Assembly (NCBI GenBank): GCA_963650805.1 | Contig: CAVJMG010000001.1 | Coordinates: 334,554-398,553, forward strand | Length of the DNA: 64,000 nucleotides | Direction: 5' to 3' | DNA from: an uncultured Bacteroidales bacterium | GTDB lineage: Bacteria > Bacillota_I > Bacilli_A > RFN20 > CAG-826 | Shown here: positions 1 to 64,000 of the stretch, one piece after another | Layout of the letters: each line of letters opens with the position of its first letter | Numbering within the stretch: the first letter of the stretch is position 1 | Position numbers and translations under genes: made by a program | Notes under the pieces: generated by a model | What the model saw: the letters and a program-made list of their open reading frames with translations, nothing else | What the model was told of the DNA's origin: nothing | The model's database searches: none

Positions 1-8
1 ATGGAATT

Positions 9-824
9 GTGGAAGCAGGCGATCAAACCCTTCGCCCCTTCTCCTCTTATTTCGAACAGGCTCAAGAAGTCGACTATAATTGGCTCAACGACGTCATTTT
101 CTATAGAGACAAATACAACAGAGGGGATTCGTACGTATTCGGAGAGAACGGCCGGTTTATTAAGGTCAACGGCGCAGGCAAATATGATGATTACATGCGC
201 AATTCGAAAGGCGGAAAAATCAATGTCAACGACGTGAACAGTTTTGATTCATACTCTTTGGGAGGATGGAGAAACGCCGTTAAGGGTTACGATTACGACA
301 AAGCCTATGACCTCACCAATGTTTCAAAAGAAGAGCTTTTAGAGTATCTACCGCATTTAATATCCGACTACCACTATTATTGGACGGTAACTGATAATGG
401 CGATGTCGTCTACTCCCAAAGCGCAACAGGAAGCAACGGTGGCTATGAAGTTTATTCTAAACCATCGCGCATCTATACGACATCTGGCATATATGACATC
501 GTTTCTGAATATGCCTATTTAAGGGATACATCTTTAATCAGCGAGAAGGATTGGAACTGGAGCTTAATATTCCGTGGGGAAGGGGCTTACCAACTAAAAG
601 AAGGAAGCATATACAAATACGCATTCGTAGATGATAGCGTCTCCAAACTGGATTTGGACGGCTGCATCATCACCAGCCTCCATGTCGATGAAGAAAAGCA
701 CATCACCATAGAGGGCATGGACAAAGATTACCAAAAATTCAACGGCTATCTTGATTTGAACGACAAGATATCCCTAACCAAATATTCGAACTCGGTCGAC
801 GTGGTTCTAACGCCTATCAATTAA
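9..824 (+). CDS. Hypothetical protein, probably 5'-truncated at the window edge (the frame is open back to nt 3)
   Basis: Long ORF that is rich in Tyr, Asp and Asn. No recognisable catalytic motifs. It runs convergent with the wzx gene. Confidence 0.4.
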   Translation: MEAGDQTLRPFSSYFEQAQEVDYNWLNDVIFYRDKYNRGDSYVFGENGRFIKVNGAGKYDDYMRNSKGGKINVNDVNSFDSYSLGGWRNAVKGYDYDKAYDLTNVSKEELLEYLPHLISDYHYYWTVTDNGDVVYSQSATGSNGGYEVYSKPSRIYTTSGIYDIVSEYAYLRDTSLISEKDWNWSLIFRGEGAYQLKEGSIYKYAFVDDSVSKLDLDGCIITSLHVDEEKHITIEGMDKDYQKFNGYLDLNDKISLTKYSNSVDVVLTPIN

Positions 825-853
825 GGCGCGATTCATGGCAAATAGCCTTGAAG

Positions 854-879
854 AAAACCGGGCCTCTTAAAGCTCGGTT
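854..879. terminator. Candidate bidirectional stem-loop between convergent genes
   Basis: aaccgggc-ctcttaaa-gctcggtt forms an 8-bp stem with one G·U pair. It is flanked by T-rich runs on both strands. Confidence 0.3.
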
Positions 880-2471
880 TATTTAGTGTCGCCTTTTGAA
901 TCCGCATTCGCTTTGCGTTTATCCAAAGCCCTTTTAACCGCGGCTTTAAGAGAATCCCTTTCGAAATGCGACATGCCGGTAAAATACATGGAAACGCAGT
1001 AAATGGCCGTATAGGCAACGATGAGAAGGGCGAAATCCCAAAGCCCGTGGAATTCATAGAAAAGCAATAAAGGAATGCCGCAAGCAACGGGAATAAGGAG
1101 GCCTACGCTTATTCTCAAAATCTCGATCCAAAATCTGCCGATGTCCAAGTGAAGCTGTTTGGCGTAGATGATGTTCATGGCGAAATCGTTAAACAGGAAT
1201 ATCGTGATCGTTGTTCCCGCGGCGGCCCCGATGGCGCCCCACTTCATCGCCATGAAAATCGATATCGTGATGTTGAACGCAGCACCGATCAGATAAATTA
1301 TGCTGCGGCTCTGATGCTTGTTCTCGGCCCGTTGAATTTCAATGCCCAAATGCTGGATGACGTCTACGGTGATAGGCGCGATAAGCAGAATAATTATGTA
1401 ATAGGCGTCGGAATAGCCTTCGCCAGCCCACCGGAGGACGAAGTATTTCCCGAAGAAAACGAAGCCGGTGAAAACAAGCATTATCAATGGGTAAACGATT
1501 TTGGCGACCTTAATCATCAAATCGGAAAGTGACTTATCAATCTCTTCTTGCGGACGCCCACTATAGACAATACCGTTTACTTTAGGAACGAAGACGCTCG
1601 ATATAGCTGTGCCGAAGGTGATGTAGTACGTATTGATTTGGCTGCCTACACCATAGACCGCCACCGCTTCCGCGGTGACGACTTTCCCAAGGATGACTTT
1701 ATCGGCTTGCCAGTTCACTTGATCGATTAATTGGTTTATCGCGATAAAGAAGGAGAAGACGAATATTTCCTTGAGGAGGTGAAAATCAAAGCCCTTGAAG
1801 GAAAGGCGCATTTTCAGTTTATGGAACGAATAGAAAATGTTTATGGCGTCGACGAGCAAGGATAGTGTCAGCGTTACAACGACCATCCCAATGGATTTGT
1901 ATCCAAGGGCGAGGACCAAAACCATCGACAAAGGAGATAAGACGGATTTGATGATATTGACGGATTGGAGGAATATAAACCGCTCATGGGCGCTTATGTA
2001 AGAGGAGAAGACGCTCATCGGGAAAGAGACGGCGAGGTTAACGGTCATCAGAATGAAAAGGATGCGGGCAATGTCCTTTTGTTCATCCGTGTAAGTTTCA
2101 TTGAAGAAGATGTTCGCGTTAAACGAAAGAATCAATCCAGCGCCTAAGGCAACGAGCATGATGACAAAGAAAATAAGGAGATAGTGCCCATTTAAGGATG
2201 CGATTTTGCCATCCGTTTCTTCCTTATCGTCCTGGCATTTGGCCCTAGCGTAAAAGCGTATGTAAGAGGATTGCATTCCCATCGTCAAAAGGCTTAGATA
2301 GGAGATAATGGAATTCGATAGGTTATATAACCCATATTCGGCTTTCCCAAGTTTGGAAAGCATATATGGGGTGTAGGCAAAAGAGATCAGCGTGGACGCT
2401 GCAAGTTGGACGTATTGGAGTATGGCTCCTATTTTGCGATTTTGCGACCTATCAAACGAAATTCCACTCAT
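879..2471 (-). CDS. wzx: Wzx-type oligosaccharide flippase (MOP/polysaccharide biosynthesis protein family)
   Basis: 530 aa multi-pass membrane protein. The N-terminus (…QYVQLAASTLISFAYTPYMLSKLGKAEYGLYNLS…) is typical of Polysacc_synt flippases. It sits at the distal end of the glycan operon. Confidence 0.8.
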   Translation of the reverse strand: MSGISFDRSQNRKIGAILQYVQLAASTLISFAYTPYMLSKLGKAEYGLYNLSNSIISYLSLLTMGMQSSYIRFYARAKCQDDKEETDGKIASLNGHYLLIFFVIMLVALGAGLILSFNANIFFNETYTDEQKDIARILFILMTVNLAVSFPMSVFSSYISAHERFIFLQSVNIIKSVLSPLSMVLVLALGYKSIGMVVVTLTLSLLVDAINIFYSFHKLKMRLSFKGFDFHLLKEIFVFSFFIAINQLIDQVNWQADKVILGKVVTAEAVAVYGVGSQINTYYITFGTAISSVFVPKVNGIVYSGRPQEEIDKSLSDLMIKVAKIVYPLIMLVFTGFVFFGKYFVLRWAGEGYSDAYYIIILLIAPITVDVIQHLGIEIQRAENKHQSRSIIYLIGAAFNITISIFMAMKWGAIGAAAGTTITIFLFNDFAMNIIYAKQLHLDIGRFWIEILRISVGLLIPVACGIPLLLFYEFHGLWDFALLIVAYTAIYCVSMYFTGMSHFERDSLKAAVKRALDKRKANADSKGDTK

Positions 2472-2572
2472 GTAAAATTACCGGCCCTATTGTGGCAACT
2501 TGAATATCGTCTTTCAAGTCATAGACGAATCAGACCCGAATAACGGTTGACGCATTGAGAATACACGGCCTT

Positions 2573-3238
2573 TCACGGATTCAATTTTCCGTTTTTTAGT
2601 GCTTCATATACGCTCTTCAAATCCTTGTACTTAAGAGCCATGAAAGAGCCAAGCTTTTTATTGGATGACCCCGTCTCGTTCCAAAGATAGTAAAGGCCGT
2701 TCTTGAAGAAATAATTCCCATGAGCAAAAGAGTTTCGGATTCTCGCAAATAACGAATCTATCTCTGCCCCCTCTCCCTTTGAAAAGAAAATCACACGTTT
2801 TTGATGTGAAGCATATGCAAATTTAATCTCTTCGATTAGAGACTCCATCTCATTACTCCCCAAGCAATATTTATAGGTCGTTCCTTTTTCCAATCTTAAC
2901 GAACGGAGAATCTTCGTCTTGAGCCACTTGAAATCGTTGCTGCGAATAATGCCGTAATCCTTGAATTTCCTCGCCAATTCAGGCCCTGCGCTTGATGGGC
3001 AATTATCGACAAACCAAAGCAATAAATTCTTCTTCTCTTTTTCGCGTTTGGGAGAAGAGGTTCTGCGATAGTCTTTTTCAATCAGTTTCCTAAAGTTCTT
3101 TAACGCTTCGCTTTGTTTCTTCATCGTGTAACAGCTCCCTGCCTCAGTAAGATTATAGGCCATGAAATCTTGAACTCTTGTGTTTTCCCCGGGCTCAGTA
3201 AACAACGTGGTCTTTATGTCCGCTGATAGTTTCCTCAA
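2573..3238 (-). CDS. Hypothetical protein with a C-terminal Rx4H (HEPN-like) motif, paralogous to the C-terminus of 5218..5913
   Basis: C-terminal …ARIRNSFAHGNYFFKNGLYYLWNE… aligns with …LRHVRNSIAHARYSIIRGGNYYKFLFED… in the neighbouring gene. The RNxxxH motif is HEPN-like. Confidence 0.45.
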   Translation of the reverse strand: MRKLSADIKTTLFTEPGENTRVQDFMAYNLTEAGSCYTMKKQSEALKNFRKLIEKDYRRTSSPKREKEKKNLLLWFVDNCPSSAGPELARKFKDYGIIRSNDFKWLKTKILRSLRLEKGTTYKYCLGSNEMESLIEEIKFAYASHQKRVIFFSKGEGAEIDSLFARIRNSFAHGNYFFKNGLYYLWNETGSSNKKLGSFMALKYKDLKSVYEALKNGKLNP

Positions 3239-3283
3239 GCACGATGATGGCGCCCCCCATAAACAGCCTCGATCAAATAGCGT

Positions 3284-5047
3284 TTAATTTCCTGTTACGC
3301 CATTGCCCTCCCCTTCAGTTTTGGGCTCATTTGCAGACGGCGTCACATACCCTAACGTTTTCTTAAGTTCGGCCGCCATAAGTTCTTTCCTTTTCTCAAA
3401 GAACGTATCGAAATCCTTCAGTTCGGCAGAGACTCCATCCGGCATAAATTTGACCGTGTTGCCCCCTTTTATCCAATCAGCCAGCGTCGAATCGTTCTTT
3501 GATTCGTTAACCTGCCCCTGAAGCAGTTCGAGATTGGGAAGCTTGTTTCTCATCCATCTCCACCTCTCAATCGTTTCTTTGGAGAAACCCTTTCCTTTAA
3601 TGTTCTTATTTTCAAACCCAGCATATGGATGAACGTGGTCTTGGTGGAATACGGCCGCATCGACTTGAATTTCGGGATATAAAAGAGTCAGCAGCATGAA
3701 GGTGTAAGATCCCTTGTCATAATCAAAACATTTGCTGATGACGTCATCGGTTATCGCGAAGTTCAAATCGCCTGTAAGCCTTACGTCCTTGAAAAGTTCA
3801 ACGGAGAAGTTCTCTTTCTTGAAGTTTTGGATGTTCTGAACCGCTTTCCTCGTTTCGCCAATCGCCGTATTGCTTGCGACGCCGAAAATGTTCTTGATCT
3901 GAGCAATGATGAAATACTTCTTGAATTCAGCGATGTTCTTAGCGCTTAAGGAGCCACCTCTATACAAATAATAGGCAATGGGCATCAACGCATTGTAGGA
4001 CGTGATTGATTCATCGCTGAAACCGCATTTGACAAGGAAAGCCACCACGTCTAGTAATGCCGTCTTTATCCTTTCCCAGTTTTCGGACACTTTTAGGATA
4101 TTTGATTTCTTAAAAGATCCGATTTTCAAATTGATGGGCGCGTCCGTCAACGCAAGGCAAGCTCTCATGACAAAGTCGGTGTTAAAATCAAACTTGCCCC
4201 TTCTTCCGTTCATGGAGTTGATGAGATTTTCGATTTCCTCTCTCCCCCCTTGCCAATACGAAACGATTGTCGAAAACAGCAAGTCCGTCTTTGATAATGG
4301 GGTTCCAGAGGAATTCAATCTAACGAAAATGTTCAGAACGTCATCATAATCTGCTTCCTCAATCTCATAGAAGCTTAGTGCGCCTTCTTCCTTGTTTGTC
4401 AAAATCTTGTATAAAGATAGGATGTTCTTCCCAGCCCTACCATCCTCGTAGTTTTTGGCTGCGTAGGTGAAGATCGAATACTCATCGTCAAATCTGAATA
4501 TATCCTTAACCTTAAACCATTTCTTCGGGTTCTCGCCATATTCATCCGACGTCAAAAACTTGAATCTTTTCGTCTCGTCATCGTCAAGAATCTTGGCAGT
4601 CGGATCAATTGTGAGATTCATGTAGAGTTCTTTTTTAGGGAAGGAGCCGTCAAGGCCCCACCAGCAACGCGGGAGTTTGCGTGCAAGGCTTCCTTTGATG
4701 GCGATGTATAACGAAGACAATCTTTGTTGGCCATCCAAAACAATGTAATAGGATTCAAAGTCGGTGGTAATCGGCAAAGGAGCCTTTTTGTTGTCCTTAT
4801 TGTCTCTCTCGTGATAGTCACGAATAAACTCATAGAGGTTCAAAGCGGTATCATCGCTATTCAGCACCTTTTTTGAGGTTTTCCAAAACAGCAATGCGCC
4901 GACTGGGTAGCCCAAAATCAAAGAATCGAAGAGGTTCTCTACCTGCTCCTCTTTCCAGACGAACTTTCTTTGGATTTCCGGAAGATACATCCTTCCGGCT
5001 TCGATGTAATTAACCGCTTCTTTGATTGATAGTTTCTGATAGCCCAT
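3284..5047 (-). CDS. GmrSD-family DUF262 (ParB-like, DGQQR) + DUF1524 (His-Me/HNH-like) nuclease; putative type IV, modification-dependent restriction enzyme
   Basis: N-terminal LPEIQRKFVW and DGQQRLSSL motifs (DUF262). C-terminal FHQDHVHPYAGF motif (DUF1524). 587 aa. Confidence 0.85.
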   Translation of the reverse strand: MGYQKLSIKEAVNYIEAGRMYLPEIQRKFVWKEEQVENLFDSLILGYPVGALLFWKTSKKVLNSDDTALNLYEFIRDYHERDNKDNKKAPLPITTDFESYYIVLDGQQRLSSLYIAIKGSLARKLPRCWWGLDGSFPKKELYMNLTIDPTAKILDDDETKRFKFLTSDEYGENPKKWFKVKDIFRFDDEYSIFTYAAKNYEDGRAGKNILSLYKILTNKEEGALSFYEIEEADYDDVLNIFVRLNSSGTPLSKTDLLFSTIVSYWQGGREEIENLINSMNGRRGKFDFNTDFVMRACLALTDAPINLKIGSFKKSNILKVSENWERIKTALLDVVAFLVKCGFSDESITSYNALMPIAYYLYRGGSLSAKNIAEFKKYFIIAQIKNIFGVASNTAIGETRKAVQNIQNFKKENFSVELFKDVRLTGDLNFAITDDVISKCFDYDKGSYTFMLLTLLYPEIQVDAAVFHQDHVHPYAGFENKNIKGKGFSKETIERWRWMRNKLPNLELLQGQVNESKNDSTLADWIKGGNTVKFMPDGVSAELKDFDTFFEKRKELMAAELKKTLGYVTPSANEPKTEGEGNGVTGN

Positions 5048-5217
5048 ACGAAGCCTCCCGCGCGACGTCGAAACGCCCCTTTCGGCAGCCGAACGATTCC
5101 TTGTTAATTATATGTTAGAAGTGGGTGGCGAAGCGAAAATGCGCCAAATTCGCCCCCCATTCAGCAAAAAACTCGATGATTAGAGAATTTATATCGACCA
5201 CGGTTTCCTGCATTATT

Positions 5218-5913
5218 TCAATTAGAATGGCTTTCCGAAGACATCAGTATTTCTTTCCATTTTTTCAAGGTGGAATGGTTAATTACCATTTTAAAAGTAA
5301 TATCTTTCTCACCATCTCTGTCCTCAAATAGAAACTTGTAATAATTTCCTCCCCTTATGATTGAATAACGGGCGTGAGCTATAGAATTTCTGACATGCCT
5401 CAAAAGAGCCGTTAATGCGTTCTTTCTATCGCTGGAGCACACTCTGCAAACAAATCTTTTGCAAGATGAATTAATATCGGTACCATTCAAGGAAAATTTT
5501 CCTAAATCGTCATCCGTAATCTTGCCCGACACGAACGAAAACGTTTTATCTTTGCGAAAGCCTATCTTAAGCATTTCTTCTAAAAGCCTTGTGCTCGTTT
5601 CTAAATCGATTGGAAACGACAAGTCTGAGGACGTGTTGGGAGAAAGATATTCGTAAAATATGATGAGATCATGTACCGCCGAATCGTTAGATAACAAATA
5701 CGTTCTAATTGCGCTTTTCGAATTATCGAATTTTTCGCAACGCTTCTTACAGTTTGAGCATTTTTTCATATTTGGAGAAGAGCCTCGGAGAGGCTTGTGA
5801 ACGGAGCCGATAGAGTTCCGCGTCAGCAAACCCATTATAGTGTCGGCCCACCCCCACGTTACAAGTCCCTCTAGCTTCCCCGAGCAAAGTTTGTCATCGT
5901 CGTAGGTTGCCAA
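5218..5913 (-). CDS. Hypothetical Cys-rich (CxxC…CxxC) protein with a C-terminal Rx4H HEPN-like motif
   Basis: Contains CSNCKKRC and CRVCSS pairs. The C-terminal RHVRNSIAHARY is shared with 2573..3238. It is the first gene of the minus-strand triad. Confidence 0.45.
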   Translation of the reverse strand: MATYDDDKLCSGKLEGLVTWGWADTIMGLLTRNSIGSVHKPLRGSSPNMKKCSNCKKRCEKFDNSKSAIRTYLLSNDSAVHDLIIFYEYLSPNTSSDLSFPIDLETSTRLLEEMLKIGFRKDKTFSFVSGKITDDDLGKFSLNGTDINSSCKRFVCRVCSSDRKNALTALLRHVRNSIAHARYSIIRGGNYYKFLFEDRDGEKDITFKMVINHSTLKKWKEILMSSESHSN

Positions 5914-6005
5914 AGTGATTTCCGGCTTTAGGCGGCGAACCGAAATTTAATTTGGCGATGGTCTAAAATGGCGGTCCCCCGCCTTTTTTTGAAAGGAGTC
6001 AGATT

Positions 6006-6240
6006 ATGAACATAAAAGGAAGCGCCATCTCACCAAGGAGGACCGGAGAACCATCTGGGACTCCTTGGCGGAAGGGCAGAAGCTCAAAGAGATCGCCGCG
6101 CTGGTCGGGAAGGATGAGAGGACGGTCTCCAAGGAGATTATGAAGCGGAGGACGCCGAAAGCCAACGGGCGCGTCGTCTTCTCCGGGGACAAGGCCTCGG
6201 AGTGGAGGGAGCTGAAATCACACCTCTCCTTGCCCGTCCT
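6006..6240 (+). pseudogene. IS30-family transposase N-terminal HTH fragment (frameshifted and truncated)
   Basis: One frame reads …KRHLTKEDRRTIWDSLAEGQKLKEIAALVGKDERTVSKEIMKRR…, a classic IS30 N-terminal HTH. A strong RBS (AAAGGAG) and an ATG at 6006 lie in a different frame. Similarity is lost after about 60 codons. Confidence 0.5.
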
Positions 6241-6322
6241 CATTGTCGGCGGAGTGAGACTCTTTTCCATTGATAAAAGAGGCAGCAAACGGACGCTCCA
6301 TCTCACGGCATAGAAAAATCAC

Positions 6323-6778
6323 TTAGACATTTTCGTCATTTATCAACCTCAAAAAGGAATTCATGTATTCGAAGATTTCACCTTTGCGATTGTGTAACTC
6401 TTCCGCGACGCTTTTATTGAAATCGTGAGTTAAAACATTTCTTATGAATTTTGCCGAGCGCTTTCCCTTTCCGTTCCCGGATCCAAAAAGCCTTTCAATG
6501 GTTACATCCTCATATTTATATCCGAAAAAGGATAAAGCAGCCCTCGCTTCAGCTATATTTATCTTCAAATCCGCCGACTTTACTTCTTTTTCACATTTCA
6601 GCTTCTTATATTGTTTTAAAAGGTATTTATAGGCAATCTCGCAAATTTCAAATTGAGTTTTGAAATTGTTGATTTCTTCGATTCTTTCTTTGTTTCGAAC
6701 AAATTCATTCAACTTACGCAATTTTTCCTTCGTTTTCCTTTTTATCGAATTCTTTTCTTTATCCCGTATCTTTTTCAT
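6323..6778 (-). CDS. Hypothetical basic protein with a possible HEPN-like RNxxxH motif (FIRNVLTHDF)
   Basis: 151-aa ORF with a Lys-rich N-terminus. The Rx4H motif lies near the C-terminus. It is adjacent to the defence triad. Confidence 0.35.
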   Translation of the reverse strand: MKKIRDKEKNSIKRKTKEKLRKLNEFVRNKERIEEINNFKTQFEICEIAYKYLLKQYKKLKCEKEVKSADLKINIAEARAALSFFGYKYEDVTIERLFGSGNGKGKRSAKFIRNVLTHDFNKSVAEELHNRKGEIFEYMNSFLRLINDENV

Positions 6779-6950
6779 ATCGATTCATCCTTTGACACGA
6801 AGTCGTGAAAGAGTTTTGCGTTTCGGATCGACGTAGGCTTGCGTTTACGAAATTCTAGCGCAATCTCCGTATATGCAAAGCAAAAGTCGAGGGGGGTGCG
6901 GACAAAAACTGGACCTTCTTCAATATGATATCCCAAGCTCCTTCCTCCTA

Positions 6951-8290
6951 TCAATCATGCTTTTGTAGCCCAGTGATTCCTTGATTCTCTTTTCTATGAA
7001 CCGGGCCAGATATTCTTCCAGATAGGGGATGAACCCCTTGACCGTCATCGCCGATTGGCCTTCGTTGCAGAACATCTCGTTTTTGATTGTTCCGGAGAAC
7101 CCCCTCGCAGGCCGAATTGTCCGGCGAGCGGCCCTTCTTGGACATGGAGCGCACGAACCCGAATTCCCTCATCAGGCCTATCCAGCCGGGCCATCGGTAA
7201 TGGCATCCGCGATCGGAATAAACGATGCAGCGGGTCCCCATGAGGACTATGCCATGCACCTTGCGAAGCATGTCGTTCGCCAACTTGGCGTTCGGAGACG
7301 CCCCTATCGTCCACGCGATCGGCATTCCGTCGAAGCGGCCTATCGCGGGCGATAGGTAAACCTTGCCGTCGCCGAGGGCGAACTCGGTTATGTCCGCGGT
7401 CATCTTCTCAAAGGGCCTTTCCGCCGCGGAATCCCTTTGCAAAAGGTTCGGCGCCTCCGGGGAAAGCTCCCCTAGATACGATGAGCATTTCGCCCTCTTC
7501 TTCTCTTCGGAGAAAGCCCCAGCTCCTTCACGAGCCTTCTGACGACCTTTTCCGACAGCCGCCCGAATTCCTCCAGAAGGCATTGCCTCAGCCCCCGTAT
7601 CCGTAGACACCGCGGTTTTCCAGGAATTCCTGGCCGAGCCTCTCTTTGAGGCGGGCGTGTTCGTCCGGCTTCGATTTGGCTTTCTCCGCATAGAAATAAG
7701 GGCTTTTGCCCAAGGCCAGGGCCGAAAGCAGCCTGCGCAGCGGATATTTGCCTCTGAGGCATCAGCCATCGCTGCCTTTTCCTTTGCCTTCAATGGCTTT
7801 TGGCTGATGCGCGGGTCTTTTTAGGACTTTTATAGTCTCCGTGAGGATGCCGATCTGCATTTGCATCTCGTCCAGCCTTTTGGATATGTCGTCGCTTGGC
7901 GGTTCCGCCTTCTTCGAGGCTTTTGGCTTTTTGCTTCCCGTGAGCAGCCCTATTATACCCCCGGCCAGGTATTGCCTTTTCCACTTGCATATGGTTGCCC
8001 GCTGTGGCCGGTCGAGATCGCCACGTCCATCACCGGCTCATGACCGGCGGCCGCCCTTTCGACTGCCACGAGCTTTTGCTCCGGAGCCGGGCGGCCAGCT
8101 TCCGGAAAGACGCCGGAGCGCCCTTTTCTGGCGCGTTCCCTGCCTTCTTTTTGAGCCAAGTGTAGAACGTCGCCCTCGTGCAAATGGGGATTTCCCTAGC
8201 GCCTTGGCGATGCTGCGGCATTTGCGGTAATACTTCAAAGCTTGAGTTTTCTGCTTTTCGTCGACCATAAACCTCCTCTCGGTTGATGGT
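6951..8290 (-). mobile_element. IS3-family insertion-sequence remnant (degraded orfA/orfB with several frame breaks)
   Basis: Fragments read …ATFYTWLKKK… (orfA-like) and …YSDRGCHYRWPGWIGLMREFGFVRSMSKKGRSPDNSACEGV… (orfB DDE core). By eye this region is about 60% GC against about 45% in the flanks. Confidence 0.6.
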
Positions 8291-8330
8291 CCAGTTTTTT
8301 GTCCGCGGTCCCCTCCCCAAAAGTCAAATT

Positions 8331-9419
8331 TCATCTCGTTTTTAAAAGGATTTCAAATTTTACAAATTGTTTTTTCTTTAAGACTCGTTCTACTTCTTCG
8401 CTAATTTCGCTGCAGTAATTCTTAAAATATCTTTCTCTTAGATCGGACTCTAAAACAAAAATAGCTTTCCTTATACTCTTAGAGAGCTTACTTGTTCTCC
8501 AATAATTAGTTACACATTGCTGAAGGAAATACTCGTAAGCCCGCTGATCATAGGGCACGTCAAACAAAGGGAACTCTTTGAGGCACAACTCTGTGATATA
8601 AAAACTATCAATGCTTTTCAGATTACCTGTGCTTGTGACTGTAATGCCCTTTGGATTAAGTCGATAACCGTATACAACGTTCGATATACATTTATATTTG
8701 TAGCCTTTCGAGTACAAAATAAATGAAATCGGGGTATCTTCGAACCAGTAACCTTCCGGAAACTGAAAATGTTCGAGTGTTTCCGCCTTAAAAAGTTTGC
8801 CCCATGGATAGCCAGAAAGGCTCTTCGCCTCCAAGGCGTTAGACCGTTTATAGCCCCCCCAAGTCAGCTCAGTATCGCAATACCAGCCGCCTTGAACTAT
8901 GTCCATTGACTCATCGGCAGCCTTGGCGGCATTCATTAAGACATCTATTGCGTTTTCCGTAAGCACATCGTCAGAATCTAAGAACGTAACATACCTTCCT
9001 TTTATAGTTTTCATTGCAGCATTTCTCGCAGCAGAAAGCCCTTTATTACGTTGACAAATAATTTCAATTTTATTGGGGTATTTTCCCCATAAGAACGGAT
9101 AATTTCTAAAGTATTATCGGTTGACCCATCGTTAACAGCAATAATCAAATAAGAGTATTTTGTTTTTTTGATTTACAGCAGACTCCAAACACTGGCCAAT
9201 ATATTTGCCAACATTATAGGCCGGAATAATAATTACAAGGTCGTATTGTATAGAAAGAGCATTTTGACCAACGCAAGTTGTGGAGGGATCTTTATGAGCC
9301 GATAATAAAATGGTTTTAGCTTTTTTGGCAGTCATCCTTGTACACCAGTTAAAAAAGGGCAGCCATTTCCTTATCAAAGATTTTAAAAGCTTTTTCATAT
9401 AGTTTGCTCCTTCAACCAA
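8331..9419 (-). pseudogene. GT2 glycosyltransferase interrupted by a +1 frameshift in an A7/T7 homopolymer (9163-9169)
   Basis: The N-terminal piece is …IIIPAYNVGKYIGQCLESAVNQ. The shifted frame continues …KYSYLIIAVNDGSTDNTLEIIRSY… and then MKTIKGRYVTFLDSDD…. One fewer A would restore a canonical GT2 protein. Confidence 0.7.
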
Positions 9420-9480
9420 CTAGAGAACGGCGCGTATAAACGACTGCTGGATTTCAACACTCAATGGGGTGTTGGGATCG

Positions 9481-9896
9481 CGGATAGCGTTCCGTTTCTG
9501 TAGGCGATCCCCGCAATCAAATCGTCCAAATTATAGTACCCCGAACTCTGTCCCGGCGATGATTTTCTTCACCCCGCATCCCATCTCGTAGGTGTCGAGG
9601 GTGCCGTGAAATGATTTGCCGTACTTCCCCCGGTCCGTCCGCGATGAGATAGTTTTGCCCGCATCGAAAGCGAAGGTAAAACGACGGACGAAGAAAGAAG
9701 CGCGGCGTCGGCCCTCTCGAGCCATTCCGCGACGAAGGCGGGCGCCGCCTCCTCGGCGCTCTTCACCATTTTGTCCAGCCAGCTGGACTCTTGTGCTAAA
9801 ATCTTCACGGAAGTTCCCCTCCCATTATCTTTAGGGACTTAATTGCGGGACTTCCTTTTTCTTACCGCCACCTACATTTGCGGAACGCTACCGCTA
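9481..9896. mobile_element. About 415-bp GC-rich non-coding element bounded by imperfect terminal inverted repeats of about 24 bp (MITE- or IS-remnant-like)
   Basis: 9481-9508 cggatagcgttccgtttctgtaggcgat versus the reverse complement of 9866-9896 (…cctacatttgcggaacgctaccg…). The interior holds only short GC-rich ORFs. Confidence 0.35.
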
Positions 9897-10013
9897 CCCC
9901 GAAAAAACTTGCAACAACAGGCCGAGGAGGGCGACAATACCGATAAAATTAAGCGGCTAAATTTCTGAAGCGCTACCCTACGGCCCAGCTCAATTCTCAG
10001 AGGATCTTCAAAA

Positions 10014-11015
10014 ATGTCTAATAAAATTTTAAAAGTATCAATTATAATTCCGGTCCACAATTCTGAAAAAACACTTAAGCGATGTGTCCATAGCATTCTT
10101 TCACAAAATTACCCAGAGGTTGAGTGCATATTAATTGAAAACGGCTCAACCGATAGTTCAAAATCTATGTGTGGCTCTCTAGCCGGCAAGTATTCTAACG
10201 TGCATTACGCCTCAACCGATTCTCCGGGGGTATCAAAAGCGAGGAACATTGGCCTATCAATTGCCACAGGAGACGTTATCTCCTTTTGCGACGCTGATGA
10301 TTATCTGGAAAAAAACGCAGTCGAAAAGGCGATTGAACAATTTTATAGCAATCCAAGTGTTGCGGTTGTTGTGGGCGCCATTAACACCGGAGCTTACGAA
10401 AACAACCATTTTATAAAAAGTTCTCGAAAGCTAAAAGAAAGAACTATCCACGCCGCAAAAGCTTTACGGCTAATTTTAGTTGATGACTCCATAATGGGCA
10501 GCGTTTGTAACAAATATTATAGAAGGCAAATATTAAAGGGGACCAAGTTCGACCCGGAACTAAGCTTATGCGAGGACATGCACTTCAATGCAGTTGTCCT
10601 TAGTTCCATAGGTTCAACGTATAGAATTAAAATCATAAGTACCCCCCTATATTGTTACGTGGCTAACCCCGCCAGTGTTACGCACGATAAAGACGCTTTA
10701 TTTGACGAGAACGATGAACTAAAGTACATTTCAGCATTAAAGAGAATCGGGAAGGATTGCGATTTGGATCGCAAAACAATTGGCTTCCTTCAGATGAAAA
10801 TTTGCTGTTTCGCTATTGATTGTTTGGAGGGCACCGAGCTTTGCGAAAATCGGAAACATAATTTGCTGTCGGAGCTAAAGAAAACGTACATGAGCTTACT
10901 CTTCCATTTGTTTGCGAACAATTGGAAATGGAATACAAAAAGGCTCATCCATGGCCTCAAATTTTTAATTCTAGCAAAAAGGGAAAGGGCCAAAGTCAAA
11001 AAAGAACAAAACTAA
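10014..11015 (+). CDS. GT2 family glycosyltransferase
   Basis: IIIPVHNSEKTLKRCVHSILSQNYPEVECILIENGSTDSS… followed by a CDADD (DxD) motif. Confidence 0.8.
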   Translation: MSNKILKVSIIIPVHNSEKTLKRCVHSILSQNYPEVECILIENGSTDSSKSMCGSLAGKYSNVHYASTDSPGVSKARNIGLSIATGDVISFCDADDYLEKNAVEKAIEQFYSNPSVAVVVGAINTGAYENNHFIKSSRKLKERTIHAAKALRLILVDDSIMGSVCNKYYRRQILKGTKFDPELSLCEDMHFNAVVLSSIGSTYRIKIISTPLYCYVANPASVTHDKDALFDENDELKYISALKRIGKDCDLDRKTIGFLQMKICCFAIDCLEGTELCENRKHNLLSELKKTYMSLLFHLFANNWKWNTKRLIHGLKFLILAKRERAKVKKEQN

Positions 11016-11098
11016 TCCTGTTATAGGACTTTCGAATAACCGACCCAAAGCATGTTTAACATTATCGGCCTAAAACCAGGTAAGAAAGCTTCTACGCG

Positions 11099-11815
11099 TC
11101 AAGACCCCTTCAGTGCTTTTCTCATGGTGACTTTAATCCAAACCCAGAATACTTTAAAAGGGTTTTTAATGTGCTTAGTTCTCAGGAAAATTTCGCCGTC
11201 TCTAGTTAAATTCCATCCGTAATTATACCAATGAATTGTTACCGTCTCTTTCTTATTTACCGGCAAATTGTTGACATGAGAATAATCATATGGAGAAAAA
11301 ACGTTTTTCTCGGCGATCAAAGTGTTCTTCAATAGTTCGGGATTATTATCTCTAACAAAGTTGAAAATATACGGATTGACGTATAATTCAGATTCCATTA
11401 TTTCATTATCGTAGTAGTTCAATAATCTTTGTATCAGTTTTGAATGTTTTTCTGCACCAATAACGCCAGTGCATATAAATTGTTTCTCTTCATATCCCAT
11501 GAAGTTTTCATATCCCAAGAACTTATCAAACTTTTGTAATATTTCTACATCCGTATCTAAATAAATGCCGCCTTCATTATATAAGATATATAGCCTTAAA
11601 TAGTCAGAGGCAAATGCCCATAATTTATATTTAAGACATTTATCAAGGAATTCGTTTCCTTTCCTCAGCTCTTCCAAATCGAGATTATCTTCATTCCACT
11701 CAACAATTTCATAATCGTCGCCCAAAACGTTGTACCACGAATTAATACAAATTTCAGAAAGTTTAGATTTACCTCCCTTACCTAACCATATGTAATGGAT
11801 TTTCTTGTCTATCAT
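11099..11815 (-). CDS. DXD-motif glycosyltransferase (GT32 / Gly_transf_sug-like capsular sugar transferase)
   Basis: N-terminal KIHYIWLG signature and a DTD motif. 238 aa. Confidence 0.65.
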   Translation of the reverse strand: MIDKKIHYIWLGKGGKSKLSEICINSWYNVLGDDYEIVEWNEDNLDLEELRKGNEFLDKCLKYKLWAFASDYLRLYILYNEGGIYLDTDVEILQKFDKFLGYENFMGYEEKQFICTGVIGAEKHSKLIQRLLNYYDNEIMESELYVNPYIFNFVRDNNPELLKNTLIAEKNVFSPYDYSHVNNLPVNKKETVTIHWYNYGWNLTRDGEIFLRTKHIKNPFKVFWVWIKVTMRKALKGS

Positions 11816-11940
11816 CAGTTGTTCTCCGAGAAATCAAACGCGCTCATCCGGCTTATAAGCCATATTTTTATTCAAATGGCCTCGCAATAAAAGACACATT
11901 CGTTAAATGTCGACGAACAGCAAGACGGCCGTTGCGAAGT

Positions 11941-13245
11941 TTAGCTGACGGCTCGATGCTTATAGTAGACAAAGGATGAGGCGAGCAAGAAATAAACAAC
12001 ATAGCCAAGTTCCATTCTTAAAGTCGAATTGTAGATGGCAAAAACTATCAGAAGCAGACAATAGACTTGTCCAAAAGCCCCGTAGCCATCATTATCTCCA
12101 AATTTCCTTTTAGCGCGGGAGATCCAAATAAAGATTGAAATGAAAACCGCAAGATAAGCCGCAACGCCTAAGAACCCGCACTCCAAAAAGAATTTTTGGA
12201 AAGAAAACCAAGAATAATGATAGGAACTGAACGCCAAAGAAAAAGGACTCGTGAATATGGGATAAGCAGAAATTTCGCAAGCCCCGAAGCCATAGCCAAA
12301 TAGATTTAAAACCCAATCGCCGTGAAACCATATGTCGTTAATATCGGAAACGGCGCCAAACCTCGATATTTCATAACCGCCACCGACGGCAAAACCAACA
12401 TTAAAATAATCAGATAGATTGGCCATTTGAGATGCCCACTCCGGAAAAACGATGCTAAAAACGGCATAAGAAACGGCCAAGCCCACAATGCTAATAAATA
12501 TTAAGGCGACTGACTTCGTGGATTTCTTAGAAAAGATAACGCATAAAATAATGGCCAAAGCAAACTCTGCATAAAATGCTTTCAGCTCGGCTAAAGCGCT
12601 TAGCAACAAACAGCTGAGCAATGTAAGCGCCATCTTTGAGAAAGACATTTTGGAACGTAAATAAAGGCAAACAGCAGCCACCGTTAGATAGCAAAAATAC
12701 GCATTCGTATAAGCGTTGCAGCCCGTTGTGACACCAAAGATACCGCCAAGATTGTCCTGCTTATAGCCGAACACAAAGTATTGAATCAAAGAAACTAATA
12801 CATTCAAAATTTGAAGTCTAAACAAAAACTTTGCAACGCGCTCGACAGAGTTAATCGACAAATATAAAACGCAAGCAAGGAAGAAAGGGAAAAACCGCAT
12901 TTCGTTTCTGAAGGCCCAAACAACAAGAAGTGGATTAACCAAATGGATTATCGAAGTGGCGAAGCACGCCAAATTTAAGCACACCAAAGCATAAAAGACA
13001 CCGGTAAGCCGAAGCTTATAAATCTTTTTGTTGCGAGACGCATCAAAGAGAATCTCGATTAAGACGAAAAGGTTGATAACGTCTATCAGATAGCTAAGCG
13101 TTGTCGGCAAAGAGAACAAAGCGCATACTCCATTATAAAGAAGCGCGAACCAAAGCTGAAAAAGAATGACCTTTTCCAAGTCAATCCGCTTTGTGGAATG
13201 CGTTCTGCAATGTCCCATATTGTGCGCAACAACAGCGTCCATCAA
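11941..13245 (-). CDS. wzy: Polytopic membrane protein; putative Wzy-type repeat-unit polymerase
   Basis: 434 aa with at least ten predicted hydrophobic helices. It lies between GT genes in a Wzx/Wzy-type locus. Confidence 0.5.
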   Translation of the reverse strand: MMDAVVAHNMGHCRTHSTKRIDLEKVILFQLWFALLYNGVCALFSLPTTLSYLIDVINLFVLIEILFDASRNKKIYKLRLTGVFYALVCLNLACFATSIIHLVNPLLVVWAFRNEMRFFPFFLACVLYLSINSVERVAKFLFRLQILNVLVSLIQYFVFGYKQDNLGGIFGVTTGCNAYTNAYFCYLTVAAVCLYLRSKMSFSKMALTLLSCLLLSALAELKAFYAEFALAIILCVIFSKKSTKSVALIFISIVGLAVSYAVFSIVFPEWASQMANLSDYFNVGFAVGGGYEISRFGAVSDINDIWFHGDWVLNLFGYGFGACEISAYPIFTSPFSLAFSSYHYSWFSFQKFFLECGFLGVAAYLAVFISIFIWISRAKRKFGDNDGYGAFGQVYCLLLIVFAIYNSTLRMELGYVVYFLLASSFVYYKHRAVS

Positions 13246-13359
13246 TCTCCCTCAAATTCAGCGAGGATACTATAAACCTCGTTTTAAGTTCTAACAACAA
13301 GGGTTCCGACCTCCGGAAACTTCGTCTAGGCCCCTCCCGAAGTCGACATAAGAGTGTCC

Positions 13360-14415
13360 TTATTTCAAAACTTTCTTAATACAACGCTTCAACCTCAGCA
13401 GAAAAACGGCAAACCAATTAAGTCTGTGTCTTATGGCGAAAACCAAAACTCGTTTGTATGGTTCGCTTCCATTGAACGCTAAGCGTTTGGCTATTTCTTG
13501 AAAACGCTCATCGCTAATTATTTCTTTGAGTTTTTTCGTCTTTTCTTTTCTGCTAAATTTCGAGCAATTTAGAATTAAATCAAACGCGCCTTGTATATTG
13601 CCAAAATACTGTAAGCCCAAGTTTTTCTTTACCAAATCGTTGTAGCCAAATTCTTCTGCCAGTTTTATTGATTCAAAATACTGATAGGTGCATTTTTCGA
13701 ACCTATCATCTCGATACGTTGAGGTCAAAGAGGCCACGTTGTTCTTTCTATAAAAATATAAATTATCCGGAATAGAAAGAACGCTTTTCGCATATTTGAA
13801 TAGGAACAGGTTGGAATAGTAATCCTCAGATATAAAGACTCTTTCAGAAACAAACCGGAACTTTGATGAGCGAATGAGCTCCATCGAAATAATTTTTGTG
13901 CATGCCGACCCATCGAGCCCCTTGTCCGTTCCACCAAGATAGACCACCTCCGGCAAGGTTGTATTTTGTACCGCGTCGCCCAAATATTCAGTGTGCTTAT
14001 TAGACAATTTAGCTTCGGCGATCTGTTTCTCATCAACGAAGGTTGTTATCCCATAAGCAAAGATGTCATATTTTTTCGTTGATAAATACTTGGCCGCAAC
14101 TTCAAACAAGCGAGGATCCAACACGTCATCTCCATCAATAAAGGCAATATAATCCCCAGTCGCATTTTCGATCCCTGTGTTTCTAGCCATCCCTAGTCCG
14201 GCATTGACTTTATGTACAGCCTTAATTCGGGCATCGTCCGCCGCGAAAGCGTCGCATATTTTCCCAGAATCATCCTTAGACCCATCATCGACCAGAATAA
14301 TCTCAAGGTTTTTGTAGGTTTGATTAATGATTGATTTGACACATTTGCCAACGAATTTCTCGATGTTGTAGACGGGGACCACAACGGTGAAACATATATC
14401 TTCATTTGGTTCCAT
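13360..14415 (-). CDS. GT2 family glycosyltransferase
   Basis: FTVVVPVYNIEKFVGKCVKSIINQTYKNLEIILVDDGSKDDS … AFIDGDD. Confidence 0.8.
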   Translation of the reverse strand: MEPNEDICFTVVVPVYNIEKFVGKCVKSIINQTYKNLEIILVDDGSKDDSGKICDAFAADDARIKAVHKVNAGLGMARNTGIENATGDYIAFIDGDDVLDPRLFEVAAKYLSTKKYDIFAYGITTFVDEKQIAEAKLSNKHTEYLGDAVQNTTLPEVVYLGGTDKGLDGSACTKIISMELIRSSKFRFVSERVFISEDYYSNLFLFKYAKSVLSIPDNLYFYRKNNVASLTSTYRDDRFEKCTYQYFESIKLAEEFGYNDLVKKNLGLQYFGNIQGAFDLILNCSKFSRKEKTKKLKEIISDERFQEIAKRLAFNGSEPYKRVLVFAIRHRLNWFAVFLLRLKRCIKKVLK

Positions 14416-14505
14416 TGATTTTGCCTTTCATTGTTGAAGTCATTAGTATCGTCACATGACCGCCCGTTTCGGGGCGATTTAGTTTGTGCCAATATATGGA
14501 TGCGG

Positions 14506-15093
14506 TCATTTACCCGATGGGCTTTTCTCCCAAGGTATCGAATCCAAGAATTTATTCATATCTTTATATTTCTTTGTGCGCTGTTGAAATTTCAATAGAG
14601 TTGCATCTTCTCTTACAAGTTTATTCATCTCTTTATATTGGGGGATTAGCCCATCGCTAGAATCAGTAAATAGCCAAAAGAATTCACGCAAGTCCTCAGG
14701 TTTTGGATTTTGATTGAACCTTGCTCTGTAGCATTTAACCAATTCAATTGCTTCAGCCTCATAGGCATTTAGCCTTTTTTGATAATATTCATCCAAAGTG
14801 CATATCAATTTCGCGGGATTACCCGCTATAACGGAATTATCTGGAAACGATTTATTAACGAGGGAATTGGCACCAACAATACAGTTATTGCCAATGTGCA
14901 CTCCTTTTAATATCGTGGCGTTCATACCTATGAAAACATTATTGCCAATAACCACTTCGCCCGAGGACCCAATGACATCACCATGAACTCCTCGAAGGAC
15001 GGCCCAATCGTAACCACGAGTTAGACTAGAGATCCCCTCAATTTCGCACCCATGTTTTCCTAAAAGCTGAACACTGCACCTATAACCGTACAA
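14506..15093 (-). CDS. Left-handed β-helix (hexapeptide-repeat) O-acetyltransferase
   Basis: VIGNNVFIGMNATILKGVHIGNNCIVGANSLV…AGNPAK. Confidence 0.7.
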   Translation of the reverse strand: MYGYRCSVQLLGKHGCEIEGISSLTRGYDWAVLRGVHGDVIGSSGEVVIGNNVFIGMNATILKGVHIGNNCIVGANSLVNKSFPDNSVIAGNPAKLICTLDEYYQKRLNAYEAEAIELVKCYRARFNQNPKPEDLREFFWLFTDSSDGLIPQYKEMNKLVREDATLLKFQQRTKKYKDMNKFLDSIPWEKSPSGK

Positions 15094-15145
15094 CAGCTTT
15101 TATCGCATCTTTTGAAATAATTTCATAACAGACATAAACGTAACC

Positions 15146-15634
15146 TCATTTAGAACTGTATTCTTCTATTGAACAAATCTGGTGAGCAGGATTTCCAGCG
15201 TAAACCATACCATCCGGAATGTCTTTTGTAACAACGCTCCCCGCGCCGACAATACAGTTTGATCCAATGCTGATTCCACAAAGGATAGTGACTCTTTGGC
15301 CAATGAAGGTGTTGTCCCCAATTTTGGTGGGAGCTATTTTCACCTCAGTTTGCCCGGTCTTCAGATTATGTAATTTGTAACTGAGGGCTGCGTCGTGCGT
15401 CAAGATTATTGTGTACTGAGCAATAACGACATTTCGACCAATATAAATAGGAGCGCTCGTATCCAAGTGAGCCCGATAAGATATGTAATTGACCCCCCCG
15501 CTAAAGACAACCCCGTATTTCTTATAAATCCGAACGAGATGCTTATTGTAGGCTTTCCGACCGAAGATCATGAAATACTGAAGCGTCGAAAGACGCATTT
15601 TCTTCAAAACTTGTCCGAATTTCCCCATAACCAT
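15146..15634 (-). CDS. Hexapeptide-repeat O-acetyltransferase (WcaF/WbbJ-like)
   Basis: IGDNTFIGQRVTILCGISIGSNCIVGAGSVVTKDIP…AGNPA. Confidence 0.7.
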   Translation of the reverse strand: MVMGKFGQVLKKMRLSTLQYFMIFGRKAYNKHLVRIYKKYGVVFSGGVNYISYRAHLDTSAPIYIGRNVVIAQYTIILTHDAALSYKLHNLKTGQTEVKIAPTKIGDNTFIGQRVTILCGISIGSNCIVGAGSVVTKDIPDGMVYAGNPAHQICSIEEYSSK

Positions 15635-15641
15635 TTGGTGC

Positions 15642-16167
15642 TCATTCTATAAAGCCGATACCGTTGCCCATTTCGTCAATGAATTCCGAAACGCAATCTT
15701 CATTCAATTGAAACGGCCTTTTCCCGTTGAGATCCAAGTGTGGCGCGTTTTCAAATTTTTGGCCACATCTATTTTTAAATTCATCAACTGTACATAAGAA
15801 CCTAGCCGGAACACCCCCCCCAAACTTCTCCTTGCGGTACATCCTTATTAACAAGCGAGCACGCGCCAATTATGGAATTTGTTCCAATGTGAACGCCAGG
15901 CATAACAACGCTTTTGGTCCCAACAAACGCATTATCGTTAATCACAGTTTTGGACACTTTGGTGTAATTCAATAGTTTCTTAGTGCTCCCATCATGAGCC
16001 AATATGTAAACATCTTTCGCTAGTGTCACATTATTCCCAATAGTTATCAATTCAGGAAAAACCGCATCGATGTTAGCTCCTTTCTCTATGTGGAAATTGG
16101 TTCCAAGCGTTAAGCCTCGCTTTTTTAATCTCCACAAATACAGCTTTCGATAGATTTGATACAGCAT
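15642..16167 (-). pseudogene. Hexapeptide-repeat O-acetyltransferase split by a frameshift in a G8/C8 homopolymer (15814-15821); candidate phase-variable gene
   Basis: The upstream piece ends …DVPQGEVWGG|CSG*. The other frame continues GGVPARFLCTVDEF…. Nine G residues would give an uninterrupted WbbJ-like protein. Confidence 0.65.
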
Positions 16168-16180
16168 AAAAGCCTCCTAA

Positions 16181-17263
16181 TCAAATTACATTAAAATACA
16201 AGTCAACGAGCTTTCTAACGTGCGCATCAAGAGAGAATCTCCCTTTTGCCAGTGAATAACTACTCTCGGACATTTTTTTGTAGATTGATGCGTCCGTCAA
16301 TATTTTAACAATCGCGGATGATGCGCCTCGCACATCCCCCGGGTCAAAAGTATATCCGTTAAAGTCATTAATCACAATTTTAGGTATACCGCCTACGTTT
16401 GTAGAAACAATCGGAAGCGCATATCCCATTGCGTCTAAAATAGACATTGGCATACCTTCGTTATACGAGGGTAAGATGAATAAATCTGCATTCATTAACG
16501 CCTCGTCCTTTTCCTCTCCTCTTATCCAACCTGGCATACTTACGGATTCGGAAACGCCTAAGTCGGCGCACAGGCCTTTAAATTTAACCTCATCTTTGGG
16601 GGTTCCTTTTCCGGCGATTATAAACTTAGATGCCGGGATGGTTTTTTTTACCGAAGCCACGATAGCCGGAATATCATAGCAGCCTTTCCTTTCCCCAATT
16701 TCCCCCAAGAACAAAACGGTGTTATTTTTGTTAGAGTCGCGCTTTACTCCTTCCTTAACCACGCAATAGTTTTGAAGGACAACCACCTTATTCGATTCAA
16801 CGATTCTTGATAGTTTGTCTTTCCATTCATCGGATAGCGCAATCAAGAGGTCGCATTTGTTGTAGGTTATCTTAATTTGCCTCTTTTTATTTTTATCGGC
16901 GTTCACGTAAAAACTTTCGAAATCGGCGCCATGAATATGATTAATGATTTTAATCTTGAAAAAGTGCGCTACATCAATAAAGAACTTTTTACGGTAAAAC
17001 GAAGGTCCGAAAGATGAGTGGATGTGCACAATCTGAGGCCTGAAAAAAATAAGAACGAAGACGAATCTAATATAAGCGCACAAAGCTTTTAGGAGTTTTC
17101 TCAGCTTGTTTCCATTTACATAAGATTCAATGTATTTGATTTGGACACGCTCATTAAGGTATTTGTTATCCCTATACCCATTAGTAACGGAAGCTATCCC
17201 TCCCTGGACGTTTCTATTTGGAACAATCATGCAAACTTTCATTTTCATATCACCCGAAAACAA
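16181..17263 (-). CDS. GT4 (group 1) glycosyltransferase
   Basis: C-terminal EGMPMSILDAMGYALPIVSTNVGGIPKIV motif. Confidence 0.75.
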   Translation of the reverse strand: MFSGDMKMKVCMIVPNRNVQGGIASVTNGYRDNKYLNERVQIKYIESYVNGNKLRKLLKALCAYIRFVFVLIFFRPQIVHIHSSFGPSFYRKKFFIDVAHFFKIKIINHIHGADFESFYVNADKNKKRQIKITYNKCDLLIALSDEWKDKLSRIVESNKVVVLQNYCVVKEGVKRDSNKNNTVLFLGEIGERKGCYDIPAIVASVKKTIPASKFIIAGKGTPKDEVKFKGLCADLGVSESVSMPGWIRGEEKDEALMNADLFILPSYNEGMPMSILDAMGYALPIVSTNVGGIPKIVINDFNGYTFDPGDVRGASSAIVKILTDASIYKKMSESSYSLAKGRFSLDAHVRKLVDLYFNVI

Positions 17264-17265
17264 AC

Positions 17266-18078
17266 TTAATTAAGGTTGTTCTCCTTGTATTTAAGTTTAT
17301 TCTTCTTAGTCACGCCAGTTAGACCATCGCAAAGAGAATACCAAACGTATTTGAATCCCCCGACAATGTATCTATTGAACAGACGCTTTGGCTCTTTGAA
17401 AAAACGGTACAGCCACTCCAAGCTCAATTTCTCTATCCATTTAGGGGCTTTCTTCAAATTGCCAGAAAAGAAATCAAAAGCCGCTCCAACGCCAAGGAGG
17501 ACTCCTGAGTCGATGCTATTTTCATGGGCGTCGATCCATCTCTCTTGCTTAGGCGCACCTATGCCCACCCAAATAAAATCAGGTTTAAGCGCGTTGATCT
17601 CTTTGACGATGTCTGCATCTTCTTTCTCAGTTAAAGGCCTAAAGGGAGGACAATAGGAGCCCACTATTTTCAAATTAGGATGTTTTTTTAGAATTTCAGA
17701 TTTGAGTGTAGACAAGACTTCCTCATTCTTGCCCCCATAGAAATAATGCGTTTTCCCGCTTCTCTCTGATTCTGAAAAAACAAAATCCATAAAATCCGGA
17801 GCCGAGCATCTCTCATTAGTTTTACCGCATTTGCGTACCTTTTTCACGATGGGCATACCGTCAATAACATTAAAAGACGAGTTCCCGTAAATGGCTTTCA
17901 AATCTTCGTGCTCTCTGCAGGCGATCGCGGCGGGAACGCCAACTAAATAAACGCTGTAAAAATTGGATTGTGAATCCAAAGACATCAAGGTGGTGACAAG
18001 TTCTTTTTTGGTGAACGCGGACACCTCAACGGAATTCAAAACGTAGTAGTTTTTGGAATGCTTGTATTCGGATTTCAT
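17266..18078 (-). CDS. WecB/TagA/CpsF-family (GT26) glycosyltransferase
   Basis: …IWVGIGAPKQERWI… signature. 270 aa. Confidence 0.75.
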   Translation of the reverse strand: MKSEYKHSKNYYVLNSVEVSAFTKKELVTTLMSLDSQSNFYSVYLVGVPAAIACREHEDLKAIYGNSSFNVIDGMPIVKKVRKCGKTNERCSAPDFMDFVFSESERSGKTHYFYGGKNEEVLSTLKSEILKKHPNLKIVGSYCPPFRPLTEKEDADIVKEINALKPDFIWVGIGAPKQERWIDAHENSIDSGVLLGVGAAFDFFSGNLKKAPKWIEKLSLEWLYRFFKEPKRLFNRYIVGGFKYVWYSLCDGLTGVTKKNKLKYKENNLN

Positions 18079-18086
18079 GCAACGTT

Positions 18087-19019
18087 TTATTTTTCTACTT
18101 CGTTCAAATAATAACGAATCGTGTTCCGCAAGCCTTCATCGAAAGTGGTTTCAGCCTCGAAGCCAAATTTTTCTTTGGCTTTCGAAACATCCAACACCCG
18201 TCTTTGCTGACCACCCAATCCGTTGTTGATATATACGAATTCACCTTGATAATCCATGATATCGCCAATCATTTTGGCGAGCTCACGAATAGTGATCTCA
18301 TTGCCGCTGCCGACATTGACCGGTTCAATCTCATTATAGTATTCAGCGGCCAAAACAACGGCTTTCGCCGCGTCAGCGACATAAACGAATTCCCTTGACT
18401 CGTAACCGGTCCCCCAAACCTCAACAGTTGGAAGACCCTTCATTTTGGCGTTGTAAACCTTCTTGATTAACGCCGGAATAACATGCGAATGCGCATCGTC
18501 AAATTTGTCTTTAGGCCCATAGAGATTAACGGGGAGCAAATGAATGGATTTATAACCGTATTGCTTTTTATAGGCAATTTGCTGTGCTAAAAGCATGCGT
18601 TTCGTCAAACCATAGGCATCGTTGGTGGGAACGGGATACCCGTCCCACAAAGTGTCTTCTTTGAATGGGCATGGCGTAATCGCGGGATATTCGCAAACGC
18701 TACCTACGGCAACAAACTTCTTTACCCCGTTTAAATAGGAGTGCTTAAGCATATATATATTGATTAAGGCATTCCTATCAAATTGATCGGCAGGATGAGT
18801 GGCGCTATACCCAATGCCGCCAATATCGGCCGCGGCGTGGATAACCATATCTACGTTTTTGTGGTCACAAAAAAGCCTCTTCGCGCCTTCCTCTGTGCTC
18901 AAATCGTAATCTTTGCTCCTAGGGACAATTACCTCATTATGATCCTTTAAAAGCGAAACGACATGAGATCCGAGGAAGCCTGCGCCGCCAGTAACTATTA
19001 TTTTTTTGTTTTCAATCAT
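18087..19019 (-). CDS. fcl: GDP-L-fucose synthase (GDP-4-keto-6-deoxymannose 3,5-epimerase/4-reductase)
   Basis: KIIVTGGAGFLGSHV Rossmann motif. …NLYGPKDKFDDAHSHVIPALIKK…EVWGTGYESREFVYVAD… matches Fcl. It sits directly downstream of gmd. Confidence 0.85.
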   Translation of the reverse strand: MIENKKIIVTGGAGFLGSHVVSLLKDHNEVIVPRSKDYDLSTEEGAKRLFCDHKNVDMVIHAAADIGGIGYSATHPADQFDRNALINIYMLKHSYLNGVKKFVAVGSVCEYPAITPCPFKEDTLWDGYPVPTNDAYGLTKRMLLAQQIAYKKQYGYKSIHLLPVNLYGPKDKFDDAHSHVIPALIKKVYNAKMKGLPTVEVWGTGYESREFVYVADAAKAVVLAAEYYNEIEPVNVGSGNEITIRELAKMIGDIMDYQGEFVYINNGLGGQQRRVLDVSKAKEKFGFEAETTFDEGLRNTIRYYLNEVEK

Positions 19020-19021
19020 TG

Positions 19022-20113
19022 TTATTCCCCCAAAGCCTTATCGAGTTTCTCGACGTTCATATGCAGTTTCTCAATCTTGGTTTTCATCAAATCTGCTTCC
19101 GCCATCATCTTGCAGAGTTCCTCATAAGAAGTCTTTTGGGGATTCCAATGAAGCACGCTCTTGGCTTTGCTAGGATCTCCCCAAAGGTTAACGACGTCGG
19201 TAGGACGATAGAACTTCTCATTCACGCAGACAAGCATTTTGCCCGTTGCCTTATCGTAGCCCTTCTCTTCGATGCCATTGCCTTTCCATTCAAGTTCAAT
19301 ACCAACGTAATGGAAAGCGAGGGCGCAGAATTCCCGAACCGTATGTTGGACACCGGTTGCAATCACGAAATCATCGGGCTGCTCTTGCTGAAGGATAAGC
19401 CACATGCATTCGACGTAGTCCTTGGCAAATCCCCAGTCTCTCAATGAATCTAGATTCCCGAGTTCTAGATGGTCCTGCAAGCCCATTTTGATTCTGCCTG
19501 CGGCAATGGTGATTTTACGGGTAACGAAATTCTCTCCGCGCCTAGGGGATTCGTGATTGAACAAAATCCCATTCGCGGCGAATATGCCGTAAGCGTCCCT
19601 ATATTCCCTGCACATCCAGAAGCCGTATTGTTTGGCAACCGCGTAAGGGGAATAAGGATGAAACGGCGTTTTCTCGTTCTGCGGGCATTCCTCTACTTTG
19701 CCATAAAGTTCAGAGGTGGAAGCTTGATAGAATTTCGTCTTCTTTTCCAAATGGAGAATATGAATAGCCTCTAGAATCCTAAGGACACCTAAGGCATCCA
19801 CATCTCCGGTGTATTCAGGGGCATCGAAGGAAGTGCCTACATGAGATTGGGCGGCGAGGTTATAAATCTCATCCGGTTGAATCTTGCCAATAAGATTGAT
19901 TAGGCTCGAGGAATCCGAAAGGTCGCCATCGTGGAGGGTTATGAGCTTCTTCTCCAAAAGATGATCGATCCTCCCCGTGTTGGATATGGAGGATCTGCGG
20001 ACAAGCCCGTGGACCTCATACCCTTTCTCAAGCAGGAACTCGGCCAAATAAGAGCCGTCCTGCCCCGTGATTCCCGTAATTAACGCTACTTTGTTCATAA
20101 ACACCTCATTCAA
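19022..20113 (-). CDS. gmd: GDP-mannose 4,6-dehydratase
   Basis: [35 protein letters not shown]… is near-canonical for Gmd. Confidence 0.9.
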
Positions 20114-20175
20114 ATCATTCTAATTATAAATGCAAACCCTATTGATGGTTTAATTTCCCAAACTTAAGGGAAACC

Positions 20176-21492
20176 TCACCATTCCAGATCATACTTCTTC
20201 TTATCCTTCTCATCGATGTCTTTACCGATCTGCACCTCGATGATTTTCAAATCCTCGAGGGCCTCAATCGCATGCTTGCAACCGGTTTTGATGGTGACGA
20301 CATCGCCCCCATGGACAACGCGACGATCTCCATCAATAACAACGTTTCCTGTTCCGGAGACGACGTTCCAAACCTCATCTCTTCGCTCATGGGAATGGTA
20401 ATGCATCTTATTCCCCTTATTCATCGTTATCTTGACCGTCAGGGAATTCGGTCCAACGTCGATGACTTCATATTTGCCCCAGGATTTCTCCGCGAAGCGA
20501 ATCGTATCGTCGAATCCTTCAACATAAGGCTTGATGAACGAGGATTGCTCAGGGCTCGTTACCAGTATTCCTTCCGGGGAGGAGGCGACGATAACGTTCT
20601 TTAAGCCCATGCACAAGACGGGAATATCCAAGGAATTGATGACCTTAACGTTCTCGCATTTTTCGTTTAGGGCAACGTTGCCTATCGCGTTCTCCGTCAT
20701 CGCCTCGGTTAAGGTGTTCCAAGTCCCTAGGTCTTTCCATAAGCCATTGAACCTCATGACTTGGATGCTAGTTTCGTGTTCTGCAACCGCATAATCGAAG
20801 CTGGTTTTAAGGACGTTTGGATACTTATTGAGCAAATCCTTGTAATCGATGAAATCAATAAGCTCATGGGCCCGCTTAAGGACATAGCCGATTTTATAGG
20901 CGAATATCCCCGCGTTCCAAAGAGCTCCTTCTTTAATATATTCCGCGGCTTTCTCTTCAGTTGGCTTCTCTTTGAACGAAGACACCGGACTAACCTTGCC
21001 CTTCGTTTTCGGCACGATATAGCCATACTTCGCGCTTGGGTAAGTCGGTTCCATCCCCATCAACGTGAGATTGGCTTTGCCTTCGCTAGCCAGCTCATAT
21101 AGTTTCTTCAACGATTCGAAATAGTCATCCTCTACATAGGGATCCACTGGGCAAACGACAACGGCTTCGTCCTCGGATACGCCCATTTGATCGTGGAGAT
21201 AAGACGTAGCTAAAGTGATAGCGGCGAAAGTATCCCTTCTAGTGGGTTCGACGGAAATGTTGATGTCCTCTCCCAATTGATGGATGAGCTCCGAAACCTG
21301 CGATTTGCTTGTGGCAATCGTGATCTTCGCGCCTTTATCGATTTTTTCGATGGATCGATAGACTCTTTGAACCATGGATTCGTAGTTCCCGTTCTCGTCT
21401 TTGAAAATGCTGATGAACTGCTTTGACCTAACGTCGTTAGATAACGGCCAAAGCCTTTTTCCCGATCCTCCTGATAGCAAGATGATATTCAT
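20176..21492 (-). CDS. manC: Mannose-1-phosphate guanylyltransferase / mannose-6-phosphate isomerase (bifunctional ManC type)
   Basis: MNIILLSGGSGKRLWPLSNDVRSKQF… with a C-terminal cupin. Confidence 0.85.
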   Translation of the reverse strand: MNIILLSGGSGKRLWPLSNDVRSKQFISIFKDENGNYESMVQRVYRSIEKIDKGAKITIATSKSQVSELIHQLGEDINISVEPTRRDTFAAITLATSYLHDQMGVSEDEAVVVCPVDPYVEDDYFESLKKLYELASEGKANLTLMGMEPTYPSAKYGYIVPKTKGKVSPVSSFKEKPTEEKAAEYIKEGALWNAGIFAYKIGYVLKRAHELIDFIDYKDLLNKYPNVLKTSFDYAVAEHETSIQVMRFNGLWKDLGTWNTLTEAMTENAIGNVALNEKCENVKVINSLDIPVLCMGLKNVIVASSPEGILVTSPEQSSFIKPYVEGFDDTIRFAEKSWGKYEVIDVGPNSLTVKITMNKGNKMHYHSHERRDEVWNVVSGTGNVVIDGDRRVVHGGDVVTIKTGCKHAIEALEDLKIIEVQIGKDIDEKDKKKYDLEW

Positions 21493-21510
21493 ATAACGTC
21501 CTCGTATTCC

Positions 21511-22425
21511 TTATTCGCCACTATGATCGGTAAGCACAAACCATAGCCCTTTGAATATGATCTTCAAATCAAGGGCCGCGCTTCTGGTCTTGATGTATTG
21601 GATGTCCAAATCAACCCATTGGTTAAACGATAAGGAGTTCCTATTCGGGGTGATTTGCCATAAGCAAAGCAACCCACCTTTAACGTCTAAGCGGTGTTTC
21701 TGATATTCGTTATACTGATTGGTCTCTATAGGCAATGGAGGCCTAGGGCCCACTACACTTAGTCTACCGACGAAGATATCCCAGATTTGAGGCAACTCAT
21801 CAAGAGAGGTCTTGCGTAAGAATGACCCCACCTTGGTGATCCTAGGATCCTCTTTGAGTTTGAATGCCGGGGCATCCGCCTCATTGATCCCGTATTCTAG
21901 GAGTTTAGCCTTCATGGCCTCCGCCCCAGGACACATGGATCTAATCTTGTGGAACTTAAACAGTTTCCCTTTCTTGCCGACGCGGATGGACGTGTATAAC
22001 GCCCCCTTAACCGTGGGGTCTATCTCTCCGTTAGGATCCTTAGACACCCTGCAGTCATAACGTTTTCCATCCTTGGAGAGATATCTACCCTCGGGGTTCT
22101 CGATGATGTCGAGCTTATAGGCTCTGCCCCCATAATCCTCCAGGAGCTTAATGAGCATCAGAAGCAATATAAACCAGCCAAACAGCAACAACACCGTTCC
22201 GGAGGAAACAATGTCGAAGGCCCTCTTGATGAACTCGTAGAACTTGCCCCCATTGACAACGATGTCGTTAGAGGCGTCGTTCTCACCGCGGACAACCCTA
22301 GGCCCGTTAATCGCGGCTTCGCCTAGAGGCGATTCTAAGTTGCCGCTCTCTACTTCAGGCTCATTCATGCTCTTGGTATCCTCTAGGCAACCTATGAACA
22401 AAAGAAAATGAATCGTCGTTGCCAT
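21511..22425 (-). CDS. Initiating phosphoglycosyl (bacterial sugar) transferase, small WbaP/PglC-like
   Basis: …KFHKIRSM…DPRITKVGSFLRKTSLDELPQIWDIFVGRLSVVGPRPP…. First gene of the minus-strand operon. Confidence 0.8.
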   Translation of the reverse strand: MATTIHFLLFIGCLEDTKSMNEPEVESGNLESPLGEAAINGPRVVRGENDASNDIVVNGGKFYEFIKRAFDIVSSGTVLLLFGWFILLLMLIKLLEDYGGRAYKLDIIENPEGRYLSKDGKRYDCRVSKDPNGEIDPTVKGALYTSIRVGKKGKLFKFHKIRSMCPGAEAMKAKLLEYGINEADAPAFKLKEDPRITKVGSFLRKTSLDELPQIWDIFVGRLSVVGPRPPLPIETNQYNEYQKHRLDVKGGLLCLWQITPNRNSLSFNQWVDLDIQYIKTRSAALDLKIIFKGLWFVLTDHSGE

Positions 22426-22603
22426 AATCAGGATAGAGCTTCCCTATGAATGCTTCTTGCTCCGATTTGTTGGCTTGGATGAATTTCATAATCGTCTTCG
22501 TTCGTTGATATGTAAATCGTTATATCGGGGCTAGTTTACATATCTAACGTAGATTGGCAAGCCCCCAACTTCATATAAGCGTTTCCATTTCGTTTGGATG
22601 GCC

Positions 22604-22623
22604 TATATATATATATATATATA
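22604..22623. repeat. (TA)10 dinucleotide microsatellite in the divergent intergenic region
   Basis: tatatatatatatatatata read directly. It lies about 180 bp upstream of the sugar-transferase operon start. Confidence 0.9.
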
Positions 22624-23037
22624 TTATTGGGACGGAGAAACATTTGTCGCAAGAGCAATTGAGTTCGGAAGCGCTGAGAAAACCGGATATCTGCTACAGC
22701 AATCGCCACAAGCGCTTGACAATTTTTCGAGTATTTGCACAACTCCAGTTCGAGGCGCTAGAAAACACTAGAAGTATTTGTAGGAATTCCGCTCAAGTTT
22801 TCATCTTTGGCCTGTAGATAAAGCCGCAGTGCAAAAACACCCCGCCATCGAAAGCGTTATCGTCTTATTTTTCATACGTGTTGCGGAGCTCGTTACAGCC
22901 CTTTTTCGAAAGGCGAAATACATCGCTGCGTCCAAAAACAGCCCCCCGAAAGCAATCGGGCACCAAAATTCGAGCATACCATCTATCAAAACGGCAGTGA
23001 AGCCAGCGCTCCGAATTGCTTAATGTTTCACGTTGTT

Positions 23038-24111
23038 TTAAAGCCAATGCCTTTCGCTTGTTTCTATTCTGCATAGCAGCTTTTGAATAGCCATCTTGTC
23101 GATGAACTTGTAGATGAAACCGAACCCATAACCGATGATGATGGCGGCGAAAAAAGAAATGAGCCAAAACGCATAATGGTTCTCTATTTTTAGGCATTCA
23201 AAAAGCAAAATCATGGGGAAGCGTTGGAGGATATACACCCCAAAGGAGATAGAACTAAGGAATTTGAATATCCGTGAGCCGAATTTCAAATAATAAGTGA
23301 GACCAAATATCGCCCCGCAAAGGGAAAGAGCTCTAATCTCAAACGTTATTAAGTAGGGGATTTCCGGTACAAAACGAGAGAGAATATAAGAAGCAAAAAA
23401 CGTTGTGCTGCACGCCCCCAATAGTAAACCATAGAACAGGCCTTGCCGTCTCAAGCCCGATATTTTAGGCAGCGCATAGCCTACTCACAAACCCAGAGGG
23501 AAACAAAGAATGGTGTCATACCACCACGCGCCGTACCCCAATAGTTTGAATGCAATTACGTATCCAAAGACCGATAAGCTGGTGATTAAAATTGGCCATG
23601 CTTTGTTCTTGAAGGGAACGAGGAGGGCCAAACCCGAAGAAAGATAACAAAACAAAATGGCGAAAATAAACCAATTAGAATTTCCTATAGACGCCAAACC
23701 GATTGGAGCCAAAAGGTAGTCCGCCCATGAGTAGACGCCGTTGACTAAGGCCAAAACACAATACGGGATCAAGGAAACAAAGACGTAAAGGAATACTTTG
23801 AAGAAGTGCTTTATTAAAATAGTTTTTTCGTACGAGCGCCCTTTTTTCAGAACCGACGAAGCGATGCCGTATCCAGAGAAAAAGAAGAAGGGCGCCACCA
23901 TAAGCTGACCTATGCAGGCTAAAATGGCATTTAAATATTTGGAGCCGAAATCATCAAAGGCGATATAACTTGAGATATGGCTAAAGAGGATGAAAATGAC
24001 GCAAAGCCCTCTGATTGCGTCACAAGAGTTTTTTGTTAAGGTTTCTTCCCCTTTATTCAAACGGACAGACAGCGCGAACAGTAGGCACAAAATCACAAAA
24101 AGAAATATCAT
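23038..24111 (-). pseudogene. Acyltransferase-3 (OatA-like) membrane O-acyltransferase interrupted by an in-frame TGA (23485-23487)
   Basis: N-terminal …CDAIRGLCVIFILFSH… (acyl_transf_3 signature). The same frame continues after a single TGA codon into the 138-aa piece. Confidence 0.6.
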
Positions 24112-24213
24112 TTAAACTCCAAAAGTCAGTTTTTTATATCACGTTCGCCGCCATTTTTCTATAATCGTCGTGGCGCTTAATCATATTTCGCCCCTAGATT
24201 CGCTTGAATAAGA

Positions 24214-25785
24214 ATGGCTATACGAGGAAACGACGCTAAAAACATAAAATTGGGGATATTTATATCCTATTTTTCCTTAGCGGTTTCCCTCATGGGCTAT
24301 TTTGTTGTTACCAAAAAGGTTCTTTATTATATCGGCGACTACAACTACGGTCTCTATTCGTTTGTTCTTTCCATTGTAAATTGGGCGACAATTGTGTCCA
24401 ACGCTTTAAACGCTTCTTATATTAGATTCGCCGTCATAGAAGCGGAGAGGAACGGCGACGTTGGGCGCATCAACTCCATTTACGTTAAATTGCTTGGTAT
24501 TATCTCCGTTGCGATTCTGGCCATCGGGTTTTCGGTTTTTGGACTGCTTTATTTTTGGAAAGTGCCTTTATTCGAGTACTCCTGGGATGACAGCCGAACC
24601 TTGTATTGTCTTTTCGCCACTTCTTTGATTAATGTGGCATTTTCAATTCTTACGTCCGTTTACAGTTTATTCGTCAACTACAAGAAGGAATTCGTATTCT
24701 CTAGATTGCTTTCCCTCGGCGTAACTATCCTTGGATTCGCGGCACACTGGGCGCTTGCCTATTACACGAAAAGCGTCATGGCGATAGCCGTATATTCCAT
24801 CGTTGCCACGCTTATTAACGCAATCGGGAACCTCATTTATTCAAGAAAATGCCTTGGCTACCATTATAAAGAAGCGAAACTAAGGGATAACCGTATCTTG
24901 CTAAAGCAGATCGCCGCTTTTTCCGGGATCATTCTTTTTAATACTTTGGTTGACCAAATCAACGCAAGCGTGGATCAAATGATCCTCGGAGCCATGGGGG
25001 CTCCAGAAAGCGTGACGATCTATAAGCTCGGACAATCTCTATCAACTTATTTGACGACAATGTCACTAGCGGTAAGTTCCTCCTACGTGCCAACAATCAA
25101 CGAACTTGTGGCGAAGGGCAAGGACGACGAAATAAACGCTCTTTACCTAAAAGTATCAAGAATGCAAACTATAGTGCTTTGCACCGTCGCGTTCGGCTTT
25201 CTTTCTTGCGGATACGATTTCATTCAGTTGTGGCTTGGTCAAAAGAGAATTGAGGCGTTTTATGTAGGCGTTACGTTGATGCTGCTCAACCTTTGTCCTC
25301 TGACCATCAACGCCTCCATTGAAGTTCAAAGGGCCAGAAACAAACACCTATTTAGGGCTCTCGTCTATTTCTTTGTCGCGCTGGGGAACGTTGCGCTTTC
25401 CGCCTTGTTCCTATTCCTCTTCCCAAAAGATAAGGCAATATACGCTTGCCTTCTAGGGACGGTCATCGCGGTTACCATTTCGCATTGGATCGTCATGAAC
25501 ATATACAACGCGAAGGCCATGCATTTGCCCGTCCTTCGCCAAATGGGCACGCTAGGGCTGTTCATGGCGCTTGGGGCAGCGTGCTGGGGAATAACGTACG
25601 CTTTCTTTTTGATACCCGCGCTTTCGGGAATGGAAAGCCATTTCTATCGTTTTCTTATTAAGGGATCGCTTTTCGTTGCGTTTTATTTACCTTGTTTGGT
25701 TTTGCTCAATTGGAAAAGCCTCAAGCCGCGTTTAATTTCTATCATAAGCAGATTGAGAAAGAGGGATTCCGACAATGAAATCTAA
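24214..25785 (+). CDS. wzx: Second Wzx-type oligosaccharide flippase
   Basis: 523-aa polytopic protein. The N-terminus and topology are typical of Polysacc_synt. Confidence 0.75.
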   Translation: MAIRGNDAKNIKLGIFISYFSLAVSLMGYFVVTKKVLYYIGDYNYGLYSFVLSIVNWATIVSNALNASYIRFAVIEAERNGDVGRINSIYVKLLGIISVAILAIGFSVFGLLYFWKVPLFEYSWDDSRTLYCLFATSLINVAFSILTSVYSLFVNYKKEFVFSRLLSLGVTILGFAAHWALAYYTKSVMAIAVYSIVATLINAIGNLIYSRKCLGYHYKEAKLRDNRILLKQIAAFSGIILFNTLVDQINASVDQMILGAMGAPESVTIYKLGQSLSTYLTTMSLAVSSSYVPTINELVAKGKDDEINALYLKVSRMQTIVLCTVAFGFLSCGYDFIQLWLGQKRIEAFYVGVTLMLLNLCPLTINASIEVQRARNKHLFRALVYFFVALGNVALSALFLFLFPKDKAIYACLLGTVIAVTISHWIVMNIYNAKAMHLPVLRQMGTLGLFMALGAACWGITYAFFLIPALSGMESHFYRFLIKGSLFVAFYLPCLVLLNWKSLKPRLISIISRLRKRDSDNEI

Positions 25786-26992
25786 AGCGTTCATTAAAAA
25801 AGGCATCAAAAAAAGCCTTTATCGTTTATTCCCTCACAAGATTATCCCTAATCGCATTTTGTTCGAAGGCATAGGCCCATATGATAATGGATATTCCCTT
25901 TTTCGATATGCGCGCGTGAATGCCAAGCATTTGGAATGCTACTTCTTAGTTCCGTGGCAAAACAGGAAGCAAATGCCAAAAGAATGCAAGAAAAACCTTG
26001 TTTATACGTATAACAGTGGCCTCGCTTGGTGGCGCGCTTTTTTTGCAGTTTTTAGTCATCCCGCTTCTGCGTTTAAAACAATGCGGTTGCGAAGCACTTT
26101 CGCTTATGAGTTTTCGAGTTATGGATCGGCCCTTTCCTGGAATCGAAGCACCAAAAAAATATACGTTTATCACGGAATCGGCCTGAAAGGGGCGATGGAG
26201 TACTTCAAATCCGTATATAACGCGTTTGATAAGGCTACAGTTCCTTCCGCATTCGTAAAGAGCAATTATGTCAAATATTACAGCGAGAAAGAAGATAAAT
26301 TCGACATCTTGCCTTCGTGCCGCGGATCGGAACTGAAATTTGATGACAAAACAAATCGCGCCTTCCGCGATTTGGTGCACGCAGGATCTAACAAGATTCT
26401 CTTAGTCATGGTAACGTTTAGGCGGAACCCGGATAACACGTTCGATGAGAAGACAATCTTGCCCCTACAACTTGACTTTAATCGGTTGAACGCCATCTTG
26501 GTTAACGCGGGGTATACGATGGTTATAAAACTACACCACGCGCTGAACAACGCTGATCTATCTATTTTTCCAAACTGTTCAAATATTGTTTTCTTGAAAA
26601 ACAAGGATATCCAAAAGCTTGGATTAACGCCCACGTCGACAATGCCCTACTGCGATGCTCTCATCTCGGACTATTCTTCATGTTCGACGAATTATTTACT
26701 TCTCGATAGACCGATTGGGTATTTAATCCCGGACTTCGAATCGTATAAAACCGAAATCAACGGCGGCTTTATTTTCGACGATCCGCTTTCCCTTATGGCG
26801 GGAGACAAATTTACGAATCAAGAAGGTTTAGAAAAGTTCATTGAAACTTTGGGCGATGGCCAAGATGCCCACAAAGAAGAAAGAGCGAAGGTGAGCAAAC
26901 TTCTCAATGGCGATTGGCCAAAGGACATTTGCCCGGAAAAAGCCGTTCTCGACTTCTACTGTGGTCAACAGGCTTTGAAACAAACCGCTTAA
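25775..26992 (+). CDS. CDP-glycerol glycerophosphotransferase (TagB/TagF family)
   Basis: N-terminal ILFEGIGPYDNGYSLFRYA matches the TagF family. Adjacent to tagD. Confidence 0.7.
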   Translation: MKSKAFIKKGIKKSLYRLFPHKIIPNRILFEGIGPYDNGYSLFRYARVNAKHLECYFLVPWQNRKQMPKECKKNLVYTYNSGLAWWRAFFAVFSHPASAFKTMRLRSTFAYEFSSYGSALSWNRSTKKIYVYHGIGLKGAMEYFKSVYNAFDKATVPSAFVKSNYVKYYSEKEDKFDILPSCRGSELKFDDKTNRAFRDLVHAGSNKILLVMVTFRRNPDNTFDEKTILPLQLDFNRLNAILVNAGYTMVIKLHHALNNADLSIFPNCSNIVFLKNKDIQKLGLTPTSTMPYCDALISDYSSCSTNYLLLDRPIGYLIPDFESYKTEINGGFIFDDPLSLMAGDKFTNQEGLEKFIETLGDGQDAHKEERAKVSKLLNGDWPKDICPEKAVLDFYCGQQALKQTA

Positions 26993-27147
26993 TAGTCGAA
27001 GTTATTTCATCGGCTAGGCGAAGCCAAAATCTTGAGTCATTTTCCGTTTTGAATAAACCCATACGCAATTATGCGGCACAAATTTCAAATTACGAAAAGT
27101 GCTTCTAATCTTTCTCGAGCGGCGATGAAACCAAAAAGCCGGTGGGA

Positions 27148-27540
27148 TTATTTGTGCAAATCAGTTTTAATTTGGGTCGTCGATATTTCAGGCGTTCTGG
27201 ATAGATAAACAACCTCGACATTTTCGTCTTTAAGGAAATCGAAACGCCCCTTCCAATCGTCGCCCATGACAAATGTATCAATGTGATATTCGTGTACATC
27301 ACTAACTTTTTGCTTCCAGTTTTCCTCAGGAATCACGAGATCGACGTATCTGATAGATTCGAGTAGAGCCTTCCTTTGTTCGTATGTGAAATAACATTTC
27401 TTGCCCTTTTCGTTCCAATTGAATTCATCCGTCGACAGCGCCACGATTAAATAATCCCCAAGGGCTTTGGCTCGTTTTAAAAGATTGATGTGACCATAAT
27501 GCAGAAGGTCGAATGTTCCGTAGGTGATAACTCTTTTCAT
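27148..27540 (-). CDS. tagD: Glycerol-3-phosphate cytidylyltransferase
   Basis: MKRVITYGTFDLLHYGHINLLKRAKALGDYLIVALSTDEFN… The ORF track starts further upstream; the start was chosen at the MKRV codon. Confidence 0.85.
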   Translation of the reverse strand: MKRVITYGTFDLLHYGHINLLKRAKALGDYLIVALSTDEFNWNEKGKKCYFTYEQRKALLESIRYVDLVIPEENWKQKVSDVHEYHIDTFVMGDDWKGRFDFLKDENVEVVYLSRTPEISTTQIKTDLHK

Positions 27541-27940
27541 TTTAACGCCCTTTCCCGCCACGCGAGATTCTTGTTTAATCAATAGAAACGGTTTCGCTAA
27601 ACGATGGTTTCCATCAGGCTTTCGTAGGATACCACCCAACCGAGTCTAAGCCCTAGACTTTTGTTTGATTGCGAAGCATCCTAACGGCCAGCCCAAAGAA
27701 TTTACCGATCTACAATAATCACGAATGTTCCGTCAGACGTCCGTGGAATCGCACGGCGAAAGCCATCCACGATGGCAAAGCGGTTTATTCAATGAGGACC
27801 AATGAACTTTTGCGAGCCCCTTTCCTTGTTCTCTAGGGAGATATATCTCTCCTCATCGCCACAAATACAAGCAATGACGCGGTCTCCTAAAGAACGATTA
27901 TGGGTTTAATCAATGCAATTTCGCAGAAGAACGACAACTC

Positions 27941-28978
27941 TTAAGCCGTGCGACGCCGACGTAAAATGCTTTTTAAGCACGTCCTCTTAAGGCGAGCAAG
28001 CCTCATATGGATCATCTGATATCTATCGATAGAAAAATACGCGTTTTTCAAATACAGCCTAACCAATTTGTCTTCATTGAACCATAACCCTTTTTCAAAA
28101 CTTTCCCTGCAAAGCTTATAGAGTTCAAATCGAGTTTGGCGGTCTTTAGGCGAGGACAACGCGGCTATATACGTGTAAGCCTTTAAATAATGGTATTCCG
28201 ACTTAAAATAGGCTTTTTCGTCAAAAAGATTGTTTTTCTTCAATCTTTCTTCTTTATAGGCGAGCATTGCCCTGACCGAACCTATATCCTTAAAGAATTT
28301 CTCTTTGTTGAAAACATTGCAGACGGAGGCTTCGTTATAACGGTAAACATATAGGCGGTTCGTTATAAGAGCAATAGAGCGAGCCTGTTCGATGTAAAAA
28401 ATAGACTGAACCGCATCTTCGCCCATTCTCATGTCCTTGCATCTCTCCAGCAAATCCTCAGGAAGTGCCGGAACGGGATTTTTAATAGCCTTATAGCAAA
28501 GACTATTAAACAAGTCGGAGCAGCAAGCCCTCAAAAGCAGCTCGTCAACTTTTGGACCGGCGTAAAGCCTTTCATCGTTCCAATCGCTTGGGCCGTTTAT
28601 CTTGCCGCCGATTTTCAGAATATAATAATTGAAAATCAGCATATCAGGCCAACGGTGTTTCGTTATTTTGTCACGCAAAACAGCCAACGTCTCTTTTTCA
28701 AGTAAATCATCACCGTCTAAAAACAGTGAATAATCCCCGCTGTTGCGTTCCAAGGCTTTCGTTCTAGCGGCCATTTGGCCTTGATTTACTTGATGAATGA
28801 CAGTCCACCGTTTATCTCGTCTCGCCCAATCGTCCGCTATCTTTGGAGTGTCATCGTTAGAACCATCATCGACTACAATCACTTCAAAATTTCCATAGGA
28901 TTGCTCTAAGATGGACCGGAAGCACTCATCAATGTATTTTTCTCCGTTATAAACAGGTATGTTAATGCTAAATTTCAT
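27941..28978 (-). CDS. GT2 family glycosyltransferase
   Basis: MKFSINIPVYNGEKYIDECFRSILEQSYGNFEVIVVDDGSNDDT…LFLDGDD. Confidence 0.8.
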   Translation of the reverse strand: MKFSINIPVYNGEKYIDECFRSILEQSYGNFEVIVVDDGSNDDTPKIADDWARRDKRWTVIHQVNQGQMAARTKALERNSGDYSLFLDGDDLLEKETLAVLRDKITKHRWPDMLIFNYYILKIGGKINGPSDWNDERLYAGPKVDELLLRACCSDLFNSLCYKAIKNPVPALPEDLLERCKDMRMGEDAVQSIFYIEQARSIALITNRLYVYRYNEASVCNVFNKEKFFKDIGSVRAMLAYKEERLKKNNLFDEKAYFKSEYHYLKAYTYIAALSSPKDRQTRFELYKLCRESFEKGLWFNEDKLVRLYLKNAYFSIDRYQMIHMRLARLKRTCLKSILRRRRTA

Positions 28979-29174
28979 ACTCTTTCCTCGGAATGATTTG
29001 GAAGTCCGCTTCAGAAGTTCTTTAAATCGAAGCATTTTTCTTCTAACGAGATTTTAAGACAAACAAAATCTCACAACCACCCACAACGAGACTTAAAACG
29101 CTGAAAGGAGGCCCGTAGATGGCTCCATAAGACAAGATGTTTGAAGTTTGTGATAATATTGAACCGCTAAAACC

Positions 29175-30437
29175 ATGGGCAAAAGAAAATGCATAAAAAA
29201 ACACACCTTACCGCTCCTTTCGGTTTTATGCACGCTTTTAGGGTTGTTTTCCGCAAGCGCCGCTTCTTTTTTTTCACCCAGCGCCTTAGAAACCTCTTAT
29301 GCCCAGCTTACTGCGGCCAAATGCAAAGAAAGCAAAAGCAACAATGCAAATGCCTTATTCAACATAGGCGAGAGTTCCTATAAGGAAATAAAAAACACAT
29401 TCTCTTCGCTTTGGCAGCAAAATTTCCTGGGAACTATGCAATTCATCCCCGCATGCGTCAATGACGACGCGACCGATTACGCTTCTTTCCCGGCGACCTT
29501 AGAAGGGACCGATGTTTCCGACGATGTCGCCGTGGGGACGGCGTTCTTGTTTTCAAACCAAGAGAAAACCATGCGCTTTGAAACACTATGCATAAACGTT
29601 TACCAGAAAAAATGGGCCTATTCAAGTTTTGCAAACCTCAGTAAAGATGGCTTCGTTTTTATTCCCGACTACTATGCGGACAACCTTATCAGCCGGTCTA
29701 CGAAAATGAGTAGTTACGACGATCTTTTGCCGGACTATTCCGAAAACGGAACAATTTCAAATTTTCAATGTCTTAACATTCCTTTTGAAAACTCAATAAG
29801 GAGTTGGGCGATTGTCGGCATCTATCATGCCAAGGGATTTAACGAAGCCCATTATGGAAAGGCGTTCACTTCTAACGATCAAGGGTATGGCGCTTTCGCC
29901 AATGGATTTAACGCACCCTTGCTCATTGGGTTCGACGCGGATTTCCTTACTAAAAATTTAAATGGCTTCTTCGTATCTTCAAGAGCGCAAACCTACGTTC
30001 TCAAGAACAACGTTGAAACTTTGATAAGTCAAGATGAAACGGCGGCAGGCTGCGCACGTTTTTTCTCGCTCGACTCTGAAAAAATGGCCGAAATCCCATC
30101 TTCTTATGAAATTTATCGACAGTGTTTATTAAAGCGACAAGGGCCAAGTTGGCAAACCATCCTATTCGTTTCCCTTTCTCTCGTATTTTTTGCCTGTGCT
30201 GTAATCGTAAGCAAAAAGGCAAATTTTAAAAGCGCGACAGCTGCCGCCTTTTGGCTGCTAACCCCCACAGTAGTCGTTGGAGTGGTATCAGGAATCCTTA
30301 GAGGCTTCTTTTCGAACGAAATTTTGTTTATTGCCTTAGGAGTGTCCCATTATCTAGGTCTAGCTTTACTTCTATCACTTTTAATCGAAACAACCTTCAT
30401 CGTTTTTTATGCAAAAAAAGAAAGGGAGGGAGCATGA
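29175..30437 (+). CDS. Hypothetical exported protein with C-terminal membrane anchor(s)
   Basis: Signal-peptide-like N-terminus and hydrophobic C-terminal helices. Translationally coupled (ATGA) to the downstream Wzy-like gene. Confidence 0.5.
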   Translation: MGKRKCIKKHTLPLLSVLCTLLGLFSASAASFFSPSALETSYAQLTAAKCKESKSNNANALFNIGESSYKEIKNTFSSLWQQNFLGTMQFIPACVNDDATDYASFPATLEGTDVSDDVAVGTAFLFSNQEKTMRFETLCINVYQKKWAYSSFANLSKDGFVFIPDYYADNLISRSTKMSSYDDLLPDYSENGTISNFQCLNIPFENSIRSWAIVGIYHAKGFNEAHYGKAFTSNDQGYGAFANGFNAPLLIGFDADFLTKNLNGFFVSSRAQTYVLKNNVETLISQDETAAGCARFFSLDSEKMAEIPSSYEIYRQCLLKRQGPSWQTILFVSLSLVFFACAVIVSKKANFKSATAAAFWLLTPTVVVGVVSGILRGFFSNEILFIALGVSHYLGLALLLSLLIETTFIVFYAKKEREGA

Positions 30438-31648
30438 CTAAGGAACGGATGAATAAAATAATCCGTTTTGCTATCTACGGGCTTTGCTCCATTCTGTTTT
30501 TCTTCTCTTTTGGTTTGGCTGGGAGGCGCCCTTACAACTACGTCAACATCGGCTTATGGGTTGTGTTGGCCATTTTATTCGCCTTTAGCCACGATTGGAA
30601 AAAGCGTTGGCATCCCGATTTGTTCTTTTTCATCAACGCTTTTTATTTATTAGTTCAGCTAGTTTCTTATGTCGCTTCCGGACTCAAGAGTTTTCCCCAA
30701 ACCACCCTTGTCATAGGCGCGACGAGCCTGATGTTGTACCAAATCCTTATTGAGGAAAAAGCCAGCAAGGACCGTTATTTCACAATTGCCGGAATAGGCT
30801 GTGCGGCATTTTTGGTTTTGTTCGCAATTATTTATAGAAACGAAATCTTCCACCCTAACATAAGCTCGAGAATCGGCAGTTTCTTTGACAACCAGAACAA
30901 CGTTGGAAGATCCCTAGCTATAATTTCGATATTGCTTTTCGCCAACGGCATCCGCAGCAAAAAAAGGATTTTTAAAGTCCTTTGGATTATTGGAGCAGCT
31001 GCTTCTTCCTACTTTTTGTTGCTTACAGGATCGGTCTCGGCGGTGCTTACCCTTTGTTTCACCGCGTTTGTAGCTATCCCACTTTCGTTTAAAAAACATC
31101 GCTGGGTCGTCTTGCTCCTCGAATCCGGTCTAGTGTTTGTGGGGATAACGCTTTTGTTTTCCATTCCGGCCCTTTCTTACTATGCCAATCGAATTTTAGG
31201 CATGTTAGGGTCAGTAGGAATCGTAAGTGGCAAAAGCGACTTGTCCTTTGAAACCCGTTTCAAAGGGGCCATAGTGGGTTTTGAGATTTTCCTGAATGCC
31301 CCCTTGACGGGTTCAGGGTATAACGCCGTTCAAACTGCGTTTTACGTTGCCGCTCACAATAACTTTTCCGAAGTTTTGGCCGATTTTGGGATTTTTGGCT
31401 TTCTGGCTTTGGAGAGTTTGTTTGTAATACCCATGGCATATCTTTTAAAAAGCAAAAAAGACGGATGGCTAACACCCTTTTCTTTGTTGCTGTTCGTTTT
31501 TTGTTTCCAGTTTTTTCTCCTTATGCACAACTCCAAGCCTGACAGTCTTATTTTAACCCTTTGCTTTGCCGCTTGTTTTAACGGAGGCTGTTACCCGGCT
31601 TTCTTAAAGCGCAAAAGAATAAAAATGGACAGGTTGAAAATTAAATGA
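30434..31648 (+). CDS. O-antigen ligase / Wzy-like polymerase family membrane protein
   Basis: 404-aa polytopic protein with a Wzy_C-like central loop region. Confidence 0.55.
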   Translation: MTKERMNKIIRFAIYGLCSILFFFSFGLAGRRPYNYVNIGLWVVLAILFAFSHDWKKRWHPDLFFFINAFYLLVQLVSYVASGLKSFPQTTLVIGATSLMLYQILIEEKASKDRYFTIAGIGCAAFLVLFAIIYRNEIFHPNISSRIGSFFDNQNNVGRSLAIISILLFANGIRSKKRIFKVLWIIGAAASSYFLLLTGSVSAVLTLCFTAFVAIPLSFKKHRWVVLLLESGLVFVGITLLFSIPALSYYANRILGMLGSVGIVSGKSDLSFETRFKGAIVGFEIFLNAPLTGSGYNAVQTAFYVAAHNNFSEVLADFGIFGFLALESLFVIPMAYLLKSKKDGWLTPFSLLLFVFCFQFFLLMHNSKPDSLILTLCFAACFNGGCYPAFLKRKRIKMDRLKIK

Positions 31649-32727
31649 GAATTCTCGAAGTGATGTCTCAAATGATGTTCCGAGGGGGAGGCGAAGTTTT
31701 TTTCGCTTCCTTGGCAACGAAATTGGAAAAAAGTGAAGACGTCTATTGTCTAATTCTACACGGCGGAATACACCCAAGTTTTGCTGCGCTCGAAGAACGC
31801 TTCAAGGGGCGGTTTTTCACTTGCCACAAACGGAATGGTTTGGATTTAAGGGCAGCGAAACGTTTCAAAGAAATAGTGAACGCAGTTCATCCGGACATTG
31901 TCCACAGTCATTGCCAATGTATAAGTACCTATTTCATAGCGTTCGGGGTACGCAAAACAAGCTTCCTCTATTTTCACACCCTGCACTCGGTCGCAAAAAA
32001 AGAAGCCCCAATTTATGACCGAACGCTAAAGAAGATTCTGATCAAGCATAACAGGCTATCACTAATCGCAATCTCCCCAGCTATCGCAAAAACAGCGGAA
32101 CATGTCTATAGAACAAAACCCACCATCATTCCCAACGGCATTGATGAAACACCCTACGTTTCTATGAAGGCGAAGCAACAATGGAACGGAAATTTCATCT
32201 GCGTAGCCGGATTCCGCCCAGTTAAGAATCACGAATTGCTTGTGCGCGGTTTTGCGGAATTGAAAAAAAGGGGCCATCCCTTCAGATTGGTTTGTTGCGG
32301 TGGCGGAGAGACCTTGGAAGTTTCAATACAATTAGCCAAAACGCTTGATATCGACAAGGAAACCACATTCACAGGATGGATAGACAATGCAACTCCTTAT
32401 TTGATTGAAGCAAATTGTTTCGTCCTAGCTTCTCATTATGAGGGCAGCCCCCTCTCCGTTATTGAAGGACTATCTTGTGCGCTGCCTTGCATCGCCCCCG
32501 ATGTCGGAGGCATCCCAGATTTGCTAAATGGTGGAAATGGGATCCTCTTCAAACCAGAGAATCCAGAATCTTTAGCTGACGCCTTGGAATTTTTCTATTT
32601 GCACCCGGACCTATATCCGGCCTATTCAGAGAAAGCGTTACAAAGCGCCAAAAAACATGGCATGGTTGAATGCGCAAGAGTTTACATTGAAACGTTTAAA
32701 TGGCATCTTGAAAATCGCAAAATCTAA
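31645..32727 (+). CDS. GT4 glycosyltransferase
   Basis: EGSPLSVIEGLSCALPCIAPDVGGIPDLL. Confidence 0.8.
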   Translation: MRILEVMSQMMFRGGGEVFFASLATKLEKSEDVYCLILHGGIHPSFAALEERFKGRFFTCHKRNGLDLRAAKRFKEIVNAVHPDIVHSHCQCISTYFIAFGVRKTSFLYFHTLHSVAKKEAPIYDRTLKKILIKHNRLSLIAISPAIAKTAEHVYRTKPTIIPNGIDETPYVSMKAKQQWNGNFICVAGFRPVKNHELLVRGFAELKKRGHPFRLVCCGGGETLEVSIQLAKTLDIDKETTFTGWIDNATPYLIEANCFVLASHYEGSPLSVIEGLSCALPCIAPDVGGIPDLLNGGNGILFKPENPESLADALEFFYLHPDLYPAYSEKALQSAKKHGMVECARVYIETFKWHLENRKI

Positions 32728-32730
32728 CGT

Positions 32731-33795
32731 TTATCGATTGTATATCTCTTCCAGTTTCTCGCAGACTCTTTCTGCGTCATAATTTTCAGAAAATTTGGCC
32801 AGTTCAGTATCAGATGCTTCTTTTCTTAAATCGAAGCTAGAAACAAATCGGGCGAGCACCTCGAAGAAGCGTTGTTCGCAACCGATATCAAATATTCCGG
32901 CTTTAGTGCCGGAAAGAACGTTTGGGATATCCCCAACATTTGAAGCAATAACTGGCAGGCCCAAGCTCATCGCTTCCAAAATTACCATGGGTAAGCCTTC
33001 AGTTTTAGATGGCAGCAAAAGCAAATCAGCTTGGCTCATATACCGTAAGACTTCATCTTTACTGACTTCGCCCCTAAAAGTGACATTGTTCAGGTTTGGA
33101 TGAGGAACATCTTTAAAATCAGGACCGACGAGAGTGAAATGGATGTCCGTATATTGCTTCGCAGCTGCATATATAGTTTCAATACCCTTTTCTTTTCGGA
33201 CATGCCCAACAAAAAGAATATTAATAACCTTTTGATTAATATGGCATTTAAGTTTTGAGAAGGAGACAAAGTTGGTCACACGGTTTATGGCCGTTTCTTT
33301 TACATTGACTTTCTTTTGAAAGAAAGACGACGATTGTTCATTTAGGACAAGGAAGCGAACACCGTTTTTATAAGCTTTTTTAAGTTCGCGAATGCAAATC
33401 CAGTCGTCATAAAAATAATTTGCATCGCAATGGCATTCCATAAAAGTCTTAATTCCCTTCTTCGCGGAATGATTAGCCATCATGCAATCCCTTATAAGCC
33501 CAAGTTTCGAACCGCCGAAATTTATATGGACTACATCCGGCATTTCTTTCTTGCAAAGACGTTTGAACTCAATCGTCTTCTTGTAATCCCTCAAAGTTGA
33601 AGCAATTTTGCGTTTTTTAGCCTTTCTAGGTGAATATAAATTTAAAAAAATAACGTGTTTGCCTTTGGCCCAATTCGACTGCAAAAAATTACCGGTCCAA
33701 GATACCACCCCTCCTGCACAAAAGGGAGAATAAGCAGATACTAGAAGCATTTTGTTTACAGTCATGTTATTTGTAATCTTTTTAGGGCAGTTCAA
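32731..33795 (-). CDS. GT4 glycosyltransferase
   Basis: EGLPMVILEAMSLGLPVIASNVGDIPNVL. Confidence 0.75.
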   Translation of the reverse strand: MNCPKKITNNMTVNKMLLVSAYSPFCAGGVVSWTGNFLQSNWAKGKHVIFLNLYSPRKAKKRKIASTLRDYKKTIEFKRLCKKEMPDVVHINFGGSKLGLIRDCMMANHSAKKGIKTFMECHCDANYFYDDWICIRELKKAYKNGVRFLVLNEQSSSFFQKKVNVKETAINRVTNFVSFSKLKCHINQKVINILFVGHVRKEKGIETIYAAAKQYTDIHFTLVGPDFKDVPHPNLNNVTFRGEVSKDEVLRYMSQADLLLLPSKTEGLPMVILEAMSLGLPVIASNVGDIPNVLSGTKAGIFDIGCEQRFFEVLARFVSSFDLRKEASDTELAKFSENYDAERVCEKLEEIYNR

Positions 33796-33919
33796 ATCGC
33801 GCGTCGCCGTATTTTAGATAATTGGGCGGAAAGTATCAAATCAACGCGAGTTGGGACTCCAAATCGAATCAATTACGATCGTTTAATGCAATTCGGCATG
33901 CTCAAAGGTCTAAATCCCC

Positions 33920-35104
33920 TTAAACGATCTCCTCAAGGCACGCTTCTATGGCGCTCATGAAAATACTCTCTTCGAGCTTGCCCTCATAAAGTCTCTTGCA
34001 CTTTGTCGAAAATTCCTCTTTCCCCCTTGAAGATAAAGAGGCGTATTCCTTAAGTGCTTTGGCCAAGCCTTCGTAATCCCCGGAATCGAGCACCTTCCCG
34101 CATTGATGCTCATCAACGAATTCTTTTGTCGCCCCAAAAGCAAGTCCATACACCGGTAGCCCCATTTTTAAATAGGACTGCACCTTACCCGGTATTGTCA
34201 GCCTCGAGAACAATTCATCGCTTAAGCCAACTAAGCCAACAGACGTCTCTTCATACACTTTCCGGAGTCCTTCCTTAGAAAGCCTTCCAAGCAAAGAAAC
34301 GTTACGCAACTGCTTCTTTGTAACGAAATCTTTTAGATAATCAGCCTCAGACCCACTTCCGGCAATGTTGAAATGGATTCTAGGATCGTCGGACAATAGT
34401 TCGGCGCATTTCATTAAGCTTTCTAGGTTCTGCGCCTTGCCTAGATTCCCCGCGAACAAAACGTTGACGGCGTTCTCCTGCAAACGGTGTTTCTCCAATG
34501 GTAAATCGTCCGCGAATTGAAGCAAGGGCGTTATCTCTATTTCATCCCCAATCAATCCGCGTATGTAATCCACGTGCGCAGGGCTAGAGACCAATATCCT
34601 GTCCATTTGGGAATAGACCTTCTTCGACACCTTTTCGAAGCGCTTATAGATCGGGGAACTAGGTTTTACTCCTCCCGCGGTTAACGAGGCCGGCCATAGA
34701 TCCATCTCATATAACAATATCGGAGTTCCGTACTTCTTCTTATACGCGATCGCTGGATATTCCATGTAAATAGGAGATAACCCAAACGCGAGGATAACGT
34801 CGAAATCTCCCGGGAGCTTTTTAGCCTCCCTGGAGCCGAAATAGCCATAGGAATAGTAATTTATGGCCCTATTGATCAAATCCTTCTTCCTGGGGTGCTC
34901 CCTAACGCGAATAACGTTAACCCCATTTATTGTTTCCCGCCGCCTCTGCTTATAGGAATAACCGGGATAAAATACCCCTTCAGGATAATTTGGGATACCC
35001 GTAAGCACGGTGACTTCATGTCCTCTAGACACAAGGCTCTCAGTAATTCGAGTCACTCGAAAGGGCTCTGGATAATAATGTTGGGATACGACAAGAATCT
35101 TCAT
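33920..35104 (-). CDS. GT4 glycosyltransferase (WbuB/PimA-like)
   Basis: MKILVVSQHYYPEPFRVTRITESLVSRGHEVTVLTGIPNYPEG…. Confidence 0.8.
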   Translation of the reverse strand: MKILVVSQHYYPEPFRVTRITESLVSRGHEVTVLTGIPNYPEGVFYPGYSYKQRRRETINGVNVIRVREHPRKKDLINRAINYYSYGYFGSREAKKLPGDFDVILAFGLSPIYMEYPAIAYKKKYGTPILLYEMDLWPASLTAGGVKPSSPIYKRFEKVSKKVYSQMDRILVSSPAHVDYIRGLIGDEIEITPLLQFADDLPLEKHRLQENAVNVLFAGNLGKAQNLESLMKCAELLSDDPRIHFNIAGSGSEADYLKDFVTKKQLRNVSLLGRLSKEGLRKVYEETSVGLVGLSDELFSRLTIPGKVQSYLKMGLPVYGLAFGATKEFVDEHQCGKVLDSGDYEGLAKALKEYASLSSRGKEEFSTKCKRLYEGKLEESIFMSAIEACLEEIV

Positions 35105-35218
35105 ACGCGATTGTTTCTTATTTAGTATGCGCTTAAATGTCCTTTTCTTATATTCGGATTGGTCTTATTCCCGCTGTTTCACAGCAAAGTCAGAAGGGGC
35201 CCCAAAATAAATAGAGGC

Positions 35219-36259
35219 TCACTTGGTTTCTTTCAAAGAATCTAAGGTCTTCTTAACCCCTTCTTTAAGAGTAAATAGAGGTTCCCACCCCAACGTCTTA
35301 AGCTTATCGCAGTCCAACAAGGCGTATGTGGCTTTAGAAGCCCCAACTTGCGCATGTTCTAAATCAAAAACTAATTTAACGTTGCAACAAGAGCAAATAT
35401 AAGAGGCGATGTCGGCCAAAGTAGAGCCGTAGTCATCATCGGATACGTTGTATGCCTGACCGCGTTCCCCCTTAAGCAAAGCGGTGAGAATGCCGCTGAC
35501 GGCGTCCACGTAATAGCAATAGGAATACCTCTGCTTCCCCTCGCTTTTAAGCACGACGTCACTCCCCTCAACGGCCGAAGAGATGAACTGGGACATGGCC
35601 TTGCTATCTTTTTTCGTTTTGTCTGGGCCAAAGCAACGGGCCAATCTCACAATGACAGAGTCAACGGAATATTGAGTCAAATAGGATTGAACCAAACTCT
35701 CGCTGACGCGCTTGGATTCGTTATAGCCCGCCCTAGAAGTGTTGCAATCGATATAGCCGCTATAAGATTCCCTAACGGGCTCGGCCCCGCATTCCCCATA
35801 AATTTCAACGCTAGAAGCGAGCAAGAAGCGTTCCGCCTTCTTTTCTCTAGCTACTTCAAGCATGTTGTAGCAGCCAAACACATTCGTCGTAATCGTCCCC
35901 ACGGGATCGGACGCATATTGGGCAGGATGCGTATTAGAGGCTAAATGCAGCACGAAATCAACGTCGCCATCTATAGCAATGGGTTTATTAACGTCTGCCT
36001 GTAGATATGCAACGTTTCCTTGAGATTCCCTTGGACGCCTTGATAATGAGATGATTTTGATGTCGTCCCCGAATAAGCGGTTACGTATCTCAAGTGTCTC
36101 TATCAAAGCGCTGCCTAAAAACCCCGTACCCCCGCTTATCAGAATCGTCTTTCCACGAAGCTTTTCCCAAGGCAATGGCAAAGTAGCGACGCGGAGCAAA
36201 TCCTCGTTAAACCCCTGCCCTACTTGAGCCATGTGTCTTTCTCCATCTTCAGGTAGCAC
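35219..36259 (-). CDS. NAD-dependent epimerase/dehydratase (extended SDR)
   Basis: ILISGGTGFLGSALIETL Rossmann motif. 346 aa. Confidence 0.7.
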   Translation of the reverse strand: MLPEDGERHMAQVGQGFNEDLLRVATLPLPWEKLRGKTILISGGTGFLGSALIETLEIRNRLFGDDIKIISLSRRPRESQGNVAYLQADVNKPIAIDGDVDFVLHLASNTHPAQYASDPVGTITTNVFGCYNMLEVAREKKAERFLLASSVEIYGECGAEPVRESYSGYIDCNTSRAGYNESKRVSESLVQSYLTQYSVDSVIVRLARCFGPDKTKKDSKAMSQFISSAVEGSDVVLKSEGKQRYSYCYYVDAVSGILTALLKGERGQAYNVSDDDYGSTLADIASYICSCCNVKLVFDLEHAQVGASKATYALLDCDKLKTLGWEPLFTLKEGVKKTLDSLKETK

Positions 36260-36936
36260 TTGAACATCTCGAGGTCGTCTTTCGTCGTGAGCTTGATGTT
36301 TTTGTCCGAGCCCGAAGCGAAATAGAGCCTCTCCCCTAACTCCACCATCATCGTATTCGTATATGAGGAACCATAGATTCCAATTTTCTTCTCAAATGCC
36401 TCATGGTAAGCCCAATCAAGTTTGCCGAATTTATAGGCTTGCGGGGTGGATACGCGCCGAAGCGTTTCCCTAGGAATGTATTTGATCGTGGATTCCTCGT
36501 CGTCCTTGACGAATATCTGCTCGTTATAGGGCATAGAGGTCACCGCGTTGCCCTTTTCTTCGCAGACGGCGATGACGTCAGAAAGCACCGAATCCTCCAC
36601 CAGCGGCCTAATGCCATCGTGGATGATGATCGTGTCATCGCTAGAAGCGATATCCTCGAGGTTATAGACCCCATTCCGGATAGACTCTTGCCCGGTCTCT
36701 CCCCCATCGACGACCCATTTGAGCTTAGTGATTCCGAATTGCTTGGCGTAAGCTTTTAGAACATCCTGCCAGCCTTTTAGGCAAACGACTTCGATGGCGT
36801 CGATTTTGGGATGACGTTGAAAGCCCTCCAAGGTGTAAATGACCACGGGTTTGTCATAAACATTGATGAATTGCTTAGGAATATCTTGGCCCATCCGGTG
36901 TCCGGAACCGGCGGCGATTATGATGGCGATGTTCAT
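36220..36936 (-). CDS. IspD/TarI-family nucleotidyltransferase (CDP-alcohol, e.g. ribitol-5-phosphate cytidylyltransferase)
   Basis: MNIAIIIAAGSGHRMGQDIPKQFINVYDKPVVIYTLEGF…. Confidence 0.75.
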   Translation of the reverse strand: MNIAIIIAAGSGHRMGQDIPKQFINVYDKPVVIYTLEGFQRHPKIDAIEVVCLKGWQDVLKAYAKQFGITKLKWVVDGGETGQESIRNGVYNLEDIASSDDTIIIHDGIRPLVEDSVLSDVIAVCEEKGNAVTSMPYNEQIFVKDDEESTIKYIPRETLRRVSTPQAYKFGKLDWAYHEAFEKKIGIYGSSYTNTMMVELGERLYFASGSDKNIKLTTKDDLEMFKCYLKMEKDTWLK

Positions 36937-36989
36937 AGCTTGGTGCCTCCAAATAAGATTTTAGGAACAAACGGGGATATAAGGTAGCC

Positions 36990-38402
36990 TCAATCATCCC
37001 CGAAGAGGTCCCTGCTGTAGACTTTCTCCTCGCACCCTTCAAGGTCTTTCGAACGCCTGTTGGCGAGGATCACCGTAGATTCCCCTATAAACCTCTCCAA
37101 ATCGTTCTCCACCCTGCTTCCGAAGAATAAGGACCCATTCGGCAAGGAGGGCTCATAAACAATGACGTTAGCCCCTTTAGCCTTGACCCGCTTCATGACG
37201 CCTTGGATGCTTGAGGATCGGAAGTTATCCGAATTCGATTTCATAGACAAACGATAGACCCCTATGGTCACTTGCTTCTCCTTGTCCTGAGAATACACCG
37301 GGGAATCCCCATAGTCGTAATACCCGGCTTTCTTAAGTACTTGGGAAGCGATCCAATCCTTCCTCGTCGCATTCGAATCGACGATGGCCTTGATGAGGTT
37401 TTGGGGAACGTCATCGTAATTGGCAAGCAATTGCTTCGTGTCCTTCGGCAGGCAATACCCCCCATAGCCAAAGCTTGGGTTGTCGTAATAATGCCCAATC
37501 CTAGGATCTAGGGCCACTCCTTTGATGATTTCCTCTGAGGATAGCCCTTTGCTTTCGGCGTACGTGTCTAGCTCATTGAAGAAGGATACCCTTAAGGCCA
37601 AGTAGGTGTTGGAGAATAGCTTCACCGACTCCGCTTCCTTATAGCCCATCAGCAATAGGGGAACGTCTTGCTTAATGGCGCCTTCTTGCAGCAAGGAGGC
37701 GAACAAGCAAGCGTCTTCCTCATCGTTTTGATGCCCAACGACGATTCTAGAGGGATAGAGATTATCATAAAGGGCCTTCGATTCCCTGAGGAATTCCGGG
37801 GAGAACAGCAGACTCTTGAAACCATACCTATCCTGTATCGAAGAGGTGTACCCAACGGGCACCGTCGACTTGATGACGATCAAGGCGTCGGGATTGACTC
37901 TTTTAGCCAAGGAGAGGACCTCCTCGACCTTAGAGGTGTCGAAATAGTTCTTCGAAGGGTCGTAATTGGTCGGGGTGGAAACGATGATGACGTCAGCCTG
38001 CTTATAGGCGCTTTCCCCATCTAGGGTCGCATGAAGGTCTAAGGCTTTAGAGGAGAGATATTCTTCAATCTCTTTGTCCACAAGCGGAGACACCCCTGCG
38101 TTGAGCTTATCGACTTTCTCCTTGTTGACGTCTACGGCGAACACCTTGTTATGCTGGGCCAATAGAATTGCCAAAGATAGGCCGACATAGCCAATGCCTG
38201 CGACGGCGATGGTGAGTTTCTTCTTCTCCCCGTAATCGAGTAGACGCTTGCAGGCGGAAAGGTAGGAGGAGCTCCCCTCCTCCCCGGTTTCGAGGTATTG
38301 GTAGTTCCTCCTAGACATCTTGCATACGGAGGCGGCTTGAATCTGGGTAAGTCCCTTAGCGAGCCTTATTTGCTTTAAGTTCATGGGATTAGGGTAAAGC
38401 AT
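36990..38402 (-). CDS. ugd: UDP-glucose 6-dehydrogenase with an N-terminal XRE-type helix-turn-helix extension
   Basis: The Ugd core (…[23 protein letters not shown]… through …DLFGDD) is preceded in-frame by [35 protein letters not shown]…. No in-frame ATG, GTG or TTG lies near the core despite a GGGGAG SD-like sequence, so the fusion appears real. The start was chosen at M83; the ORF is open up to 38648. Confidence 0.75.
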
Positions 38403-38607
38403 GAATGCGCAACTGGCAAGGTTAATAAATAGGTTGCGCAATGGTTTTCCATATAGTTGCGCAAGGAAACCTTCGAACGTTCTCCAACCGTTTTTCCCGT
38501 ATTCGTCTTTCTTATTTACCGGTAATTTGAATGAAATTTTGTGCTGATTAGACAGTTTCTTTGAATTGGCAAATAATTCAGATTCCATCGCTATTTTTAG
38601 AATGAGA

Positions 38608-38674
38608 TTCCCTAAGTTGGCGCATTTCAATTCCCTAAGTTGGCGCATTTTAATTCCCTAAGTTGGCGTTTTTA
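38608..38674. repeat. Three tandem direct repeats of about 23 bp (ttccctaagttggcgcatttcaa)
   Basis: Read directly. They lie just upstream of the HTH-ugd start region. Confidence 0.85.
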
Positions 38675-38747
38675 CTTAGGATGTCGAACGGAAACAACGC
38701 CAGTTCCCCTTGGCTAGCACGTCCAATCGACCCGCGCCAGAAAAAAG

Positions 38748-38826
38748 TTGGAAAAATGCAAGATTGACCCATTTTTCGGTTGGAAAAATGCAATTTTAGG
38801 GGTGTTTTATGGTTGGAAAAATGCAA
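38748..38826. repeat. Three copies of gttggaaaaatgcaa at a period of about 32 bp
   Basis: Read directly. The plus-strand ORFs covering them are probably artefacts. Confidence 0.8.
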
Positions 38827-38962
38827 TTCAATTCCTTTTCCGAGAATTCAAAAGCCGAAAAAGTTACGATGGCTCCGAGTCATTTGCCAAATTAATCCCT
38901 GTGTTGACGCTAAAAGCGATTGGGACAAGGCAAAACGTCATCGTTTCAACCGAGTTTCTCGC

Positions 38963-39397
38963 CTATTTCTTATGCTTTTCTAGATACGACTCTTTTAGCC
39001 TATCTATCGCCATCTCCACGCTCATCGTATGGTAGGCCAAATAAGTAACGCGCATCGTCTTCGTGGGAGCTTGCCTATAGATTTCCTTGCTGCTTTCTCC
39101 TGTGTAAAAGTGCCATCTCCGATAAACGTATCCCATCCAATATAGAGTCTCGCGGTCGTAAGTCTCTCCGCCTATTTTCAGCTTGTCTTTAAGCTCATCG
39201 AGGATGCGTTCCATGATGTATTCTTTGCCCGCCCACTGCATGTGGTTGAATTCCGAGTCGAGGTCTCTAGCGATATCCGAGGTCATAAACGCTTTCACGA
39301 AGGAGTCACTATCTAAGCCCTTCTCAATGGACATTTCGAAAAGCTGCCCCTGCATGTCAGAAAGAGAGGATTGCAAAGCCCTATGCATGTAGCTCAC
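38963..39397 (-). CDS. Hypothetical protein, DUF3791-like partner of the downstream gene
   Basis: 144 aa. Overlaps the upstream gene by 17 nt. Confidence 0.4.
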   Translation of the reverse strand: MSYMHRALQSSLSDMQGQLFEMSIEKGLDSDSFVKAFMTSDIARDLDSEFNHMQWAGKEYIMERILDELKDKLKIGGETYDRETLYWMGYVYRRWHFYTGESSKEIYRQAPTKTMRVTYLAYHTMSVEMAIDRLKESYLEKHKK

Positions 39398-40034
39398 CCC
39401 TTAGGATTTCGTCGAAGTATCTTCCTTCTCTGCGGTATTTCAGCAGTGTCTCTTCCGTGAGGCTAATCCCCTCTTCTCTCCTAGCGATGCTTTTATCCCG
39501 AAGCGCCCCTAGCTCAAGAGGTGAAAGCTCTCTGCTAGAGATGATTTCAAGATGTTCGCAAGCCTTAGGCGTTTTGCAAACGTATTGATATCCCAAATCC
39601 AAAGCCGAGAGGCTACGGATGAGCGAGACATCGGTAATCTCCTTTTCGAAAAAGTTCTTCATCACGCGGTACATGCGATCGTCGGCGATATAGCCAAGCA
39701 CCACGTCGTATCCATCCGTAAGACTTGCGTACTTCTTATAGATTTCGCAGCCCTTGGCTTCGTCCATATAGCCCCTATAGCAGGCAATCAGTAGCGCCCA
39801 TTCAAGGTCCATCTTCATCTCCAAAACTTTAAGACCCGATAAATCGAGTTTCATCGTATATAAAACCGGTTTCTCCTCGCCACATATCAAAGTCAAAGCA
39901 TCCGCGGAATCGCTGCAGAGGTAAAAGCCTTTGCCAAAATCGCATGAAGCGCGACTTATCGGCGAGATTTTGCCCGCGAGGCCCTTCTTAGAGCCGTGAT
40001 AAACAATCAGGCTTTCGTCGTAATTGCGTTTCAT
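39381..40034 (-). CDS. DUF3990-like protein (putative toxin-like module)
   Basis: N-terminal …LIVYHGSKK… and …DFGKGFYLC… resemble the DUF3990 signature. Confidence 0.45.
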   Translation of the reverse strand: MKRNYDESLIVYHGSKKGLAGKISPISRASCDFGKGFYLCSDSADALTLICGEEKPVLYTMKLDLSGLKVLEMKMDLEWALLIACYRGYMDEAKGCEIYKKYASLTDGYDVVLGYIADDRMYRVMKNFFEKEITDVSLIRSLSALDLGYQYVCKTPKACEHLEIISSRELSPLELGALRDKSIARREEGISLTEETLLKYRREGRYFDEILRGELHA

Positions 40035-40055
40035 GGTTTGGTTTCGCTTTGTTTA

Positions 40056-41381
40056 TTAGTTTCGCAGCAAGGCCAGAGGAACGACATAAACCCCATCCTC
40101 ACGTCGATAGGCGAATTTGCCCTTGGTAACAACCATCAAAAAGGCCGGGCTCTCTTTTTCTTGTTTTATGTCTTGGGAGAGTTTGACGAGCTTTTCGCAA
40201 GCTAGGTTTATGTCTTCTTCGTCCCCGAGCTTAATTTCAATTAACGCCCATTCCCCATCGTTGAATACGATGACGGCATCCGCTTCCCGGTCGTAGGAAT
40301 CCCTATAATGGTATATTTTGGCGCCTATGGAATCGGCGTAGACACGCAGGTCGCGAATGGCCAAAGACTCAAACAAGAAGCCGAATGTCCTCATGTCACG
40401 GAAAAGCGAATCCGGGGTTAGCCCCAGACAAGCCGTCGCAATCGAAGGATCGACGAAATAATGGGTGGGCTTGCTTCTGACCGCGGATTTGCTGCGAAGG
40501 TTGGTGTTCCATGCCTCCATTTCCTCAATAACGTAAAGCTTCCGCAAAGACAAAAGATATTTGGAGAAGGTCTCTCCGTCGATGGAGCAATATTCAGAAA
40601 GGTCCTTAAGGAGTTCCTTCTCCGCCGATTGTCCCCCGATGTGACGGGAATAGGAGCGCATAACCGCACGGGATTTCTGGGAATCCTGACGCAGAGGAAC
40701 GCTCTTTAACGAAAAAACGTCATCTTCGACCAGGCCCTCGTAGAAGTCGATTGCCTGTTGCAAAGCAACGGAGGAGTCTTCGCCAACGGATGTCGGCCAT
40801 CCGCCGCGACAAATATAAGAAGCATAATCTTCAATCGTCGCTTTCGAGATCGATGGGGTGAATGTCCCCGCCTTCAAGCCCGCAAGCGAGACCGTGCCTA
40901 GACTATCCCGGCTCTCAAAAAGCGACATTGTGCGCATTCTTTTGCGCACGATTCTCCCGGTCCCCGTATGCGTTTCATCCGCGCCGTCGCCCTTATTCGC
41001 GTCCAAGGCGTCGGTGACGCTCCCGGTCAAAATATATTGGCCGAATTCATCGTTTTCATCGATCGCGCTTTTTAGATCATCCCAAATGAAGGAGACAATC
41101 TGCCATTCGTCGATAAGGATGGGTTTTGGCCCGTAATTGAGAAAGTGCTGAATCGCGTTTTTGGCGAGCGCGACATATTCCTTGCGCGTTGAGCGAGGAA
41201 GCATGTTGATGGTTGTCGCCGCAAAACGCTCCGCGGTTCTAGATTTGCCACACCACTTAGGCCCCACAACCAAAACTGCCCCTTTGCTTTTAAGGGCAAA
41301 CTCCAATGTTTGGTCAAACAAGCGAGGGATATAGTCTTTTTTCATACATATGATTTTATGTGTGTCTATCAATGTTTTCAA
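40056..41381 (-). CDS. AAA+ ATPase with C-terminal DUF4143
   Basis: Walker A VLVVGPKWCGKSRTAE. 441 aa. Close paralogue of 50946..52226. Confidence 0.8.
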   Translation of the reverse strand: MKTLIDTHKIICMKKDYIPRLFDQTLEFALKSKGAVLVVGPKWCGKSRTAERFAATTINMLPRSTRKEYVALAKNAIQHFLNYGPKPILIDEWQIVSFIWDDLKSAIDENDEFGQYILTGSVTDALDANKGDGADETHTGTGRIVRKRMRTMSLFESRDSLGTVSLAGLKAGTFTPSISKATIEDYASYICRGGWPTSVGEDSSVALQQAIDFYEGLVEDDVFSLKSVPLRQDSQKSRAVMRSYSRHIGGQSAEKELLKDLSEYCSIDGETFSKYLLSLRKLYVIEEMEAWNTNLRSKSAVRSKPTHYFVDPSIATACLGLTPDSLFRDMRTFGFLFESLAIRDLRVYADSIGAKIYHYRDSYDREADAVIVFNDGEWALIEIKLGDEEDINLACEKLVKLSQDIKQEKESPAFLMVVTKGKFAYRREDGVYVVPLALLRN

Positions 41382-41394
41382 TGTTAAATCCTTC

Positions 41395-41457
41395 GTTTGT
41401 AGGTTTTTAAATCATTTGTTTGTAGGTTTTTAAATCCGATGTTTGTAGGATTTGCAG
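41395..41457. repeat. Two perfect copies plus one degenerate copy of gtttgtaggtttttaaatc at a 23-bp period
   Basis: Read directly, immediately upstream of the ATPase start. Confidence 0.8.
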
Positions 41458-41844
41458 GCATTAAATCGAAACTAAAGCCGCCCAAAAAGGGATGCTGAAA
41501 CGCATCAACGAGGATCGAACTAGGCTTCCAAGAATGTCTACTTTCCCCTCATGTTCTTGATTAATAATGGGTTATAGCCTTCCGCTCGATAGCCCAACGG
41601 AAAAGGTCCGTAAATCCTACATAAAACAACATTTGTCGCCGCTGTTGGAAGTTTAAGACAAAATGTTGCGTTTTCAACGTTGATTCCCAACACATTGACG
41701 CGGTGGGATTTTTCTAGGTGTCTATCCTTATTAAATAGAGGCCGAAAGAAAATCGGGCATTAAAATTAACCTTTGACAACCTAAAGGCTAATAGCCTAGT
41801 CTTATGTTTGATAACCAAAATTTTCCGCCTAACGGAGACAAATT

Positions 41845-42789
41845 ATGGAAAACACAGAACCTAAAATCCTATGCCGCTTGATCGCAGGAAAAGAGGCCGC
41901 CTCGCCTTTTGCAGAGGAAGCCCTCGCCTTTTTCCAAGAGGGAATGAGGCCTTTCTGCCACCAGTATTTCGCGGGGCTCATCCCCAACGCGAAGAAGGAA
42001 GAGATTGAAAGCGCGGCCTACGAGGCCTTCAAGAAGCTCGGGGAAACCTATTTGGGGCTCCGCAAAAAGGATTTTGACGCGTATGTCGAAGAGCATAAGG
42101 AAGAACATGATTCTGCTTTAAGCTCTTCTTTTTTCGCCTCATTCGAGGATCCTGAGCTCGCCTATAGGCTCTCGCTTCTTTCTGCCAACTACACCCTCTA
42201 TACCCGCATGGGAGACCAAGCTTTGATCGTGGACCTCGAATCCAATGTCCCCCTCTCCTATATAAAGGAGGAAGAGCCTATTGTCCTCCCCGAAGAAAAA
42301 GAAGAGGAGCCGGTTAAAGAAGAAGAACCCAAAGAAGAACCTCAGGAAGAGCCCAAGGAAGAGGGACCCGAGGAGGCTGAAGAAAGCGAGGAAGAGGCCG
42401 AAGAGGAGGAAAACCCCTTCGCTAACATCAAACGCCGCACCTTCTCCGAGAAGCTCAAGAAAGCCTCCCCTGAACTCAGGAAGAACTACAAAGCCATCAA
42501 GCAGGCGGCCATCGACTGCAAGCTTAAGGGTCGCGTCTCCAAAGCCGCGGACACCTATCACCTCGGCAGGAAGACCTATCTCAAAATCACCATCGCGGGC
42601 AAAACGCTCAAATGCTATTTCGCCGTCGACGCGAAGAACTACGCCGATACGGCGATCCCCTTGGAAGTCTCCGACAAGAAGGCTTATCAAGACACCCCCA
42701 CTTTGCTCCGCGTGAAGAGCTCCTTAGCTGTTAGGCGCGCGATCTCCATCATCTCCGACATGACCGCCGAGCCGAAGGAGAACGAATGA
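41845..42789 (+). CDS. Hypothetical cytoplasmic protein with a central acidic (E/P/K-rich) low-complexity linker; first gene of the TasA/SipW operon
   Basis: RBS ggagacaaattATG. No signal peptide. …EEEPVKEEEPKEEPQEEPKEEGPEEAEESEEEAEEEE…. 4-nt overlap with the next gene. Confidence 0.6.
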   Translation: MENTEPKILCRLIAGKEAASPFAEEALAFFQEGMRPFCHQYFAGLIPNAKKEEIESAAYEAFKKLGETYLGLRKKDFDAYVEEHKEEHDSALSSSFFASFEDPELAYRLSLLSANYTLYTRMGDQALIVDLESNVPLSYIKEEEPIVLPEEKEEEPVKEEEPKEEPQEEPKEEGPEEAEESEEEAEEEENPFANIKRRTFSEKLKKASPELRKNYKAIKQAAIDCKLKGRVSKAADTYHLGRKTYLKITIAGKTLKCYFAVDAKNYADTAIPLEVSDKKAYQDTPTLLRVKSSLAVRRAISIISDMTAEPKENE

Positions 42790-43289
42790 TCAAGAAAGGC
42801 GTTATCATAACCCTTTTCGCCCTGTCCGGGGTCGTTTTAGGCGCAACCGCCGCCATACCCGTTTGCTATGCCTTAAACGAGCAGTATCAAAACGTCGCCT
42901 CCTCGCAAAGTGACGGAAACGTCATGGTCAAGGACGAAGAGGTCCACCTCTCCACCGACGAGAACCCCCTGTTCCCCGGAGATAAGAGAACGCTGACGAT
43001 CGATCTCAAGCAAACGATTGAGAAGAGCAACAAAGTCAGCGTCTACTTCGATAAGTACTCAGGGCAGGGTTACGAATACCTCTCGCTGTCCATCAAAGAC
43101 GAGGAGCAGACCTATATGCCTGATGCCCTCATCGAAAGCGCGACGAGCGAGTCCCCTTGGGAATTCTCCATGAAGGTAGGCAAGCAAAGCGGCCTGAGCT
43201 TCGTCTACACCTTAAGCAAAGACGTCCCAAGCACTTACGAGGACCTCGCCTTCTCGTTCACGATGCATCTAAGGGTCAATTGGAGATAA
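42786..43289 (+). CDS. Membrane-anchored or secreted accessory protein (possible TapA-like partner)
   Basis: N-terminal MIKKGVIITLFALSGVVLGATAAIPVCYALNEQ hydrophobic segment with a SipW-cognate-like …YALN… motif. About 140-aa extracytoplasmic domain. Confidence 0.5.
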   Translation: MIKKGVIITLFALSGVVLGATAAIPVCYALNEQYQNVASSQSDGNVMVKDEEVHLSTDENPLFPGDKRTLTIDLKQTIEKSNKVSVYFDKYSGQGYEYLSLSIKDEEQTYMPDALIESATSESPWEFSMKVGKQSGLSFVYTLSKDVPSTYEDLAFSFTMHLRVNWR

Positions 43290-43302
43290 AGGAGAAACAC
43301 TC

Positions 43303-43575
43303 ATGCTCGTATTAATCATCTGCATCTGCGTCTTAGGCTTAGCGGTGTCGGGGTATCTGACCTACGCCGGCATCGACTCGCTCATCAAAAACAAAAATGA
43401 GCCAAAGCCGGTGACGATGACGCCAAAACCCAGTTTATATCGAGTGAGGGCATACCCATTCGTTTATAAAGGAGAAGACAGCCAAAAGCCCGAAGGTCTC
43501 TTCTCCGCTTCCATCCTTCACAAAGACGAGGGGAAGCAAAAAGAAACCGAAGAGGGCTTAGAAGAAAGGAGGTAA
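43303..43575 (+). CDS. Small membrane protein (one N-terminal transmembrane helix)
   Basis: MLVLIICICVLGLAVSGYLTYAG…. Tightly packed between operon genes. Confidence 0.4.
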   Translation: MLVLIICICVLGLAVSGYLTYAGIDSLIKNKNEPKPVTMTPKPSLYRVRAYPFVYKGEDSQKPEGLFSASILHKDEGKQKETEEGLEERR

Positions 43576-43578
43576 CAA

Positions 43579-44202
43579 ATGAAAAGCACGCACATCAAAG
43601 CATTGCTCATCGCTTCAGGCGTTGCCGCGCTAGCTTTAGGCGGAACAGTCGCAGGAACGTTCGCCTTGTTCCAAAGGAACACCCAAGTGGTGACCCACGT
43701 CAAGGTCGGGAACCTCAACTTCAAGTTCAGCCGCACCAACCTCAAGTACAAAGCGCTCAGCGATAGCACGGGCTACCTCGAAGAGAAGGAAGACAAGACC
43801 GTCGTCGACTTAAGCGAAGACGGATCGAAGGCCTTCGATCTCGCTAGCTTAGCCCCGGGCAGCGAAGTGGCGTCCACCTTCGAGCTCGAGAACATCGGGG
43901 GAACCGCCTTCAAGACGAGCCTCGACCTTCTTAACGTCGAGATCAAGAAGGATGGGGTGACCGCGACCTCGGTCGATTGGCTCCAGTACGTTTCCGTCTC
44001 CTTGATCGAAGGGGAGAAGAAAACAGACTTCACCTTAAAAGACCTCAAGACAGTCAGCCTAATCGATTTGCCGAAGGGGCAGAAGACAAACTTCGTCATG
44101 AAGCTGTCCTTCGACGCCGAGCACATCGAAAACGAAGCGCAGGACCATGACCTCAGCTTCGCGATAAGGCTCAGCTGCACCCAACTCTTAACCCAAGCCT
44201 AA
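43579..44202 (+). CDS. TasA/camelysin-family secreted protein with a SipW-cognate signal peptide (paralogue 1)
   Basis: …ALALGGTVAGTFALFQRNT…, then …LAPGSEVASTFELENIGGTA…, which parallels TasA (GTWAAF…, NLKPGDKLTKDFQFENNGSL). RBS ggaggtaacaaATG. Confidence 0.75.
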   Translation: MKSTHIKALLIASGVAALALGGTVAGTFALFQRNTQVVTHVKVGNLNFKFSRTNLKYKALSDSTGYLEEKEDKTVVDLSEDGSKAFDLASLAPGSEVASTFELENIGGTAFKTSLDLLNVEIKKDGVTATSVDWLQYVSVSLIEGEKKTDFTLKDLKTVSLIDLPKGQKTNFVMKLSFDAEHIENEAQDHDLSFAIRLSCTQLLTQA

Positions 44203-44214
44203 TCGGAGCAAACC

Positions 44215-44775
44215 ATGAAAAAGAACAAAGTCTTAATGGCCTCCACCATCGTCGCCTTATTGGCCGCCAGCGGAGCGGTCGCCGGAAGCTACGCCTACTT
44301 CAGCGCTTCCAAAGACGCCCCCGCCACGGTCAAGATGGCCAAAGTCGACCTCGAGGTCTCCATCAAAGAAAATTCCCTAGAGCTCTACTCCATGGACAAG
44401 AAGCAAGAGGGAAGCAAATTCGAAAACGGCGGAGAAGCCAAATTCACCACGATCACCCTTAATGGAACGTCGGTGAAAGCATTGTCCCTAGACCGCGTAT
44501 CCCCCGGGGATGCGGTGAAATTCAATTTGGGGATAAACAACCTCTCCAACATCGCCGTCGCCTACAAAATCAGCATCGCCTTAGCCGACGCCACGGAAGA
44601 TTGCCCCTTCACCCTCACCGGGGAAGTGGCCGATTGGCAGAAGATCGCCGCCGCGGAAGCAATTCCCGACAAGCCCGTCTCCATATCCTTCCCCAAGGAA
44701 AAGGAGAACGAGTATCAGGATAAATCCTATACCATCCTGATCAACGTCAACGCGATCCAGGCTAACGCCGTCTGA
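44215..44775 (+). CDS. TasA/camelysin-family secreted protein (paralogue 2)
   Basis: …LLAASGAVAGSYAYFSAS… and …VSPGDAVKFNLGINNLSNIA…. C-terminal …AIQANA motif shared with the other paralogues. Confidence 0.75.
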   Translation: MKKNKVLMASTIVALLAASGAVAGSYAYFSASKDAPATVKMAKVDLEVSIKENSLELYSMDKKQEGSKFENGGEAKFTTITLNGTSVKALSLDRVSPGDAVKFNLGINNLSNIAVAYKISIALADATEDCPFTLTGEVADWQKIAAAEAIPDKPVSISFPKEKENEYQDKSYTILINVNAIQANAV

Positions 44776-44801
44776 TTCGAAAATCCTTAGAAAGGTAAAA
44801 T

Positions 44802-46199
44802 ATGAAACTTACAAAAAAAATCACGAAAACCCTGATCCTCTCCGGCGCGACAGCCCTTGCCTTCGGCACCGTTGCAGCGGGCACCACCTACGCTTTATTC
44901 ACCTCCAACGCGGAGAGTGAAGTCGTCGTCACCTCCGGTAAGGTCAGCGTGACTTCCGAAATCAAGGTCAAAGAGAAGTATCGCCCCGCTTTGATCAGCC
45001 AAGAAGAAGGGAACGAGATCGTTGAATCCAGCAACATCGCCGAAACCTCCGACCTCGAAGTCAGCGTCGAAAACAACAACGTCAAAATCGCCAAGATGCT
45101 CCCTGGCGACAAAGTGACCCTCACCGTCACCCCGAAGAACGAGAGCAACGTGAAGATCAAATATCGCGAAACCTATTCCTTCATCGGAGACGTCGCTAGC
45201 GACCTCAAAATCACCGGCGACGAAAAGATGGTCAAGCTTTGGACCGAACTCGGCGTCGGAGAAGCCATCGAGGCTTATGACATCGTCGTTGAGCTCCCCA
45301 CCACCGCCGTGGGCGAAATCGAAGAAACCACCATTAAACTAGGCATCGAAGCCGTCCAGGGCAACGCCCAAGTGGTTGACGAAGTCGTCAAAACGGAAAA
45401 AGAGCTTCAAGACGCAATCGACGCTCTGAAAACTTCCACCGACAAAAACCTCAGCGTCACCCTCTCCGAGGACCTTGCCCTAACCGCTCCCTTGGAAGTC
45501 AACGGGAACGTCACCATTTACGGAACCACCAAAGAAGATGGTAGCAAGACCAAAATCACCGCCCCTTCTGATGGCGCTGAGAATCAGCGCAGCATAACCG
45601 TTAACGACAACACCGATCCGGTCTCCTTGACTCTTGTTGGCATCGATGTCGAGGGGCCGACCACAGGCTCTGAAACTCGCGGCATATCGCTCGCAGCGAA
45701 CAAAGACCTCACCCTCATCATGGACGATTGCAGCATCTCAACGAATTACTATGCGCTGAATCTTGCGTCTGGAAACGAAAAAGCCAACATTTACATCCGC
45801 AACAGCACCTTAAAGGGTTGGGCCGCCGTGAACGTATGGTCACCAAACAACATCAGCAAAGCGGTTTTCGAAAACTGCACCCTGATTGGTGATAGCATCT
45901 CAAGGGAGGTCTTCCCCACCATCAGCTTGTACGAATGTGATAACAGCGAATTCACTTTCAAAGGCTGCACTATCAAAGCAAACGAACTTGGAACCAGCAA
46001 AGACGACATCAAACAGTTATTCTTCTACAGCGACGCAAAAAACAGCAAAGTCACTTTCAGTGATTGCAGTTTCTACAAAACATTCACAGATATCGGAGAA
46101 ATTCAATTATCAGGCTCCGAAGCTGCAAGTTTGATGTACGCGTCCGAATCCAGTTCTACGACAATCATCGACGGCGTTTCCTACGTTTACGAAGATTAA
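44802..46199 (+). CDS. TasA-like N-terminal domain fused to a C-terminal parallel β-helix-like passenger domain (paralogue 3)
   Basis: AAGTTYALFTSNAES signal and …MLPGDKVTLTVTPKNESNV…. The C-terminal 270 aa have repeated N/D/G-C-T/S-I/L/F turns (NCTLIGD, GCTIKAN, DCSFYK). Confidence 0.7.
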   Translation: MKLTKKITKTLILSGATALAFGTVAAGTTYALFTSNAESEVVVTSGKVSVTSEIKVKEKYRPALISQEEGNEIVESSNIAETSDLEVSVENNNVKIAKMLPGDKVTLTVTPKNESNVKIKYRETYSFIGDVASDLKITGDEKMVKLWTELGVGEAIEAYDIVVELPTTAVGEIEETTIKLGIEAVQGNAQVVDEVVKTEKELQDAIDALKTSTDKNLSVTLSEDLALTAPLEVNGNVTIYGTTKEDGSKTKITAPSDGAENQRSITVNDNTDPVSLTLVGIDVEGPTTGSETRGISLAANKDLTLIMDDCSISTNYYALNLASGNEKANIYIRNSTLKGWAAVNVWSPNNISKAVFENCTLIGDSISREVFPTISLYECDNSEFTFKGCTIKANELGTSKDDIKQLFFYSDAKNSKVTFSDCSFYKTFTDIGEIQLSGSEAASLMYASESSSTTIIDGVSYVYED

Positions 46200-46227
46200 A
46201 TAGCCGCTAGGCTAAAAAGGAGTTTCT

Positions 46228-48426
46228 ATGAAACTTACAAAAAAAATGACGAAAGGACTGATCCTCTCCGCTTCCGCGGCCCTGGCATTCGGGGCCGTGG
46301 CGGCCGGGACGACCTATGCCTTATTCACCTCTAACGCGGAGAATTCCGTGAGCGTCAGCTCCGGTAAGATCTCCTTGAAAAGCGAAATCCTCAATCTCAA
46401 GCTCTATTCCTTAAGCGAAGAGACTGGCGAGATCGTTCCTCTTGAAAGCGAAGATACCTTCACCCTTGGAGGCACCGCGACTATTGATGGAACCACCCTC
46501 AAGCTCGACAAAGTCGTTCCTGGCGACAAAGTCGAATTCGAGATCAAGGTCACCAACGAGTCCAACGTCGACATCAAGTTCCGCGAAGTGTTCAAGACCG
46601 TCAAAGATACCGGCCTTGGCAGCGGGCTTGAATACACGATCGACGAAGAGACCTACGATGGCGGAACCATCATCACCGACTATGAGCTTTGGGAAGCCAA
46701 GGCTGCGGAGCAAGAAAAGACCGTCAAGGTCTCCATCGCTCTCCCCAAGAGCGCCGAGAACATCTATCAGGAGAAATCCTGCGAGCTCTCCTTCAATTTC
46801 GAGGCCATCCAGAAGAACGCGAAGACGGAAGACGTCGATTCTACCGTTTATCAGATCTACACGCCGACCGATTTAAGCGCCTTCGCTAATAAGGTCAGCG
46901 CCGGAACCTTCACCTGCGATAAGGTCATCTTGATGGATGACATCGATATGGATGGACTTAGCTACATGTCACCGATGTACGCTAGGGAAAATACCGCTAT
47001 CGAATTCGATGGAAACGGCAAAACCATCAAGAACCTCGTCGCTCTCGAAAACAGCGATAAATCCGGCAACCGCGGAGCTGGCTTATTCGGAAAAGTGGGA
47101 CACGGAAGCCTAAACATCCATAATCTCAATATGGAGAACGTCACCGTTTCCGGCAGCTTCACCGTCGAGGGCGATCAGCACTTAGGCGGAGGGGCTATCG
47201 TCGGAACGAGTGACAGCGGCGTAAGCGCCATTGACATCACCAACGTTTCGGTCACTGGCGTTAGCGTCAAAGGCGTTAAGTACGCCGGCGGAATCGTTGG
47301 ATACAGCTCCATTGGCGGAACAGATACGATTAAAAACGTGACCGTCAAAGATGCTGAAATTTCCGGTTACACAGCCGGTGGCGTCATCGGCCAAGTCGGC
47401 GGCGGAAAAGCCGTCATCAATGGAGTCGAAGGCAGCGGCATCGTTGTTGATGGATATAAGAGAGAGGGCGGAATGGTTGGTGCAAATTCCGGTACAAGTC
47501 TCACCATCACCTACGACGAAGCCGAATACTCCTCCTCCATTTCCGGAGAGGCCTTTGGCAACAGAGGAACCATCGTCGGGCTCACCGGGGACACCACCGT
47601 CAACGGCAATCAATACCACACCGCTATCAGCACCGATCAAGTCAAAGGGATTAAGGCCGCTTCGGACAAGCTCAACATCGTCGAAATCTTTGAAGGCACG
47701 TACTCCTTCGGTGGAGCAACTAACCTCCAAAGCGTCAAAGGCGGCGTTGAAGTCCGCGGCATTGGCGACAAAACCAAGATCAAATGGATGCAAGCTGGCG
47801 GAACAGATGTGGGATATGGGTTCTCCGGCACGAATCTGACGATGAAAAACGTCAGCGTCGGAACCGAAGTCACCGGCAACTATCTCGGTTTCCCCGGCGC
47901 CGCTTCCGTTTCGTTCGAAGACTGCGTCTTCAATGTCACCAAAGCCAACGAATCCTTCCGTTACTGGGGCGATGGGGCCGTCAACTTCAAAAATTGCAAG
48001 TTCGATAGCACCAAAGCCGAAGACAGCAACATGTTCACCTACGGCGGCAAGAGCTTCTACTTCGAAGGCTGCGAATTCATCAGCGACGAAGCCGCGATCA
48101 AGCTATATAGAAACGCTAGTCTGACCGACAGCGTCGAAGTGCCCGTCACCATCACCGGCTGCACGTTCAAAAACGTTCATGAAGGCACATGGAGCGATAG
48201 CGATCTGCCGAAGAGGACCGTCCTCAGCATCGATACCGATAATGCCGCCGATAAGACCCACTACAAGGTCACGATGACCAATTCTAGCTACAGCGGCAAC
48301 TACTCCGACGGCATCCTCGCCGACAGGAAAGGCTTGTTTGGAGTCAGGCAACAGGACAAAGTCAAGAAGAGCCTAATCACCTTCACCCTTGACGGAACCA
48401 CGCTCGACTTGGGCCTACCTGAGTAA
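46228..48426 (+). CDS. TasA-like N-terminal domain + GLUG-motif repeat region + β-helix-like C-terminal domain (paralogue 4, 732 aa)
   Basis: The N-terminus is near-identical to paralogue 3. The mid-region has repeated AGGIVGYS, GGVIGQVGGG and GGMVGANSG units (GLUG-type). The C-terminus has DCVFNV, NCKFDS, GCEFIS and GCTFKN turns. Confidence 0.7.
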   Translation: MKLTKKMTKGLILSASAALAFGAVAAGTTYALFTSNAENSVSVSSGKISLKSEILNLKLYSLSEETGEIVPLESEDTFTLGGTATIDGTTLKLDKVVPGDKVEFEIKVTNESNVDIKFREVFKTVKDTGLGSGLEYTIDEETYDGGTIITDYELWEAKAAEQEKTVKVSIALPKSAENIYQEKSCELSFNFEAIQKNAKTEDVDSTVYQIYTPTDLSAFANKVSAGTFTCDKVILMDDIDMDGLSYMSPMYARENTAIEFDGNGKTIKNLVALENSDKSGNRGAGLFGKVGHGSLNIHNLNMENVTVSGSFTVEGDQHLGGGAIVGTSDSGVSAIDITNVSVTGVSVKGVKYAGGIVGYSSIGGTDTIKNVTVKDAEISGYTAGGVIGQVGGGKAVINGVEGSGIVVDGYKREGGMVGANSGTSLTITYDEAEYSSSISGEAFGNRGTIVGLTGDTTVNGNQYHTAISTDQVKGIKAASDKLNIVEIFEGTYSFGGATNLQSVKGGVEVRGIGDKTKIKWMQAGGTDVGYGFSGTNLTMKNVSVGTEVTGNYLGFPGAASVSFEDCVFNVTKANESFRYWGDGAVNFKNCKFDSTKAEDSNMFTYGGKSFYFEGCEFISDEAAIKLYRNASLTDSVEVPVTITGCTFKNVHEGTWSDSDLPKRTVLSIDTDNAADKTHYKVTMTNSSYSGNYSDGILADRKGLFGVRQQDKVKKSLITFTLDGTTLDLGLPE

Positions 48427-48446
48427 TCTAAACTCTACATCTTAGA

Positions 48447-48482
48447 CACAGGGGGCTATAATAAAGTCCCCCTGTGTTTTCT
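48447..48482 (+). terminator. Stem-loop (10-bp stem acacaggggg/ccccctgtgt) plus T-tract between the structural genes and sipW; possible partial terminator or attenuator
   Basis: acacagggggctataataaagtccccctgtgttttct read directly. Confidence 0.4.
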
Positions 48483-48486
48483 AACT

Positions 48487-49239
48487 ATGGAACAAGACAA
48501 AGAAGCAAATAGCAACAAAGGCAAAAGAAAAGTAGCCAAAATCATTGGAAACTCCGTTTTCTACACCATTCTTGGCCTGCTTACCGTTTTCGCCGCATTT
48601 TCGATTACCTCTAGGATTACCGGAGGTAGGATTGGCGATAGCCAGTATCTTGTCGTCATCTCCGGATCAATGGATGGCGAAAGGCAAGAAGAATATCCCA
48701 TCAAGACCATTCCGGTGAAATCCCTCATCAAGGTGGATTTGATCAAAGACGGCGAAGAGAAGGAATTCTATTCTTCCCTTAAGAAGGGGGACGTTTTGAC
48801 GTTTAACTACGCTTCTTTGAATAACGTGACCATCACCCACAGAATCATCGAGGATCCGTTGCTATTAAGCGATGGAACCACCTATCAAATTAAACTCAAA
48901 GGGGACGCGGTCGAGGGGAATGAGATTCAAACCCTTTATAGCGATGGCAGAACCGGAGAGGTCATCGGCAAAGTCTCCTTCGTGTCCTTGCCCTTAGGAC
49001 AGATGTACTTCTTCATGTCGAGCAAGATGGGAACCCTGGTATTGGTAATCCTCCCCTGCAGCGCGGTCTGCATCTACGAGATCGCCAAAATCGTTTACAT
49101 CCTCTCAGAGAACAAACGGAAAAAGAAGGAAGAGGCCGCTCAGGCAGTCACTTCAAGCAAGGACAAAGAGATCGAGGAGCTCAAAGCCAAGCTCGAGGCG
49201 ATGCAAAAGCAAAGCCAAGAAGAAAAGAAAGAGGAGTGA
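48487..49239 (+). CDS. sipW: Signal peptidase I of the SipW (archaeal/ER, S26B) type, with a charged coiled-coil C-terminal tail
   Basis: VVISGSMDGE (catalytic Ser box) and GDVLTFNYASLNNVTITHRIIEDP (His box), compared with B. subtilis SipW SGSMEP / …VTHRIV…. N- and C-terminal transmembrane helices. The tail is …KRKKKEEAAQAVTSSKDKEIEELKAKLEAMQKQSQEEKKEE. Confidence 0.8.
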   Translation: MEQDKEANSNKGKRKVAKIIGNSVFYTILGLLTVFAAFSITSRITGGRIGDSQYLVVISGSMDGERQEEYPIKTIPVKSLIKVDLIKDGEEKEFYSSLKKGDVLTFNYASLNNVTITHRIIEDPLLLSDGTTYQIKLKGDAVEGNEIQTLYSDGRTGEVIGKVSFVSLPLGQMYFFMSSKMGTLVLVILPCSAVCIYEIAKIVYILSENKRKKKEEAAQAVTSSKDKEIEELKAKLEAMQKQSQEEKKEE

Positions 49240-49258
49240 CATAAGGCCATATCCTCAT

Positions 49259-49283
49259 GCGGGCTTCGGCCCGTTTTTCTTAT
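49259..49283 (+). terminator. Rho-independent terminator after sipW
   Basis: gcgggcttcggcccgtttttctt: GC stem with a TTCG loop and a T-run. Confidence 0.5.
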
Positions 49284-49378
49284 GCTTATAGGCAATATGA
49301 GAGCATAAGCAAATGGTTCGGAGAATTTGAGGAATCGTTTTTTTGGGGGTTTAGTCGAAAGTAAAGGCTTCAGCCGAA

Positions 49379-50663
49379 CTATTTTTTAAGGATTTTCCAA
49401 TACCCCGATTTATTCGTCCCCGCCCGTTCTATCCTTTTTTCAGCTTTTAAGTCTTTGATGATTTTAACGACTCTGGTTCTGCCTAAGCCGGATAGCTCGC
49501 ATAGCCCACTTAGGGTGAGGCTTGGGTTTTGATTCAATAAGACAAGTATCTTGTTATGGCTTGGGCTCAAATTAGCCTCCAACCGCTCAAAGCTTGGTTG
49601 GAACGCAAAGGGGAAGGTCACTACGATGTGGTTCTCAAAGAGAGAGCGCCTCTTTTCCGTATTTGGAGATTATCAAAGGCACGCCGTGGCCGGTTTGCTC
49701 AATGTAATCGAGCTGCCCCATTATTTTCATCAAACTCATATTTATTGGATGGCTCACGCCTTGGAAAAATTCCTCTTTCGAAAAATCTAAAGGCAGGCCC
49801 CCCGTAGATACAATTTCAATTCGATTGGAGAAAATGTAGATTGCCGGAGGCACGTTTCTCGCCCATCTATTGTGCAAGCATGCGTTCGTCCAAGCCTCGT
49901 CTAAACAAGCTTCGTCAAAGAGCTTTGTTTCTTTTCTCTCTAGGCCTTGATTTAGATTCACTCTCGTTTCGTTGAACGAAGAGGCGAACTCATACGCTTG
50001 CCTCATCGCCAAAAGCATGCATTTGTATCCAAATTCGTTTCTGGAGATCATCTCCGTCTTGTCCTCGCCCCTGAAACGGACGACCTTAATGGAGCAGTTG
50101 TTATTGTCGGACAAAATTTCGGCAATGTAGTTGTATGTCCCCTTGGACGTTAATAAGCCCATATTCTTTGCGAATGTGGCGTTATCGCTTGAAAAACCAT
50201 GCGCTACATACAAAGACTTAAGCCCATTAAAGGTCAAATCTTGATCCAAAGACTCTATTTTTTCGGCGGCGAGGTTGGAATTGGTAAAGAACAAATCTCC
50301 GAGCTGCTCCGGCAATATCTTTTTATTTTCGCTACCAACGCGAATAAGATAATTTCCAAAACAGGCATAGGGTTTCTTGTCTCCGCTTGCTTCAACCTCA
50401 ATCACCGTTTTATCTCCATGGGCAATAGGAGTTATTTTGGCGAGTACGGAAAGAACAATTGCTTCTTTGATTCTTGTACCGATTTTCTTAATCGTTTCTC
50501 GGCTAAAATCTTTCGCCCCTTCGATTTCGGCGTTATCGAGAACACCAAAAGCAACCTTCCCATGACCGCTTTTATTAAGCGTGGCAGAGAGCGCCTCCAA
50601 GCCACGGTCTAATTGACTTGGGGATTTCTTGAATTCTACCGTTTCGTTTTCGTATCTCTGCAA
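49379..50663 (-). pseudogene. AlbA_2 (Schlafen-like) + HATPase_c_4 + wHTH putative transcriptional regulator, split into two ORFs by a frameshift near 49621-49635
   Basis: N-terminal …ENETVEFKKSP… (PF04326-like). The C-terminal ORF ends …RVVKIIKDLKAEKRIERAGTNKSGYWKILKK (wHTH). Confidence 0.55.
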
Positions 50664-50945
50664 ATAATCCGCGTTGCACTCCTCAACGAATAATGGTGTT
50701 TCACAAAACCCAAAACATCAATATAATCGTGCCACTATCGTGCCACTTTTTAGCGGCACGATTGGTGGCACATTCATTTTGCGGATTGGCCAATAACGTC
50801 GTTAGACGGATATTCTCCGCCAATTTCGAAAAAGCGCATTTGGTTTGCGTCCATTTCAGCCAACCCGAAAACGTTCGTTGCTCAAGGCAGTCTTAAACAA
50901 AACGGCGTTTCACCCAGATTCGGCACAACATAACGGATTGCCCTG

Positions 50946-52226
50946 TCAGTTCTTCAAGCAAGCAAGCGGGACAACCCAAACGCCGTCTTCCCTTTGATAG
51001 GCGTATTCCGTCGCGGTGATGACCATAAGGAACTCGGGCTTCTTCATTCTTTGATCATCAATCAAAGAAGCCAAGCGGAGCAGGTTTTTCGCTCCTTCTT
51101 CAATGCGGTCTTGATCGTGCAATTTAATTTCGAACGCGGCCCATTTGCCGTTATAAAGATGAATCACGGCATCGGCTTCAAGCCCGTTTCTATCGCGATA
51201 ATGGTAAACCTCGCCACCGAGGGTATCGGCGTATATCTTCAAGTCCCTCACGGCCAGATCTTCGAAAACTAAGCCAAACGTGTTCAAATCATTAATCAGA
51301 TCTTCTTTATAAGCTCCCAAGGCCCGGCAAGCAATGGAGGGGTCCACGAAATGCCTTGTCGGGGAAGTTCTTATGGTCGTTTTGCTTCTTAGATTCGGGC
51401 ACCAAGCTTTTATGTCATCTATCACGTACAATTTCTCGAAGGCCTTGATATAGGACTTAACGGTCTCATCGCTGATGAGCTTTTGGTTGCCGCCATTGAT
51501 GTCCGAAAGTATGGTTTCAACGCTGCATTCGGTCGATACGTTGCGGGCGTAGGAGCGCAAGAACAATTTGACTTTATCAATATCTCTAGAAACGTTATCG
51601 ACGCTTCTTATATCGTTTTCGACCAAGCCGTCATAATAGTTCTTCGCAATTTCCATCGACACCTTTTCGCTTTGCCCAACCGATTTTGGCCAACCGCCTC
51701 GGCAACAATAAAAAGCGTAATCGAGCAGTTTCTTATCGCTAAAGGCAGGATTCACCTTTTCATTTCGAAAAAGAGAGGCAAGGGATATTTGCCCGTTGCT
51801 ATCAAGCGACTCATAAAGGCTCATAGGGCGCATAACCAAAGAAGAAATCCGCCCTACTCCGCTATGCTGCTTTTGCTTTTCTTCTTCATCCATTAATGGA
51901 GTTGCGCTTCCAGTCAGGATGAATTGCCCAAATTCATCCCGTTTATCAATCTCATATCGAATATCGTCCCAAATAAACGGAACAATTTGCCATTCGTCGA
52001 TCAGTCTCGGCGTATCGCCGGATAAAAAGAATTCAGGGGCGTTTTTTGCCAAAGCTATATTTTGGTCCCTGTCTTTCCGATTCTGCATATAAACAGAGCT
52101 CTTCGCGATGCGCTCTGCGGTCGTTGATTTCCCACACCATTTGGGACCCTTTATCCAAACCGCCCCAGAACTCTCTAACTTTTCTTTCAGCAGCGTATCC
52201 GCGCATCTATTCAAATATTGCTTCAT
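50946..52226 (-). CDS. AAA+ ATPase with DUF4143
   Basis: VWIKGPKWCGKSTTAE Walker A. The C-terminus …VVPLACLKN is paralogous to 40056..41381. Confidence 0.8.
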   Translation of the reverse strand: MKQYLNRCADTLLKEKLESSGAVWIKGPKWCGKSTTAERIAKSSVYMQNRKDRDQNIALAKNAPEFFLSGDTPRLIDEWQIVPFIWDDIRYEIDKRDEFGQFILTGSATPLMDEEEKQKQHSGVGRISSLVMRPMSLYESLDSNGQISLASLFRNEKVNPAFSDKKLLDYAFYCCRGGWPKSVGQSEKVSMEIAKNYYDGLVENDIRSVDNVSRDIDKVKLFLRSYARNVSTECSVETILSDINGGNQKLISDETVKSYIKAFEKLYVIDDIKAWCPNLRSKTTIRTSPTRHFVDPSIACRALGAYKEDLINDLNTFGLVFEDLAVRDLKIYADTLGGEVYHYRDRNGLEADAVIHLYNGKWAAFEIKLHDQDRIEEGAKNLLRLASLIDDQRMKKPEFLMVITATEYAYQREDGVWVVPLACLKN

Positions 52227-52257
52227 GGGTATTCCCTCAATTGAATTTTAGAATCTA

Positions 52258-52349
52258 TTTGGCAATTTGGCAACGTTTCATTTGGCAATTTGGCGGTGTT
52301 TCATTTGGCAATTTGGCGGTGTTTCATTTGGCAATTTGGCAATCTCTTA
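52258..52349. repeat. About 3.7 tandem copies of a 23-bp unit (tttggcaatttggcggtgtttca)
   Basis: Read directly, 30 bp upstream of the ATPase start. The core ttggcg…tttca resembles the 38608-38674 repeats. Confidence 0.9.
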
Positions 52350-52445
52350 GGCATAAGCAAAACTGCGACATGGCCATTAAGGGCGATAAAGGAGGGCAGA
52401 CGATGCCTTTACCATAAAAGGCAAAGGGAAGATAATACGAGGGAT

Positions 52446-53555
52446 ATGAAGGTTTTACTGACAGGAGCGAAGGGATTCATCGGGAAAAACCTTTCCCTTC
52501 ATTTGCAACAAAAGGGACACGAGGTTCTCTCTTTCGACAAAGAGAATAGCGATGAGGATTTGAAGACTTATCTTAGCCAAGCTGATTTCATCGTGCATCT
52601 AGCGGGCATAAACCGTCCGCTTAAAGAAGAAGAGTTCTTCGACGGTAACGTCAACTTCACCGTTAAGCTATTAGACTACCTCAAAGCCTCAGGCAGGAAG
52701 ATACCCCTACTCTTCTCTAGTTCCACCCAAGCCGAGAAAGACAACCCCTATGGGCGTTCCAAAGCCATGGCGGAGTCCCAAATCTTCGCTTTTGACGAGC
52801 AAAGCGGCAACCCCGTTTACGTCTACCGCCTCTATAACGTCTATGGCAAGTGGTGTCGCCCTAGCTATAACTCCGTCATCGCCACCTGGTGCTACAACAT
52901 CTCGAGAAATATCCCCATTCAAATCAACCCTTCCGCGGGAAAGATAGATTTCGTCTATATCGATGACGTTTGCCGCGAAATCGTTTCGTTAATCGAAGGG
53001 GAGATATCCCCTTCTTGCAAGGATGTCCATCACGTTGAGCCCCATGACTCCGTAACGTTAGACGAGGTAGCAAGATTATTGCTAAGCTTCAAGGAATCGA
53101 GGGAAAACTTCCTCGTCCCCGAAATAGACACCCCCTTCAAAAAGAAGCTTCACGCGACTTACCTCTCCTATCTCCCAGAAAGCGAATTCGATTATCCCCT
53201 CAATAGCCATAAAGACCAGCGAGGCTCCTTCACCGAGATTTTAAAGACCGCCAAAGAAGGCCAGTTCTCCGTTAACGTCATTAATCCCGGGGTCACCAAG
53301 GGAAATCATTACCACCACACCAAAAACGAGAAATTCGTCGTTTTAAGCGGAACGTGCCTCGTCCGTTTCAGGAAGCTTGGAAGCGAGGAAGTCCTCTCCT
53401 ACACCTTAAACGGCGAAGAAATGAGGGTTCTTGATATCCCCGTAGGATACACTCACAGCATCCAAAACGTCGGAAAAGAGCAAGCCATCGTCTTCATGTG
53501 GGCCTCGGAGAGCTTCGATCCTAGTAACCCCGACACCTACCCCTGCAACGTCTGA
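52446..53555 (+). CDS. capF: CapF/WbjC-like bifunctional SDR + cupin enzyme (UDP-L-FucNAc / 6-deoxy-hexosamine pathway)
   Basis: MKVLLTGAKGFIGKNL… Rossmann N-terminal domain and a C-terminal cupin (…GNHYHHTKNEKFVVLSG…). Followed by capG. Confidence 0.7.
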   Translation: MKVLLTGAKGFIGKNLSLHLQQKGHEVLSFDKENSDEDLKTYLSQADFIVHLAGINRPLKEEEFFDGNVNFTVKLLDYLKASGRKIPLLFSSSTQAEKDNPYGRSKAMAESQIFAFDEQSGNPVYVYRLYNVYGKWCRPSYNSVIATWCYNISRNIPIQINPSAGKIDFVYIDDVCREIVSLIEGEISPSCKDVHHVEPHDSVTLDEVARLLLSFKESRENFLVPEIDTPFKKKLHATYLSYLPESEFDYPLNSHKDQRGSFTEILKTAKEGQFSVNVINPGVTKGNHYHHTKNEKFVVLSGTCLVRFRKLGSEEVLSYTLNGEEMRVLDIPVGYTHSIQNVGKEQAIVFMWASESFDPSNPDTYPCNV

Positions 53556-53566
53556 AAGGAAACCCC

Positions 53567-54718
53567 ATGGATAAGAAAATCAAACTCATGACCATCTTAG
53601 GCACCCGGCCTGAGATCATCCGCTTGTCTGAGGTCATCAAAGCCTGCGACAGGGCCTTTGACCACGTTTTGGTGCATACGGGCCAGAATTACGATTACGA
53701 GCTCAATCAAATCTTCTTTGAGCAGCTTGGGCTTAGAAACCCCGATTATTACCTCAACGTCGTCGGCACAAACCTCGGGGAGACCATGGGCCAGGTGATT
53801 TCGAAATCCTATGATTTGATCGCGGAGGTCAAACCCGACGCGATCCTCATCTTAGGGGACACCAATAGCGCCCTTTCCGCTATTTCGGCCAAGCGCTTAA
53901 AATGTCCCATCTTCCATATGGAGGCGGGGAACCGCTGCTGGGACTGGAACGTCGCCGAAATGACGAACAGGACCATCGTCGACCACATCGCCGACATCAA
54001 TATGCCCTATAGCTATTTCGCCTACGGAAACCTCTTAAAAGAAGGCTGTTCCCCAAAGAATACTTTCATCACGGGCTCCCCGATGAAAGAGGTCATCTCC
54101 GCCCACATAAGCGAAATCTCCTCCTCAAGGATCCTAGAGGAAAGAGGACTTGAGAAAGGGCATTACATCGTCATGTCCGCCCATAGGGAAGAAAACGTGG
54201 ACATCAAAGAGAAATTCGACCGCCTCTATCCTAGCCTCAATCGCATCGCCGAGCACTTCAAGATGCCCGTGGTCTTCTCCGTCCACCCAAGGACGAGGAA
54301 ACGCTTCGAGGAAAAGGGATTCGTCTTATCGAGCTATATCCGCGAGGACAAGCCCTTCGGGTTCTTCGATTACTGCGCCCTCCAAAAAGGGGCCTACGTC
54401 GTCTTAAGCGACTCGGGGACGCTTTCGGAGGAGTCTTCCATTCTAGACTTCCCCGCCGTGCTCATCCGCACCTCCAGCGAACGCCAAGAGGCCAATAGGC
54501 ACGGCTCCATCGTTTTAGGGGGCGTGGACTACGAAACCATCTTGCCCGCGATAGAGCAAGCTAGGGAAATCCATCGCCCAGGCAATTCGTTACCCATCGT
54601 CTTAGACTACTCCAGTGAAGACGTGTCGAAGACAGTCGTCAACATCATCGAAAGCAATATCGATAGAATAAATAAAGAAACGTGGCTCAAAGGAGTAAGG
54701 GACGAAGCTCATTTATAA
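53567..54718 (+). CDS. capG: UDP-N-acetylglucosamine 2-epimerase (non-hydrolysing; Cap5G/WecB type)
   Basis: MDKKIKLMTILGTRPEIIRLSEVIKACD…HTGQNYDYELNQIFFEQLGL…. Confidence 0.85.
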   Translation: MDKKIKLMTILGTRPEIIRLSEVIKACDRAFDHVLVHTGQNYDYELNQIFFEQLGLRNPDYYLNVVGTNLGETMGQVISKSYDLIAEVKPDAILILGDTNSALSAISAKRLKCPIFHMEAGNRCWDWNVAEMTNRTIVDHIADINMPYSYFAYGNLLKEGCSPKNTFITGSPMKEVISAHISEISSSRILEERGLEKGHYIVMSAHREENVDIKEKFDRLYPSLNRIAEHFKMPVVFSVHPRTRKRFEEKGFVLSSYIREDKPFGFFDYCALQKGAYVVLSDSGTLSEESSILDFPAVLIRTSSERQEANRHGSIVLGGVDYETILPAIEQAREIHRPGNSLPIVLDYSSEDVSKTVVNIIESNIDRINKETWLKGVRDEAHL

Positions 54719-54871
54719 GGGTTTCTTAATCGCCCAATAGCCCGTCTTTCTAGAGCCGACCCTTTCGATCACGCCGCTTTTACTAAGGGCTTTGAGGCGC
54801 CGCGGTACCGTTGCTGTCGACTTTTTAGTCAAAGAAGCCATTTCTTTCGTGGTGATATATTTGTTTTCCAT
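54716..54871 (-). CDS. Possible small winged-HTH ORF (about 51 aa), resembling the C-terminal wHTH of the AlbA_2-type regulators
   Basis: MENKYITTKEMASLTKKSTATVPRRLKALSKSGVIERVGSRKTGYWAIKKPL. Three 12-bp direct repeats (54905-54946) lie upstream. Confidence 0.3.
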
Positions 54872-55044
54872 AATGGAGTCGATGAGGCTCTTATCGGAAG
54901 GGTTTATCCTATCGTTTATTCTGTCATTTATTCTATCATTTATTGTATCACAGACCTTTGGGAGTCACGTGCGGAGAAACCCAAAAAAACGGCAGCCACC
55001 ACTGCTTCGACAACCCTATAAACGTAGGAGGCAAAACTTAAAAG

Positions 55045-55082
55045 ATGTGTTACAAACTTGAAATTTTGTGAGTTTGTAACAC
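55045..55082. repeat. Palindromic element gtgttacaaact-N12-agtttgtaacac abutting the 3' end of the ATPase gene
   Basis: Perfect 12-bp arms. It would form a terminator-like hairpin on the minus-strand transcript. Confidence 0.7.
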
Positions 55083-56312
55083 TTATTTAACGTCGATATC
55101 GATTTTGCCTAACAGCCACTCTTCGATATTTATGTGCCTAATAGGCCCTTGGGACATGTCGAAGTCGTCCATGCTGAAAACGTATTTAGGCGAAGGATCC
55201 TTGATCGAATCAAACGCGGAGAATTCTCTTTTCGCGGTTTCTTCGTCCGCTAAAAGATAGGCGACTTGGATAAAGCACTTGCCTTCGTCTTTCATGGCGA
55301 CGAAATCGATCTCGCCCTTATACGTCTTGCCGATTTTCACGTTGTATCCACGGTAAATGAGTTCGTTGTATACGAGGTTTGCCAAAGCGTGGGACACGAA
55401 CAATTTATTCGATGAAGCACAAGCTAAAACTAGACCGTTATCCATCGCGTATTGTTTTTCAATCGATTTGAGGTTTCTTTTCGAGGCGATGTCATAACGT
55501 TTGACCCGGGAAATAAGGAAAGCCTCCTCGAGCTTTCTTAAATATCGATACACGGTCTCCCTGTATATGGTCTCTCGATTGCTTTTGTTGAAATACTCCA
55601 CGACGTTATCCGCAGAGAATTCCTTTGATGCGTTGGAAATGACGTAATCGGCGATGGCCCTGAAGGATTCTTTGTTTATCTTCGAGGATGGGGTGCAGAT
55701 ATCCCTTTGGATGATGCCTTCGTATAAAGAAATAAGATAGGCTTTGATGTCTTTCTCAAGGGAATAGTCCATTCTTTGGGGCATGCCGCCATAACGGAGG
55801 TAATTCTGCAAAGGCTTATCGGGGATCTCTATCCCATTAACTCGGTAATATTCCAAGAACTCCTTATAGGAAAAAGGCATGATTTTGAATTCTTTGCAGC
55901 GGCCCACCAGAAGGCTGGCGAGCCTTCCTGAAAGAAGGGTCGAATTGCTGCCGGTGACGAACAGCGAGACGTTTTGGGTGGCCTTAAGGGAGGCTAGGGT
56001 CTTTTCAAAAGAGCGCACATGTTGGATTTCATCCAAGAAAACATAGTATTTCTTCTCGTCTTTAATTTTCCCTAGGATATAGGTGTTCAGCTTTTGATGA
56101 GAATGAAGCGAGGAGAAGGAAAGGTCTTCGAGATTGATGGAGACAATATGCTCCTGATCGATTCCGCGTTCTTCTAGAAGCTCTTCTTTGATTTGATTCA
56201 GAAGGACGCTCTTGCCGCATCTACGGATCCCAGTCAAAACCTTGATGAGGTTAGAATCGTAGAACCTTCGAATCTCCGTCAAATATTGATTCCTTTTTAC
56301 GTCCATAAGCAT
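55083..56312 (-). CDS. AAA+ ATPase with DUF4143
   Basis: VLTGIRRCGKSVLLNQ Walker A. 409 aa. Confidence 0.8.
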   Translation of the reverse strand: MLMDVKRNQYLTEIRRFYDSNLIKVLTGIRRCGKSVLLNQIKEELLEERGIDQEHIVSINLEDLSFSSLHSHQKLNTYILGKIKDEKKYYVFLDEIQHVRSFEKTLASLKATQNVSLFVTGSNSTLLSGRLASLLVGRCKEFKIMPFSYKEFLEYYRVNGIEIPDKPLQNYLRYGGMPQRMDYSLEKDIKAYLISLYEGIIQRDICTPSSKINKESFRAIADYVISNASKEFSADNVVEYFNKSNRETIYRETVYRYLRKLEEAFLISRVKRYDIASKRNLKSIEKQYAMDNGLVLACASSNKLFVSHALANLVYNELIYRGYNVKIGKTYKGEIDFVAMKDEGKCFIQVAYLLADEETAKREFSAFDSIKDPSPKYVFSMDDFDMSQGPIRHINIEEWLLGKIDIDVK

Positions 56313-56348
56313 CCTTTCGTTGAGTTAATAATAACGGATGAAACAAAA

Positions 56349-56394
56349 ATATGTGTTACAAACTTCGAATCTTTTTGAGTTTGTAACACATATT
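56349..56394. repeat. Second copy of the same palindrome family (atatgtgttacaaact-N14-agtttgtaacacatat)
   Basis: Perfect 16-bp arms. It lies between the MATE 3' end and the ATPase 5' end. Confidence 0.7.
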
Positions 56395-56491
56395 TGAAAT
56401 CTCTTGTGTCTGATAAACTTGAAGGAATGGGCCTAAAAAATGTAGGGAAACACCAAAAAGAAGTGGTCCTGTACGCGATTTAACCAAAATA

Positions 56492-57895
56492 TCACCGGCA
56501 TTCTCTCAAAAGCTTTTTGAAGTAACCTAGCGTTAAGGGCAAAGTGATGGACACCCCAATAACGTCGGCGAAAATCGACGAGTAAAGAACAAGTTCCAAA
56601 CCGAACCCTGGAGCAATCCTTTCTCCTAAATAAGGAAGAACGATGACGCAGGGGACGAAGACGAGGAGATCCCTGGACAAAGAAGATACGGTGGCCAAAA
56701 GAGGCCTCCCCGCGCTTTGGAAGAATAAGGAGGTAAGCTTAACAAAGACGGTCAAAGGAATTGATGCAAGCATGAGGCGGAACATCTTTCTGGCGAATTC
56801 GAGGTAGAGTTCCCTCTCCGCCCCACCATCGCCAAAGGGAAGAATGAACATATCGGGATAGATTTCATTGGCCAAAACAAACGCCAAAGAGATGCCTAAA
56901 CTCCAAAATAACGTAAGAAGGTAGGTCTTTTTGACCCTATCCGGTTTCTTCGCACCAATGTTATAACCGATGATCGGAGCCCCTCCTAGGACAATGCCGA
57001 TAGCGATGTTCAGCACAAAGGAAAAAACCTTGGTTTCGATAGACATCGCCGACAAAGGAATGTTGGCCCCGTATTTTGAACTGGGGCCCCATTTCGACAT
57101 CGTCGAATTGCAAGATAAGGATATGGCGACCACGGCGAGTTGGGTGATGAGGGTGGACACCCCAAGCGTCATGGGCTCTTTAAATGCGGAGAAATCGGGG
57201 ATGAAGTCTTTGAGGGTTAAGCGGAAAGTTTTGGAACGGAAGAGATAAGAGAAAGCCAATATGAAACTCACCCCTTGGCCAATTACCGTGGCCCAGGCCG
57301 CTCCTTCGATACCGGCGTTGAGCACATAAATGAAAATAGGGTCTAAAGCGATGTTTACGACGGCCCCAGAAGCAACGGCAACCATCGAATACACCGGGGA
57401 ACCGTCGCAGCGGATTACCCCAAATATCGCGTTTTGAAACAAGAATATGGGGAAGAACCAGGCGAGGATCCTAAGATAGGAAGATGCCATGGGAAGGGTT
57501 TCCGATGTTCCTCCGAAAATAGAGATGATGGATTCAGCAAAAACAAGGCAAACCACCATCAACACCACGGCGATGGCCTCGATCAAAACAATGGACGTCC
57601 CTATCGCTTTGGAGGCTTTCTTCGTGTCTTGCCTGCCTTGGCAAATGGAAAGATAGGAAGCGCAGCCATCAGAAAACCACCAGGAGAAAGCTTGGGTTAT
57701 TGTGATGATGGGAAAGGCAAGGCCTGTGGCGGCATTGCCTAAATAGCCAAGACTAGAGTTGCCAACGAAGATCTGATCGACGAGGTTATATAAGGAAGAA
57801 ATAAGAAGGGAGGAAACGGCGGGAATAGAAAAAGAAAGCAGAAGTTTCCCGATGGGGTCGTTGCCAAAATCGCGGATTGCATTCTGTTTTTTCAT
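56492..57895 (-). CDS. MATE-family efflux transporter
   Basis: …LLISSLYNLVDQIFVGNSSLGYLGNAATGLAFPI…. 12 transmembrane helices. Confidence 0.8.
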   Translation of the reverse strand: MKKQNAIRDFGNDPIGKLLLSFSIPAVSSLLISSLYNLVDQIFVGNSSLGYLGNAATGLAFPIITITQAFSWWFSDGCASYLSICQGRQDTKKASKAIGTSIVLIEAIAVVLMVVCLVFAESIISIFGGTSETLPMASSYLRILAWFFPIFLFQNAIFGVIRCDGSPVYSMVAVASGAVVNIALDPIFIYVLNAGIEGAAWATVIGQGVSFILAFSYLFRSKTFRLTLKDFIPDFSAFKEPMTLGVSTLITQLAVVAISLSCNSTMSKWGPSSKYGANIPLSAMSIETKVFSFVLNIAIGIVLGGAPIIGYNIGAKKPDRVKKTYLLTLFWSLGISLAFVLANEIYPDMFILPFGDGGAERELYLEFARKMFRLMLASIPLTVFVKLTSLFFQSAGRPLLATVSSLSRDLLVFVPCVIVLPYLGERIAPGFGLELVLYSSIFADVIGVSITLPLTLGYFKKLLRECR

Positions 57896-58002
57896 ATCTC
57901 CCTCCTATAGGCCAACACGGGATTATAAGGAAGGGTGGTGAAGTTGGCCATAAAAAGATTGCGTTTAACAATAGCTCCTAGCAATTCCATTAATAAGTTG
58001 GA

Positions 58003-58095
58003 ACTTTGCGGTTTACGGATATTTTCAACAAAAACTACTTTGCGGTTTTTATGGTTTTACTGAGAAATATACTTTGCGGTTTTTGGTTTTTATAG
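58003..58095. repeat. Three direct repeats (core actttgcggttttt) at a 34-bp period upstream of an ATPase gene
   Basis: Read directly. The array ends about 30 bp before the start codon. Confidence 0.75.
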
Positions 58096-58122
58096 CATAA
58101 TTTATACGAAGGAATCGAGATA

Positions 58123-59493
58123 ATGGAACTTAAAAGAAAGATATATTCAAAATTGTTGCAATGGAAGCAAGGGAAGACGAAGTCCGCGGTGATGATAGAA
58201 GGCGCTAGGCGCATCGGAAAATCAACGATTGCCAAGCGATTCGGCCAAGAAAACTACAAATCATTCGTTATCATTGATTTCGCTAAAGTCAACAAACGCA
58301 TCAAAGACAACTTCGACAACCTCGACAATCTCGATATTTTCTTCCAAAACATATCGCTTGAGTTCAATACCCGTCTCTACCCCCACGAATCGCTAATTAT
58401 ATTTGACGAAGTCCAAAAGTTCCCTAGAGCAAGGGAGGCCATTAAATATCTCGTTGAAGACGGAAGATATGACTTCATCGAAACGGGATCCCTGATTTCA
58501 ATCAAAGAAAGCACCGAGGGCATCCTCATTCCATCCGAGGAGCTGAAATTGAAAATGCATCCCCTCGATTTCGAGGAATTCCTTTGGGCTGCCGGAGAAG
58601 AGGTTCTCATTGATTACATTCTCGGCTGCATCAAATCCAAAACCTCTCTAGACGAAGATTATCATCGGAAGGCTATGCGCTTATTCAAAGAATATATGCT
58701 CGTAGGCGGCATGCCGCAAAGCGTGGTTGCCTATTTTGAAAATGGGCGCGACTTCTTTGAAGCCGATAAAGCGAAAAGGCTCATTCTTTCCCTTTACAAA
58801 GACGACATCGCGAAAGCCAACGCCAAATGCAGCATGAGGGTGTCCTCCCTTTTTGAAAACATCCCATCCTTCCTATCGAAGCACGAGAAAAGAATCACGT
58901 TCTCGACCCTTGAAGAAGGCGCGACTTCAAAGCAATACGCCGATCCTCTATTCTGGCTTGAAGACTCGATGATTTGCAACAACTGCTACAAATGCAATGA
59001 CCCAAACGTCGGCTTCTCGCTGAATAAAGACGATTCTCAAGTCAAATGCTATATGGGGGATACAGGATTGCTTTTAAGCCTCGCTTTCAATGAGAACAAA
59101 CTCCTCAGCGAAAACATCTACAAAGACATCATGAACGACAAACTGGCGATTAACCAAGGCATGCTTTATGAAAACGCGATTGCTCAGATGATCGTCTCTA
59201 TGGGGAGAAGGCTATATTTCTACAATCACTTTTCGCCCGAGAAAAAACGCAATGACATCGAAATCGACTTCCTCATTTCAAATAGCAACCAAACGCGGGC
59301 GAAGATTTACCCCATCGAAGTCAAATCGTCTAAAAATTACACCAACGTTTCCTTTGATAAATTCAGGGCCAAATTCAAAAGCCGCATCGACTTTGGCTAC
59401 ATTGTTCACCCAAAGCCCTTCTGTTTGGGCGAAGGCGTGATTAAAGCGCCTCCGTATATGTTTTATTTCATGCTAAAAGATGAGCGAACTTAA
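58123..59493 (+). CDS. AAA+ ATPase with DUF4143
   Basis: VMIEGARRIGKSTIAKRFG Walker A. 456 aa. Confidence 0.8.
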   Translation: MELKRKIYSKLLQWKQGKTKSAVMIEGARRIGKSTIAKRFGQENYKSFVIIDFAKVNKRIKDNFDNLDNLDIFFQNISLEFNTRLYPHESLIIFDEVQKFPRAREAIKYLVEDGRYDFIETGSLISIKESTEGILIPSEELKLKMHPLDFEEFLWAAGEEVLIDYILGCIKSKTSLDEDYHRKAMRLFKEYMLVGGMPQSVVAYFENGRDFFEADKAKRLILSLYKDDIAKANAKCSMRVSSLFENIPSFLSKHEKRITFSTLEEGATSKQYADPLFWLEDSMICNNCYKCNDPNVGFSLNKDDSQVKCYMGDTGLLLSLAFNENKLLSENIYKDIMNDKLAINQGMLYENAIAQMIVSMGRRLYFYNHFSPEKKRNDIEIDFLISNSNQTRAKIYPIEVKSSKNYTNVSFDKFRAKFKSRIDFGYIVHPKPFCLGEGVIKAPPYMFYFMLKDERT

Positions 59494-59559
59494 AGCGCTT
59501 TAAGCCCCTCCTTCCGCCTAAATGCGTTATCATCTTCACGAAAAAAGGAGACACCTCTC

Positions 59560-60096
59560 ATGAAATTCCTCATCGGCTCAGACATCCACGGTTCCCTATA
59601 TTACGCGCAGAAGTTCTTCGCCAAAGACGAAGCCCTTCAAAGCGACCGCATCATCGTCTTGGGGGACTTCTTCTATAACGGGGCTAGGAACAACCCCCCG
59701 AAGGAATACAGCCCCAAAGACGTCTCCGCTTTGGTCAATTCCTACGCGCATAAGCTCATCGCCATCAAAGGCAACTGCGACTCGGAAGTCGATCAGATGG
59801 TCGCCGAATTCCTCTTTTGCCAGGTCGCGACCATATTCGCCTTTAACAAAACCATCTCGTTGACCCATGGCCATAAATACAGTTTCGACAACCTTCCCAA
59901 GAATCCCGGGGACATCTTCTTCCAAGGCCACACCCACATCGGGGTGCTTGAGAAGAAAGGCGATTTGATTTTGGCTAACCCCGGATCCATCTCCCTTCCC
60001 AAAGACGACCACCACTCCTACATGGTCATGGACGAAAAAGGAATCACCCTCTTCGACTTAGAGAGCGATTCCGTCTTAAAGCATCTTGATTTCTAA
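59560..60096 (+). CDS. Metallophosphoesterase (YfcE-like phosphodiesterase)
   Basis: MKFLIGSDIHGS… GDFFYNG … GNCD … THGH … GHTH motifs. Confidence 0.75.
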   Translation: MKFLIGSDIHGSLYYAQKFFAKDEALQSDRIIVLGDFFYNGARNNPPKEYSPKDVSALVNSYAHKLIAIKGNCDSEVDQMVAEFLFCQVATIFAFNKTISLTHGHKYSFDNLPKNPGDIFFQGHTHIGVLEKKGDLILANPGSISLPKDDHHSYMVMDEKGITLFDLESDSVLKHLDF

Positions 60097-60097
60097 T

Positions 60098-60763
60098 TCA
60101 GAGATCGATTTTCTCGAACTTCTTCTTCGAGGCTTTAAACGCGCATAGATTGAACAAGAAGAAACAAGCAATTCCCACGAGCAGTATGCCTAATTGAGCC
60201 CACAAACCCGGCCCAGAATAGGAATTGATGAATGTTGCCGCGTCAGGAATCCCCATGAACAAGCCGGCGCATACCCCATAGAAAGAGAGCGCGCAGAAAT
60301 ACGCCAAAAGGCTGGCGAACACGTTTTTGGTGTCCGGAGATTTGTAATAACGAGGGAAATAGATGAGGTTGAATATCCCAAAGCCGATCAAGACGATGCC
60401 ATACATCGCCACATTGACCCCAAGCTCCGCATAATAGGAATCCGCAGGGACCATGGGGGATAAAACGAGATTCCTCACCACCCCAAAGGGAATGGAAACA
60501 GCAATGCAAAGCAGCTCTAAGAAGCAAAGCAATAAAACCTTCCCTAAGACCACCTTGCTCTTATCGATGGGCAAGGTGCCGGTATAGAGGAGATCCCTAT
60601 TGGCCAAGGCGACCGGGAAAACGGATAAAAAGCCCGACAAGGGATAAATGAACGCGACTAAGGAAGGCCACGTGGGGATAGCAATGAGGCAGGTCAAAAA
60701 CACGAATATCCAGACTTGGGGAGGAATGCAGAGCTTGATTTCCTTATAGAGGAGATTCTTCAT
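60098..60763 (-). CDS. ABC-2-type transporter permease
   Basis: 221-aa protein with six transmembrane helices, overlapping the upstream ATPase gene. Confidence 0.6.
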   Translation of the reverse strand: MKNLLYKEIKLCIPPQVWIFVFLTCLIAIPTWPSLVAFIYPLSGFLSVFPVALANRDLLYTGTLPIDKSKVVLGKVLLLCFLELLCIAVSIPFGVVRNLVLSPMVPADSYYAELGVNVAMYGIVLIGFGIFNLIYFPRYYKSPDTKNVFASLLAYFCALSFYGVCAGLFMGIPDAATFINSYSGPGLWAQLGILLVGIACFFLFNLCAFKASKKKFEKIDL

Positions 60764-61628
60764 CTTCGTTGCCCCTTTCTATGCTGAGCATGATTTCTTC
60801 TAGGCTTGCTTGGGAGCTTTCCTTTTCGAAGGAATGGGCGTCCTCTTTTTTGATGACCCCTTCATAACGTCCTTGATGAACCCTTAGATGCGAGATCAAA
60901 GGGGATTTGGTAGGCGCTAAGGAGCTCTCCTCCCCTTCAACGTGTAGATAGCCTGATTTGAATGCTTCCATTTCTCCAGAGAATACGATTTTGCCTTTTT
61001 GGATGTAGGTGATATCGTCGGAGACCTTCTCCAAATCGGAGATGACATGCGTGGAGAAGAGGATAGCGACGTCCTTTTTATCCGCGAGCTTCCTTAGGCA
61101 ATCAAGCAATTCATCCCTGCTCACCGGATCTAATCCCGAAGTGGGCTCATCTAGCAGCAGCAGTTTAGCCCCATGGCTTAAAGCAATCGATAAGCCGTAT
61201 TTCACCTTCATCCCGTTGCTTAGCTCCCGGATTTTCTTCTTTTCGTCGATTCCAAAGAAATGGAGCCATTTTTGATAGAGATCTTGGTCCCAGTTGGAAT
61301 AGAAACGCCTGGTAACCGAGGTTAAGGTGGAAACTTTCTGGGAGGGATAGAAATCGATTCCCCCGAATAGCAAACCGACGTCTTCCTTGAATTTGGGGTC
61401 CTTATTCGAGGGCGCCCCGTTGTAGAGGATTTCTCCCCCATCGGGTTTAACGAGGCCATAGATGGCTTTTAGGGTCGTCGTCTTGCCCGCGCCGTTCCTG
61501 CCGATGAAGCCCATGATCCTCCCGGGGGTCAATGAAAAGGTCGCCTGTTCCAAAGAGAATGAGGGGTAATGCTTGCTGACGTCTATTAGCTCTAGGATCT
61601 TGCTAGGCATGGGCGTCCTCCGTTTCAA
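60744..61628 (-). CDS. ABC transporter ATP-binding protein
   Basis: GFIGRNGAGKTT Walker A and LSNGMKVKYGLSIALS signature. The true start may be the MPSK codon at 61610. Confidence 0.75.
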   Translation of the reverse strand: MKRRTPMPSKILELIDVSKHYPSFSLEQATFSLTPGRIMGFIGRNGAGKTTTLKAIYGLVKPDGGEILYNGAPSNKDPKFKEDVGLLFGGIDFYPSQKVSTLTSVTRRFYSNWDQDLYQKWLHFFGIDEKKKIRELSNGMKVKYGLSIALSHGAKLLLLDEPTSGLDPVSRDELLDCLRKLADKKDVAILFSTHVISDLEKVSDDITYIQKGKIVFSGEMEAFKSGYLHVEGEESSLAPTKSPLISHLRVHQGRYEGVIKKEDAHSFEKESSQASLEEIMLSIERGNEDEESPL

Positions 61629-61815
61629 GGGCCTGGCTCACGAAATCGCTTTTGACGATGGCTATCCCCTTCTTTTTGTCGGCGAGCAAAAACACTTGGT
61701 CGCCAGCGGAGATGCCAAACATCTCCCGTATTTCGGCGGGAATCACGATTTGGCCTTTAGCACCCACATTGGCGATGCCGATGAATTTATCTTTCTTACT
61801 TTTCATACTATTCAT
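61603..61815 (-). CDS. AbrB/MazE/SpoVT-family DNA-binding protein
   Basis: …GIANVGAKGQIVIPAEIREMFGISAGDQVFL… swapped-hairpin β-barrel signature. It sits upstream of the ABC genes. Confidence 0.6.
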   Translation of the reverse strand: MNSMKSKKDKFIGIANVGAKGQIVIPAEIREMFGISAGDQVFLLADKKKGIAIVKSDFVSQALETEDAHA

Positions 61816-62015
61816 ACTTTAAACCGATGGCTATAAGAGGTCAACCGACGCCCAAAAGAAAAGCGCCAGAACCCGATGGAGGATTCCAGCGCTTTGCTAT
61901 GGATTTAGACTTAGGCTTCGGCTTTGACGACGGTGTACCGGGCGGCGCCTTAGGAGCAACAGTCAAATCATTGTTTCCTGCGACATTTCTTGTGACATTT
62001 GATGCAATTTAACTG

Positions 62016-63384
62016 AGGATACGATCAAAATGAATTTGGGTAATGAATCCGAAATCAAAGAATTCAAAGAGACGACATCCGAACTCGAAGAAGCGCTCAT
62101 TGATATACAGCGATTTTAAACAAGCACGGCCATGGCGATCTTTATTTCGGAGTAAAAGATAACGGCGATATTAAGGGGATGCAAATCGGCAAAGAGACGA
62201 AGCGAGATATTTCGAGAAGAATATATGAGAAAATAAAACCTCAGATTTATCCGATTATCGAAGAACTAAATGACGACGGAAGCAAATACATTCACATCCA
62301 ATTTAATGGCATATCGAAGCCCTATTCATGTGACGGCAAATATTACATACGCGTAATTGATGAAAGCAGAGAATTATCCCCGCTCGATTTAACCAATTTC
62401 ATCCTAAATACGAATTACAAAAAATGGGAGCAATTGATTTCCGACTGCGGCATTGATGACATAGATGTCAATACGCTAAAAACCTTTTATAAAAAAGCCA
62501 TCAAAATCAAGAGACTGCCGGAAATTGAGTTTGACGAAACACTTTTACTTAATAAATTAGGTCTCCTCTATGACGACAACATTCATTTGAACAACGCCGG
62601 AAAAATGCTTTTCTCAAACAAAAAGCCAATCATTTTAAAAATGGCAGTTTTCGCGACGAATGAGAAAAAGACGTTTATAGACATATGAATCAAATTGAAG
62701 GCAATATTTTTCAGCTCATAGATGAGGCTGAGCAATATGTAAAGAAGAATATCAATTGGGGCGTTGAGATTGCTGGGTTTGAAAGAATCGAGAAACCGGA
62801 AATTCCTATAGAGGCCTTAAGAGAAATCATAGTAAATTCGTTTGCACACGCGAATTACATTGGGACCAGCAGACACGAAATAGATATTCACCCAGGCAGA
62901 ATATCCATCTATAATCCGGGCAGCTTTCCCGACGGCCTCACGCCAGAAGATTTTAGAGCAAGGAACATTTCATCTAGAATCAGAAACGAAATAATATGCA
63001 ACGTATTGTTTCGATGCGGAGAAGTCGAATCCTGGTCCACGGGGCTTAGAAAAGTCTTTGATTTGTGTGAAGAGGATCATGTCAAAATTTCCTATGAAAA
63101 AGAATATGATGGTTTTTGGTTCTTTTTTATCAGGAATGACACAAGAAATGTCACAGAAAACGTCACAAGAAATTCTTCGATTAACGATTTGACTGAACTT
63201 GAAAAAACAAATCTTTGCAGAAATTCAAAAGAACCCGAAAACAAATCGCGATTTACTATCTCAAATCACAGGCAGAACGTCCAGACATATTCAAAGAGCG
63301 TTAGATGTTCTCAAATCAAAACATTTAATAGAAAGAGTCGGCCCTACAAAGGGTGGATATTGGAAAGCAAATCATCAAGATTGA
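62016..63384 (+). pseudogene. Second AlbA_2/HATPase_c_4/wHTH-type regulator, broken into at least four ORFs by frameshifts
   Basis: MNLGNESEIKEFKETTSELEEALIDI|(shift)LNKHGHGDLYFGVKDNGDIKG…. The HATPase_c_4-like middle follows. The C-terminal piece ends …LKSKHLIERVGPTKGGYWKANHQD. Confidence 0.5.
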
Positions 63385-63619
63385 TGTTTTTATTCACGGA
63401 GCAACAACTTCAGACGCACTTTGATTGAGTTCGCCCCATAAAATCGTTTCTTTAGAAAGAGAAACATATGCCAGTTTTGGTTTGAATATTAAAGGGCGTT
63501 CGTTTCGAAACGGCGTAGAAAGCCTACATTTCTCGCAAACCCTAAAATTTGTTTTTGCCTTAGAAAAAGGCCACCATCATACAGGCAGCCTTTCGTTGCT
63601 TTTGAAATTTCCGTCAATT

Positions 63620-64000
63620 CTATTTGCTAAGGATCTTGATGTATTTCGCTGGCACCTTATCGCATAGCCACACCTTGTCGTTTCCGATATAGAATTCAAC
63701 CCCGTCGTTTGAGGCGGATTTTGCATCGATTTCAAGAATCGCCGGATTCGCATCTCTTCTTTTGCCAACAAGATTAGCCACATCCGTATCAACGCTAAGA
63801 TGGACATACTGCCTCTCCATTGGAAGAAGGCCGTCTTTCATAATCGAGTCCAAGAATCTCTTGGCGGTCCCATGATAAAGGACGTCTGGCGGAATACCAG
63901 GCGTCTTCTCAATCTTTATCGGAGTCGAGTGCCCATACAGGGCCCTTATTTTGTCTCCGACAATCTCATGCCTTTTCTTATCGGAATGCTTAACTATGTA
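63620..64000 (-). CDS. kptA: RNA 2'-phosphotransferase (Tpt1/KptA); the N-terminus lies beyond the window end
   Basis: …GHSTPIKIEKTPGIPPDVLYHGTAKRFLDSIMKDGLLPMERQYVHLS… in the frame that is open to nt 64000. Confidence 0.75.
   Translation of the reverse strand, partial: YIVKHSDKKRHEIVGDKIRALYGHSTPIKIEKTPGIPPDVLYHGTAKRFLDSIMKDGLLPMERQYVHLSVDTDVANLVGKRRDANPAILEIDAKSASNDGVEFYIGNDKVWLCDKVPAKYIKILSK

What the first reader, a model, noticed from the sequence alone, without database searches (positions are those of the whole stretch)
40056..59493. Four DUF4143 AAA+ ATPase paralogues in 20 kb, three preceded by short tandem direct-repeat arrays
Genes 40056..41381, 50946..52226, 55083..56312 and 58123..59493 all have a Walker A motif near residue 40 and a DUF4143-type C-terminal half. 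Immediately 5' of three of them are tandem direct repeats: 41395-41457 (19-bp core ×3), 52258-52349 (23-bp unit ×3.7) and 58003-58095 (period 34 bp ×3). The arrays have no spacers, so they are not CRISPR. They look like iterons or multi-site operators. The functions of DUF4143 ATPases are unknown. A conserved repeat-plus-ATPase unit could mark a regulatory or mobile module.
Basis: seen in the sequence. Interest (0 to 1): 0.6.

Follow-up and report, generated by a model that had tools for sequence, protein, structure and literature searches.

The report
Self-recognised repeat arrays upstream of DUF4143 ATPases
Each of four paralogous AAA+ ATPase-nuclease genes (DUF4143, the abundant but uncharacterised "PDC-S01" defence candidate) carries its own repeat element next to its promoter; this pairing is conserved across bacterial phyla and co-evolves with the protein's DNA-reading helix, so the protein most likely binds and regulates its own gene.

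Summary
All four genes encode AAA_14+DUF4143 proteins (PADLOC PDC-S01).

- **23-bp type (40056-41345 and 50946-52226).** In relatives from at least six phyla, 71 of 78 upstream regions have a tandem array of period 23. Coding controls give 1 of 80. Orientation is fixed and the units share the motif cGCCAAat..cc[GA]AA.[AG]AAA.
- **34-bp type (58123-59493).** 67 of 77 relatives have period 33-34 repeats.
- **Palindrome type (55083-56312).** This gene, and orthologues in other contexts, are flanked on both sides by one co-varying ~45-bp palindrome.

The arrays sit in fixed register just upstream of the -35 (Bacillota) or -33/-7 (Bacteroidota) promoter elements. Homology between loci starts at the array and ends at the stop codon.

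Unit bases 11-13 co-vary with residue 254, the first turn of the predicted winged-helix recognition helix. It ranks top of 292 columns in 44 independent contrasts (p = 4e-6).

Best reading: each gene is a self-contained cassette whose product binds its own operator array and autoregulates. Binding is supported only by computation. The sign of regulation and any defence role are untested. I found no prior description.

The parts
40056..41345 (-). ATPase 1 (W1). AAA_14 + DUF4143. Has Walker A GPKWCGKS, Walker B LIDEWQ and an intact PD-(D/E)XK D...E-I-K motif.
   Evidence: Pfam; PADLOC PDC-S01; the 429-aa product is called identically on another contig.
41380..41448 (-). W1 array. Three 23-bp units (sense CTACAAAC.AAGGATTTAAAAAC) ending at the -35.
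   Evidence: TRF 41384-41453, period 23; weight-matrix chain of 3 units; 100% identical on a second contig.
41353..41381 (-). Promoter-like site TTGAAA-17-TAAAAT for W1. The -10 ends 7 nt before the ATG, so the transcript may be leaderless.
   Evidence: Promoter scan, 10 of 12 matches; register analysis.
50946..52226 (-). ATPase 2 (W2). AAA+ / winged helix / PD-(D/E)XK (E350, D352, E366, K368). Predicted recognition helix spans 253-265, with the motif S252-D253-E254-T255.
   Evidence: Pfam; AlphaFold2 model, pLDDT 92, pTM 0.92; Foldseek; conservation.
52250..52341 (-). W2 array. Four 23-bp units (sense CGCCAAATTGCCAAATGAAACAC). It lies in the divergent intergenic region shared with the capsule-type genes at 52404+.
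   Evidence: TRF 52257-52343, score 139; weight-matrix chain of 4 units, score 84; present with one small unit variant on two other contigs.
52245..52273 (-). Promoter-like site TTGCCA-17-TAAAAT for W2. The -35 lies inside the proximal unit.
   Evidence: Promoter scan, 10 of 12 matches.
55083..56312 (-). ATPase 3 (W3). AAA_14 + DUF4143. In this subfamily Q-V-A replaces the E-x-K nuclease motif.
   Evidence: Pfam; PADLOC 1.6e-130; subfamily consensus.
56346..56395 (.). Upstream palindrome of W3: AAATATGTGTTACAAACT-N13-AGTTTGTAACACATATTT.
   Evidence: the repeat finder I3, 18-nt arms, 100% complementary; pattern search; conserved in orthologues.
55036..55093 (.). Second copy of the same palindrome, abutting and overlapping the W3 stop codon.
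   Evidence: The same arrangement occurs in orthologues L275, L285, L290, L295 and L299.
58123..59493 (+). ATPase 4 (W4). AAA_14 + DUF4143, with an intact D...E-V-K motif.
   Evidence: Pfam; PADLOC 6e-105.
58003..58091 (+). W4 array. Three units of 34 bp with core ACTTTGCGGTTT. The proximal core, TTGCGG-16-CATAAT, looks like the promoter (read by eye).
   Evidence: the repeat finder D9/D10; exact cores at 58003, 58037 and 58071; the subfamily-wide lag of 33-34.
38600..38668 (-). Orphan 23-bp x 3 array (sense CGCCAACTTAGGGAATTAAAATG). It fits the W1/W2-type matrix, but no ATPase gene follows it.
   Evidence: TRF score 117; weight-matrix chain, score 41; no convincing ATPase remnant.
38747..38826 (+). 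Orphan array of three exact GTTGGAAAAATGCAA cores at 32-33 bp spacing. It resembles W4-type units such as TTGAAAAGCGTAT in L020.
   Evidence: the repeat finder D6/D8; pattern search; comparison.

Best explanation
Each DUF4143 gene plus its upstream repeat element is a self-contained, horizontally transferable cassette. The repeats are the cognate DNA sites of the encoded protein.

The protein has three parts: an AAA+ ATPase, a winged helix-turn-helix, and a PD-(D/E)XK nuclease-fold domain. The winged helix reads one repeat unit, with the first turn of the recognition helix (residues 252-254 and 257 of W2) contacting unit bases 11-13/16.

The units are direct, same-orientation repeats. Their periods are about two (23 bp) or three (34 bp) helical turns. 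Protomers would therefore line up head-to-tail on roughly one face of the DNA, which is the geometry AAA+ modules need for ATP-dependent cooperative assembly.

The array ends exactly at the -35 (or -33) element, or supplies that element itself. Occupancy therefore controls transcription of the protein's own gene. I judge cooperative negative feedback the most likely mode, holding a potentially toxic ATPase-nuclease at a set level in any host.

Different subfamilies and paralogues use different unit sequences and architectures: a 23-bp array, a 34-bp array, or a palindrome pair. This keeps co-resident copies from cross-talking.

Shown computationally: conservation, orientation, promoter register, module boundaries, and protein-DNA covariation.
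Inferred: actual binding, ATP dependence, the sign of regulation, and any link to phage defence.
For: 1. **Family-wide association.** In the W1/W2 type, 71 of 78 upstream regions have a best self-similarity lag of 23 (or 22/46). In the W4 type, 67 of 77 have a lag of 33-34. Coding and downstream controls give about 0. There are 67 period-23 arrays in 23 kb upstream, against 6 in the other 789 kb. In viral contigs, 20 of 28 show it.
2. **Shared motif and fixed orientation across phyla.**. Chains of at least 3 units: 60 forward-upstream, 1 reverse-upstream.
3. **Covariation.** Residue 254 ranks first of 263 columns by mutual information. The correspondence is readable: DET with CCA, [E/D]DT with CCG, EET with CGG, xKT with AGG. 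In 44 non-overlapping nearest-neighbour contrasts, residue 254 ranks first of 292 columns (p = 4.4e-6). Residues 244, 272 and 252 follow, and all lie in the winged helix. Of the top 30 columns, 14 fall in residues 206-295 (Fisher p = 0.005).
4. **Structure.** The model is confident (pLDDT 92). H253-265 is the third helix of a winged helix. The best structural matches are archaeal AAA+ ATPases and Orc1/Cdc6 bound to origin DNA.
5. **Promoter register.** In 18 of 25 sigma70-type loci, the -35 starts 1-3 nt before the end of the last unit. In 23 of 37 Bacteroidota-type loci, TAnnTTTG starts 28-34 nt after the last unit. In 15 of 40 W4-type promoters, the -35 hexamer is TTGCGT or TTGCGC, the consensus unit core (14 match their own locus's core at >=5/6).
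6. **Module boundaries.** Homology between loci in different contexts runs from -89 to +3 and from -111 to +8 relative to the gene.
7. **W3 palindromes.** The two flanking copies change together between orthologues: GTGTTACAAACT in one, GTGCCCCGAATT in another.
8. **Same-unit extra arrays** lie next to the cognate gene in L031, L070, L081 and L080.
Against: - There is no experimental binding or expression data.
- The covariation replicate in the W4 subfamily was uninformative (effective sample 31; phylogeny dominates).
- About 10-18% of loci lack a detectable array.
- Exceptions to the 'code' exist, e.g. L079 and L072.
- Unit homogeneity within an array could come from slippage or gene conversion rather than selection.
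- Orphan arrays lie next to ordinary genes (TenA, EamA) and are not explained by pure autoregulation.
- A site abutting the -35 fits activation as well as repression.
- Global TM-scores to Orc1/Cdc6 are low (0.23-0.25), so the fold analogy rests on domain architecture.
- One PDC-S01 representative gave no protection against T4, T5 or T7 in E. coli (preprint 10.1101/2024.09.26.614923). The biological purpose of the regulated protein therefore remains open.
Confidence: 0.6

Rival explanations
1. Iteron-type origin or partition site. The AAA+/winged-helix protein would be an Orc1/Cdc6-like or Rep-like initiator (or a segregation protein), and the array its origin or centromere, marking a small replicon or integrated element.
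For: - The structural matches include Orc1/Cdc6 bound to origin DNA.
- Tandem direct repeats of about 23 bp next to the initiator gene resemble plasmid iteron geometry (my own knowledge).
- The module moves between phyla and occurs in IMG/VR viral contigs: 31 loci of the W2 type and 172 W3-like loci.
Against: - There are four modules within 20 kb of one chromosome, and more elsewhere.
- The neighbouring genes I inspected are housekeeping and vary between loci: guaA, hxlR, secE, capsule genes.
- In the few loci whose neighbours were inspected, no consistently associated helicase, integrase or relaxase was evident; this was not tested across the loci.
- The array is locked in register with the gene's own promoter in two phyla.
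- A nuclease-fold domain is not expected in an initiator.
- AT-rich unwinding elements were not tested.
Confidence: 0.1
2. Ends or recombination sites of a mobile gene cassette. The repeats would be what a recombination or transposition machinery (possibly the ATPase-nuclease itself) acts on. Orphan arrays would be empty sites or footprints.
For: - Homology blocks start at the array and stop at the stop codon.
- The W3 gene is bracketed by the same palindrome at both ends in at least 6 contexts. These copies are effectively terminal inverted repeats.
- Arrays lie on both sides of the gene in L070 and L081, and a second same-unit array lies 2 kb away in L031.
- The window has two orphan arrays.
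- Copy number varies: 2.8 versus 3.8 units in L027 and L036.
Against: - No target-site duplications are visible at the W3 palindromes (read by eye).
- No recombinase is present.
- The W3 subfamily lacks the catalytic E-x-K motif.
- Downstream copies are rare in the other types: 5 of 97 W2-type and 1 of 65 W4-type loci.
- This reading does not explain the fixed register with the promoter.
- It is compatible with self-binding, so it may be an additional role rather than an alternative.
Confidence: 0.12
3. Generic promoter-enhancing DNA or a host-factor site. This could be an UP-element-like or curved A-rich sequence, or a site for a conserved host protein or the neighbouring AlbA_2/wHTH regulators, with no binding by the ATPase.
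For: - The units are A-rich on the sense strand, with A-patches at positions 5, 14 and 19.
- They sit where UP elements sit.
- AlbA_2 and small wHTH genes are nearby in this window.
Against: - The motif is conserved across phyla with different RNA polymerase promoter architectures.
- Neighbouring genes are not conserved.
- Unit sequence co-varies specifically with the ATPase recognition helix rather than with the rest of the protein.
- The AlbA_2 gene has its own, different upstream motif, GTGCCAC x 4.
Confidence: 0.08
4. Functionless minisatellites or an RNA-level element, such as a 5' UTR or a repeat-derived small RNA.
For: - The arrays expand and contract.
- A 23-nt minisatellite without known function exists in Porphyromonas gingivalis, the BrickBuilt element (PMC4596501).
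Against: - Period, orientation, motif and promoter register are conserved over about 50% protein divergence and several phyla.
- Recognisable promoters lie downstream of the arrays, so the arrays are not in the mRNA.
- There is no Rfam match.
Confidence: 0.03

Closest known systems
Orc1/Cdc6 with origin recognition boxes, and DnaA with arrayed DnaA boxes next to their own genes
   Same: - The architecture is an AAA+ module followed by a winged helix or other DNA-binding domain.
- Orc1/Cdc6 bound to origin DNA is among the best structural matches.
- Multiple same-orientation sites lie next to the protein's own gene.
- Head-to-tail ATP-dependent assembly and autoregulation are well-known properties of these systems (my own knowledge).
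   Different: - There is no sequence-level relationship.
- The proteins here carry an added PD-(D/E)XK domain.
- There are many paralogous modules per chromosome.
- No origin context is evident.
- The periods are 23 and 34 bp, not the roughly 11-bp spacing of arrayed DnaA boxes.
Plasmid iterons with Rep proteins, and parC/ParR-type centromere-operators
   Same: - Tandem direct repeats with about two helical turns of spacing lie directly upstream of the gene whose product binds them.
- The repeats double as an autoregulatory operator.
- Specificity diversifies between co-resident systems (my own knowledge).
   Different: - The protein is an AAA+ ATPase-nuclease, not a Rep or ribbon-helix-helix protein.
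- The locus is chromosomal.
- No replication or partition partner genes are present.
MalT-type (STAND) and NtrC-type (bEBP) ATPase regulators that oligomerise on repeated upstream sites
   Same: - The ATPase carries a helix-turn-helix.
- Several repeated sites lie just upstream of, or abut, the -35.
- Assembly is cooperative.
- STAND proteins are among the structural matches.
   Different: - The promoters here are sigma70-like or Bacteroidota-type, not sigma54.
- No sensor or receiver domains are present.
- The target is the regulator's own gene.
- A nuclease domain is present.
PADLOC PDC-S01 (AAA_14-DUF4143, COG1373), a candidate single-gene anti-phage system
   Same: All four proteins match PDC-S01 models strongly. 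The family is reported as the fourth most common candidate system across prokaryotes and the most frequent single locus in rumen genomes (PMC12988326, PMC13356809).
   Different: None of the held papers describes a mechanism, a DNA target or the upstream repeats. One representative tested in E. coli gave no protection.
BrickBuilt minisatellite/MITE of Porphyromonas gingivalis (PMC4596501)
   Same: It is a spacer-less tandem array with a period of exactly 23 nt. It is intergenic, has promoter activity, and expands and contracts between strains.
   Different: - Its unit, AGACCATAGTATCCTCTCATATG, does not fit the DUF4143-array motif.
- It has leader and tail segments with IS5-like terminal repeats. 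These are absent here.
- None of the flanking genes listed in the paper's Table 1 is described as an ATPase of this kind, and the paper reports no association with one.
- Only the atypical 11-copy array of L051 looks vaguely similar.

Membership tests
AAA_14 + DUF4143 ATPases (Pfam PF13173 + PF13635; PADLOC PDC-S01) | Both Pfam domains score above the gathering thresholds, in the order AAA_14 then DUF4143. | tested here: met
   All four proteins. PDC-S01 HMM E-values are 7.6e-53, 3.1e-65, 1.6e-130 and 6.2e-105.
AAA_14 + DUF4143 ATPases (Pfam PF13173 + PF13635; PADLOC PDC-S01) | Intact Walker A/B motifs and a PD-(D/E)XK D...E-x-K motif. | tested here: inconclusive
   Walker A and DE are invariant in all four. 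D...E-x-K is present in W1, W2 and W4. In the W3 subfamily it is replaced by Q-V-A.
AAA_14 + DUF4143 ATPases (Pfam PF13173 + PF13635; PADLOC PDC-S01) | Anti-phage activity, which is the premise of the PDC label. | not testable with these tools
   The family is only a candidate. One representative was negative against T4, T5 and T7 in E. coli (preprint).
CRISPR array | Repeats separated by unique spacers of similar length. | tested here: not met
   The units are contiguous in the 23-bp arrays. The 34-bp arrays have only 3 copies, and the inter-core DNA is partly conserved.
Iteron-type replication origin | Tandem direct repeats of about 17-23 bp next to the gene of the protein that binds them. 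| tested here: met
   Binding is inferred from covariation.
Iteron-type replication origin | The initiator belongs to a Rep family, and the locus is an autonomous replicon or integrated element with replication partner genes. | tested here: not met
   There is no Rep-family hit. The contexts are chromosomal and variable. Four modules lie within 20 kb.
Iteron-type replication origin | An adjacent AT-rich unwinding element or DnaA boxes, and replication activity. | not tested
   I did not examine this. It requires experiment.
Orc1/Cdc6-type initiators | AAA+ domain followed by a C-terminal winged helix that contacts DNA. | tested here: inconclusive
   Foldseek gives E = 3e-6 to 1e-5 against 2qby chains, but TM-scores are only 0.23-0.28. 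A winged helix is predicted at about residues 216-295. The extra nuclease domain is not part of Orc1.
Self-operator (autoregulatory) array | Sites overlap or abut the core promoter of the regulator's own gene. | tested here: met
Self-operator (autoregulatory) array | The gene product binds the sites and changes its own transcription. | not testable with these tools
   Indirect support only, from recognition-helix/unit covariation.
BrickBuilt MITE | 23-nt spacer-less tandem repeat. | tested here: met
   Period 23.
BrickBuilt MITE | BrickBuilt unit sequence, and leader/tail segments with IS5-like terminal inverted repeats. | tested here: not met
   The unit differs. The terminal-repeat pattern gives only 2 poor matches, far from the arrays and fewer than chance.

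The most novel reading that the evidence does not exclude
DUF4143 ATPases are a very large family of sequence-programmable AAA+ nucleases with a simple, readable recognition code: recognition-helix residues 252-254 correspond to bases 11-13 of a 23-bp unit. On this reading the upstream array is more than an operator. It is a DNA template on which the ATPase-nuclease assembles head-to-tail and is held inactive. The same specificity is used to detect and attack tandem-repeat DNA of invaders, such as plasmid iterons or phage origins, or to mobilise the cassette itself.
Probability: 0.15. Interest if true: 0.9.

Novelty: new variant of a known kind. Interest (0 to 1): 0.75.

Why it matters
AAA_14-DUF4143 (PDC-S01) is reported as one of the most abundant uncharacterised gene families in prokaryotic 'defence' catalogues. 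It is the fourth most common candidate system overall and the most frequent single locus in rumen genomes. Yet it has no known ligand, target or mechanism.

This result supplies three things:
- a predicted cognate DNA site for individual family members;
- a conserved architecture, with subfamily-specific periods of 23 and 34 bp and a palindrome pair;
- a candidate amino-acid/base recognition rule.

The family therefore becomes directly testable by gel shift, footprinting, reporter fusions and specificity swaps. The work also offers a possible explanation for how single-gene cassettes can be expressed and controlled after transfer between phyla: they would carry their own regulator-operator pair upstream of a host-adapted core promoter. 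Finally, it flags orphan arrays and gene-flanking copies that may bear on how these cassettes move.

Tried and rejected
- **Known RNA.** An Rfam scan of 36000-61000 found nothing.
- **Covariation replicate in the W4 subfamily.** All columns scored high because the sample splits into a few deep clades (effective sample 31). The predicted helix start did not stand out. Inconclusive.
- **Co-regulated partner genes.** Genes next to orphan or extra arrays are unrelated housekeeping types (TenA, EamA, hydrolase). No conserved partner gene emerged.
- **ATPase remnant beside the window's orphan arrays.** Only weak tblastn hits, E >= 0.001 against a 577-nt target. Rejected.
- **BrickBuilt relationship.** The period is the same, but the unit and the ends differ. 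Kept only as a loose analogy.
- **Weak 2-unit matrix hit at 23627-23672.** It lies inside a coding ORF and I treat it as chance.
- **Single-protein scan of viral contigs with W3.** It found nothing. The alignment-based scan worked, but returned only 30-42% relatives. Of those, 15 of 79 show direct repeats at lag 39-41, and many show a palindrome instead.
- **Exact-protein look-up for W4.** Not on record.
- **Literature.** Searches for DUF4143, COG1373, PF13635, PF13173 and PDC-S01 found no mechanistic or repeat-related description. One search ('AAA_14' plus 'defense') returned only irrelevant hits.

Full report
**1. Checking the observation**

ORF listing and Pfam confirm four AAA_14 + DUF4143 proteins: 40056-41381(-), 50946-52226(-), 55083-56312(-) and 58123-59493(+). 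All four match PADLOC's candidate defence family PDC-S01, with E-values from 1e-53 to 1e-130.

They are distant paralogues, 48%, 19% and 20% identical to the first. I call them W1 to W4. W1 most likely starts at ATG 41345, and an independent gene call on another contig uses the same 429-aa product.

Tandem Repeats Finder reports period-23 arrays at 41384-41453 (3.0 copies, score 105) and 52257-52343 (3.8 copies, score 139). The third element is three exact ACTTTGCGGTTT cores spaced 34 bp apart, at 58003, 58037 and 58071. Chance expectation is 0.5 matches in the window.

- a third period-23 array at 38607-38675, with no ATPase gene behind it;
- a further three-copy array at 38747-38826, with spacing 32-33;
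- W3 is not bare.

No Rfam family matches the region.

**2. Origin**

The window comes from an uncultured Bacilli-type organism. It resembles, but is not identical to, the metagenome-assembled genome GCA_963633445.1. Two other contigs carry the W2 array with a one-unit sequence variant, and one contig ends inside the array.

**3. The repeat-plus-gene unit is conserved across phyla**

I aligned W1, W2 and homologues and used the alignment to scan one genome per species. This returned 80 loci, about 50% identical in protein (two close relatives at 80%). They come from Bacillota, Bacteroidota, Spirochaetota, Pseudomonadota, Fibrobacterota, Actinomycetota (Eggerthellaceae) and Victivallis.

Running TRF on these loci gave the following:
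- 65 of 80 loci have a tandem array within 300 bp upstream of the gene, nearly always with a period of exactly 23;
- there are 67 period-23 arrays in the 23.4 kb of upstream windows, against 6 in the remaining 789 kb;
- several of those 6 sit in front of a second paralogue, or are extra same-unit arrays beside the module.

A mismatch-tolerant lag spectrum gives the same picture. In 71 of 78 upstream regions the best lag is 23 (or 22/46). The figure is 1 of 80 for coding controls.

For W4 I fetched 80 metagenomic loci. In 67 of 77 the best lag is 33 or 34, against 1 of 69 in downstream controls.

W2-type genes also occur in viral contigs, with the same arrays in 20 of 28.

**4. Anatomy of the 23-bp unit**

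With all arrays rotated to a common register in gene orientation, the consensus is cGCCAAat..cc[G/A]AA.[A/G]AAAw... Positions C4, A5, A6, A14, A15 and A18 are nearly invariant. Positions 7-13, 16-17 and 21-23 vary. Units within an array are 70-100% alike, while arrays from different loci differ at the variable positions.

Orientation is fixed. Among chains of at least 3 units, 60 are forward-upstream, 1 is reverse-upstream and 4 lie elsewhere.

This matrix contains no window sequence. Applied to the window, it recovers exactly the three arrays at 52250-52341, 41380-41448 and 38600-38668, all on the - strand. Shuffled windows give 0.15 chains.

W4-type units share a TTGCG[C/T] core. Across subfamilies the half-site looks related:
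- TTTGCGG on the sense strand in the W4 type;
- ATTTGGCG on the antisense strand in the W2 type;
- GTTTTGCGG...CCGCAAAAC as a palindrome in many W3-like loci.

**5. Position relative to the promoter**

The promoter scan finds two sites in the window. TTGAAA-17-TAAAAT lies directly after the W1 array. TTGCCA-17-TAAAAT has its -35 inside the last W2 unit.

Across loci:
- In 18 of 25 loci with a sigma70-like promoter, the -35 hexamer starts 1-3 nt before the end of the last unit.
- In Bacteroidota-type loci, the -7 box TAnnTTTG starts 28-34 nt after the last unit in 23 of 37. A second class at 7-10 nt is one unit out of register.
- In 15 of 40 W4-type loci with a recognisable promoter, the -35 hexamer is TTGCGT or TTGCGC, the consensus unit core (14 match their own locus's core at >=5/6).

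So the arrays sit immediately upstream of, or overlap, the RNA-polymerase contact region. This holds in two phyla with different promoter grammar. The arrays are not part of the transcript.

**6. The unit is a discrete module**

blastn between loci in different genomic contexts shows that homology begins at the array and ends at the stop codon. The blocks run from -89 to +3 in L004/L005 and from -111 to +8 in L038/L040. L027 and L036 share the same unit but have 2.8 and 3.8 copies.

**7. Which protein reads the array?**

The only protein that travels with the array is the ATPase itself.

An AlphaFold2 model of W2 is confident (pLDDT 92, pTM 0.92). It shows:
- an AAA+ module;
- a three-helix bundle with a beta wing, i.e. 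a winged helix (H216-228, H236-246, H253-265, wing about 268-293);
- a C-terminal domain carrying the invariant E350, D352, E366 and K368 of the PD-(D/E)XK motif.

Foldseek's best solved matches are the archaeal AAA+ ATPases 2fna and 2qen, Orc1/Cdc6 bound to origin DNA (2qby), and STAND NTPases. There is no sequence-level PDB relative.

For 89 W2-type loci I paired the unit consensus with the protein sequence.
- Mutual information between unit positions and alignment columns peaks at residue 254, the first turn of H253-265 (z = 11.5 against unit position 13).
- Residues 252, 253, 257, 236, 240 and 272 are also near the top.
- 14 of the top 30 columns lie in residues 206-295 (Fisher p = 0.005).

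The correspondence is readable:

| Recognition-helix motif | Unit bases 11-15 |
|---|---|
| S-D-E-T | CCAAA |
| x-[E/D]-D-T | CCGAA |
| x-E-E-T | CGGAA |
| x-x-K-T | AGGAA |
| D-[G/S]-T | CGCAT |

To control for shared ancestry, I took 44 non-overlapping nearest-neighbour pairs. Identity was computed outside the winged helix. Of the pairs that differ at residue 254, 17 of 19 also differ at unit bases 11-13. Of the pairs that do not, only 5 of 25 do. Residue 254 ranks first of 292 columns (p = 4.4e-6, or about 1e-3 after Bonferroni correction). Residues 244, 272 and 252 follow, all in the winged helix.

These are the positions a winged-helix recognition helix normally uses for base contacts (my own knowledge). 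The same analysis in the W4 set was uninformative, because the effective sample was 31 and clade structure dominates.

**8. The fourth gene**

W3 is flanked by two copies of a roughly 45-bp palindrome, GTGTTACAAACT-N12/13-AGTTTGTAACAC. One copy lies 40-85 bp upstream (56346-56395). The other abuts the stop codon (55036-55093). All four half-sites are exact and occur nowhere else in the window.

Orthologues 67-75% identical, in at least six different contexts, have the same arrangement. The contexts include guaA-hxlR, an ABC transporter, secE, a DDE transposase and another DUF4143 gene.

The two copies change together. L285 has GTGCCCCGAATT-type arms at both ends. L299 carries the same arm imperfection in both copies.

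Downstream copies are much rarer in the other sets: 9 of 73 W3-like, 5 of 97 W2-type and 1 of 65 W4-type loci. The W3 subfamily also lacks the E-x-K of the nuclease motif.

**9. Interpretation**

The simplest account of sections 3 to 8 is that each DUF4143 protein binds its own upstream repeats through its winged helix.

Direct, same-orientation units at about two or three helical turns would place protomers head-to-tail on roughly one face of the DNA. This suits AAA+ oligomerisation.

The array's fixed position at the -35/-33 element makes occupancy a transcriptional input. I judge cooperative negative feedback most likely. The proximal site overlaps or supplies the -35 in many loci, and the product is a potentially toxic ATPase-nuclease. 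Activation from a site abutting the -35 is not excluded.

A self-encoded regulator-operator pair upstream of a host-type core promoter would explain how a single-gene cassette stays controlled after transfer between phyla. Divergent units in co-resident paralogues would limit cross-talk; examples are W1 versus W2, and L027 versus L054 from one Treponema genome. The tandem paralogues in L008 share similar units, so this is not absolute.

Three things remain unexplained by pure autoregulation:
- orphan arrays beside ordinary genes;
- arrays or palindromes on both sides of the gene;
- very long arrays, up to 11 copies in L051.

These keep a mobility or recombination role, or a DNA-templated assembly role, alive.

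**10. Comparison with what is known**

The held literature treats DUF4143/COG1373 as a PD-(D/E)XK family of unknown function (PMC3424549). It treats PDC-S01 as an abundant, unvalidated defence candidate (PMC12988326, PMC13356809). One representative gave no protection against T4, T5 or T7 in E. coli (preprint 10.1101/2024.09.26.614923). I found no description of the upstream repeats.

The closest analogies in how the system works are:
- Orc1/Cdc6 or DnaA with arrayed boxes;
- plasmid iterons with Rep, and parC with ParR;
- MalT- or NtrC-type ATPase regulators on repeated upstream sites.

The proteins here belong to none of those families. BrickBuilt of Porphyromonas gingivalis shares the 23-nt spacer-less period, but not the unit or the ends.

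**11. Verdict**

What appears to be new:
- the family-wide association;
- the subfamily-specific architectures;
- the promoter register;
- the recognition-helix/unit covariation.

Actual binding, its ATP dependence, the sign of regulation and the biological role all remain to be tested.

Noticed in passing
window 38600-38668 (-) and 38747-38826 (+): Two orphan arrays lie back-to-back with no ATPase gene behind them. One is the 23-bp type and one the 32-33-bp type. By the covariation 'code', the 23-bp orphan (unit bases 11-15 GGGAA) would match a protein with Lys at position 254. No such protein is encoded in the window.
   Followed up: partly
window 38407-38464: TGCGCAA or TTGCGCAA (a palindromic core) occurs three times at spacings of 28 and 23 bp. 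It lies just upstream of the probable start (38385, - strand) of the UDP-glucose dehydrogenase gene.
   Followed up: no
window 36990-38385 (-): The UDP-glucose/GDP-mannose dehydrogenase appears to carry an in-frame N-terminal HTH_3 (XRE-type) segment, [14 protein letters not shown]... This is an unusual fusion if real.
   Followed up: no
window 38963-40034 (-): A DUF3990 protein and the small gene downstream of it match the two components of PADLOC candidate system PDC-M42 (A and B). The W1 module therefore sits beside another candidate defence pair.
   Followed up: no
window 49635-50663 (-) and 50726-50775: An AlbA_2 (Schlafen-type) + HATPase_c_4 regulator gene follows W2 on all contigs seen. 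Its upstream region has its own motif set: ATCGTGCCAC x 2 direct, plus GCGGCACGAT and GGTGGCAC inverted.
   Followed up: no
window 54713-54871 (-) and 54903-54950: A 52-aa winged-helix-like ORF (MENKYITTKEMASL...GVIERVGSRKTGYW) is preceded by a 12-bp x 4 direct repeat, TTTATTCTATCA. It looks like the detached C-terminal DNA-binding end of an AlbA_2-type regulator.
   Followed up: no
window 55083-56312 and the W3 subfamily (alignment A5): The W3 subfamily has Q-V-A where the other three paralogues have the E-x-K of the PD-(D/E)XK motif. It may therefore be nuclease-dead. It is also the subfamily with a palindromic site at both gene ends instead of a direct-repeat array.
   Followed up: partly
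window 41845-49239 (+): An eight-gene same-strand cluster with strong A-over-T skew encodes proteins with no Pfam match, or only weak camelysin/TasA-like (Peptidase_M73) matches. The first gene contains an acidic EEPK-type 12-bp coding repeat at 42322-42409.
   Followed up: no
L051:1525-1776: An atypical 11-copy 23-bp array, GATTCTCTATATTTCATACAATA, lies upstream of a W2-type ATPase in a Sangeribacter genome. It does not fit the family motif and loosely resembles the BrickBuilt unit of P. gingivalis.
   Followed up: partly
L070:7296-7381, L081:7300-7356, L031:3713-3785, L080:1274-1409: Extra arrays with the same unit as the adjacent ATPase's own array. They lie immediately downstream of the gene (L070, L081), 2 kb upstream in front of tenA-eamA genes (L031), or 100 bp upstream of the regular array (L080, across an assembly gap).
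   Followed up: partly
L164-L274 (IMG/VR contigs): DUF4143 genes are common on contigs classed as viral: 31 W2-type loci and 172 W3-like loci. I did not examine whether these are prophage cargo, satellites or misclassified chromosome.
   Followed up: no
L003 (contig end) and L080 (run of N): Assemblies break or are gapped inside these arrays, so copy numbers in short-read assemblies are probably underestimates.
   Followed up: no

Follow-up and report, generated by a model that had tools for sequence, protein, structure and literature searches.

We identified a cassette of eight genes, g1 to g8 (ORF coordinates 41845–49239, plus strand), in the analysed window, a 64,000-nucleotide stretch of DNA from an uncultured gut Bacillota bacterium. 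This locus probably encodes a dedicated, sortase-independent system that builds a TasA-type surface fibre or stalk, a reading to which we assign a probability of roughly 60%. The cassette is not a one-off: it recurs as a variant, so far uncharacterised, of a biofilm-fibre system that is already known. From its likeness to such systems we infer that the subunits would assemble into a fibre, possibly a heteropolymeric one.

Organisation of the operon

The eight ORFs lie on the plus strand at the positions listed by the sequence-only reading, and they are organised as an operon embedded in a surface-polysaccharide gene region. The intergenic distances from g1 to g8 were, in order, −4, 13, 3, 12, 26, 28, and 60 bp. 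The tight packing described earlier was confirmed, with a 4-bp overlap of g1 and g2, but the proposed limit of 27 bp was exceeded between g6 and g7 (28 bp) and between g7 and g8 (60 bp). The latter gap is the largest and the sole real break in the packing. It contains a strong hairpin followed by TTTTC (48444–48479, plus strand; ΔG −22 kcal/mol, z −5.4), which overlaps a promoter-like site, TCTACA-17-TATAAT, and might terminate transcription in part or serve to stabilise or process the mRNA. g8 was also the only one of the eight genes with no obvious Shine-Dalgarno sequence. In the sequence, an intrinsic-terminator-like hairpin with a T-run (49259–49283, plus strand) closes the unit. The arrangement is not due to chance, as distant relatives show this gene order too.

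TasA-like subunits and their passengers

Sequence comparison and structure prediction indicated that g4 to g7 are secreted proteins with SipW-type signals and TasA-like jellyroll domains, and that g6 and g7 additionally bear C-terminal right-handed β-helix passengers. g4 (43579–44202, plus strand; 207 aa) is passenger-free and occurs in one copy per cassette. g5 (44215–44775, plus strand; 186 aa) is also passenger-free and belongs to the same class as g6 and g7; its orthologues were found in loci L002 (46% identity) and L083 (38%). g6 (44802–46199, plus strand; 465 aa) consists of the signal, a TasA-like N-domain (residues ~45–195), and a pectate-lyase-like β-helix (~200–440). In g7 (46228–48426, plus strand; 732 aa), the signal and the N-domain (~45–200) are followed by a helix and two β-helices, one of the GLUG or IgA1-protease-N-domain type (~230–470) and a second at ~480–732.

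The assignment of these four proteins as TasA-like paralogues, made earlier from the sequence alone, was upheld by family profiles that matched solved TasA with E-values of about 2e-5 to 4e-5: 1.8e-5 for the g7 family and 4e-5 for the g6 family (profile A6, against 8aur_A). The predicted fold of the N-domains likewise matched TasA. The N-domain of g6 was 41% identical to that of g7 (E 3e-26), and the g4 and g7 families were aligned with each other at 98.7% (E 2.2e-16). A PGD/S core motif was present, in approximate form, in all four proteins. Their signal sites are GTFA↓LFQ, GSYA↓YFS, and TTYA↓LFT (twice), the first being the proposed cleavage site of g4; the signal motif is real, but the expression GT[FTY]A[LY]F[TSQ] suggested for it is not literally matched by all four.

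The suggested HMM searches gave a mixed outcome. g5 exceeded the TIGR04088 cut-off (20.3 against 19), as the only window protein to do so, and 10 of 16 g4-like proteins also matched this model. In contrast, the PF12389 gathering score (22.5 bits) was reached by none of the four individually (g4, 21.7; g5, 17.0 with full-length coverage and E 0.0056; g7, 19.2; g6, no match), and the GLUG and Beta_helix models did not match the window proteins themselves. PF12389 was found on orthologues of the window subunits. g6 of the window had no Pfam match of its own; within its family (n = 21), PF12389 was detected in nine members, PF13229 (Beta_helix) in four, and PF20585 (Pectate_lyase_5) in four. The β-helix and GLUG-type passengers proposed for the two largest subunits were substantiated by family profiles, orthologues, and predicted structures. 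In the predicted structures, the cores were confident and pLDDT was below 50 for residues 1–43 of g7 and 1–45 of g4, which is what one would expect of a donor strand that becomes ordered on polymerisation only.

The signal peptidase

g8 (48487–49239, plus strand; 250 aa) is a SipW/Sec11-type (S26B) signal peptidase I with two transmembrane segments. An insertion of ~30 aa follows its Ser box, and its cytoplasmic tail is charged and resembles a coiled coil. It matched NF046067 (SipW, E 1.8e-15) and the archaeal-type model TIGR02228 (E 6.8e-13), both under the curated cut-offs. Among 11 aligned relatives, S61, H118, and G139 were invariant and D140 was nearly so, and the profile matched human SEC11A (7p2p, E 1.8e-4) in an alignment that pairs up the His and GDN boxes. 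These results corroborated the earlier claim of an S26B-type peptidase with Ser and His boxes at the end of the operon. The third catalytic residue is ambiguous: Glu146 occupies the position of an Asp in Sec11 and the archaeal enzymes.

The upstream genes

The upstream genes had been described as encoding a cytoplasmic acidic-linker protein and two small membrane proteins. This was accurate for g1 and g3, but g2 is itself TasA-like. g2 (42786–43289, plus strand; 167 aa) has an N-terminal membrane span and a truncated TasA-like β-domain. Its relation to TasA rests on a single profile-profile alignment, in which the g2-like family (A3, the set of 16 positional homologues) was aligned with the g4-like family (hhalign 96.7%, E 3.6e-10), residues 57–167 of g2 falling on residues 92–205 of g4 and no other part of g4 being matched. 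The g2-like proteins had no Pfam match, including PF12389, and no PDB sequence match. In many loci the family keeps its position beside sipW or g4. We count g2 as the fifth TasA-like protein of the locus, truncated but belonging to the conserved core of the cassette. Because g2 has neither the conserved SipW cleavage motif nor the donor-strand region, it likely stays in the membrane as an anchor and acceptor. In this window, g2 carries CYA↓LNE at the end of the membrane span, which resembles a SipW site, so that cleavage instead of anchoring is conceivable for this copy.

g1 (41845–42789, plus strand; 314 aa) is a cytoplasmic protein in which an acidic Glu/Pro/Lys linker joins the N-terminal domain to a C-terminal one (residues ~190–310); no transmembrane segment or signal peptide was found in its sequence. 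A search returned 69 homologues, ~13 of them full length. The C-domain family otherwise ends membrane-tethered proteins (multi- or single-pass, with acidic linkers), some of which also bear a uL15-like PF00828 domain. In other cassettes, a membrane-tethered protein encoded between sipW and the g4-like gene has a cytoplasmic domain homologous to it, and the g1 C-domain was aligned with these g3-position proteins by hhalign (93.5%, E 2.4e-7). g1 orthologues are directly upstream of g2 orthologues in loci L081–L084. g1 is a real component of the cassette. g3 (43303–43575, plus strand; 90 aa) is a bitopic membrane protein with a transmembrane segment at its extreme N-terminus; its Lys-rich tail probably lies in the cytoplasm. 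L081, L083, and L041 have weak homologues at the equivalent place, and in other cassettes this position is held by a protein with a transmembrane segment, a linker, and a cytoplasmic domain.

Recurrence of the cassette

Cassettes of the same type were found in about 25 MAG loci, with a recurring order: first a g2-like gene, then sipW, optionally followed by a gene for a transmembrane-linker protein, next a g4-like gene, and finally one to four passenger proteins. Synteny was confirmed in two related loci, L081 and L082, which keep the order g1-g2-sipW-g3-g4-passengers at 23–50% identity. L083 and L084 keep g1-g2-g3-g4-g5 at 26–50% identity, and no peptidase gene was seen within these two loci. 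Relatives of g6 formed 1,418 clusters at 50% identity (E ≤ 1e-3), an upper bound on the frequency of this fusion type, as a match through either domain sufficed. As to the view that no described architecture matches the locus, the variant is uncharacterised, but the locus is not unique and multi-paralogue operons are already in the literature. The bulky passengers on most class-B subunits of the related cassettes may be easier to reconcile with a short stalk for display than with a fibre of great length.

Proposed model and alternatives

Here, we propose a model in which the four subunits would be exported via the Sec pathway and cut by g8 after [ST][FY]A. This would leave a free N-terminal segment of ~15 residues, disordered in the monomer models, which would act as a donor strand and insert into the β-sheet of the next subunit, as in TasA, AbpA, and BsaA. 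g2, remaining in the membrane, would accept the first donor strand and thereby anchor the assembly, in place of the cell-wall anchoring provided elsewhere by TapA, CapP, or sortases; none of the subunits has an LPxTG motif. g4 and g5 would form the passenger-free stalk or adaptor. g6 and g7 would be incorporated via their TasA-like domains and present their β-helices, which would bind glycans as adhesins or act on polysaccharides as enzymes. Together, g1 and g3 are the counterpart of one membrane-tethered cytoplasmic protein found in related cassettes; they would act on the cytoplasmic side, possibly in concert with the translocon or with the charged g8 tail.

An alternative that we consider unlikely is a short surface-display complex, in which g2 as the membrane acceptor, g4 as an adaptor, and one passenger subunit are joined by donor-strand complementation. 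Such a complex would hold β-helix exoproteins at the cell surface non-covalently, as a substitute for sortase anchoring, and the lack of LPxTG motifs would fit this too. The g2-like and the g4-like gene each occur exactly once per cassette against one to four passenger proteins, almost all of at least 370 aa, a ratio that fits this arrangement, as does the loss of the donor strand from g2 with the rest of the fold kept. An orphan passenger paralogue (P0108), found elsewhere in the same sequencing sample, would need the parts of a cassette. However, the characterised TasA, CalY, BsaA, and AbpA all polymerise, and g5, a passenger-free class-B subunit, fits a stalk.

It is still less probable that the cassette secretes soluble β-helix enzymes (polysaccharide lyases, hydrolases, or esterases) with no assembly; the jellyroll would then serve just for carbohydrate binding or folding, and the SipW-type enzyme would be no more than a dedicated signal peptidase. 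This would leave the conserved, passenger-free g4 and g5 and the membrane-anchored, truncated g2 unexplained. Moreover, the N-terminal stretch that follows the cleavage site shows the conservation and disorder of a donor strand. We identified no catalytic motif, and the domain that g6 relatives match, PF20585, has an adhesive function according to its description. Proteases, be they metalloproteases of the camelysin type (M73) or a virulence factor like IgA1 protease, as suggested by the name of PF12389 ('Camelysin metallo-endopeptidase') and by the match of the g7 middle domain to the M26 IgA1 protease N-terminal domain and 3N6Z ('putative IgA1 protease'), are very improbable, as HExxH is absent from all eight proteins, the matched region is the non-catalytic N-terminal β-helix (PF05342), and the peptidase assignment of CalY is regarded as a probable misidentification (PMC11580942).

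Comparison with known systems

TasA fibres are assembled by donor-strand exchange (PMC9674648). Like the B. subtilis tapA-sipW-tasA system (PDB 5OF1, 8AUR), the fibre or stalk system proposed here combines a dedicated S26B peptidase with TasA-fold subunits that have a GxxA↓xF-type signal and match TasA by profile and fold, and an accessory protein is encoded upstream. B. subtilis has one TasA-like gene, whereas this locus has five, two of them with β-helix passengers of 250–530 aa. No TapA homologue was detected here, and a membrane-spanning, truncated TasA-like protein is present instead. The locus further differs in its cytoplasmic accessory proteins g1 and g3 and in its peptidase, which is encoded last and has the insertion and a long charged tail.

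Heteropolymer formation by donor-strand exchange among TasA paralogues encoded together has already been proposed in the literature (PMC11580942). The B. cereus sipW-tasA-capP-calY locus also has more than one TasA paralogue with sipW, and its sortase-independent assembly yields TasA-CalY heterofilaments with the chaperone CapP (PMC13082335). No CapP-like secreted chaperone was detected here; conversely, passenger domains and a membrane-anchored paralogue are absent there, and sequence identity is very low. The C. perfringens sipW-bsaA-bsaB-bsaC locus likewise combines sipW with genes for a pair of TasA-like proteins and for a large protein of putative adhesive function; BsaA oligomers are membrane-anchored, and the same study noted multi-paralogue operons and proposed heteropolymers by donor-strand exchange (PMC11580942). 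The adhesive VWA protein BsaC is separate there, whereas here each passenger forms one polypeptide with a TasA-like module. The Asn-Glu-Lys isopeptide triad of BsaA was not evident in our proteins, whose N-terminal segment has no conserved Asn, and, as a further difference, no type IV pilus genes lie near this locus. The archaeal operon for the AbpA/AbpB bundling pili of Pyrobaculum calidifontis (PDB 7UEG; PMC9245690) has no dedicated signal peptidase, and AbpB, its candidate adhesin, resembles TapA and does not combine a TasA-like module with a β-helix. Compared with the N-terminal β-helix of M26 IgA1 proteases and BACOVA_03286 (PDB 3N6Z, 7JGJ, 7UVK; PF05342/PF07581 GLUG), g7 has no M26 catalytic domain. 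Its β-helix is joined to a TasA-like module and not to a protease.

In the two-domain tip adhesins of chaperone-usher pili, such as FimH, a pilin module joined by donor-strand complementation is fused to a receptor-binding domain, and one operon encodes the subunits, which are of graded size. This is an analogy and not homology: the fold family is unrelated, and the present locus has no chaperone, usher, or outer membrane. Here, the donor strand would be N-terminal and the passenger C-terminal.

Gene organization and expression signals

Eight consecutive ORFs were found on the plus strand: g1 (41845–42789, 314 aa), g2 (42786–43289, 167 aa), g3 (43303–43575, 90 aa), g4 (43579–44202, 207 aa), g5 (44215–44775, 186 aa), g6 (44802–46199, 465 aa), g7 (46228–48426, 732 aa), and g8 (48487–49239, 250 aa). 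All lie at the coordinates that the sequence-only reading had given. The intergenic distances were −4, 13, 3, 12, 26, 28, and 60 bp from g1 to g8, so that the same reading's limit of 27 bp or less does not hold for the last two gaps, g6–g7 and g7–g8. The unit ends at 49259–49283 with a terminator-like hairpin followed by a T-run.

The peptidase gene g8 is set apart from the structural genes. Each of g1–g7 is preceded by a GGAG-type ribosome-binding site, and g8 has no Shine-Dalgarno sequence. In addition, the 60-bp gap before g8 contains a highly stable hairpin at 48444–48479 (ΔG −22 kcal/mol, z −5.4 against shuffles), which is followed by TTTTC and overlaps a promoter-like TCTACA-17-TATAAT site with a good −35/−10 match. 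Together, these signals suggest that the expression of g8 is uncoupled from, or attenuated relative to, that of the subunit genes. A sigma-70 scan of the plus strand revealed no promoter-like site upstream of g1. Rfam searches of the whole window at gathering thresholds and of the 460-bp leader at E ≤ 1 gave no match, i.e., no riboswitch or known leader RNA, and no tRNAs were found within the 64-kb window.

The G+C content of the cassette was 0.515–0.528 (42001–48000), compared with roughly 0.40–0.47 in most of the window, and its AT skew was strongly positive (+0.17 to +0.26) compared with most of the window. This composition may indicate an acquired island or may result from amino-acid usage alone.

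Recurrence of the cassette in other genomes

We searched the g7 family against one genome per GTDB species, which yielded 79 loci, and compared the ORFs called in them with g1–g8. The same type of cassette was present in about 25 loci from uncultured Bacilli and Clostridia metagenome-assembled genomes (MAGs) of animal guts. The recurrent order was a g2-like gene (~165 aa), a SipW-like peptidase gene, an optional small membrane protein gene, one g4-like gene (~210 aa), and the passenger genes. The last, one to four in number, encode large proteins in which a TasA-like N-domain is combined with a passenger of varied type (GLUG, M26_N, or β-helix). On the basis of this survey, uniqueness of the locus was rejected.

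Full-length orthologues of g1 were located directly upstream of g2 orthologues in four loci. The order was g1(508)-g2(163)-sipW(282)-g3(76)-g4(207)-516-516 in L081 and L082, from a "Bacilli bacterium" MAG, and 458-490-g1(289)-g2(170)-g3(91)-g4(208)-g5(191) in L083 and L084. Identities between the proteins of these four loci and those of the window were 23 to 50%. That the gene order is conserved at such identities, and that g1 and g2 overlap by 4 bp, supports a single functional unit to which the upstream genes g1–g3 belong.

Fusion of a passenger to a TasA-like module appears common. At 50% identity, 1,418 clusters matched g6 at E ≤ 1e-3 and 440 at 1e-10, numbers that are an upper bound on the fusion type because matches run through either domain of g6.

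Several "cleanbin" MAGs (among L002–L080) with Bacillota-type cassettes were labelled as Alistipes shahii, Prevotellaceae, or Bacteroidaceae. These labels are probably due to mis-binning or mislabelling and do not denote the true hosts.

TasA-like subunits g4–g7

The scores of the window proteins against PF12389 were 21.7 (g4), 17.0 (g5), and 19.2 bits (g7), with a gathering threshold of 22.5 bits, and g6 gave none. PF12389 was present in orthologues at 40–71% identity and in many relatives; it was carried by 5 of the 13 close relatives of g4 and matched by 9 of the 21 relatives of g6. Profiles were then compared with solved structures, several of the family assignments resting on profiles built from MAG proteins. 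The g7-family profile (23 relatives) matched TasA with E-values of 1.8e-5 (8aur_A) and 2.4e-5 (5of1_A), and the alignment paired both the PGDK...N.S motif and the C-terminal N.YQ....F..EA.Q motif. Similarly, the g6-family profile (21 relatives) matched TasA with E-values of 4e-5 (8aur_A) and 5.6e-5 (5of1_A). The g4-like profile alone had no TasA match in the PDB; the g4-like family aligned with the N-domain of g7 at 98.7% probability (hhalign, E 2.2e-16). A TasA-type jellyroll fold was also recognized, and the predicted membership of g4–g7 in the TasA family is settled by family-level evidence, the curated HMMs being borderline on the window sequences alone.

The SipW-cognate signal model TIGR04088 (cut-off 19 bits) scored g5 above the cut-off (20.3) and g6 below it (14.6), and g4 and g7 were not reported; among the g4-like relatives, 10 of 16 matched (best E 1.7e-7). 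By eye, [ST][FY]A|[LY]F was seen in all four window subunits. The putative cleavage sites, GTFA|LFQ in g4, GSYA|YFS in g5, and TTYA|LFT in both g6 and g7, follow the pattern of GTWA|AFND in TasA, for which the 8aur alignment shows the mature N-terminus. In both monomer models (g7 and g4), the N-terminal ~43–45 residues had pLDDT values below 50. Such low values are consistent with a signal peptide and, after it, a donor strand that would be ordered only in the polymer.

A covalent lock of the BsaA type, an isopeptide bond involving an Asn-Glu-Lys triad, was considered for the window subunits and rejected on column conservation, which identified no invariant Asn in the post-cleavage segment of either the g7 family or the broad g4-like family (alignments A1 and A4).

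The N-domains of g6 and g7 were 41% identical. The first 163 nt of the two genes (44801–44963 and 46227–46389) were 77% identical, and their first 45 residues were nearly identical, with about 40% identity over the remaining N-domains. This pattern suggests that the signal and donor-strand region alone was recently duplicated or underwent gene conversion.

A divergent SipW-like signal peptidase

g8 matched the SipW model NF046067 with 57.0 bits (E 1.8e-15; cut-off 190 bits) and the archaeal-type signal peptidase I model TIGR02228 with 48.8 bits (E 6.8e-13; cut-off 51.85 bits). These homologies are significant yet below both equivalog thresholds. In an alignment of 11 sequences, including ten relatives from related loci, S61 (SxSM), M62, H118 (THR), and G139 were invariant and D140 was nearly invariant, which bears out the SipW-like Ser and His boxes previously ascribed to the last gene of the operon. 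The presence of a Ser nucleophile box (SxSM) and a His general-base box (xHR), without a Ser-Lys dyad, is characteristic of S26B. Phmmer with g8 alone returned no result from the PDB; the g8-family profile aligned with human SEC11A (7p2p) at the His and GDN boxes (E 1.8e-4). From the HMM matches, the invariant residues, and the SEC11A alignment, g8 is assigned by homology to the S26B enzymes as a member of a divergent subfamily.

In g8, the Ser box is followed by an inserted stretch of ~30 residues. The protein also spans the membrane a second time and has a charged tail, in which an EIEELK motif is conserved. In Sec11 and the archaeal enzymes, the catalytic Asp is expected six residues after the GD box. 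Glu146 occupies this spacing in g8, and the relatives carry Asp one position earlier. Glu146 may be the equivalent of the catalytic Asp.

Predicted β-helix passengers of g6 and g7

The structure of g7 was predicted with confidence (pLDDT 87.3, pTM 0.81). The model consists of a jellyroll (~45–200), a helix, a right-handed β-helix (~230–470), and a second β-helix (~480–732). By sequence or fold, a match was obtained to the GLUG and M26 IgA1-protease N-terminal β-helix domains (PF07581 and PF05342).

g6 itself matched neither PF13229 nor PF20585. Within its family, 4 of 21 members matched PF13229 (Beta_helix; best 2e-7) and 4 of 21 matched PF20585, a "pectate lyase-like adhesive domain" (best 1.2e-6), and the family profile weakly matched the tailspike 4ru4 in the PDB (E 0.084). 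The passenger of g6 is therefore predicted, through its relatives only, to be a right-handed β-helix. Its C-terminal domain weakly resembles the C-terminal helix of g7 (E 3e-4), and by sequence comparison it is of a different origin from that of g7.

None of the eight proteins contained an HExxH zinc-binding motif. The designation of PF12389 and 3N6Z as proteases thus does not carry over to them, and a reading of these proteins as M26 IgA1-type or M73 proteases was rejected.

A contig from the same sample (SRR13434624; L085, 8001–10283) encodes an orphan 760-aa paralogue of g7, P0108, with 35% identity over the N-domain. It adjoins feoAB, with no peptidase or other cassette genes nearby, and presumably would depend on the cassette of the window.

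Upstream genes g1–g3

Members of the g2-like family span the membrane at the N-terminus and share two motifs, L.PGE and, at the C-terminus, Y.MP.DVGNEAQG..F. Pfam searches gave no PF12389 match among 16 g2-like proteins, and the g2-like profile had no TasA match in the PDB. Comparison of the g2-like and g4-like families by hhalign gave 96.7% (E 3.6e-10), covering residues 92–205 of g4 only. This restricted match points to g2 as a fifth TasA-like protein, in which the cleavage motif, donor-strand segment, and first strands are missing. The membrane span of the window g2 ends with CYA|LNE, which resembles a SipW site. Most homologues have no SipW motif, and the residue found there in homologues is F, Y, L, or G; cleavage is thus not conserved across the family.

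g3 has weak homologues in the same position of related loci. In other cassettes, longer proteins take this position. They span the membrane at the N-terminus and continue, through an acidic or proline-rich linker, into one of two types of cytoplasmic domain, either of the g1-C-domain type or ribosomal-uL15-like. The g1 C-domain aligned with the g3-position family at 93.5% (hhalign, E 2.4e-7, 107 columns), and an HMM of this domain found L033, L007, and L054 with E-values of 1e-5 to 6e-5. The relation was seen by profile-profile and HMM searches only; pairwise BLASTP between the g1 C-domain and a g3-position protein gave no significant match (E 2.3). A word-indexed search assigned 69 members to the g1 C-domain family, mostly membrane proteins with acidic linkers, three of which have PF00828 (uL15). 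Taken together, g1 and g3 of the window look like a split version of a membrane-tethered cytoplasmic protein found elsewhere. Searches of NCBIfam and Pfam gave no match of g1, g2, or g3 to the TapA or CapP families, models of which are perhaps absent from these libraries.

In some relatives, the small membrane protein encoded between sipW and the g4-like gene has a uL15-like ending with the motif KILADGxLxKPxxIKAxxxSxxAxKMIELxGG (L028, 8676–9203; L032, 3546–4091; L041, 8601–9128). In proteins P0211–P0213, an N-terminal membrane span and an acidic/proline linker are joined to both a g1-type domain and a PF00828 uL15 domain.

Genomic surroundings

The cassette lies within a surface-polysaccharide region with Wzy-type, GT4 glycosyltransferase, UDP-glucose dehydrogenase, IspD-like, epimerase, and UDP-GlcNAc 2-epimerase genes. 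Two AAA_14/DUF4143 ATPase paralogues encoded on the minus strand (40056–41381 and 50946–52226; 47% identity) and an AlbA_2/HATPase_c_4 gene bracket the cassette; a third AAA_14/DUF4143 gene is located at 55083–56312. Related cassettes are flanked by genes similar to those flanking the window cassette. Directly upstream of the start codon of each bracketing ATPase gene, at 41384–41452 and 52257–52340, we observed three tandem 23-bp units, TTAAATCnnnnGTTTGTAGGTTT and ATTTGGCAATTTGGCnnnGTTTC, respectively, which differ in sequence and are equal in period and copy number. These repeats may be operator arrays.

Proposed model

It is firmly supported that secreted TasA-fold proteins with putative SipW-type signals, a cognate S26B peptidase, predicted β-helix passengers, and a membrane-spanning truncated TasA-like protein are conserved together. 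TasA (PMC9674648), AbpA (PMC9245690), BsaA (PMC11580942), and TasA-CalY (PMC13082335) all form filaments. Donor-strand exchange has been shown or modelled for TasA, AbpA, and BsaA (PMC9674648, PMC9245690, PMC11580942), and BsaA oligomers are membrane-anchored (PMC11580942).

By analogy, the subunits would be exported through Sec and cleaved by g8, and the N-terminal strands thereby released would join them head to tail. g2, unable to donate a strand, would stay in the membrane and take the first strand, thereby anchoring the structure. g4 and g5 would form a passenger-free stalk or adaptor, and g6 and g7 would present their β-helices. A further-reaching reading, to which we give a probability of roughly 15%, is that uncultured gut Bacillota use the cassette as a distinct surface-display machine that is complete in itself. 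In this reading, g2, a TasA-like acceptor that sits in the membrane and has no strand to donate, would nucleate a stalk of donor-strand-linked subunits. The stalk would bear interchangeable β-helix adhesins or enzymes, as a non-covalent stand-in for sortase anchoring. In the cytoplasm, assembly would be linked to the membrane-tethered protein with the g1-type or uL15-like domain, which might, for instance, bring ribosomes, the translocon, or the peptidase into place to export the large subunits.

Because each cassette encodes several bulky passenger proteins and only a single g2-like and a single g4-like protein, a short display stalk instead of a long fibre is a serious alternative. A sortase-assembled pilus was rejected: none of the subunits has a C-terminal LPxTG sorting signal, the sole match being an internal LPTTA in g6, and no sortase gene was found among the cassette neighbours.

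Most of what is known about TasA-type fibres comes from Bacillus biofilms, with Clostridium perfringens and archaea as more recent additions. To judge from the present locus and its relatives, uncultured animal-gut Bacillota may harbour a large, unstudied branch of the TasA family, in which the donor-strand module would be a carrier for β-helix adhesin- or enzyme-like domains with its own membrane anchor and signal peptidase. If true, this would explain how large glycan-binding or -degrading domains are attached to the surface without sortase signals, and it would provide testable candidates for adhesion to host or diet glycans and a modular scaffold for protein display.

Comparison with known TasA systems

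The sequence-only reading took the locus to match no architecture known to it. This proved too strong: at the domain level the locus is of the TasA/SipW kind, the cassette recurs in about 25 loci, passenger fusion appears widespread, and operons with multiple TasA paralogues and the idea of a heteropolymer have already been published (PMC11580942). The locus is an uncharacterised, recurrent variant of TasA/SipW systems. Our literature search found no paper describing the passenger fusion, the anchored paralogue, the cytoplasmic accessories, or the divergent peptidase.

Compared with the systems of B. subtilis, B. cereus, C. perfringens, and archaea, the window locus differs in four respects. 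Its predicted β-helix passengers are fused to the TasA-like module, and its peptidase belongs to a divergent subfamily. It adds putative cytoplasmic accessory proteins: neither the g1/g3 pair nor the g1-type domain family, which is fused elsewhere to a uL15-like domain, has a counterpart in described TasA systems. Finally, a membrane-anchored, strand-deficient paralogue would replace anchoring by TapA, CapP, or sortase.

Follow-up and report, generated by a model that had tools for sequence, protein, structure and literature searches.

TasA fibres are the model protein scaffold in the biofilms of Gram-positive bacteria, and the fibres known to date are built from single-domain subunits and one accessory protein. 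What role can such a subunit have when it carries a long passenger? The question is raised by a gene at 46228-48426 (+ strand) of the window, i.e. the whole stretch of 64,000 nucleotides that was analyzed. The gene has an ATG start, is preceded by a GGAG-type ribosome-binding site and encodes a protein of 732 aa (p732); the host is an uncultured gut Firmicute. A preliminary description, made from the sequence alone, had read p732 as a TasA-like domain followed by GLUG repeats and a parallel β-helix. Our analysis supports this three-part architecture, in which a TasA-like domain at the N-terminus is followed by a β-helix of the GLUG type and then by another domain that resembles a β-helix. Probably, p732 is a secreted protein that acts as an adhesin on a fibre, with the TasA-like domain in front and the β-helix and the β-helix-like domain behind it.

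Domain architecture of p732

The AlphaFold2 model of the protein (pLDDT 88.7, pTM 0.83) is confident, except for aa 1-44, which are unstructured (pLDDT <50). The sole hydrophobic segment is N-terminal; neither Pfam searches nor sequence inspection revealed an anchor, be it LPXTG, SLH, dockerin or another type, and no catalytic motif was recognized in p732. Around 15 full-length orthologues, with 43-57% identity, have the same architecture.

The N-terminal module comprises a SipW-type signal peptide (aa 1-31; 46228-46320, +), the mature N-terminus with a predicted donor strand (aa 32-49; 46321-46374, +) and a predicted β-sandwich of the TasA superfamily (aa 50-200; 46375-46827, +). The signal is probably cleaved after A31 (TTYA/LFTS, with the slash at the cut), a prediction from the sequence; in an hhalign alignment the site falls on the cleavage site of TasA, and the motif is of the same type in both proteins (TWA/AFND in TasA, TYA/LFTS in p732). 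Within the family of N-terminal modules A31 and F33 are invariant, and conservation reaches 90% or more at G27, T29, L32, T34 and S35. Strong conservation behind the cleavage site concerns L32, F33, T34, S35 and G46 and, in alignment A1, also K47 and V48. The assignment of the donor strand rests on this conservation, on the disorder in the AlphaFold2 model and on the hhalign alignment of the segment with the TasA donor strand (residues 28-38; PMC9674648).

As had been proposed, the first ~190 aa are paralogous to three upstream proteins. BLASTP aligned the N-terminal ~200 aa with the 465-aa protein (p465; 41% identity over 206 aa, aa 1-206, E=3e-32), the 186-aa protein (p186; 32%, E=1e-17) and the 207-aa protein (p207; 29%, E=6e-8). 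The first 33 aa had been called near-identical to those of p465; the similarity stands, but 27/33 residues (82%) makes them very similar instead, and at the DNA level 116/150 nt match at the 5' ends of the two genes. The p465 leader, 82% identical to that of p732, gives a TIGR04088 signal with E=0.028.

The relation to TasA itself is one of low sequence identity, and the Pfam model PF12389 matches p732 below its gathering cut-off (19.2 bits versus 22.5; E=0.0011; aa 3-51 only). The same model matches 21 of 42 family members (E<=0.1), and the relatives P0160 (32.6 bits) and P0247 (23.7 bits) pass the cut-off. A profile search against TasA, which the preliminary description had singled out as the check on the N-terminal domain, did yield an alignment at E=4e-7. 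More specifically, the trimmed profile of the N-terminal family (A3) matched the PDB sequences of TasA (5of1, E=4.2e-7; 8aur, E=7.4e-7) in two segments, namely the PGDK strand and the C-terminal YQ...EA.Q.N strand, and archaeal AbpX with E=0.02. With hhalign the family aligned to TasA over 149 columns, which begin in the signal peptide and extend as far as the final strand (97% probability, E=9e-11); the TasA sequence used in this comparison agrees with the PDB alignments. On the basis of sequence profiles the β-sandwich body of the p732 family is homologous to TasA, and the motifs PGDK and YQ..S..L.F..EA.Q.N occur in both.

The first part of the passenger is a capping helix with a compact right-handed β-helix of the GLUG type (aa 206-465; 46843-47622, +). 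The Gly-rich repeats noted earlier do exist (units start at aa 283, 321, 354, 384, 414 and 447), but the period is not ~20 aa; it is about 30-36 aa, which corresponds to one β-helix coil. The Pfam models GLUG (PF07581), Peptidase_M26_N (PF05342) and Beta_helix have no match to p732 at E<=1. Among 42 homologues GLUG matches 11 and M26_N two, and both models also match more distant relatives. The domain is homologous and identical in fold to solved GLUG β-helices, including the N-terminal β-helix of the M26 IgA1 proteases; its counterparts are found in these proteases and in BACOVA_03286 (3n6z, 7jgj/6xja, 7uvk). The M26 N-terminal β-helix is non-catalytic, and that of the pneumococcal enzyme binds the IgA1 Fab (PMC7695701). 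Whereas β-helices of the M26/BACOVA_03286 type are attached to G5/LPXTG modules or a lipoprotein signal, that of p732 is attached to a TasA-like module. A role of p732 as IgA1 protease was considered and rejected: the protein has no match to Peptidase_M26_C, lacks the M26 catalytic domain and, over its full length, has no HExxH motif.

The second part (aa 466-732; 47623-48423, +) is a β-rich, family-specific domain with a ladder of F-x-x-C-x-F coils. Judging from the AlphaFold2 model it is probably a β-helix as well, with strand pairs every 24-27 aa at a pLDDT of ~90. The Cys-containing turns reported before (DCVFNV, NCKFDS, GCEFIS and GCTFKN) are indeed present, with the cysteines at positions 566, 590, 615 and 645 (24, 25 and 30 aa apart). 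Of these, C590 and C615 are shared without exception by the 16 full-length proteins that were aligned (p732 and 15 orthologues). A profile of this domain found no relative among the PDB sequences, and none was found in Pfam.

The operon and comparable fibre systems

The gene of p732 is the seventh in an operon of eight, which has gaps between genes of -4 to 60 nt, includes genes for four clear TasA-like paralogues and closes with that for a signal peptidase of the SipW-like type. The entire operon is conserved in another species with 53% identity (orthologous operon L002). Gene 1 (41845-42789, +) encodes a protein of 314 aa with an acidic Glu/Pro/Lys-rich stretch and no signal peptide, for which Pfam and NCBIfam gave no family match; its stop overlaps the start of gene 2 by 4 nt, and it is also the first gene in L002. 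The 167-aa product of gene 2 (42786-43289, +) has an N-terminal hydrophobic segment (hydropathy maximum 2.34 at aa 6) and the motifs 'CYAL' and 'FPGDK'. The gene is kept in L002 and in locus L082, and an hhalign comparison of the protein with the N-terminal domain family gave E=0.0044 at a probability of just 7.8%; possibly the protein is a divergent fifth member of the TasA-like group, with a role as anchor or terminator. Gene 3 (43303-43575, +), encoding 90 aa with one N-terminal membrane-spanning segment (hydropathy 2.68 at aa 1), is likewise kept in orthologous operons.

The two following genes encode single-domain TasA-like paralogues. Gene 4 (43579-44202, +) specifies p207, a candidate shaft or adapter subunit with the signal motif VAGTFALFQ, which matches PF12389 with E=2e-4 (21.7 bits, gathering cut-off 22.5) and TIGR04089 with E=3e-4. 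Gene 5 (44215-44775, +) specifies p186, a candidate major shaft subunit; here the PF12389 match spans the protein (aa 5-182 versus profile positions 5-191 of 196, E=0.006), and the SipW-type signal model TIGR04088 reaches 20.3 bits and so passes its cut-off (19). The product of gene 6 (44802-46199, +), p465, combines a TasA-like domain with a Cys-ladder β-helix-like passenger of its own. The operon therefore encodes two fusion proteins, a point that was absent from the preliminary description. The C-terminal domains of p465 and p732 are weakly related (BLASTP E=3e-4; hhalign E=5e-4).

Gene 8 (48487-49239, +) starts 60 nt 3' of the p732 stop codon and encodes a SipW-like (ER/archaeal-type) signal peptidase I of 250 aa with membrane-spanning segments, the motifs SGSM and THR and a Lys/Glu-rich tail. 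It matches NF046067 SipW (E=1.8e-15) and TIGR02228 (E=6.8e-13), in both cases below the curated cut-offs. A sipW-like gene was present in the fetched flank of 29 of the 42 loci, from different species, that bear the signal motif, and in none of the fetched flanks of loci that match the passenger only. Promoter and terminator scans did not exceed the shuffled expectation, and among their results only the terminator-like hairpin at the end of the operon, behind sipW, is noteworthy (49259-49274, +; GCGGGCTTCGGCCCGT then TTTTCTTATG; a consensus match only). The window contains no tRNA genes.

The tapA-sipW-tasA operon of B. subtilis resembles the locus in that a dedicated ER-type signal peptidase is encoded together with several paralogous substrates, the larger of which, TapA, is a proposed donor of the first strand. 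There are clear differences as well. TasA and CalY are single-domain proteins, whereas p732 joins a complete TasA-like domain to a β-helix passenger of ~530 aa; the extra domain of TapA is, unlike p732, not a TasA-type sandwich with a β-helix; and the p732 operon, in contrast to tapA-sipW-tasA, encodes two fusions along with two small subunits and has another three conserved genes.

A matching operon logic is found in the haloarchaeal tat-fimbriae (TafA/TafE/TafC/TafF with peptidase TafD; PMC11821415), where genes for small (major and adapter) subunits, for a subunit of two domains and for a signal peptidase I are likewise combined. TafC starts with a pilin-like β-sandwich that includes a donor strand and ends in a binding domain, a layout like that proposed for p732. 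TafC, whose gene adjoins the signal peptidase I gene, is a tip subunit that occurs about once per 100 TafA and was modelled at the tip as assembly initiator (PMC11821415). The likeness is one of organization; the tat-fimbriae are archaeal, exported via the Tat pathway and equipped with a laminin-G-like passenger, and the p732 operon encodes no obvious equivalent of their anchor TafF, a protein with a membrane segment at its C-terminus. The chaperone-usher tip adhesins FimH and PapG also join a donor-strand-exchange pilin β-sandwich to a receptor-binding domain, as proposed for p732; they occur in few copies at the fibre tip, and their binding domain varies between strains. Nevertheless, they belong to unrelated families and have the opposite polarity, with the adhesin domain N-terminal and a pilin domain that accepts a strand and donates none. 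Furthermore, they depend on a periplasmic chaperone and an outer-membrane usher, and nothing comparable is encoded at the p732 locus.

Exchange of the passenger between strains

A comparison with the near-identical strain GCA_963633445.1 delimited a strain-variable passenger cassette (46800-48423, +). DNA identity is ~100% from 41.8 to 46.8 kb, where the TasA-like domain gives way to the passenger, and from there it falls to 82, 66, 70 and 77% in successive 200-nt bins. Next comes an 870-nt indel (47554-48423 is replaced by 94 nt in L082, where the C-terminal domain is absent), and from 48424 identity is back to 99%. Between the strains dS is 1.06 in the passenger and 0.039 in aa 1-190. The passenger is thus a cassette that is exchanged between strains, while the fibre module is constant. 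In-situ hypermutation of the passenger was rejected as an explanation: the saturated dS of 1.06 together with a dN/dS of 0.25 points to an imported divergent allele. In the neighbouring p465 the strains differ at 12 nt, which are clustered and form a mosaic patch at passenger aa 287-299.

Fibre subunit, free surface protein or enzyme

The reading that we favor, on balance, is that p732 is a subunit of a donor-strand-exchange fibre that displays an adhesin, with its most likely place that of initiator or tip, like TapA and TafC. The protein would be exported and its signal peptide cut, probably after Ala31, by the SipW-like peptidase encoded downstream. Cleavage would free the conserved N-terminal strand (LFTSNAENSVSVSSGK...), through which p732 could undergo donor-strand exchange with p186 and p207, the small paralogues, and so enter a TasA-type fibre. 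The C-terminal passenger, first the GLUG β-helix and then the second β-helix-like domain, would be held off the cell as a binding module. The likeliest site is the initiating, distal end, where the first shaft subunit would take up the N-terminal strand of p732 in its groove; display along the shaft would be the alternative placement. The position at the initiating end is modelled on what has been proposed for Bacillus TapA and for TafC, the two-domain protein of the haloarchaeal fimbriae. In the Bacillus fibres TapA donates the first strand, and the C-terminal tail of TasA provides a contact between subunits (PMC9674648); a passenger of ~530 aa in place of this tail could hinder packing within the shaft. 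For AbpB a role as both initiator and adhesin has been proposed (PMC9245690). By analogy with TapA, AbpB and TafC, the role in cargo display, at a tip or as adhesin that the preliminary description had suggested for p732 is plausible.

An unlikely alternative, although the strongest of those considered, is that p732 is a monomeric secreted or surface protein, in which the TasA-like domain serves just for SipW-dependent export and as a stalk module or uncleaved anchor, and the β-helices act as a free or membrane-tethered binding protein outside any fibre. Against it stands that mean identity among orthologues is higher in the mature N-terminal segment (62%) than in the β-sandwich (50%), which is unexpected of a disposable leader. 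In addition, p732-type genes adjoin those of single-domain paralogues in many species, and all structurally studied branches of the TasA superfamily (TasA, AbpA, AbpX and CanX) form donor-strand filaments (PMC9674648, PMC9245690, PMC12518558). It is still less probable that p732 is a fibre-tethered or secreted enzyme, in which one or both β-helices attack glycans from the host or the diet, or the bacterium's own exopolysaccharide, as polysaccharide lyase, hydrolase or esterase, and the TasA module immobilizes the enzyme in the matrix.

Finally, an assembly chimera near 46.8 kb, joining a TasA-like gene to an unrelated β-helix gene, might be suspected from the sharp divergence of the co-occurring strain at exactly this point, where assemblers can switch haplotypes, but it can be dismissed because another species has the entire operon too, an identical protein of 732 aa is present in two assemblies (the 527-kb NCBI contig and a separate Logan assembly), ~15 orthologous clusters (730-766 aa) align with p732 over its whole length and keep the junction residues (EA.Q.NAK...Y.IYT..DL..FA.K), and the allele of the other strain has the same in-frame TasA-GLUG junction.

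The preliminary description started from the premise that TasA-family proteins are normally single-domain, against which a fusion would stand out. Within the p732 clade this premise fails and fusion is the rule: at E<=1e-10 the N-terminal module was identified in 1,337 protein clusters, nearly always as the first part of a protein of 300-1,978 aa, and in ~142 of the best 150 module-bearing clusters the protein exceeds 300 aa. The suggested search for GLUG or β-helix fusions to PF12389 elsewhere was successful, as clear PF12389+GLUG and PF12389+Beta_helix proteins exist. Besides Beta_helix, the adhesin-type passengers in relatives include BspA-type LRRs and a pectate-lyase-like adhesive domain. 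In the literature we found no description of TasA fused to GLUG, β-helix or adhesin domains, nor of multidomain proteins that depend on SipW; the design is common in gut bacteria, yet unstudied.

Together, the locus and the more than 1,300 related clusters suggest a routine use of the fibre module by uncultured gut Firmicutes, as a handle to which large β-helix or LRR passengers are attached. In that case TasA-type fibres would be more than matrix scaffolds, namely adhesive pili whose heads can be exchanged, which would offer abundant uncultured gut bacteria a testable route of attachment to mucus, immunoglobulin or other cells and would explain the strain-level variation at such loci. Tentatively, one may go further and speculate that gut Firmicutes hold a large, undescribed class of TasA-type donor-strand-exchange pili with interchangeable adhesin cassettes (GLUG β-helices, other β-helices and BspA-type LRRs), whose heads are swapped through recombination at the junction of module and passenger. 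As part of the same speculation, the head of p732 could bind host IgA, since in structure it comes closest to the β-helices with which IgA1 proteases bind the IgA1 Fab. Such pili would add a third adhesive-pilus system to the sortase and type IV pili of Gram-positive bacteria. The sharp module boundary is a natural fusion point and could serve for engineered display on TasA-type fibres. Elsewhere in the same genome a 760-aa paralogue combines, as p465 does, signal and donor segments close to those of p732 with a different passenger, and this protein and p465 would be alternative heads for the same fibre.

Domain architecture of the 732-aa protein

The gene at 46228-48426 (+), which belongs to an uncultured gut Firmicute, encodes, in agreement with the preliminary description, a protein of 732 aa (p732), with an ATG start and a GGAG ribosome-binding site. 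Its N-terminal ~190 aa had been described as paralogous to three proteins encoded upstream (named here by their length in aa), and pairwise comparison of the N-terminal ~200 aa bore this out: identity was 41% to p465 (E=3e-32), 32% to p186 (E=1e-17) and 29% to p207 (E=6e-8). PF12389 scored 19.2 bits on p732 against a cut-off of 22.5 bits, covering aa 3-51 only, and the Pfam/NCBIfam scan gave neither a GLUG nor a Beta_helix match. A search of 5.8 billion proteins returned the exact sequence, orthologues of full length in ~15 clusters (730-766 aa, 43-57% identity) and numerous relatives for which matches to PF12389, GLUG, Peptidase_M26_N, LRR_5 and Beta_helix had been precomputed; when 42 aligned relatives were scanned singly, PF12389 was found in 21 and GLUG in 11. 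The proposed membership of the TasA family held in a profile search: a profile built from 33 trimmed N-terminal domains retrieved, among the PDB sequences, B. subtilis TasA (5of1, E=4.2e-7; 8aur, E=7.4e-7) and archaeal AbpX (E=0.02), and hhalign aligned the domain with TasA from the signal peptide through the last strand (97% probability, E=9e-11). The motifs that correspond in TasA and here, plain to the eye, are TWA|AFND and TYA|LFTS, LKPGDK and VVPGDK, and NKYQGNSIKLQFSFEATQWN and NIYQEKSCELSFNFEAIQKN.

In the AlphaFold2 model (42-sequence alignment, pLDDT 88.7, pTM 0.83) aa 1-44 are without structure and are followed by a β-sandwich (aa 50-195), a capping helix (aa 213-225), β-helix coils (aa ~232-466), a short helix (aa 469-473) and a second region with strand pairs each 24-27 aa (aa 483-726). 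The Gly-rich repeats reported earlier are present, at aa 283, 321, 354, 384, 414 and 447, with a period of ~30-36 aa and not of ~20 aa. The four Cys motifs lie where they had been placed (C566, C590, C615 and C645), and C590 and C615 are invariant in all 16 aligned full-length proteins. Solved structures and Pfam contain no detectable relative of the C-terminal domain; the periodicity of the model and the Cys ladder suggest that it is a β-helix. An HExxH motif and an M26 catalytic domain are absent from p732, as are LPXTG, SLH and dockerin domains, and its sole hydrophobic segment is N-terminal. A word-indexed homology search with this domain alone (47623-48423) gave zero matches. Since it also missed the identical protein P0001, which the full-length query had found, the empty result is no biological evidence and probably reflects a limit of candidate selection.

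Operon and genomic surroundings

The operon consists of eight genes that all point the same way, spaced by -4 to 60 nt, and the gene of p732 comes seventh. The TasA-like paralogues p207 (43579-44202, +), p186 (44215-44775, +) and p465 (44802-46199, +) precede it, and a 250-aa SipW-like ER/archaeal-type signal peptidase I follows (48487-49239, +; NF046067 E=1.8e-15 and TIGR02228 E=6.8e-13, both under the curated cut-offs). A terminator-like hairpin (49259-49274, +) lies directly after this last gene. The operon encodes two fusion subunits, because p465, too, joins a TasA-like domain to a passenger, a feature missed in the preliminary description. Its C-terminal ~270 aa are β-helix-like and display an F-x-x-C-x-F ladder of the same kind as that of p732, and the two C-terminal domains are weakly related (E=3e-4; hhalign E=5e-4). 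The leaders and predicted donor segments (the mature N-termini directly after the predicted cleavage point) of both proteins are closely similar; the first 33 residues, which had been called near-identical, agree at 27 of 33 positions. In another long paralogue, the third (P0108, 760 aa), the leader and predicted donor segment closely resemble those of p732, but the β-helix-like passenger differs. Its gene lies on another contig of this genome in SRR13434624 (locus L084, 8001-10283) and adjoins feoAB and ApbE genes; the 12 kb around it contain no sipW and no small subunit genes.

The operon begins with a conserved gene (41845-42789, +) for an acidic protein of 314 aa that matches no family, lacks a signal peptide and includes a long Glu/Pro/Lys-rich stretch. 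The third product (43303-43575, +; 90 aa) has a single membrane-spanning segment. The second, p167 (42786-43289, +), has a hydrophobic N-terminal segment and two motifs, 'CYAL', which is similar to the cleavage region of SipW-type substrates, and 'FPGDK', which recalls the PGDK of TasA; hhalign gave E=0.0044 but a probability of only 7.8%. Possibly p167 belongs to the family as a divergent fifth member and serves as anchor or terminator. The 60-nt gap between the target and sipW contains a GC-rich hairpin (GGGGGCTATAATAAAGTCCCC; 48434-48471, +) that overlaps a promoter-like TATAAT and could influence how strongly the peptidase is expressed relative to the subunits; overall, the scan for such hairpins and promoters did not exceed the shuffled expectation.

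The operon lies among surface-polysaccharide genes. The flanking region of polysaccharide or teichoic-acid-type biosynthesis (24214-38648 and 52290-54718) encodes a Wzx-type flippase, a Wzy-type polymerase (Wzy_C), GT1, GT2 and GT4 transferases, a CDP-glycerol glycerophosphotransferase, a UDP-glucose dehydrogenase and epimerases. The arrangement echoes the Bacillus matrix, where eps is paired with tasA, and implies a Gram-positive envelope. Four AAA_14/DUF4143 ATPase genes (40056-41381, 50946-52226, 55083-56312 and 58123-59493) are scattered around both gene sets, accompanied by a DUF3990 gene (39381-40034) and a SLFN/AlbA_2-HATPase gene (49635-50663).

Distribution and exchange of passengers

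Among 1.84 billion cluster representatives, 1,860 matched the N-terminal domain (205 aa) at E<=1e-3, and 1,337 of these also did so at E<=1e-10. In the best 150 clusters the domain always occupied residues ~2-205, the host proteins reached 1,978 aa, and just ~8 were under 300 aa. The view that TasA-family proteins are normally single-domain therefore fails in this clade, where fusion is the rule. Fusions of GLUG or β-helix domains to PF12389, for which a search had been suggested, exist in P0160 (PF12389 above the cut-off, Peptidase_M26_N and GLUG) and P0247 (PF12389 and Beta_helix). Across 78 loci of different GTDB species, proteins with the leader G[AST]T[YF]ALFT span ~200 to 1,179 aa, and the long ones often have a single-domain paralogue of 205-230 aa just before them. 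A homologue of the signal peptidase lay inside the fetched flank of 29 of 42 leader-motif loci and in no passenger-only locus (Bacteroidales, Prevotella, Alistipes and others), which argues that the SipW-type peptidase forms a conserved functional pair with the N-terminal module. The GLUG β-helix is a mobile passenger, which in other phyla stands behind different front ends.

Strain GCA_963633445.1 has the same operon with the same flanks. DNA identity is ~100% from 41.8 to 46.8 kb. In the comparison of 46800-48423 with the counterpart locus (10570-11414) it falls, within the GLUG domain, to 82, 66, 70 and 77% in consecutive 200-nt bins; 94 nt take the place of the 870 nt encoding the C-terminal domain (47554-48423), and from the stop codon on the two sequences again agree at 99%. 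The breakpoint coincides with the boundary between TasA-like domain and passenger, and the counterpart protein, of 464 aa, stops where the GLUG helix ends. The dS of 0.039 in aa 1-190 versus 1.06 in aa 200-464, with a dN/dS of 0.25, speaks against local hypermutation and for recombination at the domain boundary that brought in a divergent allele. In p465, 12 nt differences cluster at 45660-45707 (aa 287-299, within the passenger) in an otherwise almost identical gene, which looks like a small gene conversion.

The idea of a two-domain initiator or tip subunit has precedents in chaperone-free donor-strand fibres (TapA, AbpB, TafC). Our literature search found no paper in which subunits of the TasA family carry GLUG, β-helix or LRR passengers, an architecture that is plentiful in the databases. 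The fusion is well founded and widespread, not categorically new, its function is predicted, and the exchange of cassettes between strains makes it more interesting.

A predicted fibre adhesin and its alternatives

Several precedents bear on the function of p732. TapA probably provides the first strand of the TasA fibre (PMC9674648), and archaeal AbpA, AbpX and CanX form donor-strand filaments of the TasA superfamily (PMC9245690, PMC12518558). TafC of the haloarchaeal tat-fimbriae consists of two domains, the first pilin-like and equipped with a donor strand, the second, C-terminal one for binding; there is about one TafC per 100 major subunits, it was modelled as tip and initiator, and its gene adjoins that of a signal peptidase I (PMC11821415). 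The β-helix of IgA1 protease has no catalytic role and touches the Fab of IgA1 (PMC7695701). By analogy, the SipW-like peptidase would cut p732 after A31, the protein would enter a fibre of mainly small paralogues by donor-strand exchange, and its β-helices would be displayed as an adhesin towards a presumed ligand, most likely at the initiating, distal end. We hold with moderate confidence that p732 is such a cleaved, strand-exchanged subunit with a most likely distal adhesin, because its mature N-terminus is without structure in the model yet conserved, the operon combines two small and two large paralogues with a peptidase, no other anchor is present, the passenger behaves as a cassette, and precedents exist.

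That p732 is a secreted or surface protein that does not polymerise is rather unlikely, and a tethered glycan-active enzyme seems improbable. The earlier concern about a chimeric assembly can practically be dismissed, as the identical protein occurs in an NCBI 527-kb contig and a separate Logan assembly of SRR13434624, the full eight-gene operon recurs in GCA_963624045.1 (~53% identity, other genomic neighbourhood), and residues across the junction between TasA-like domain and passenger are kept among orthologues.
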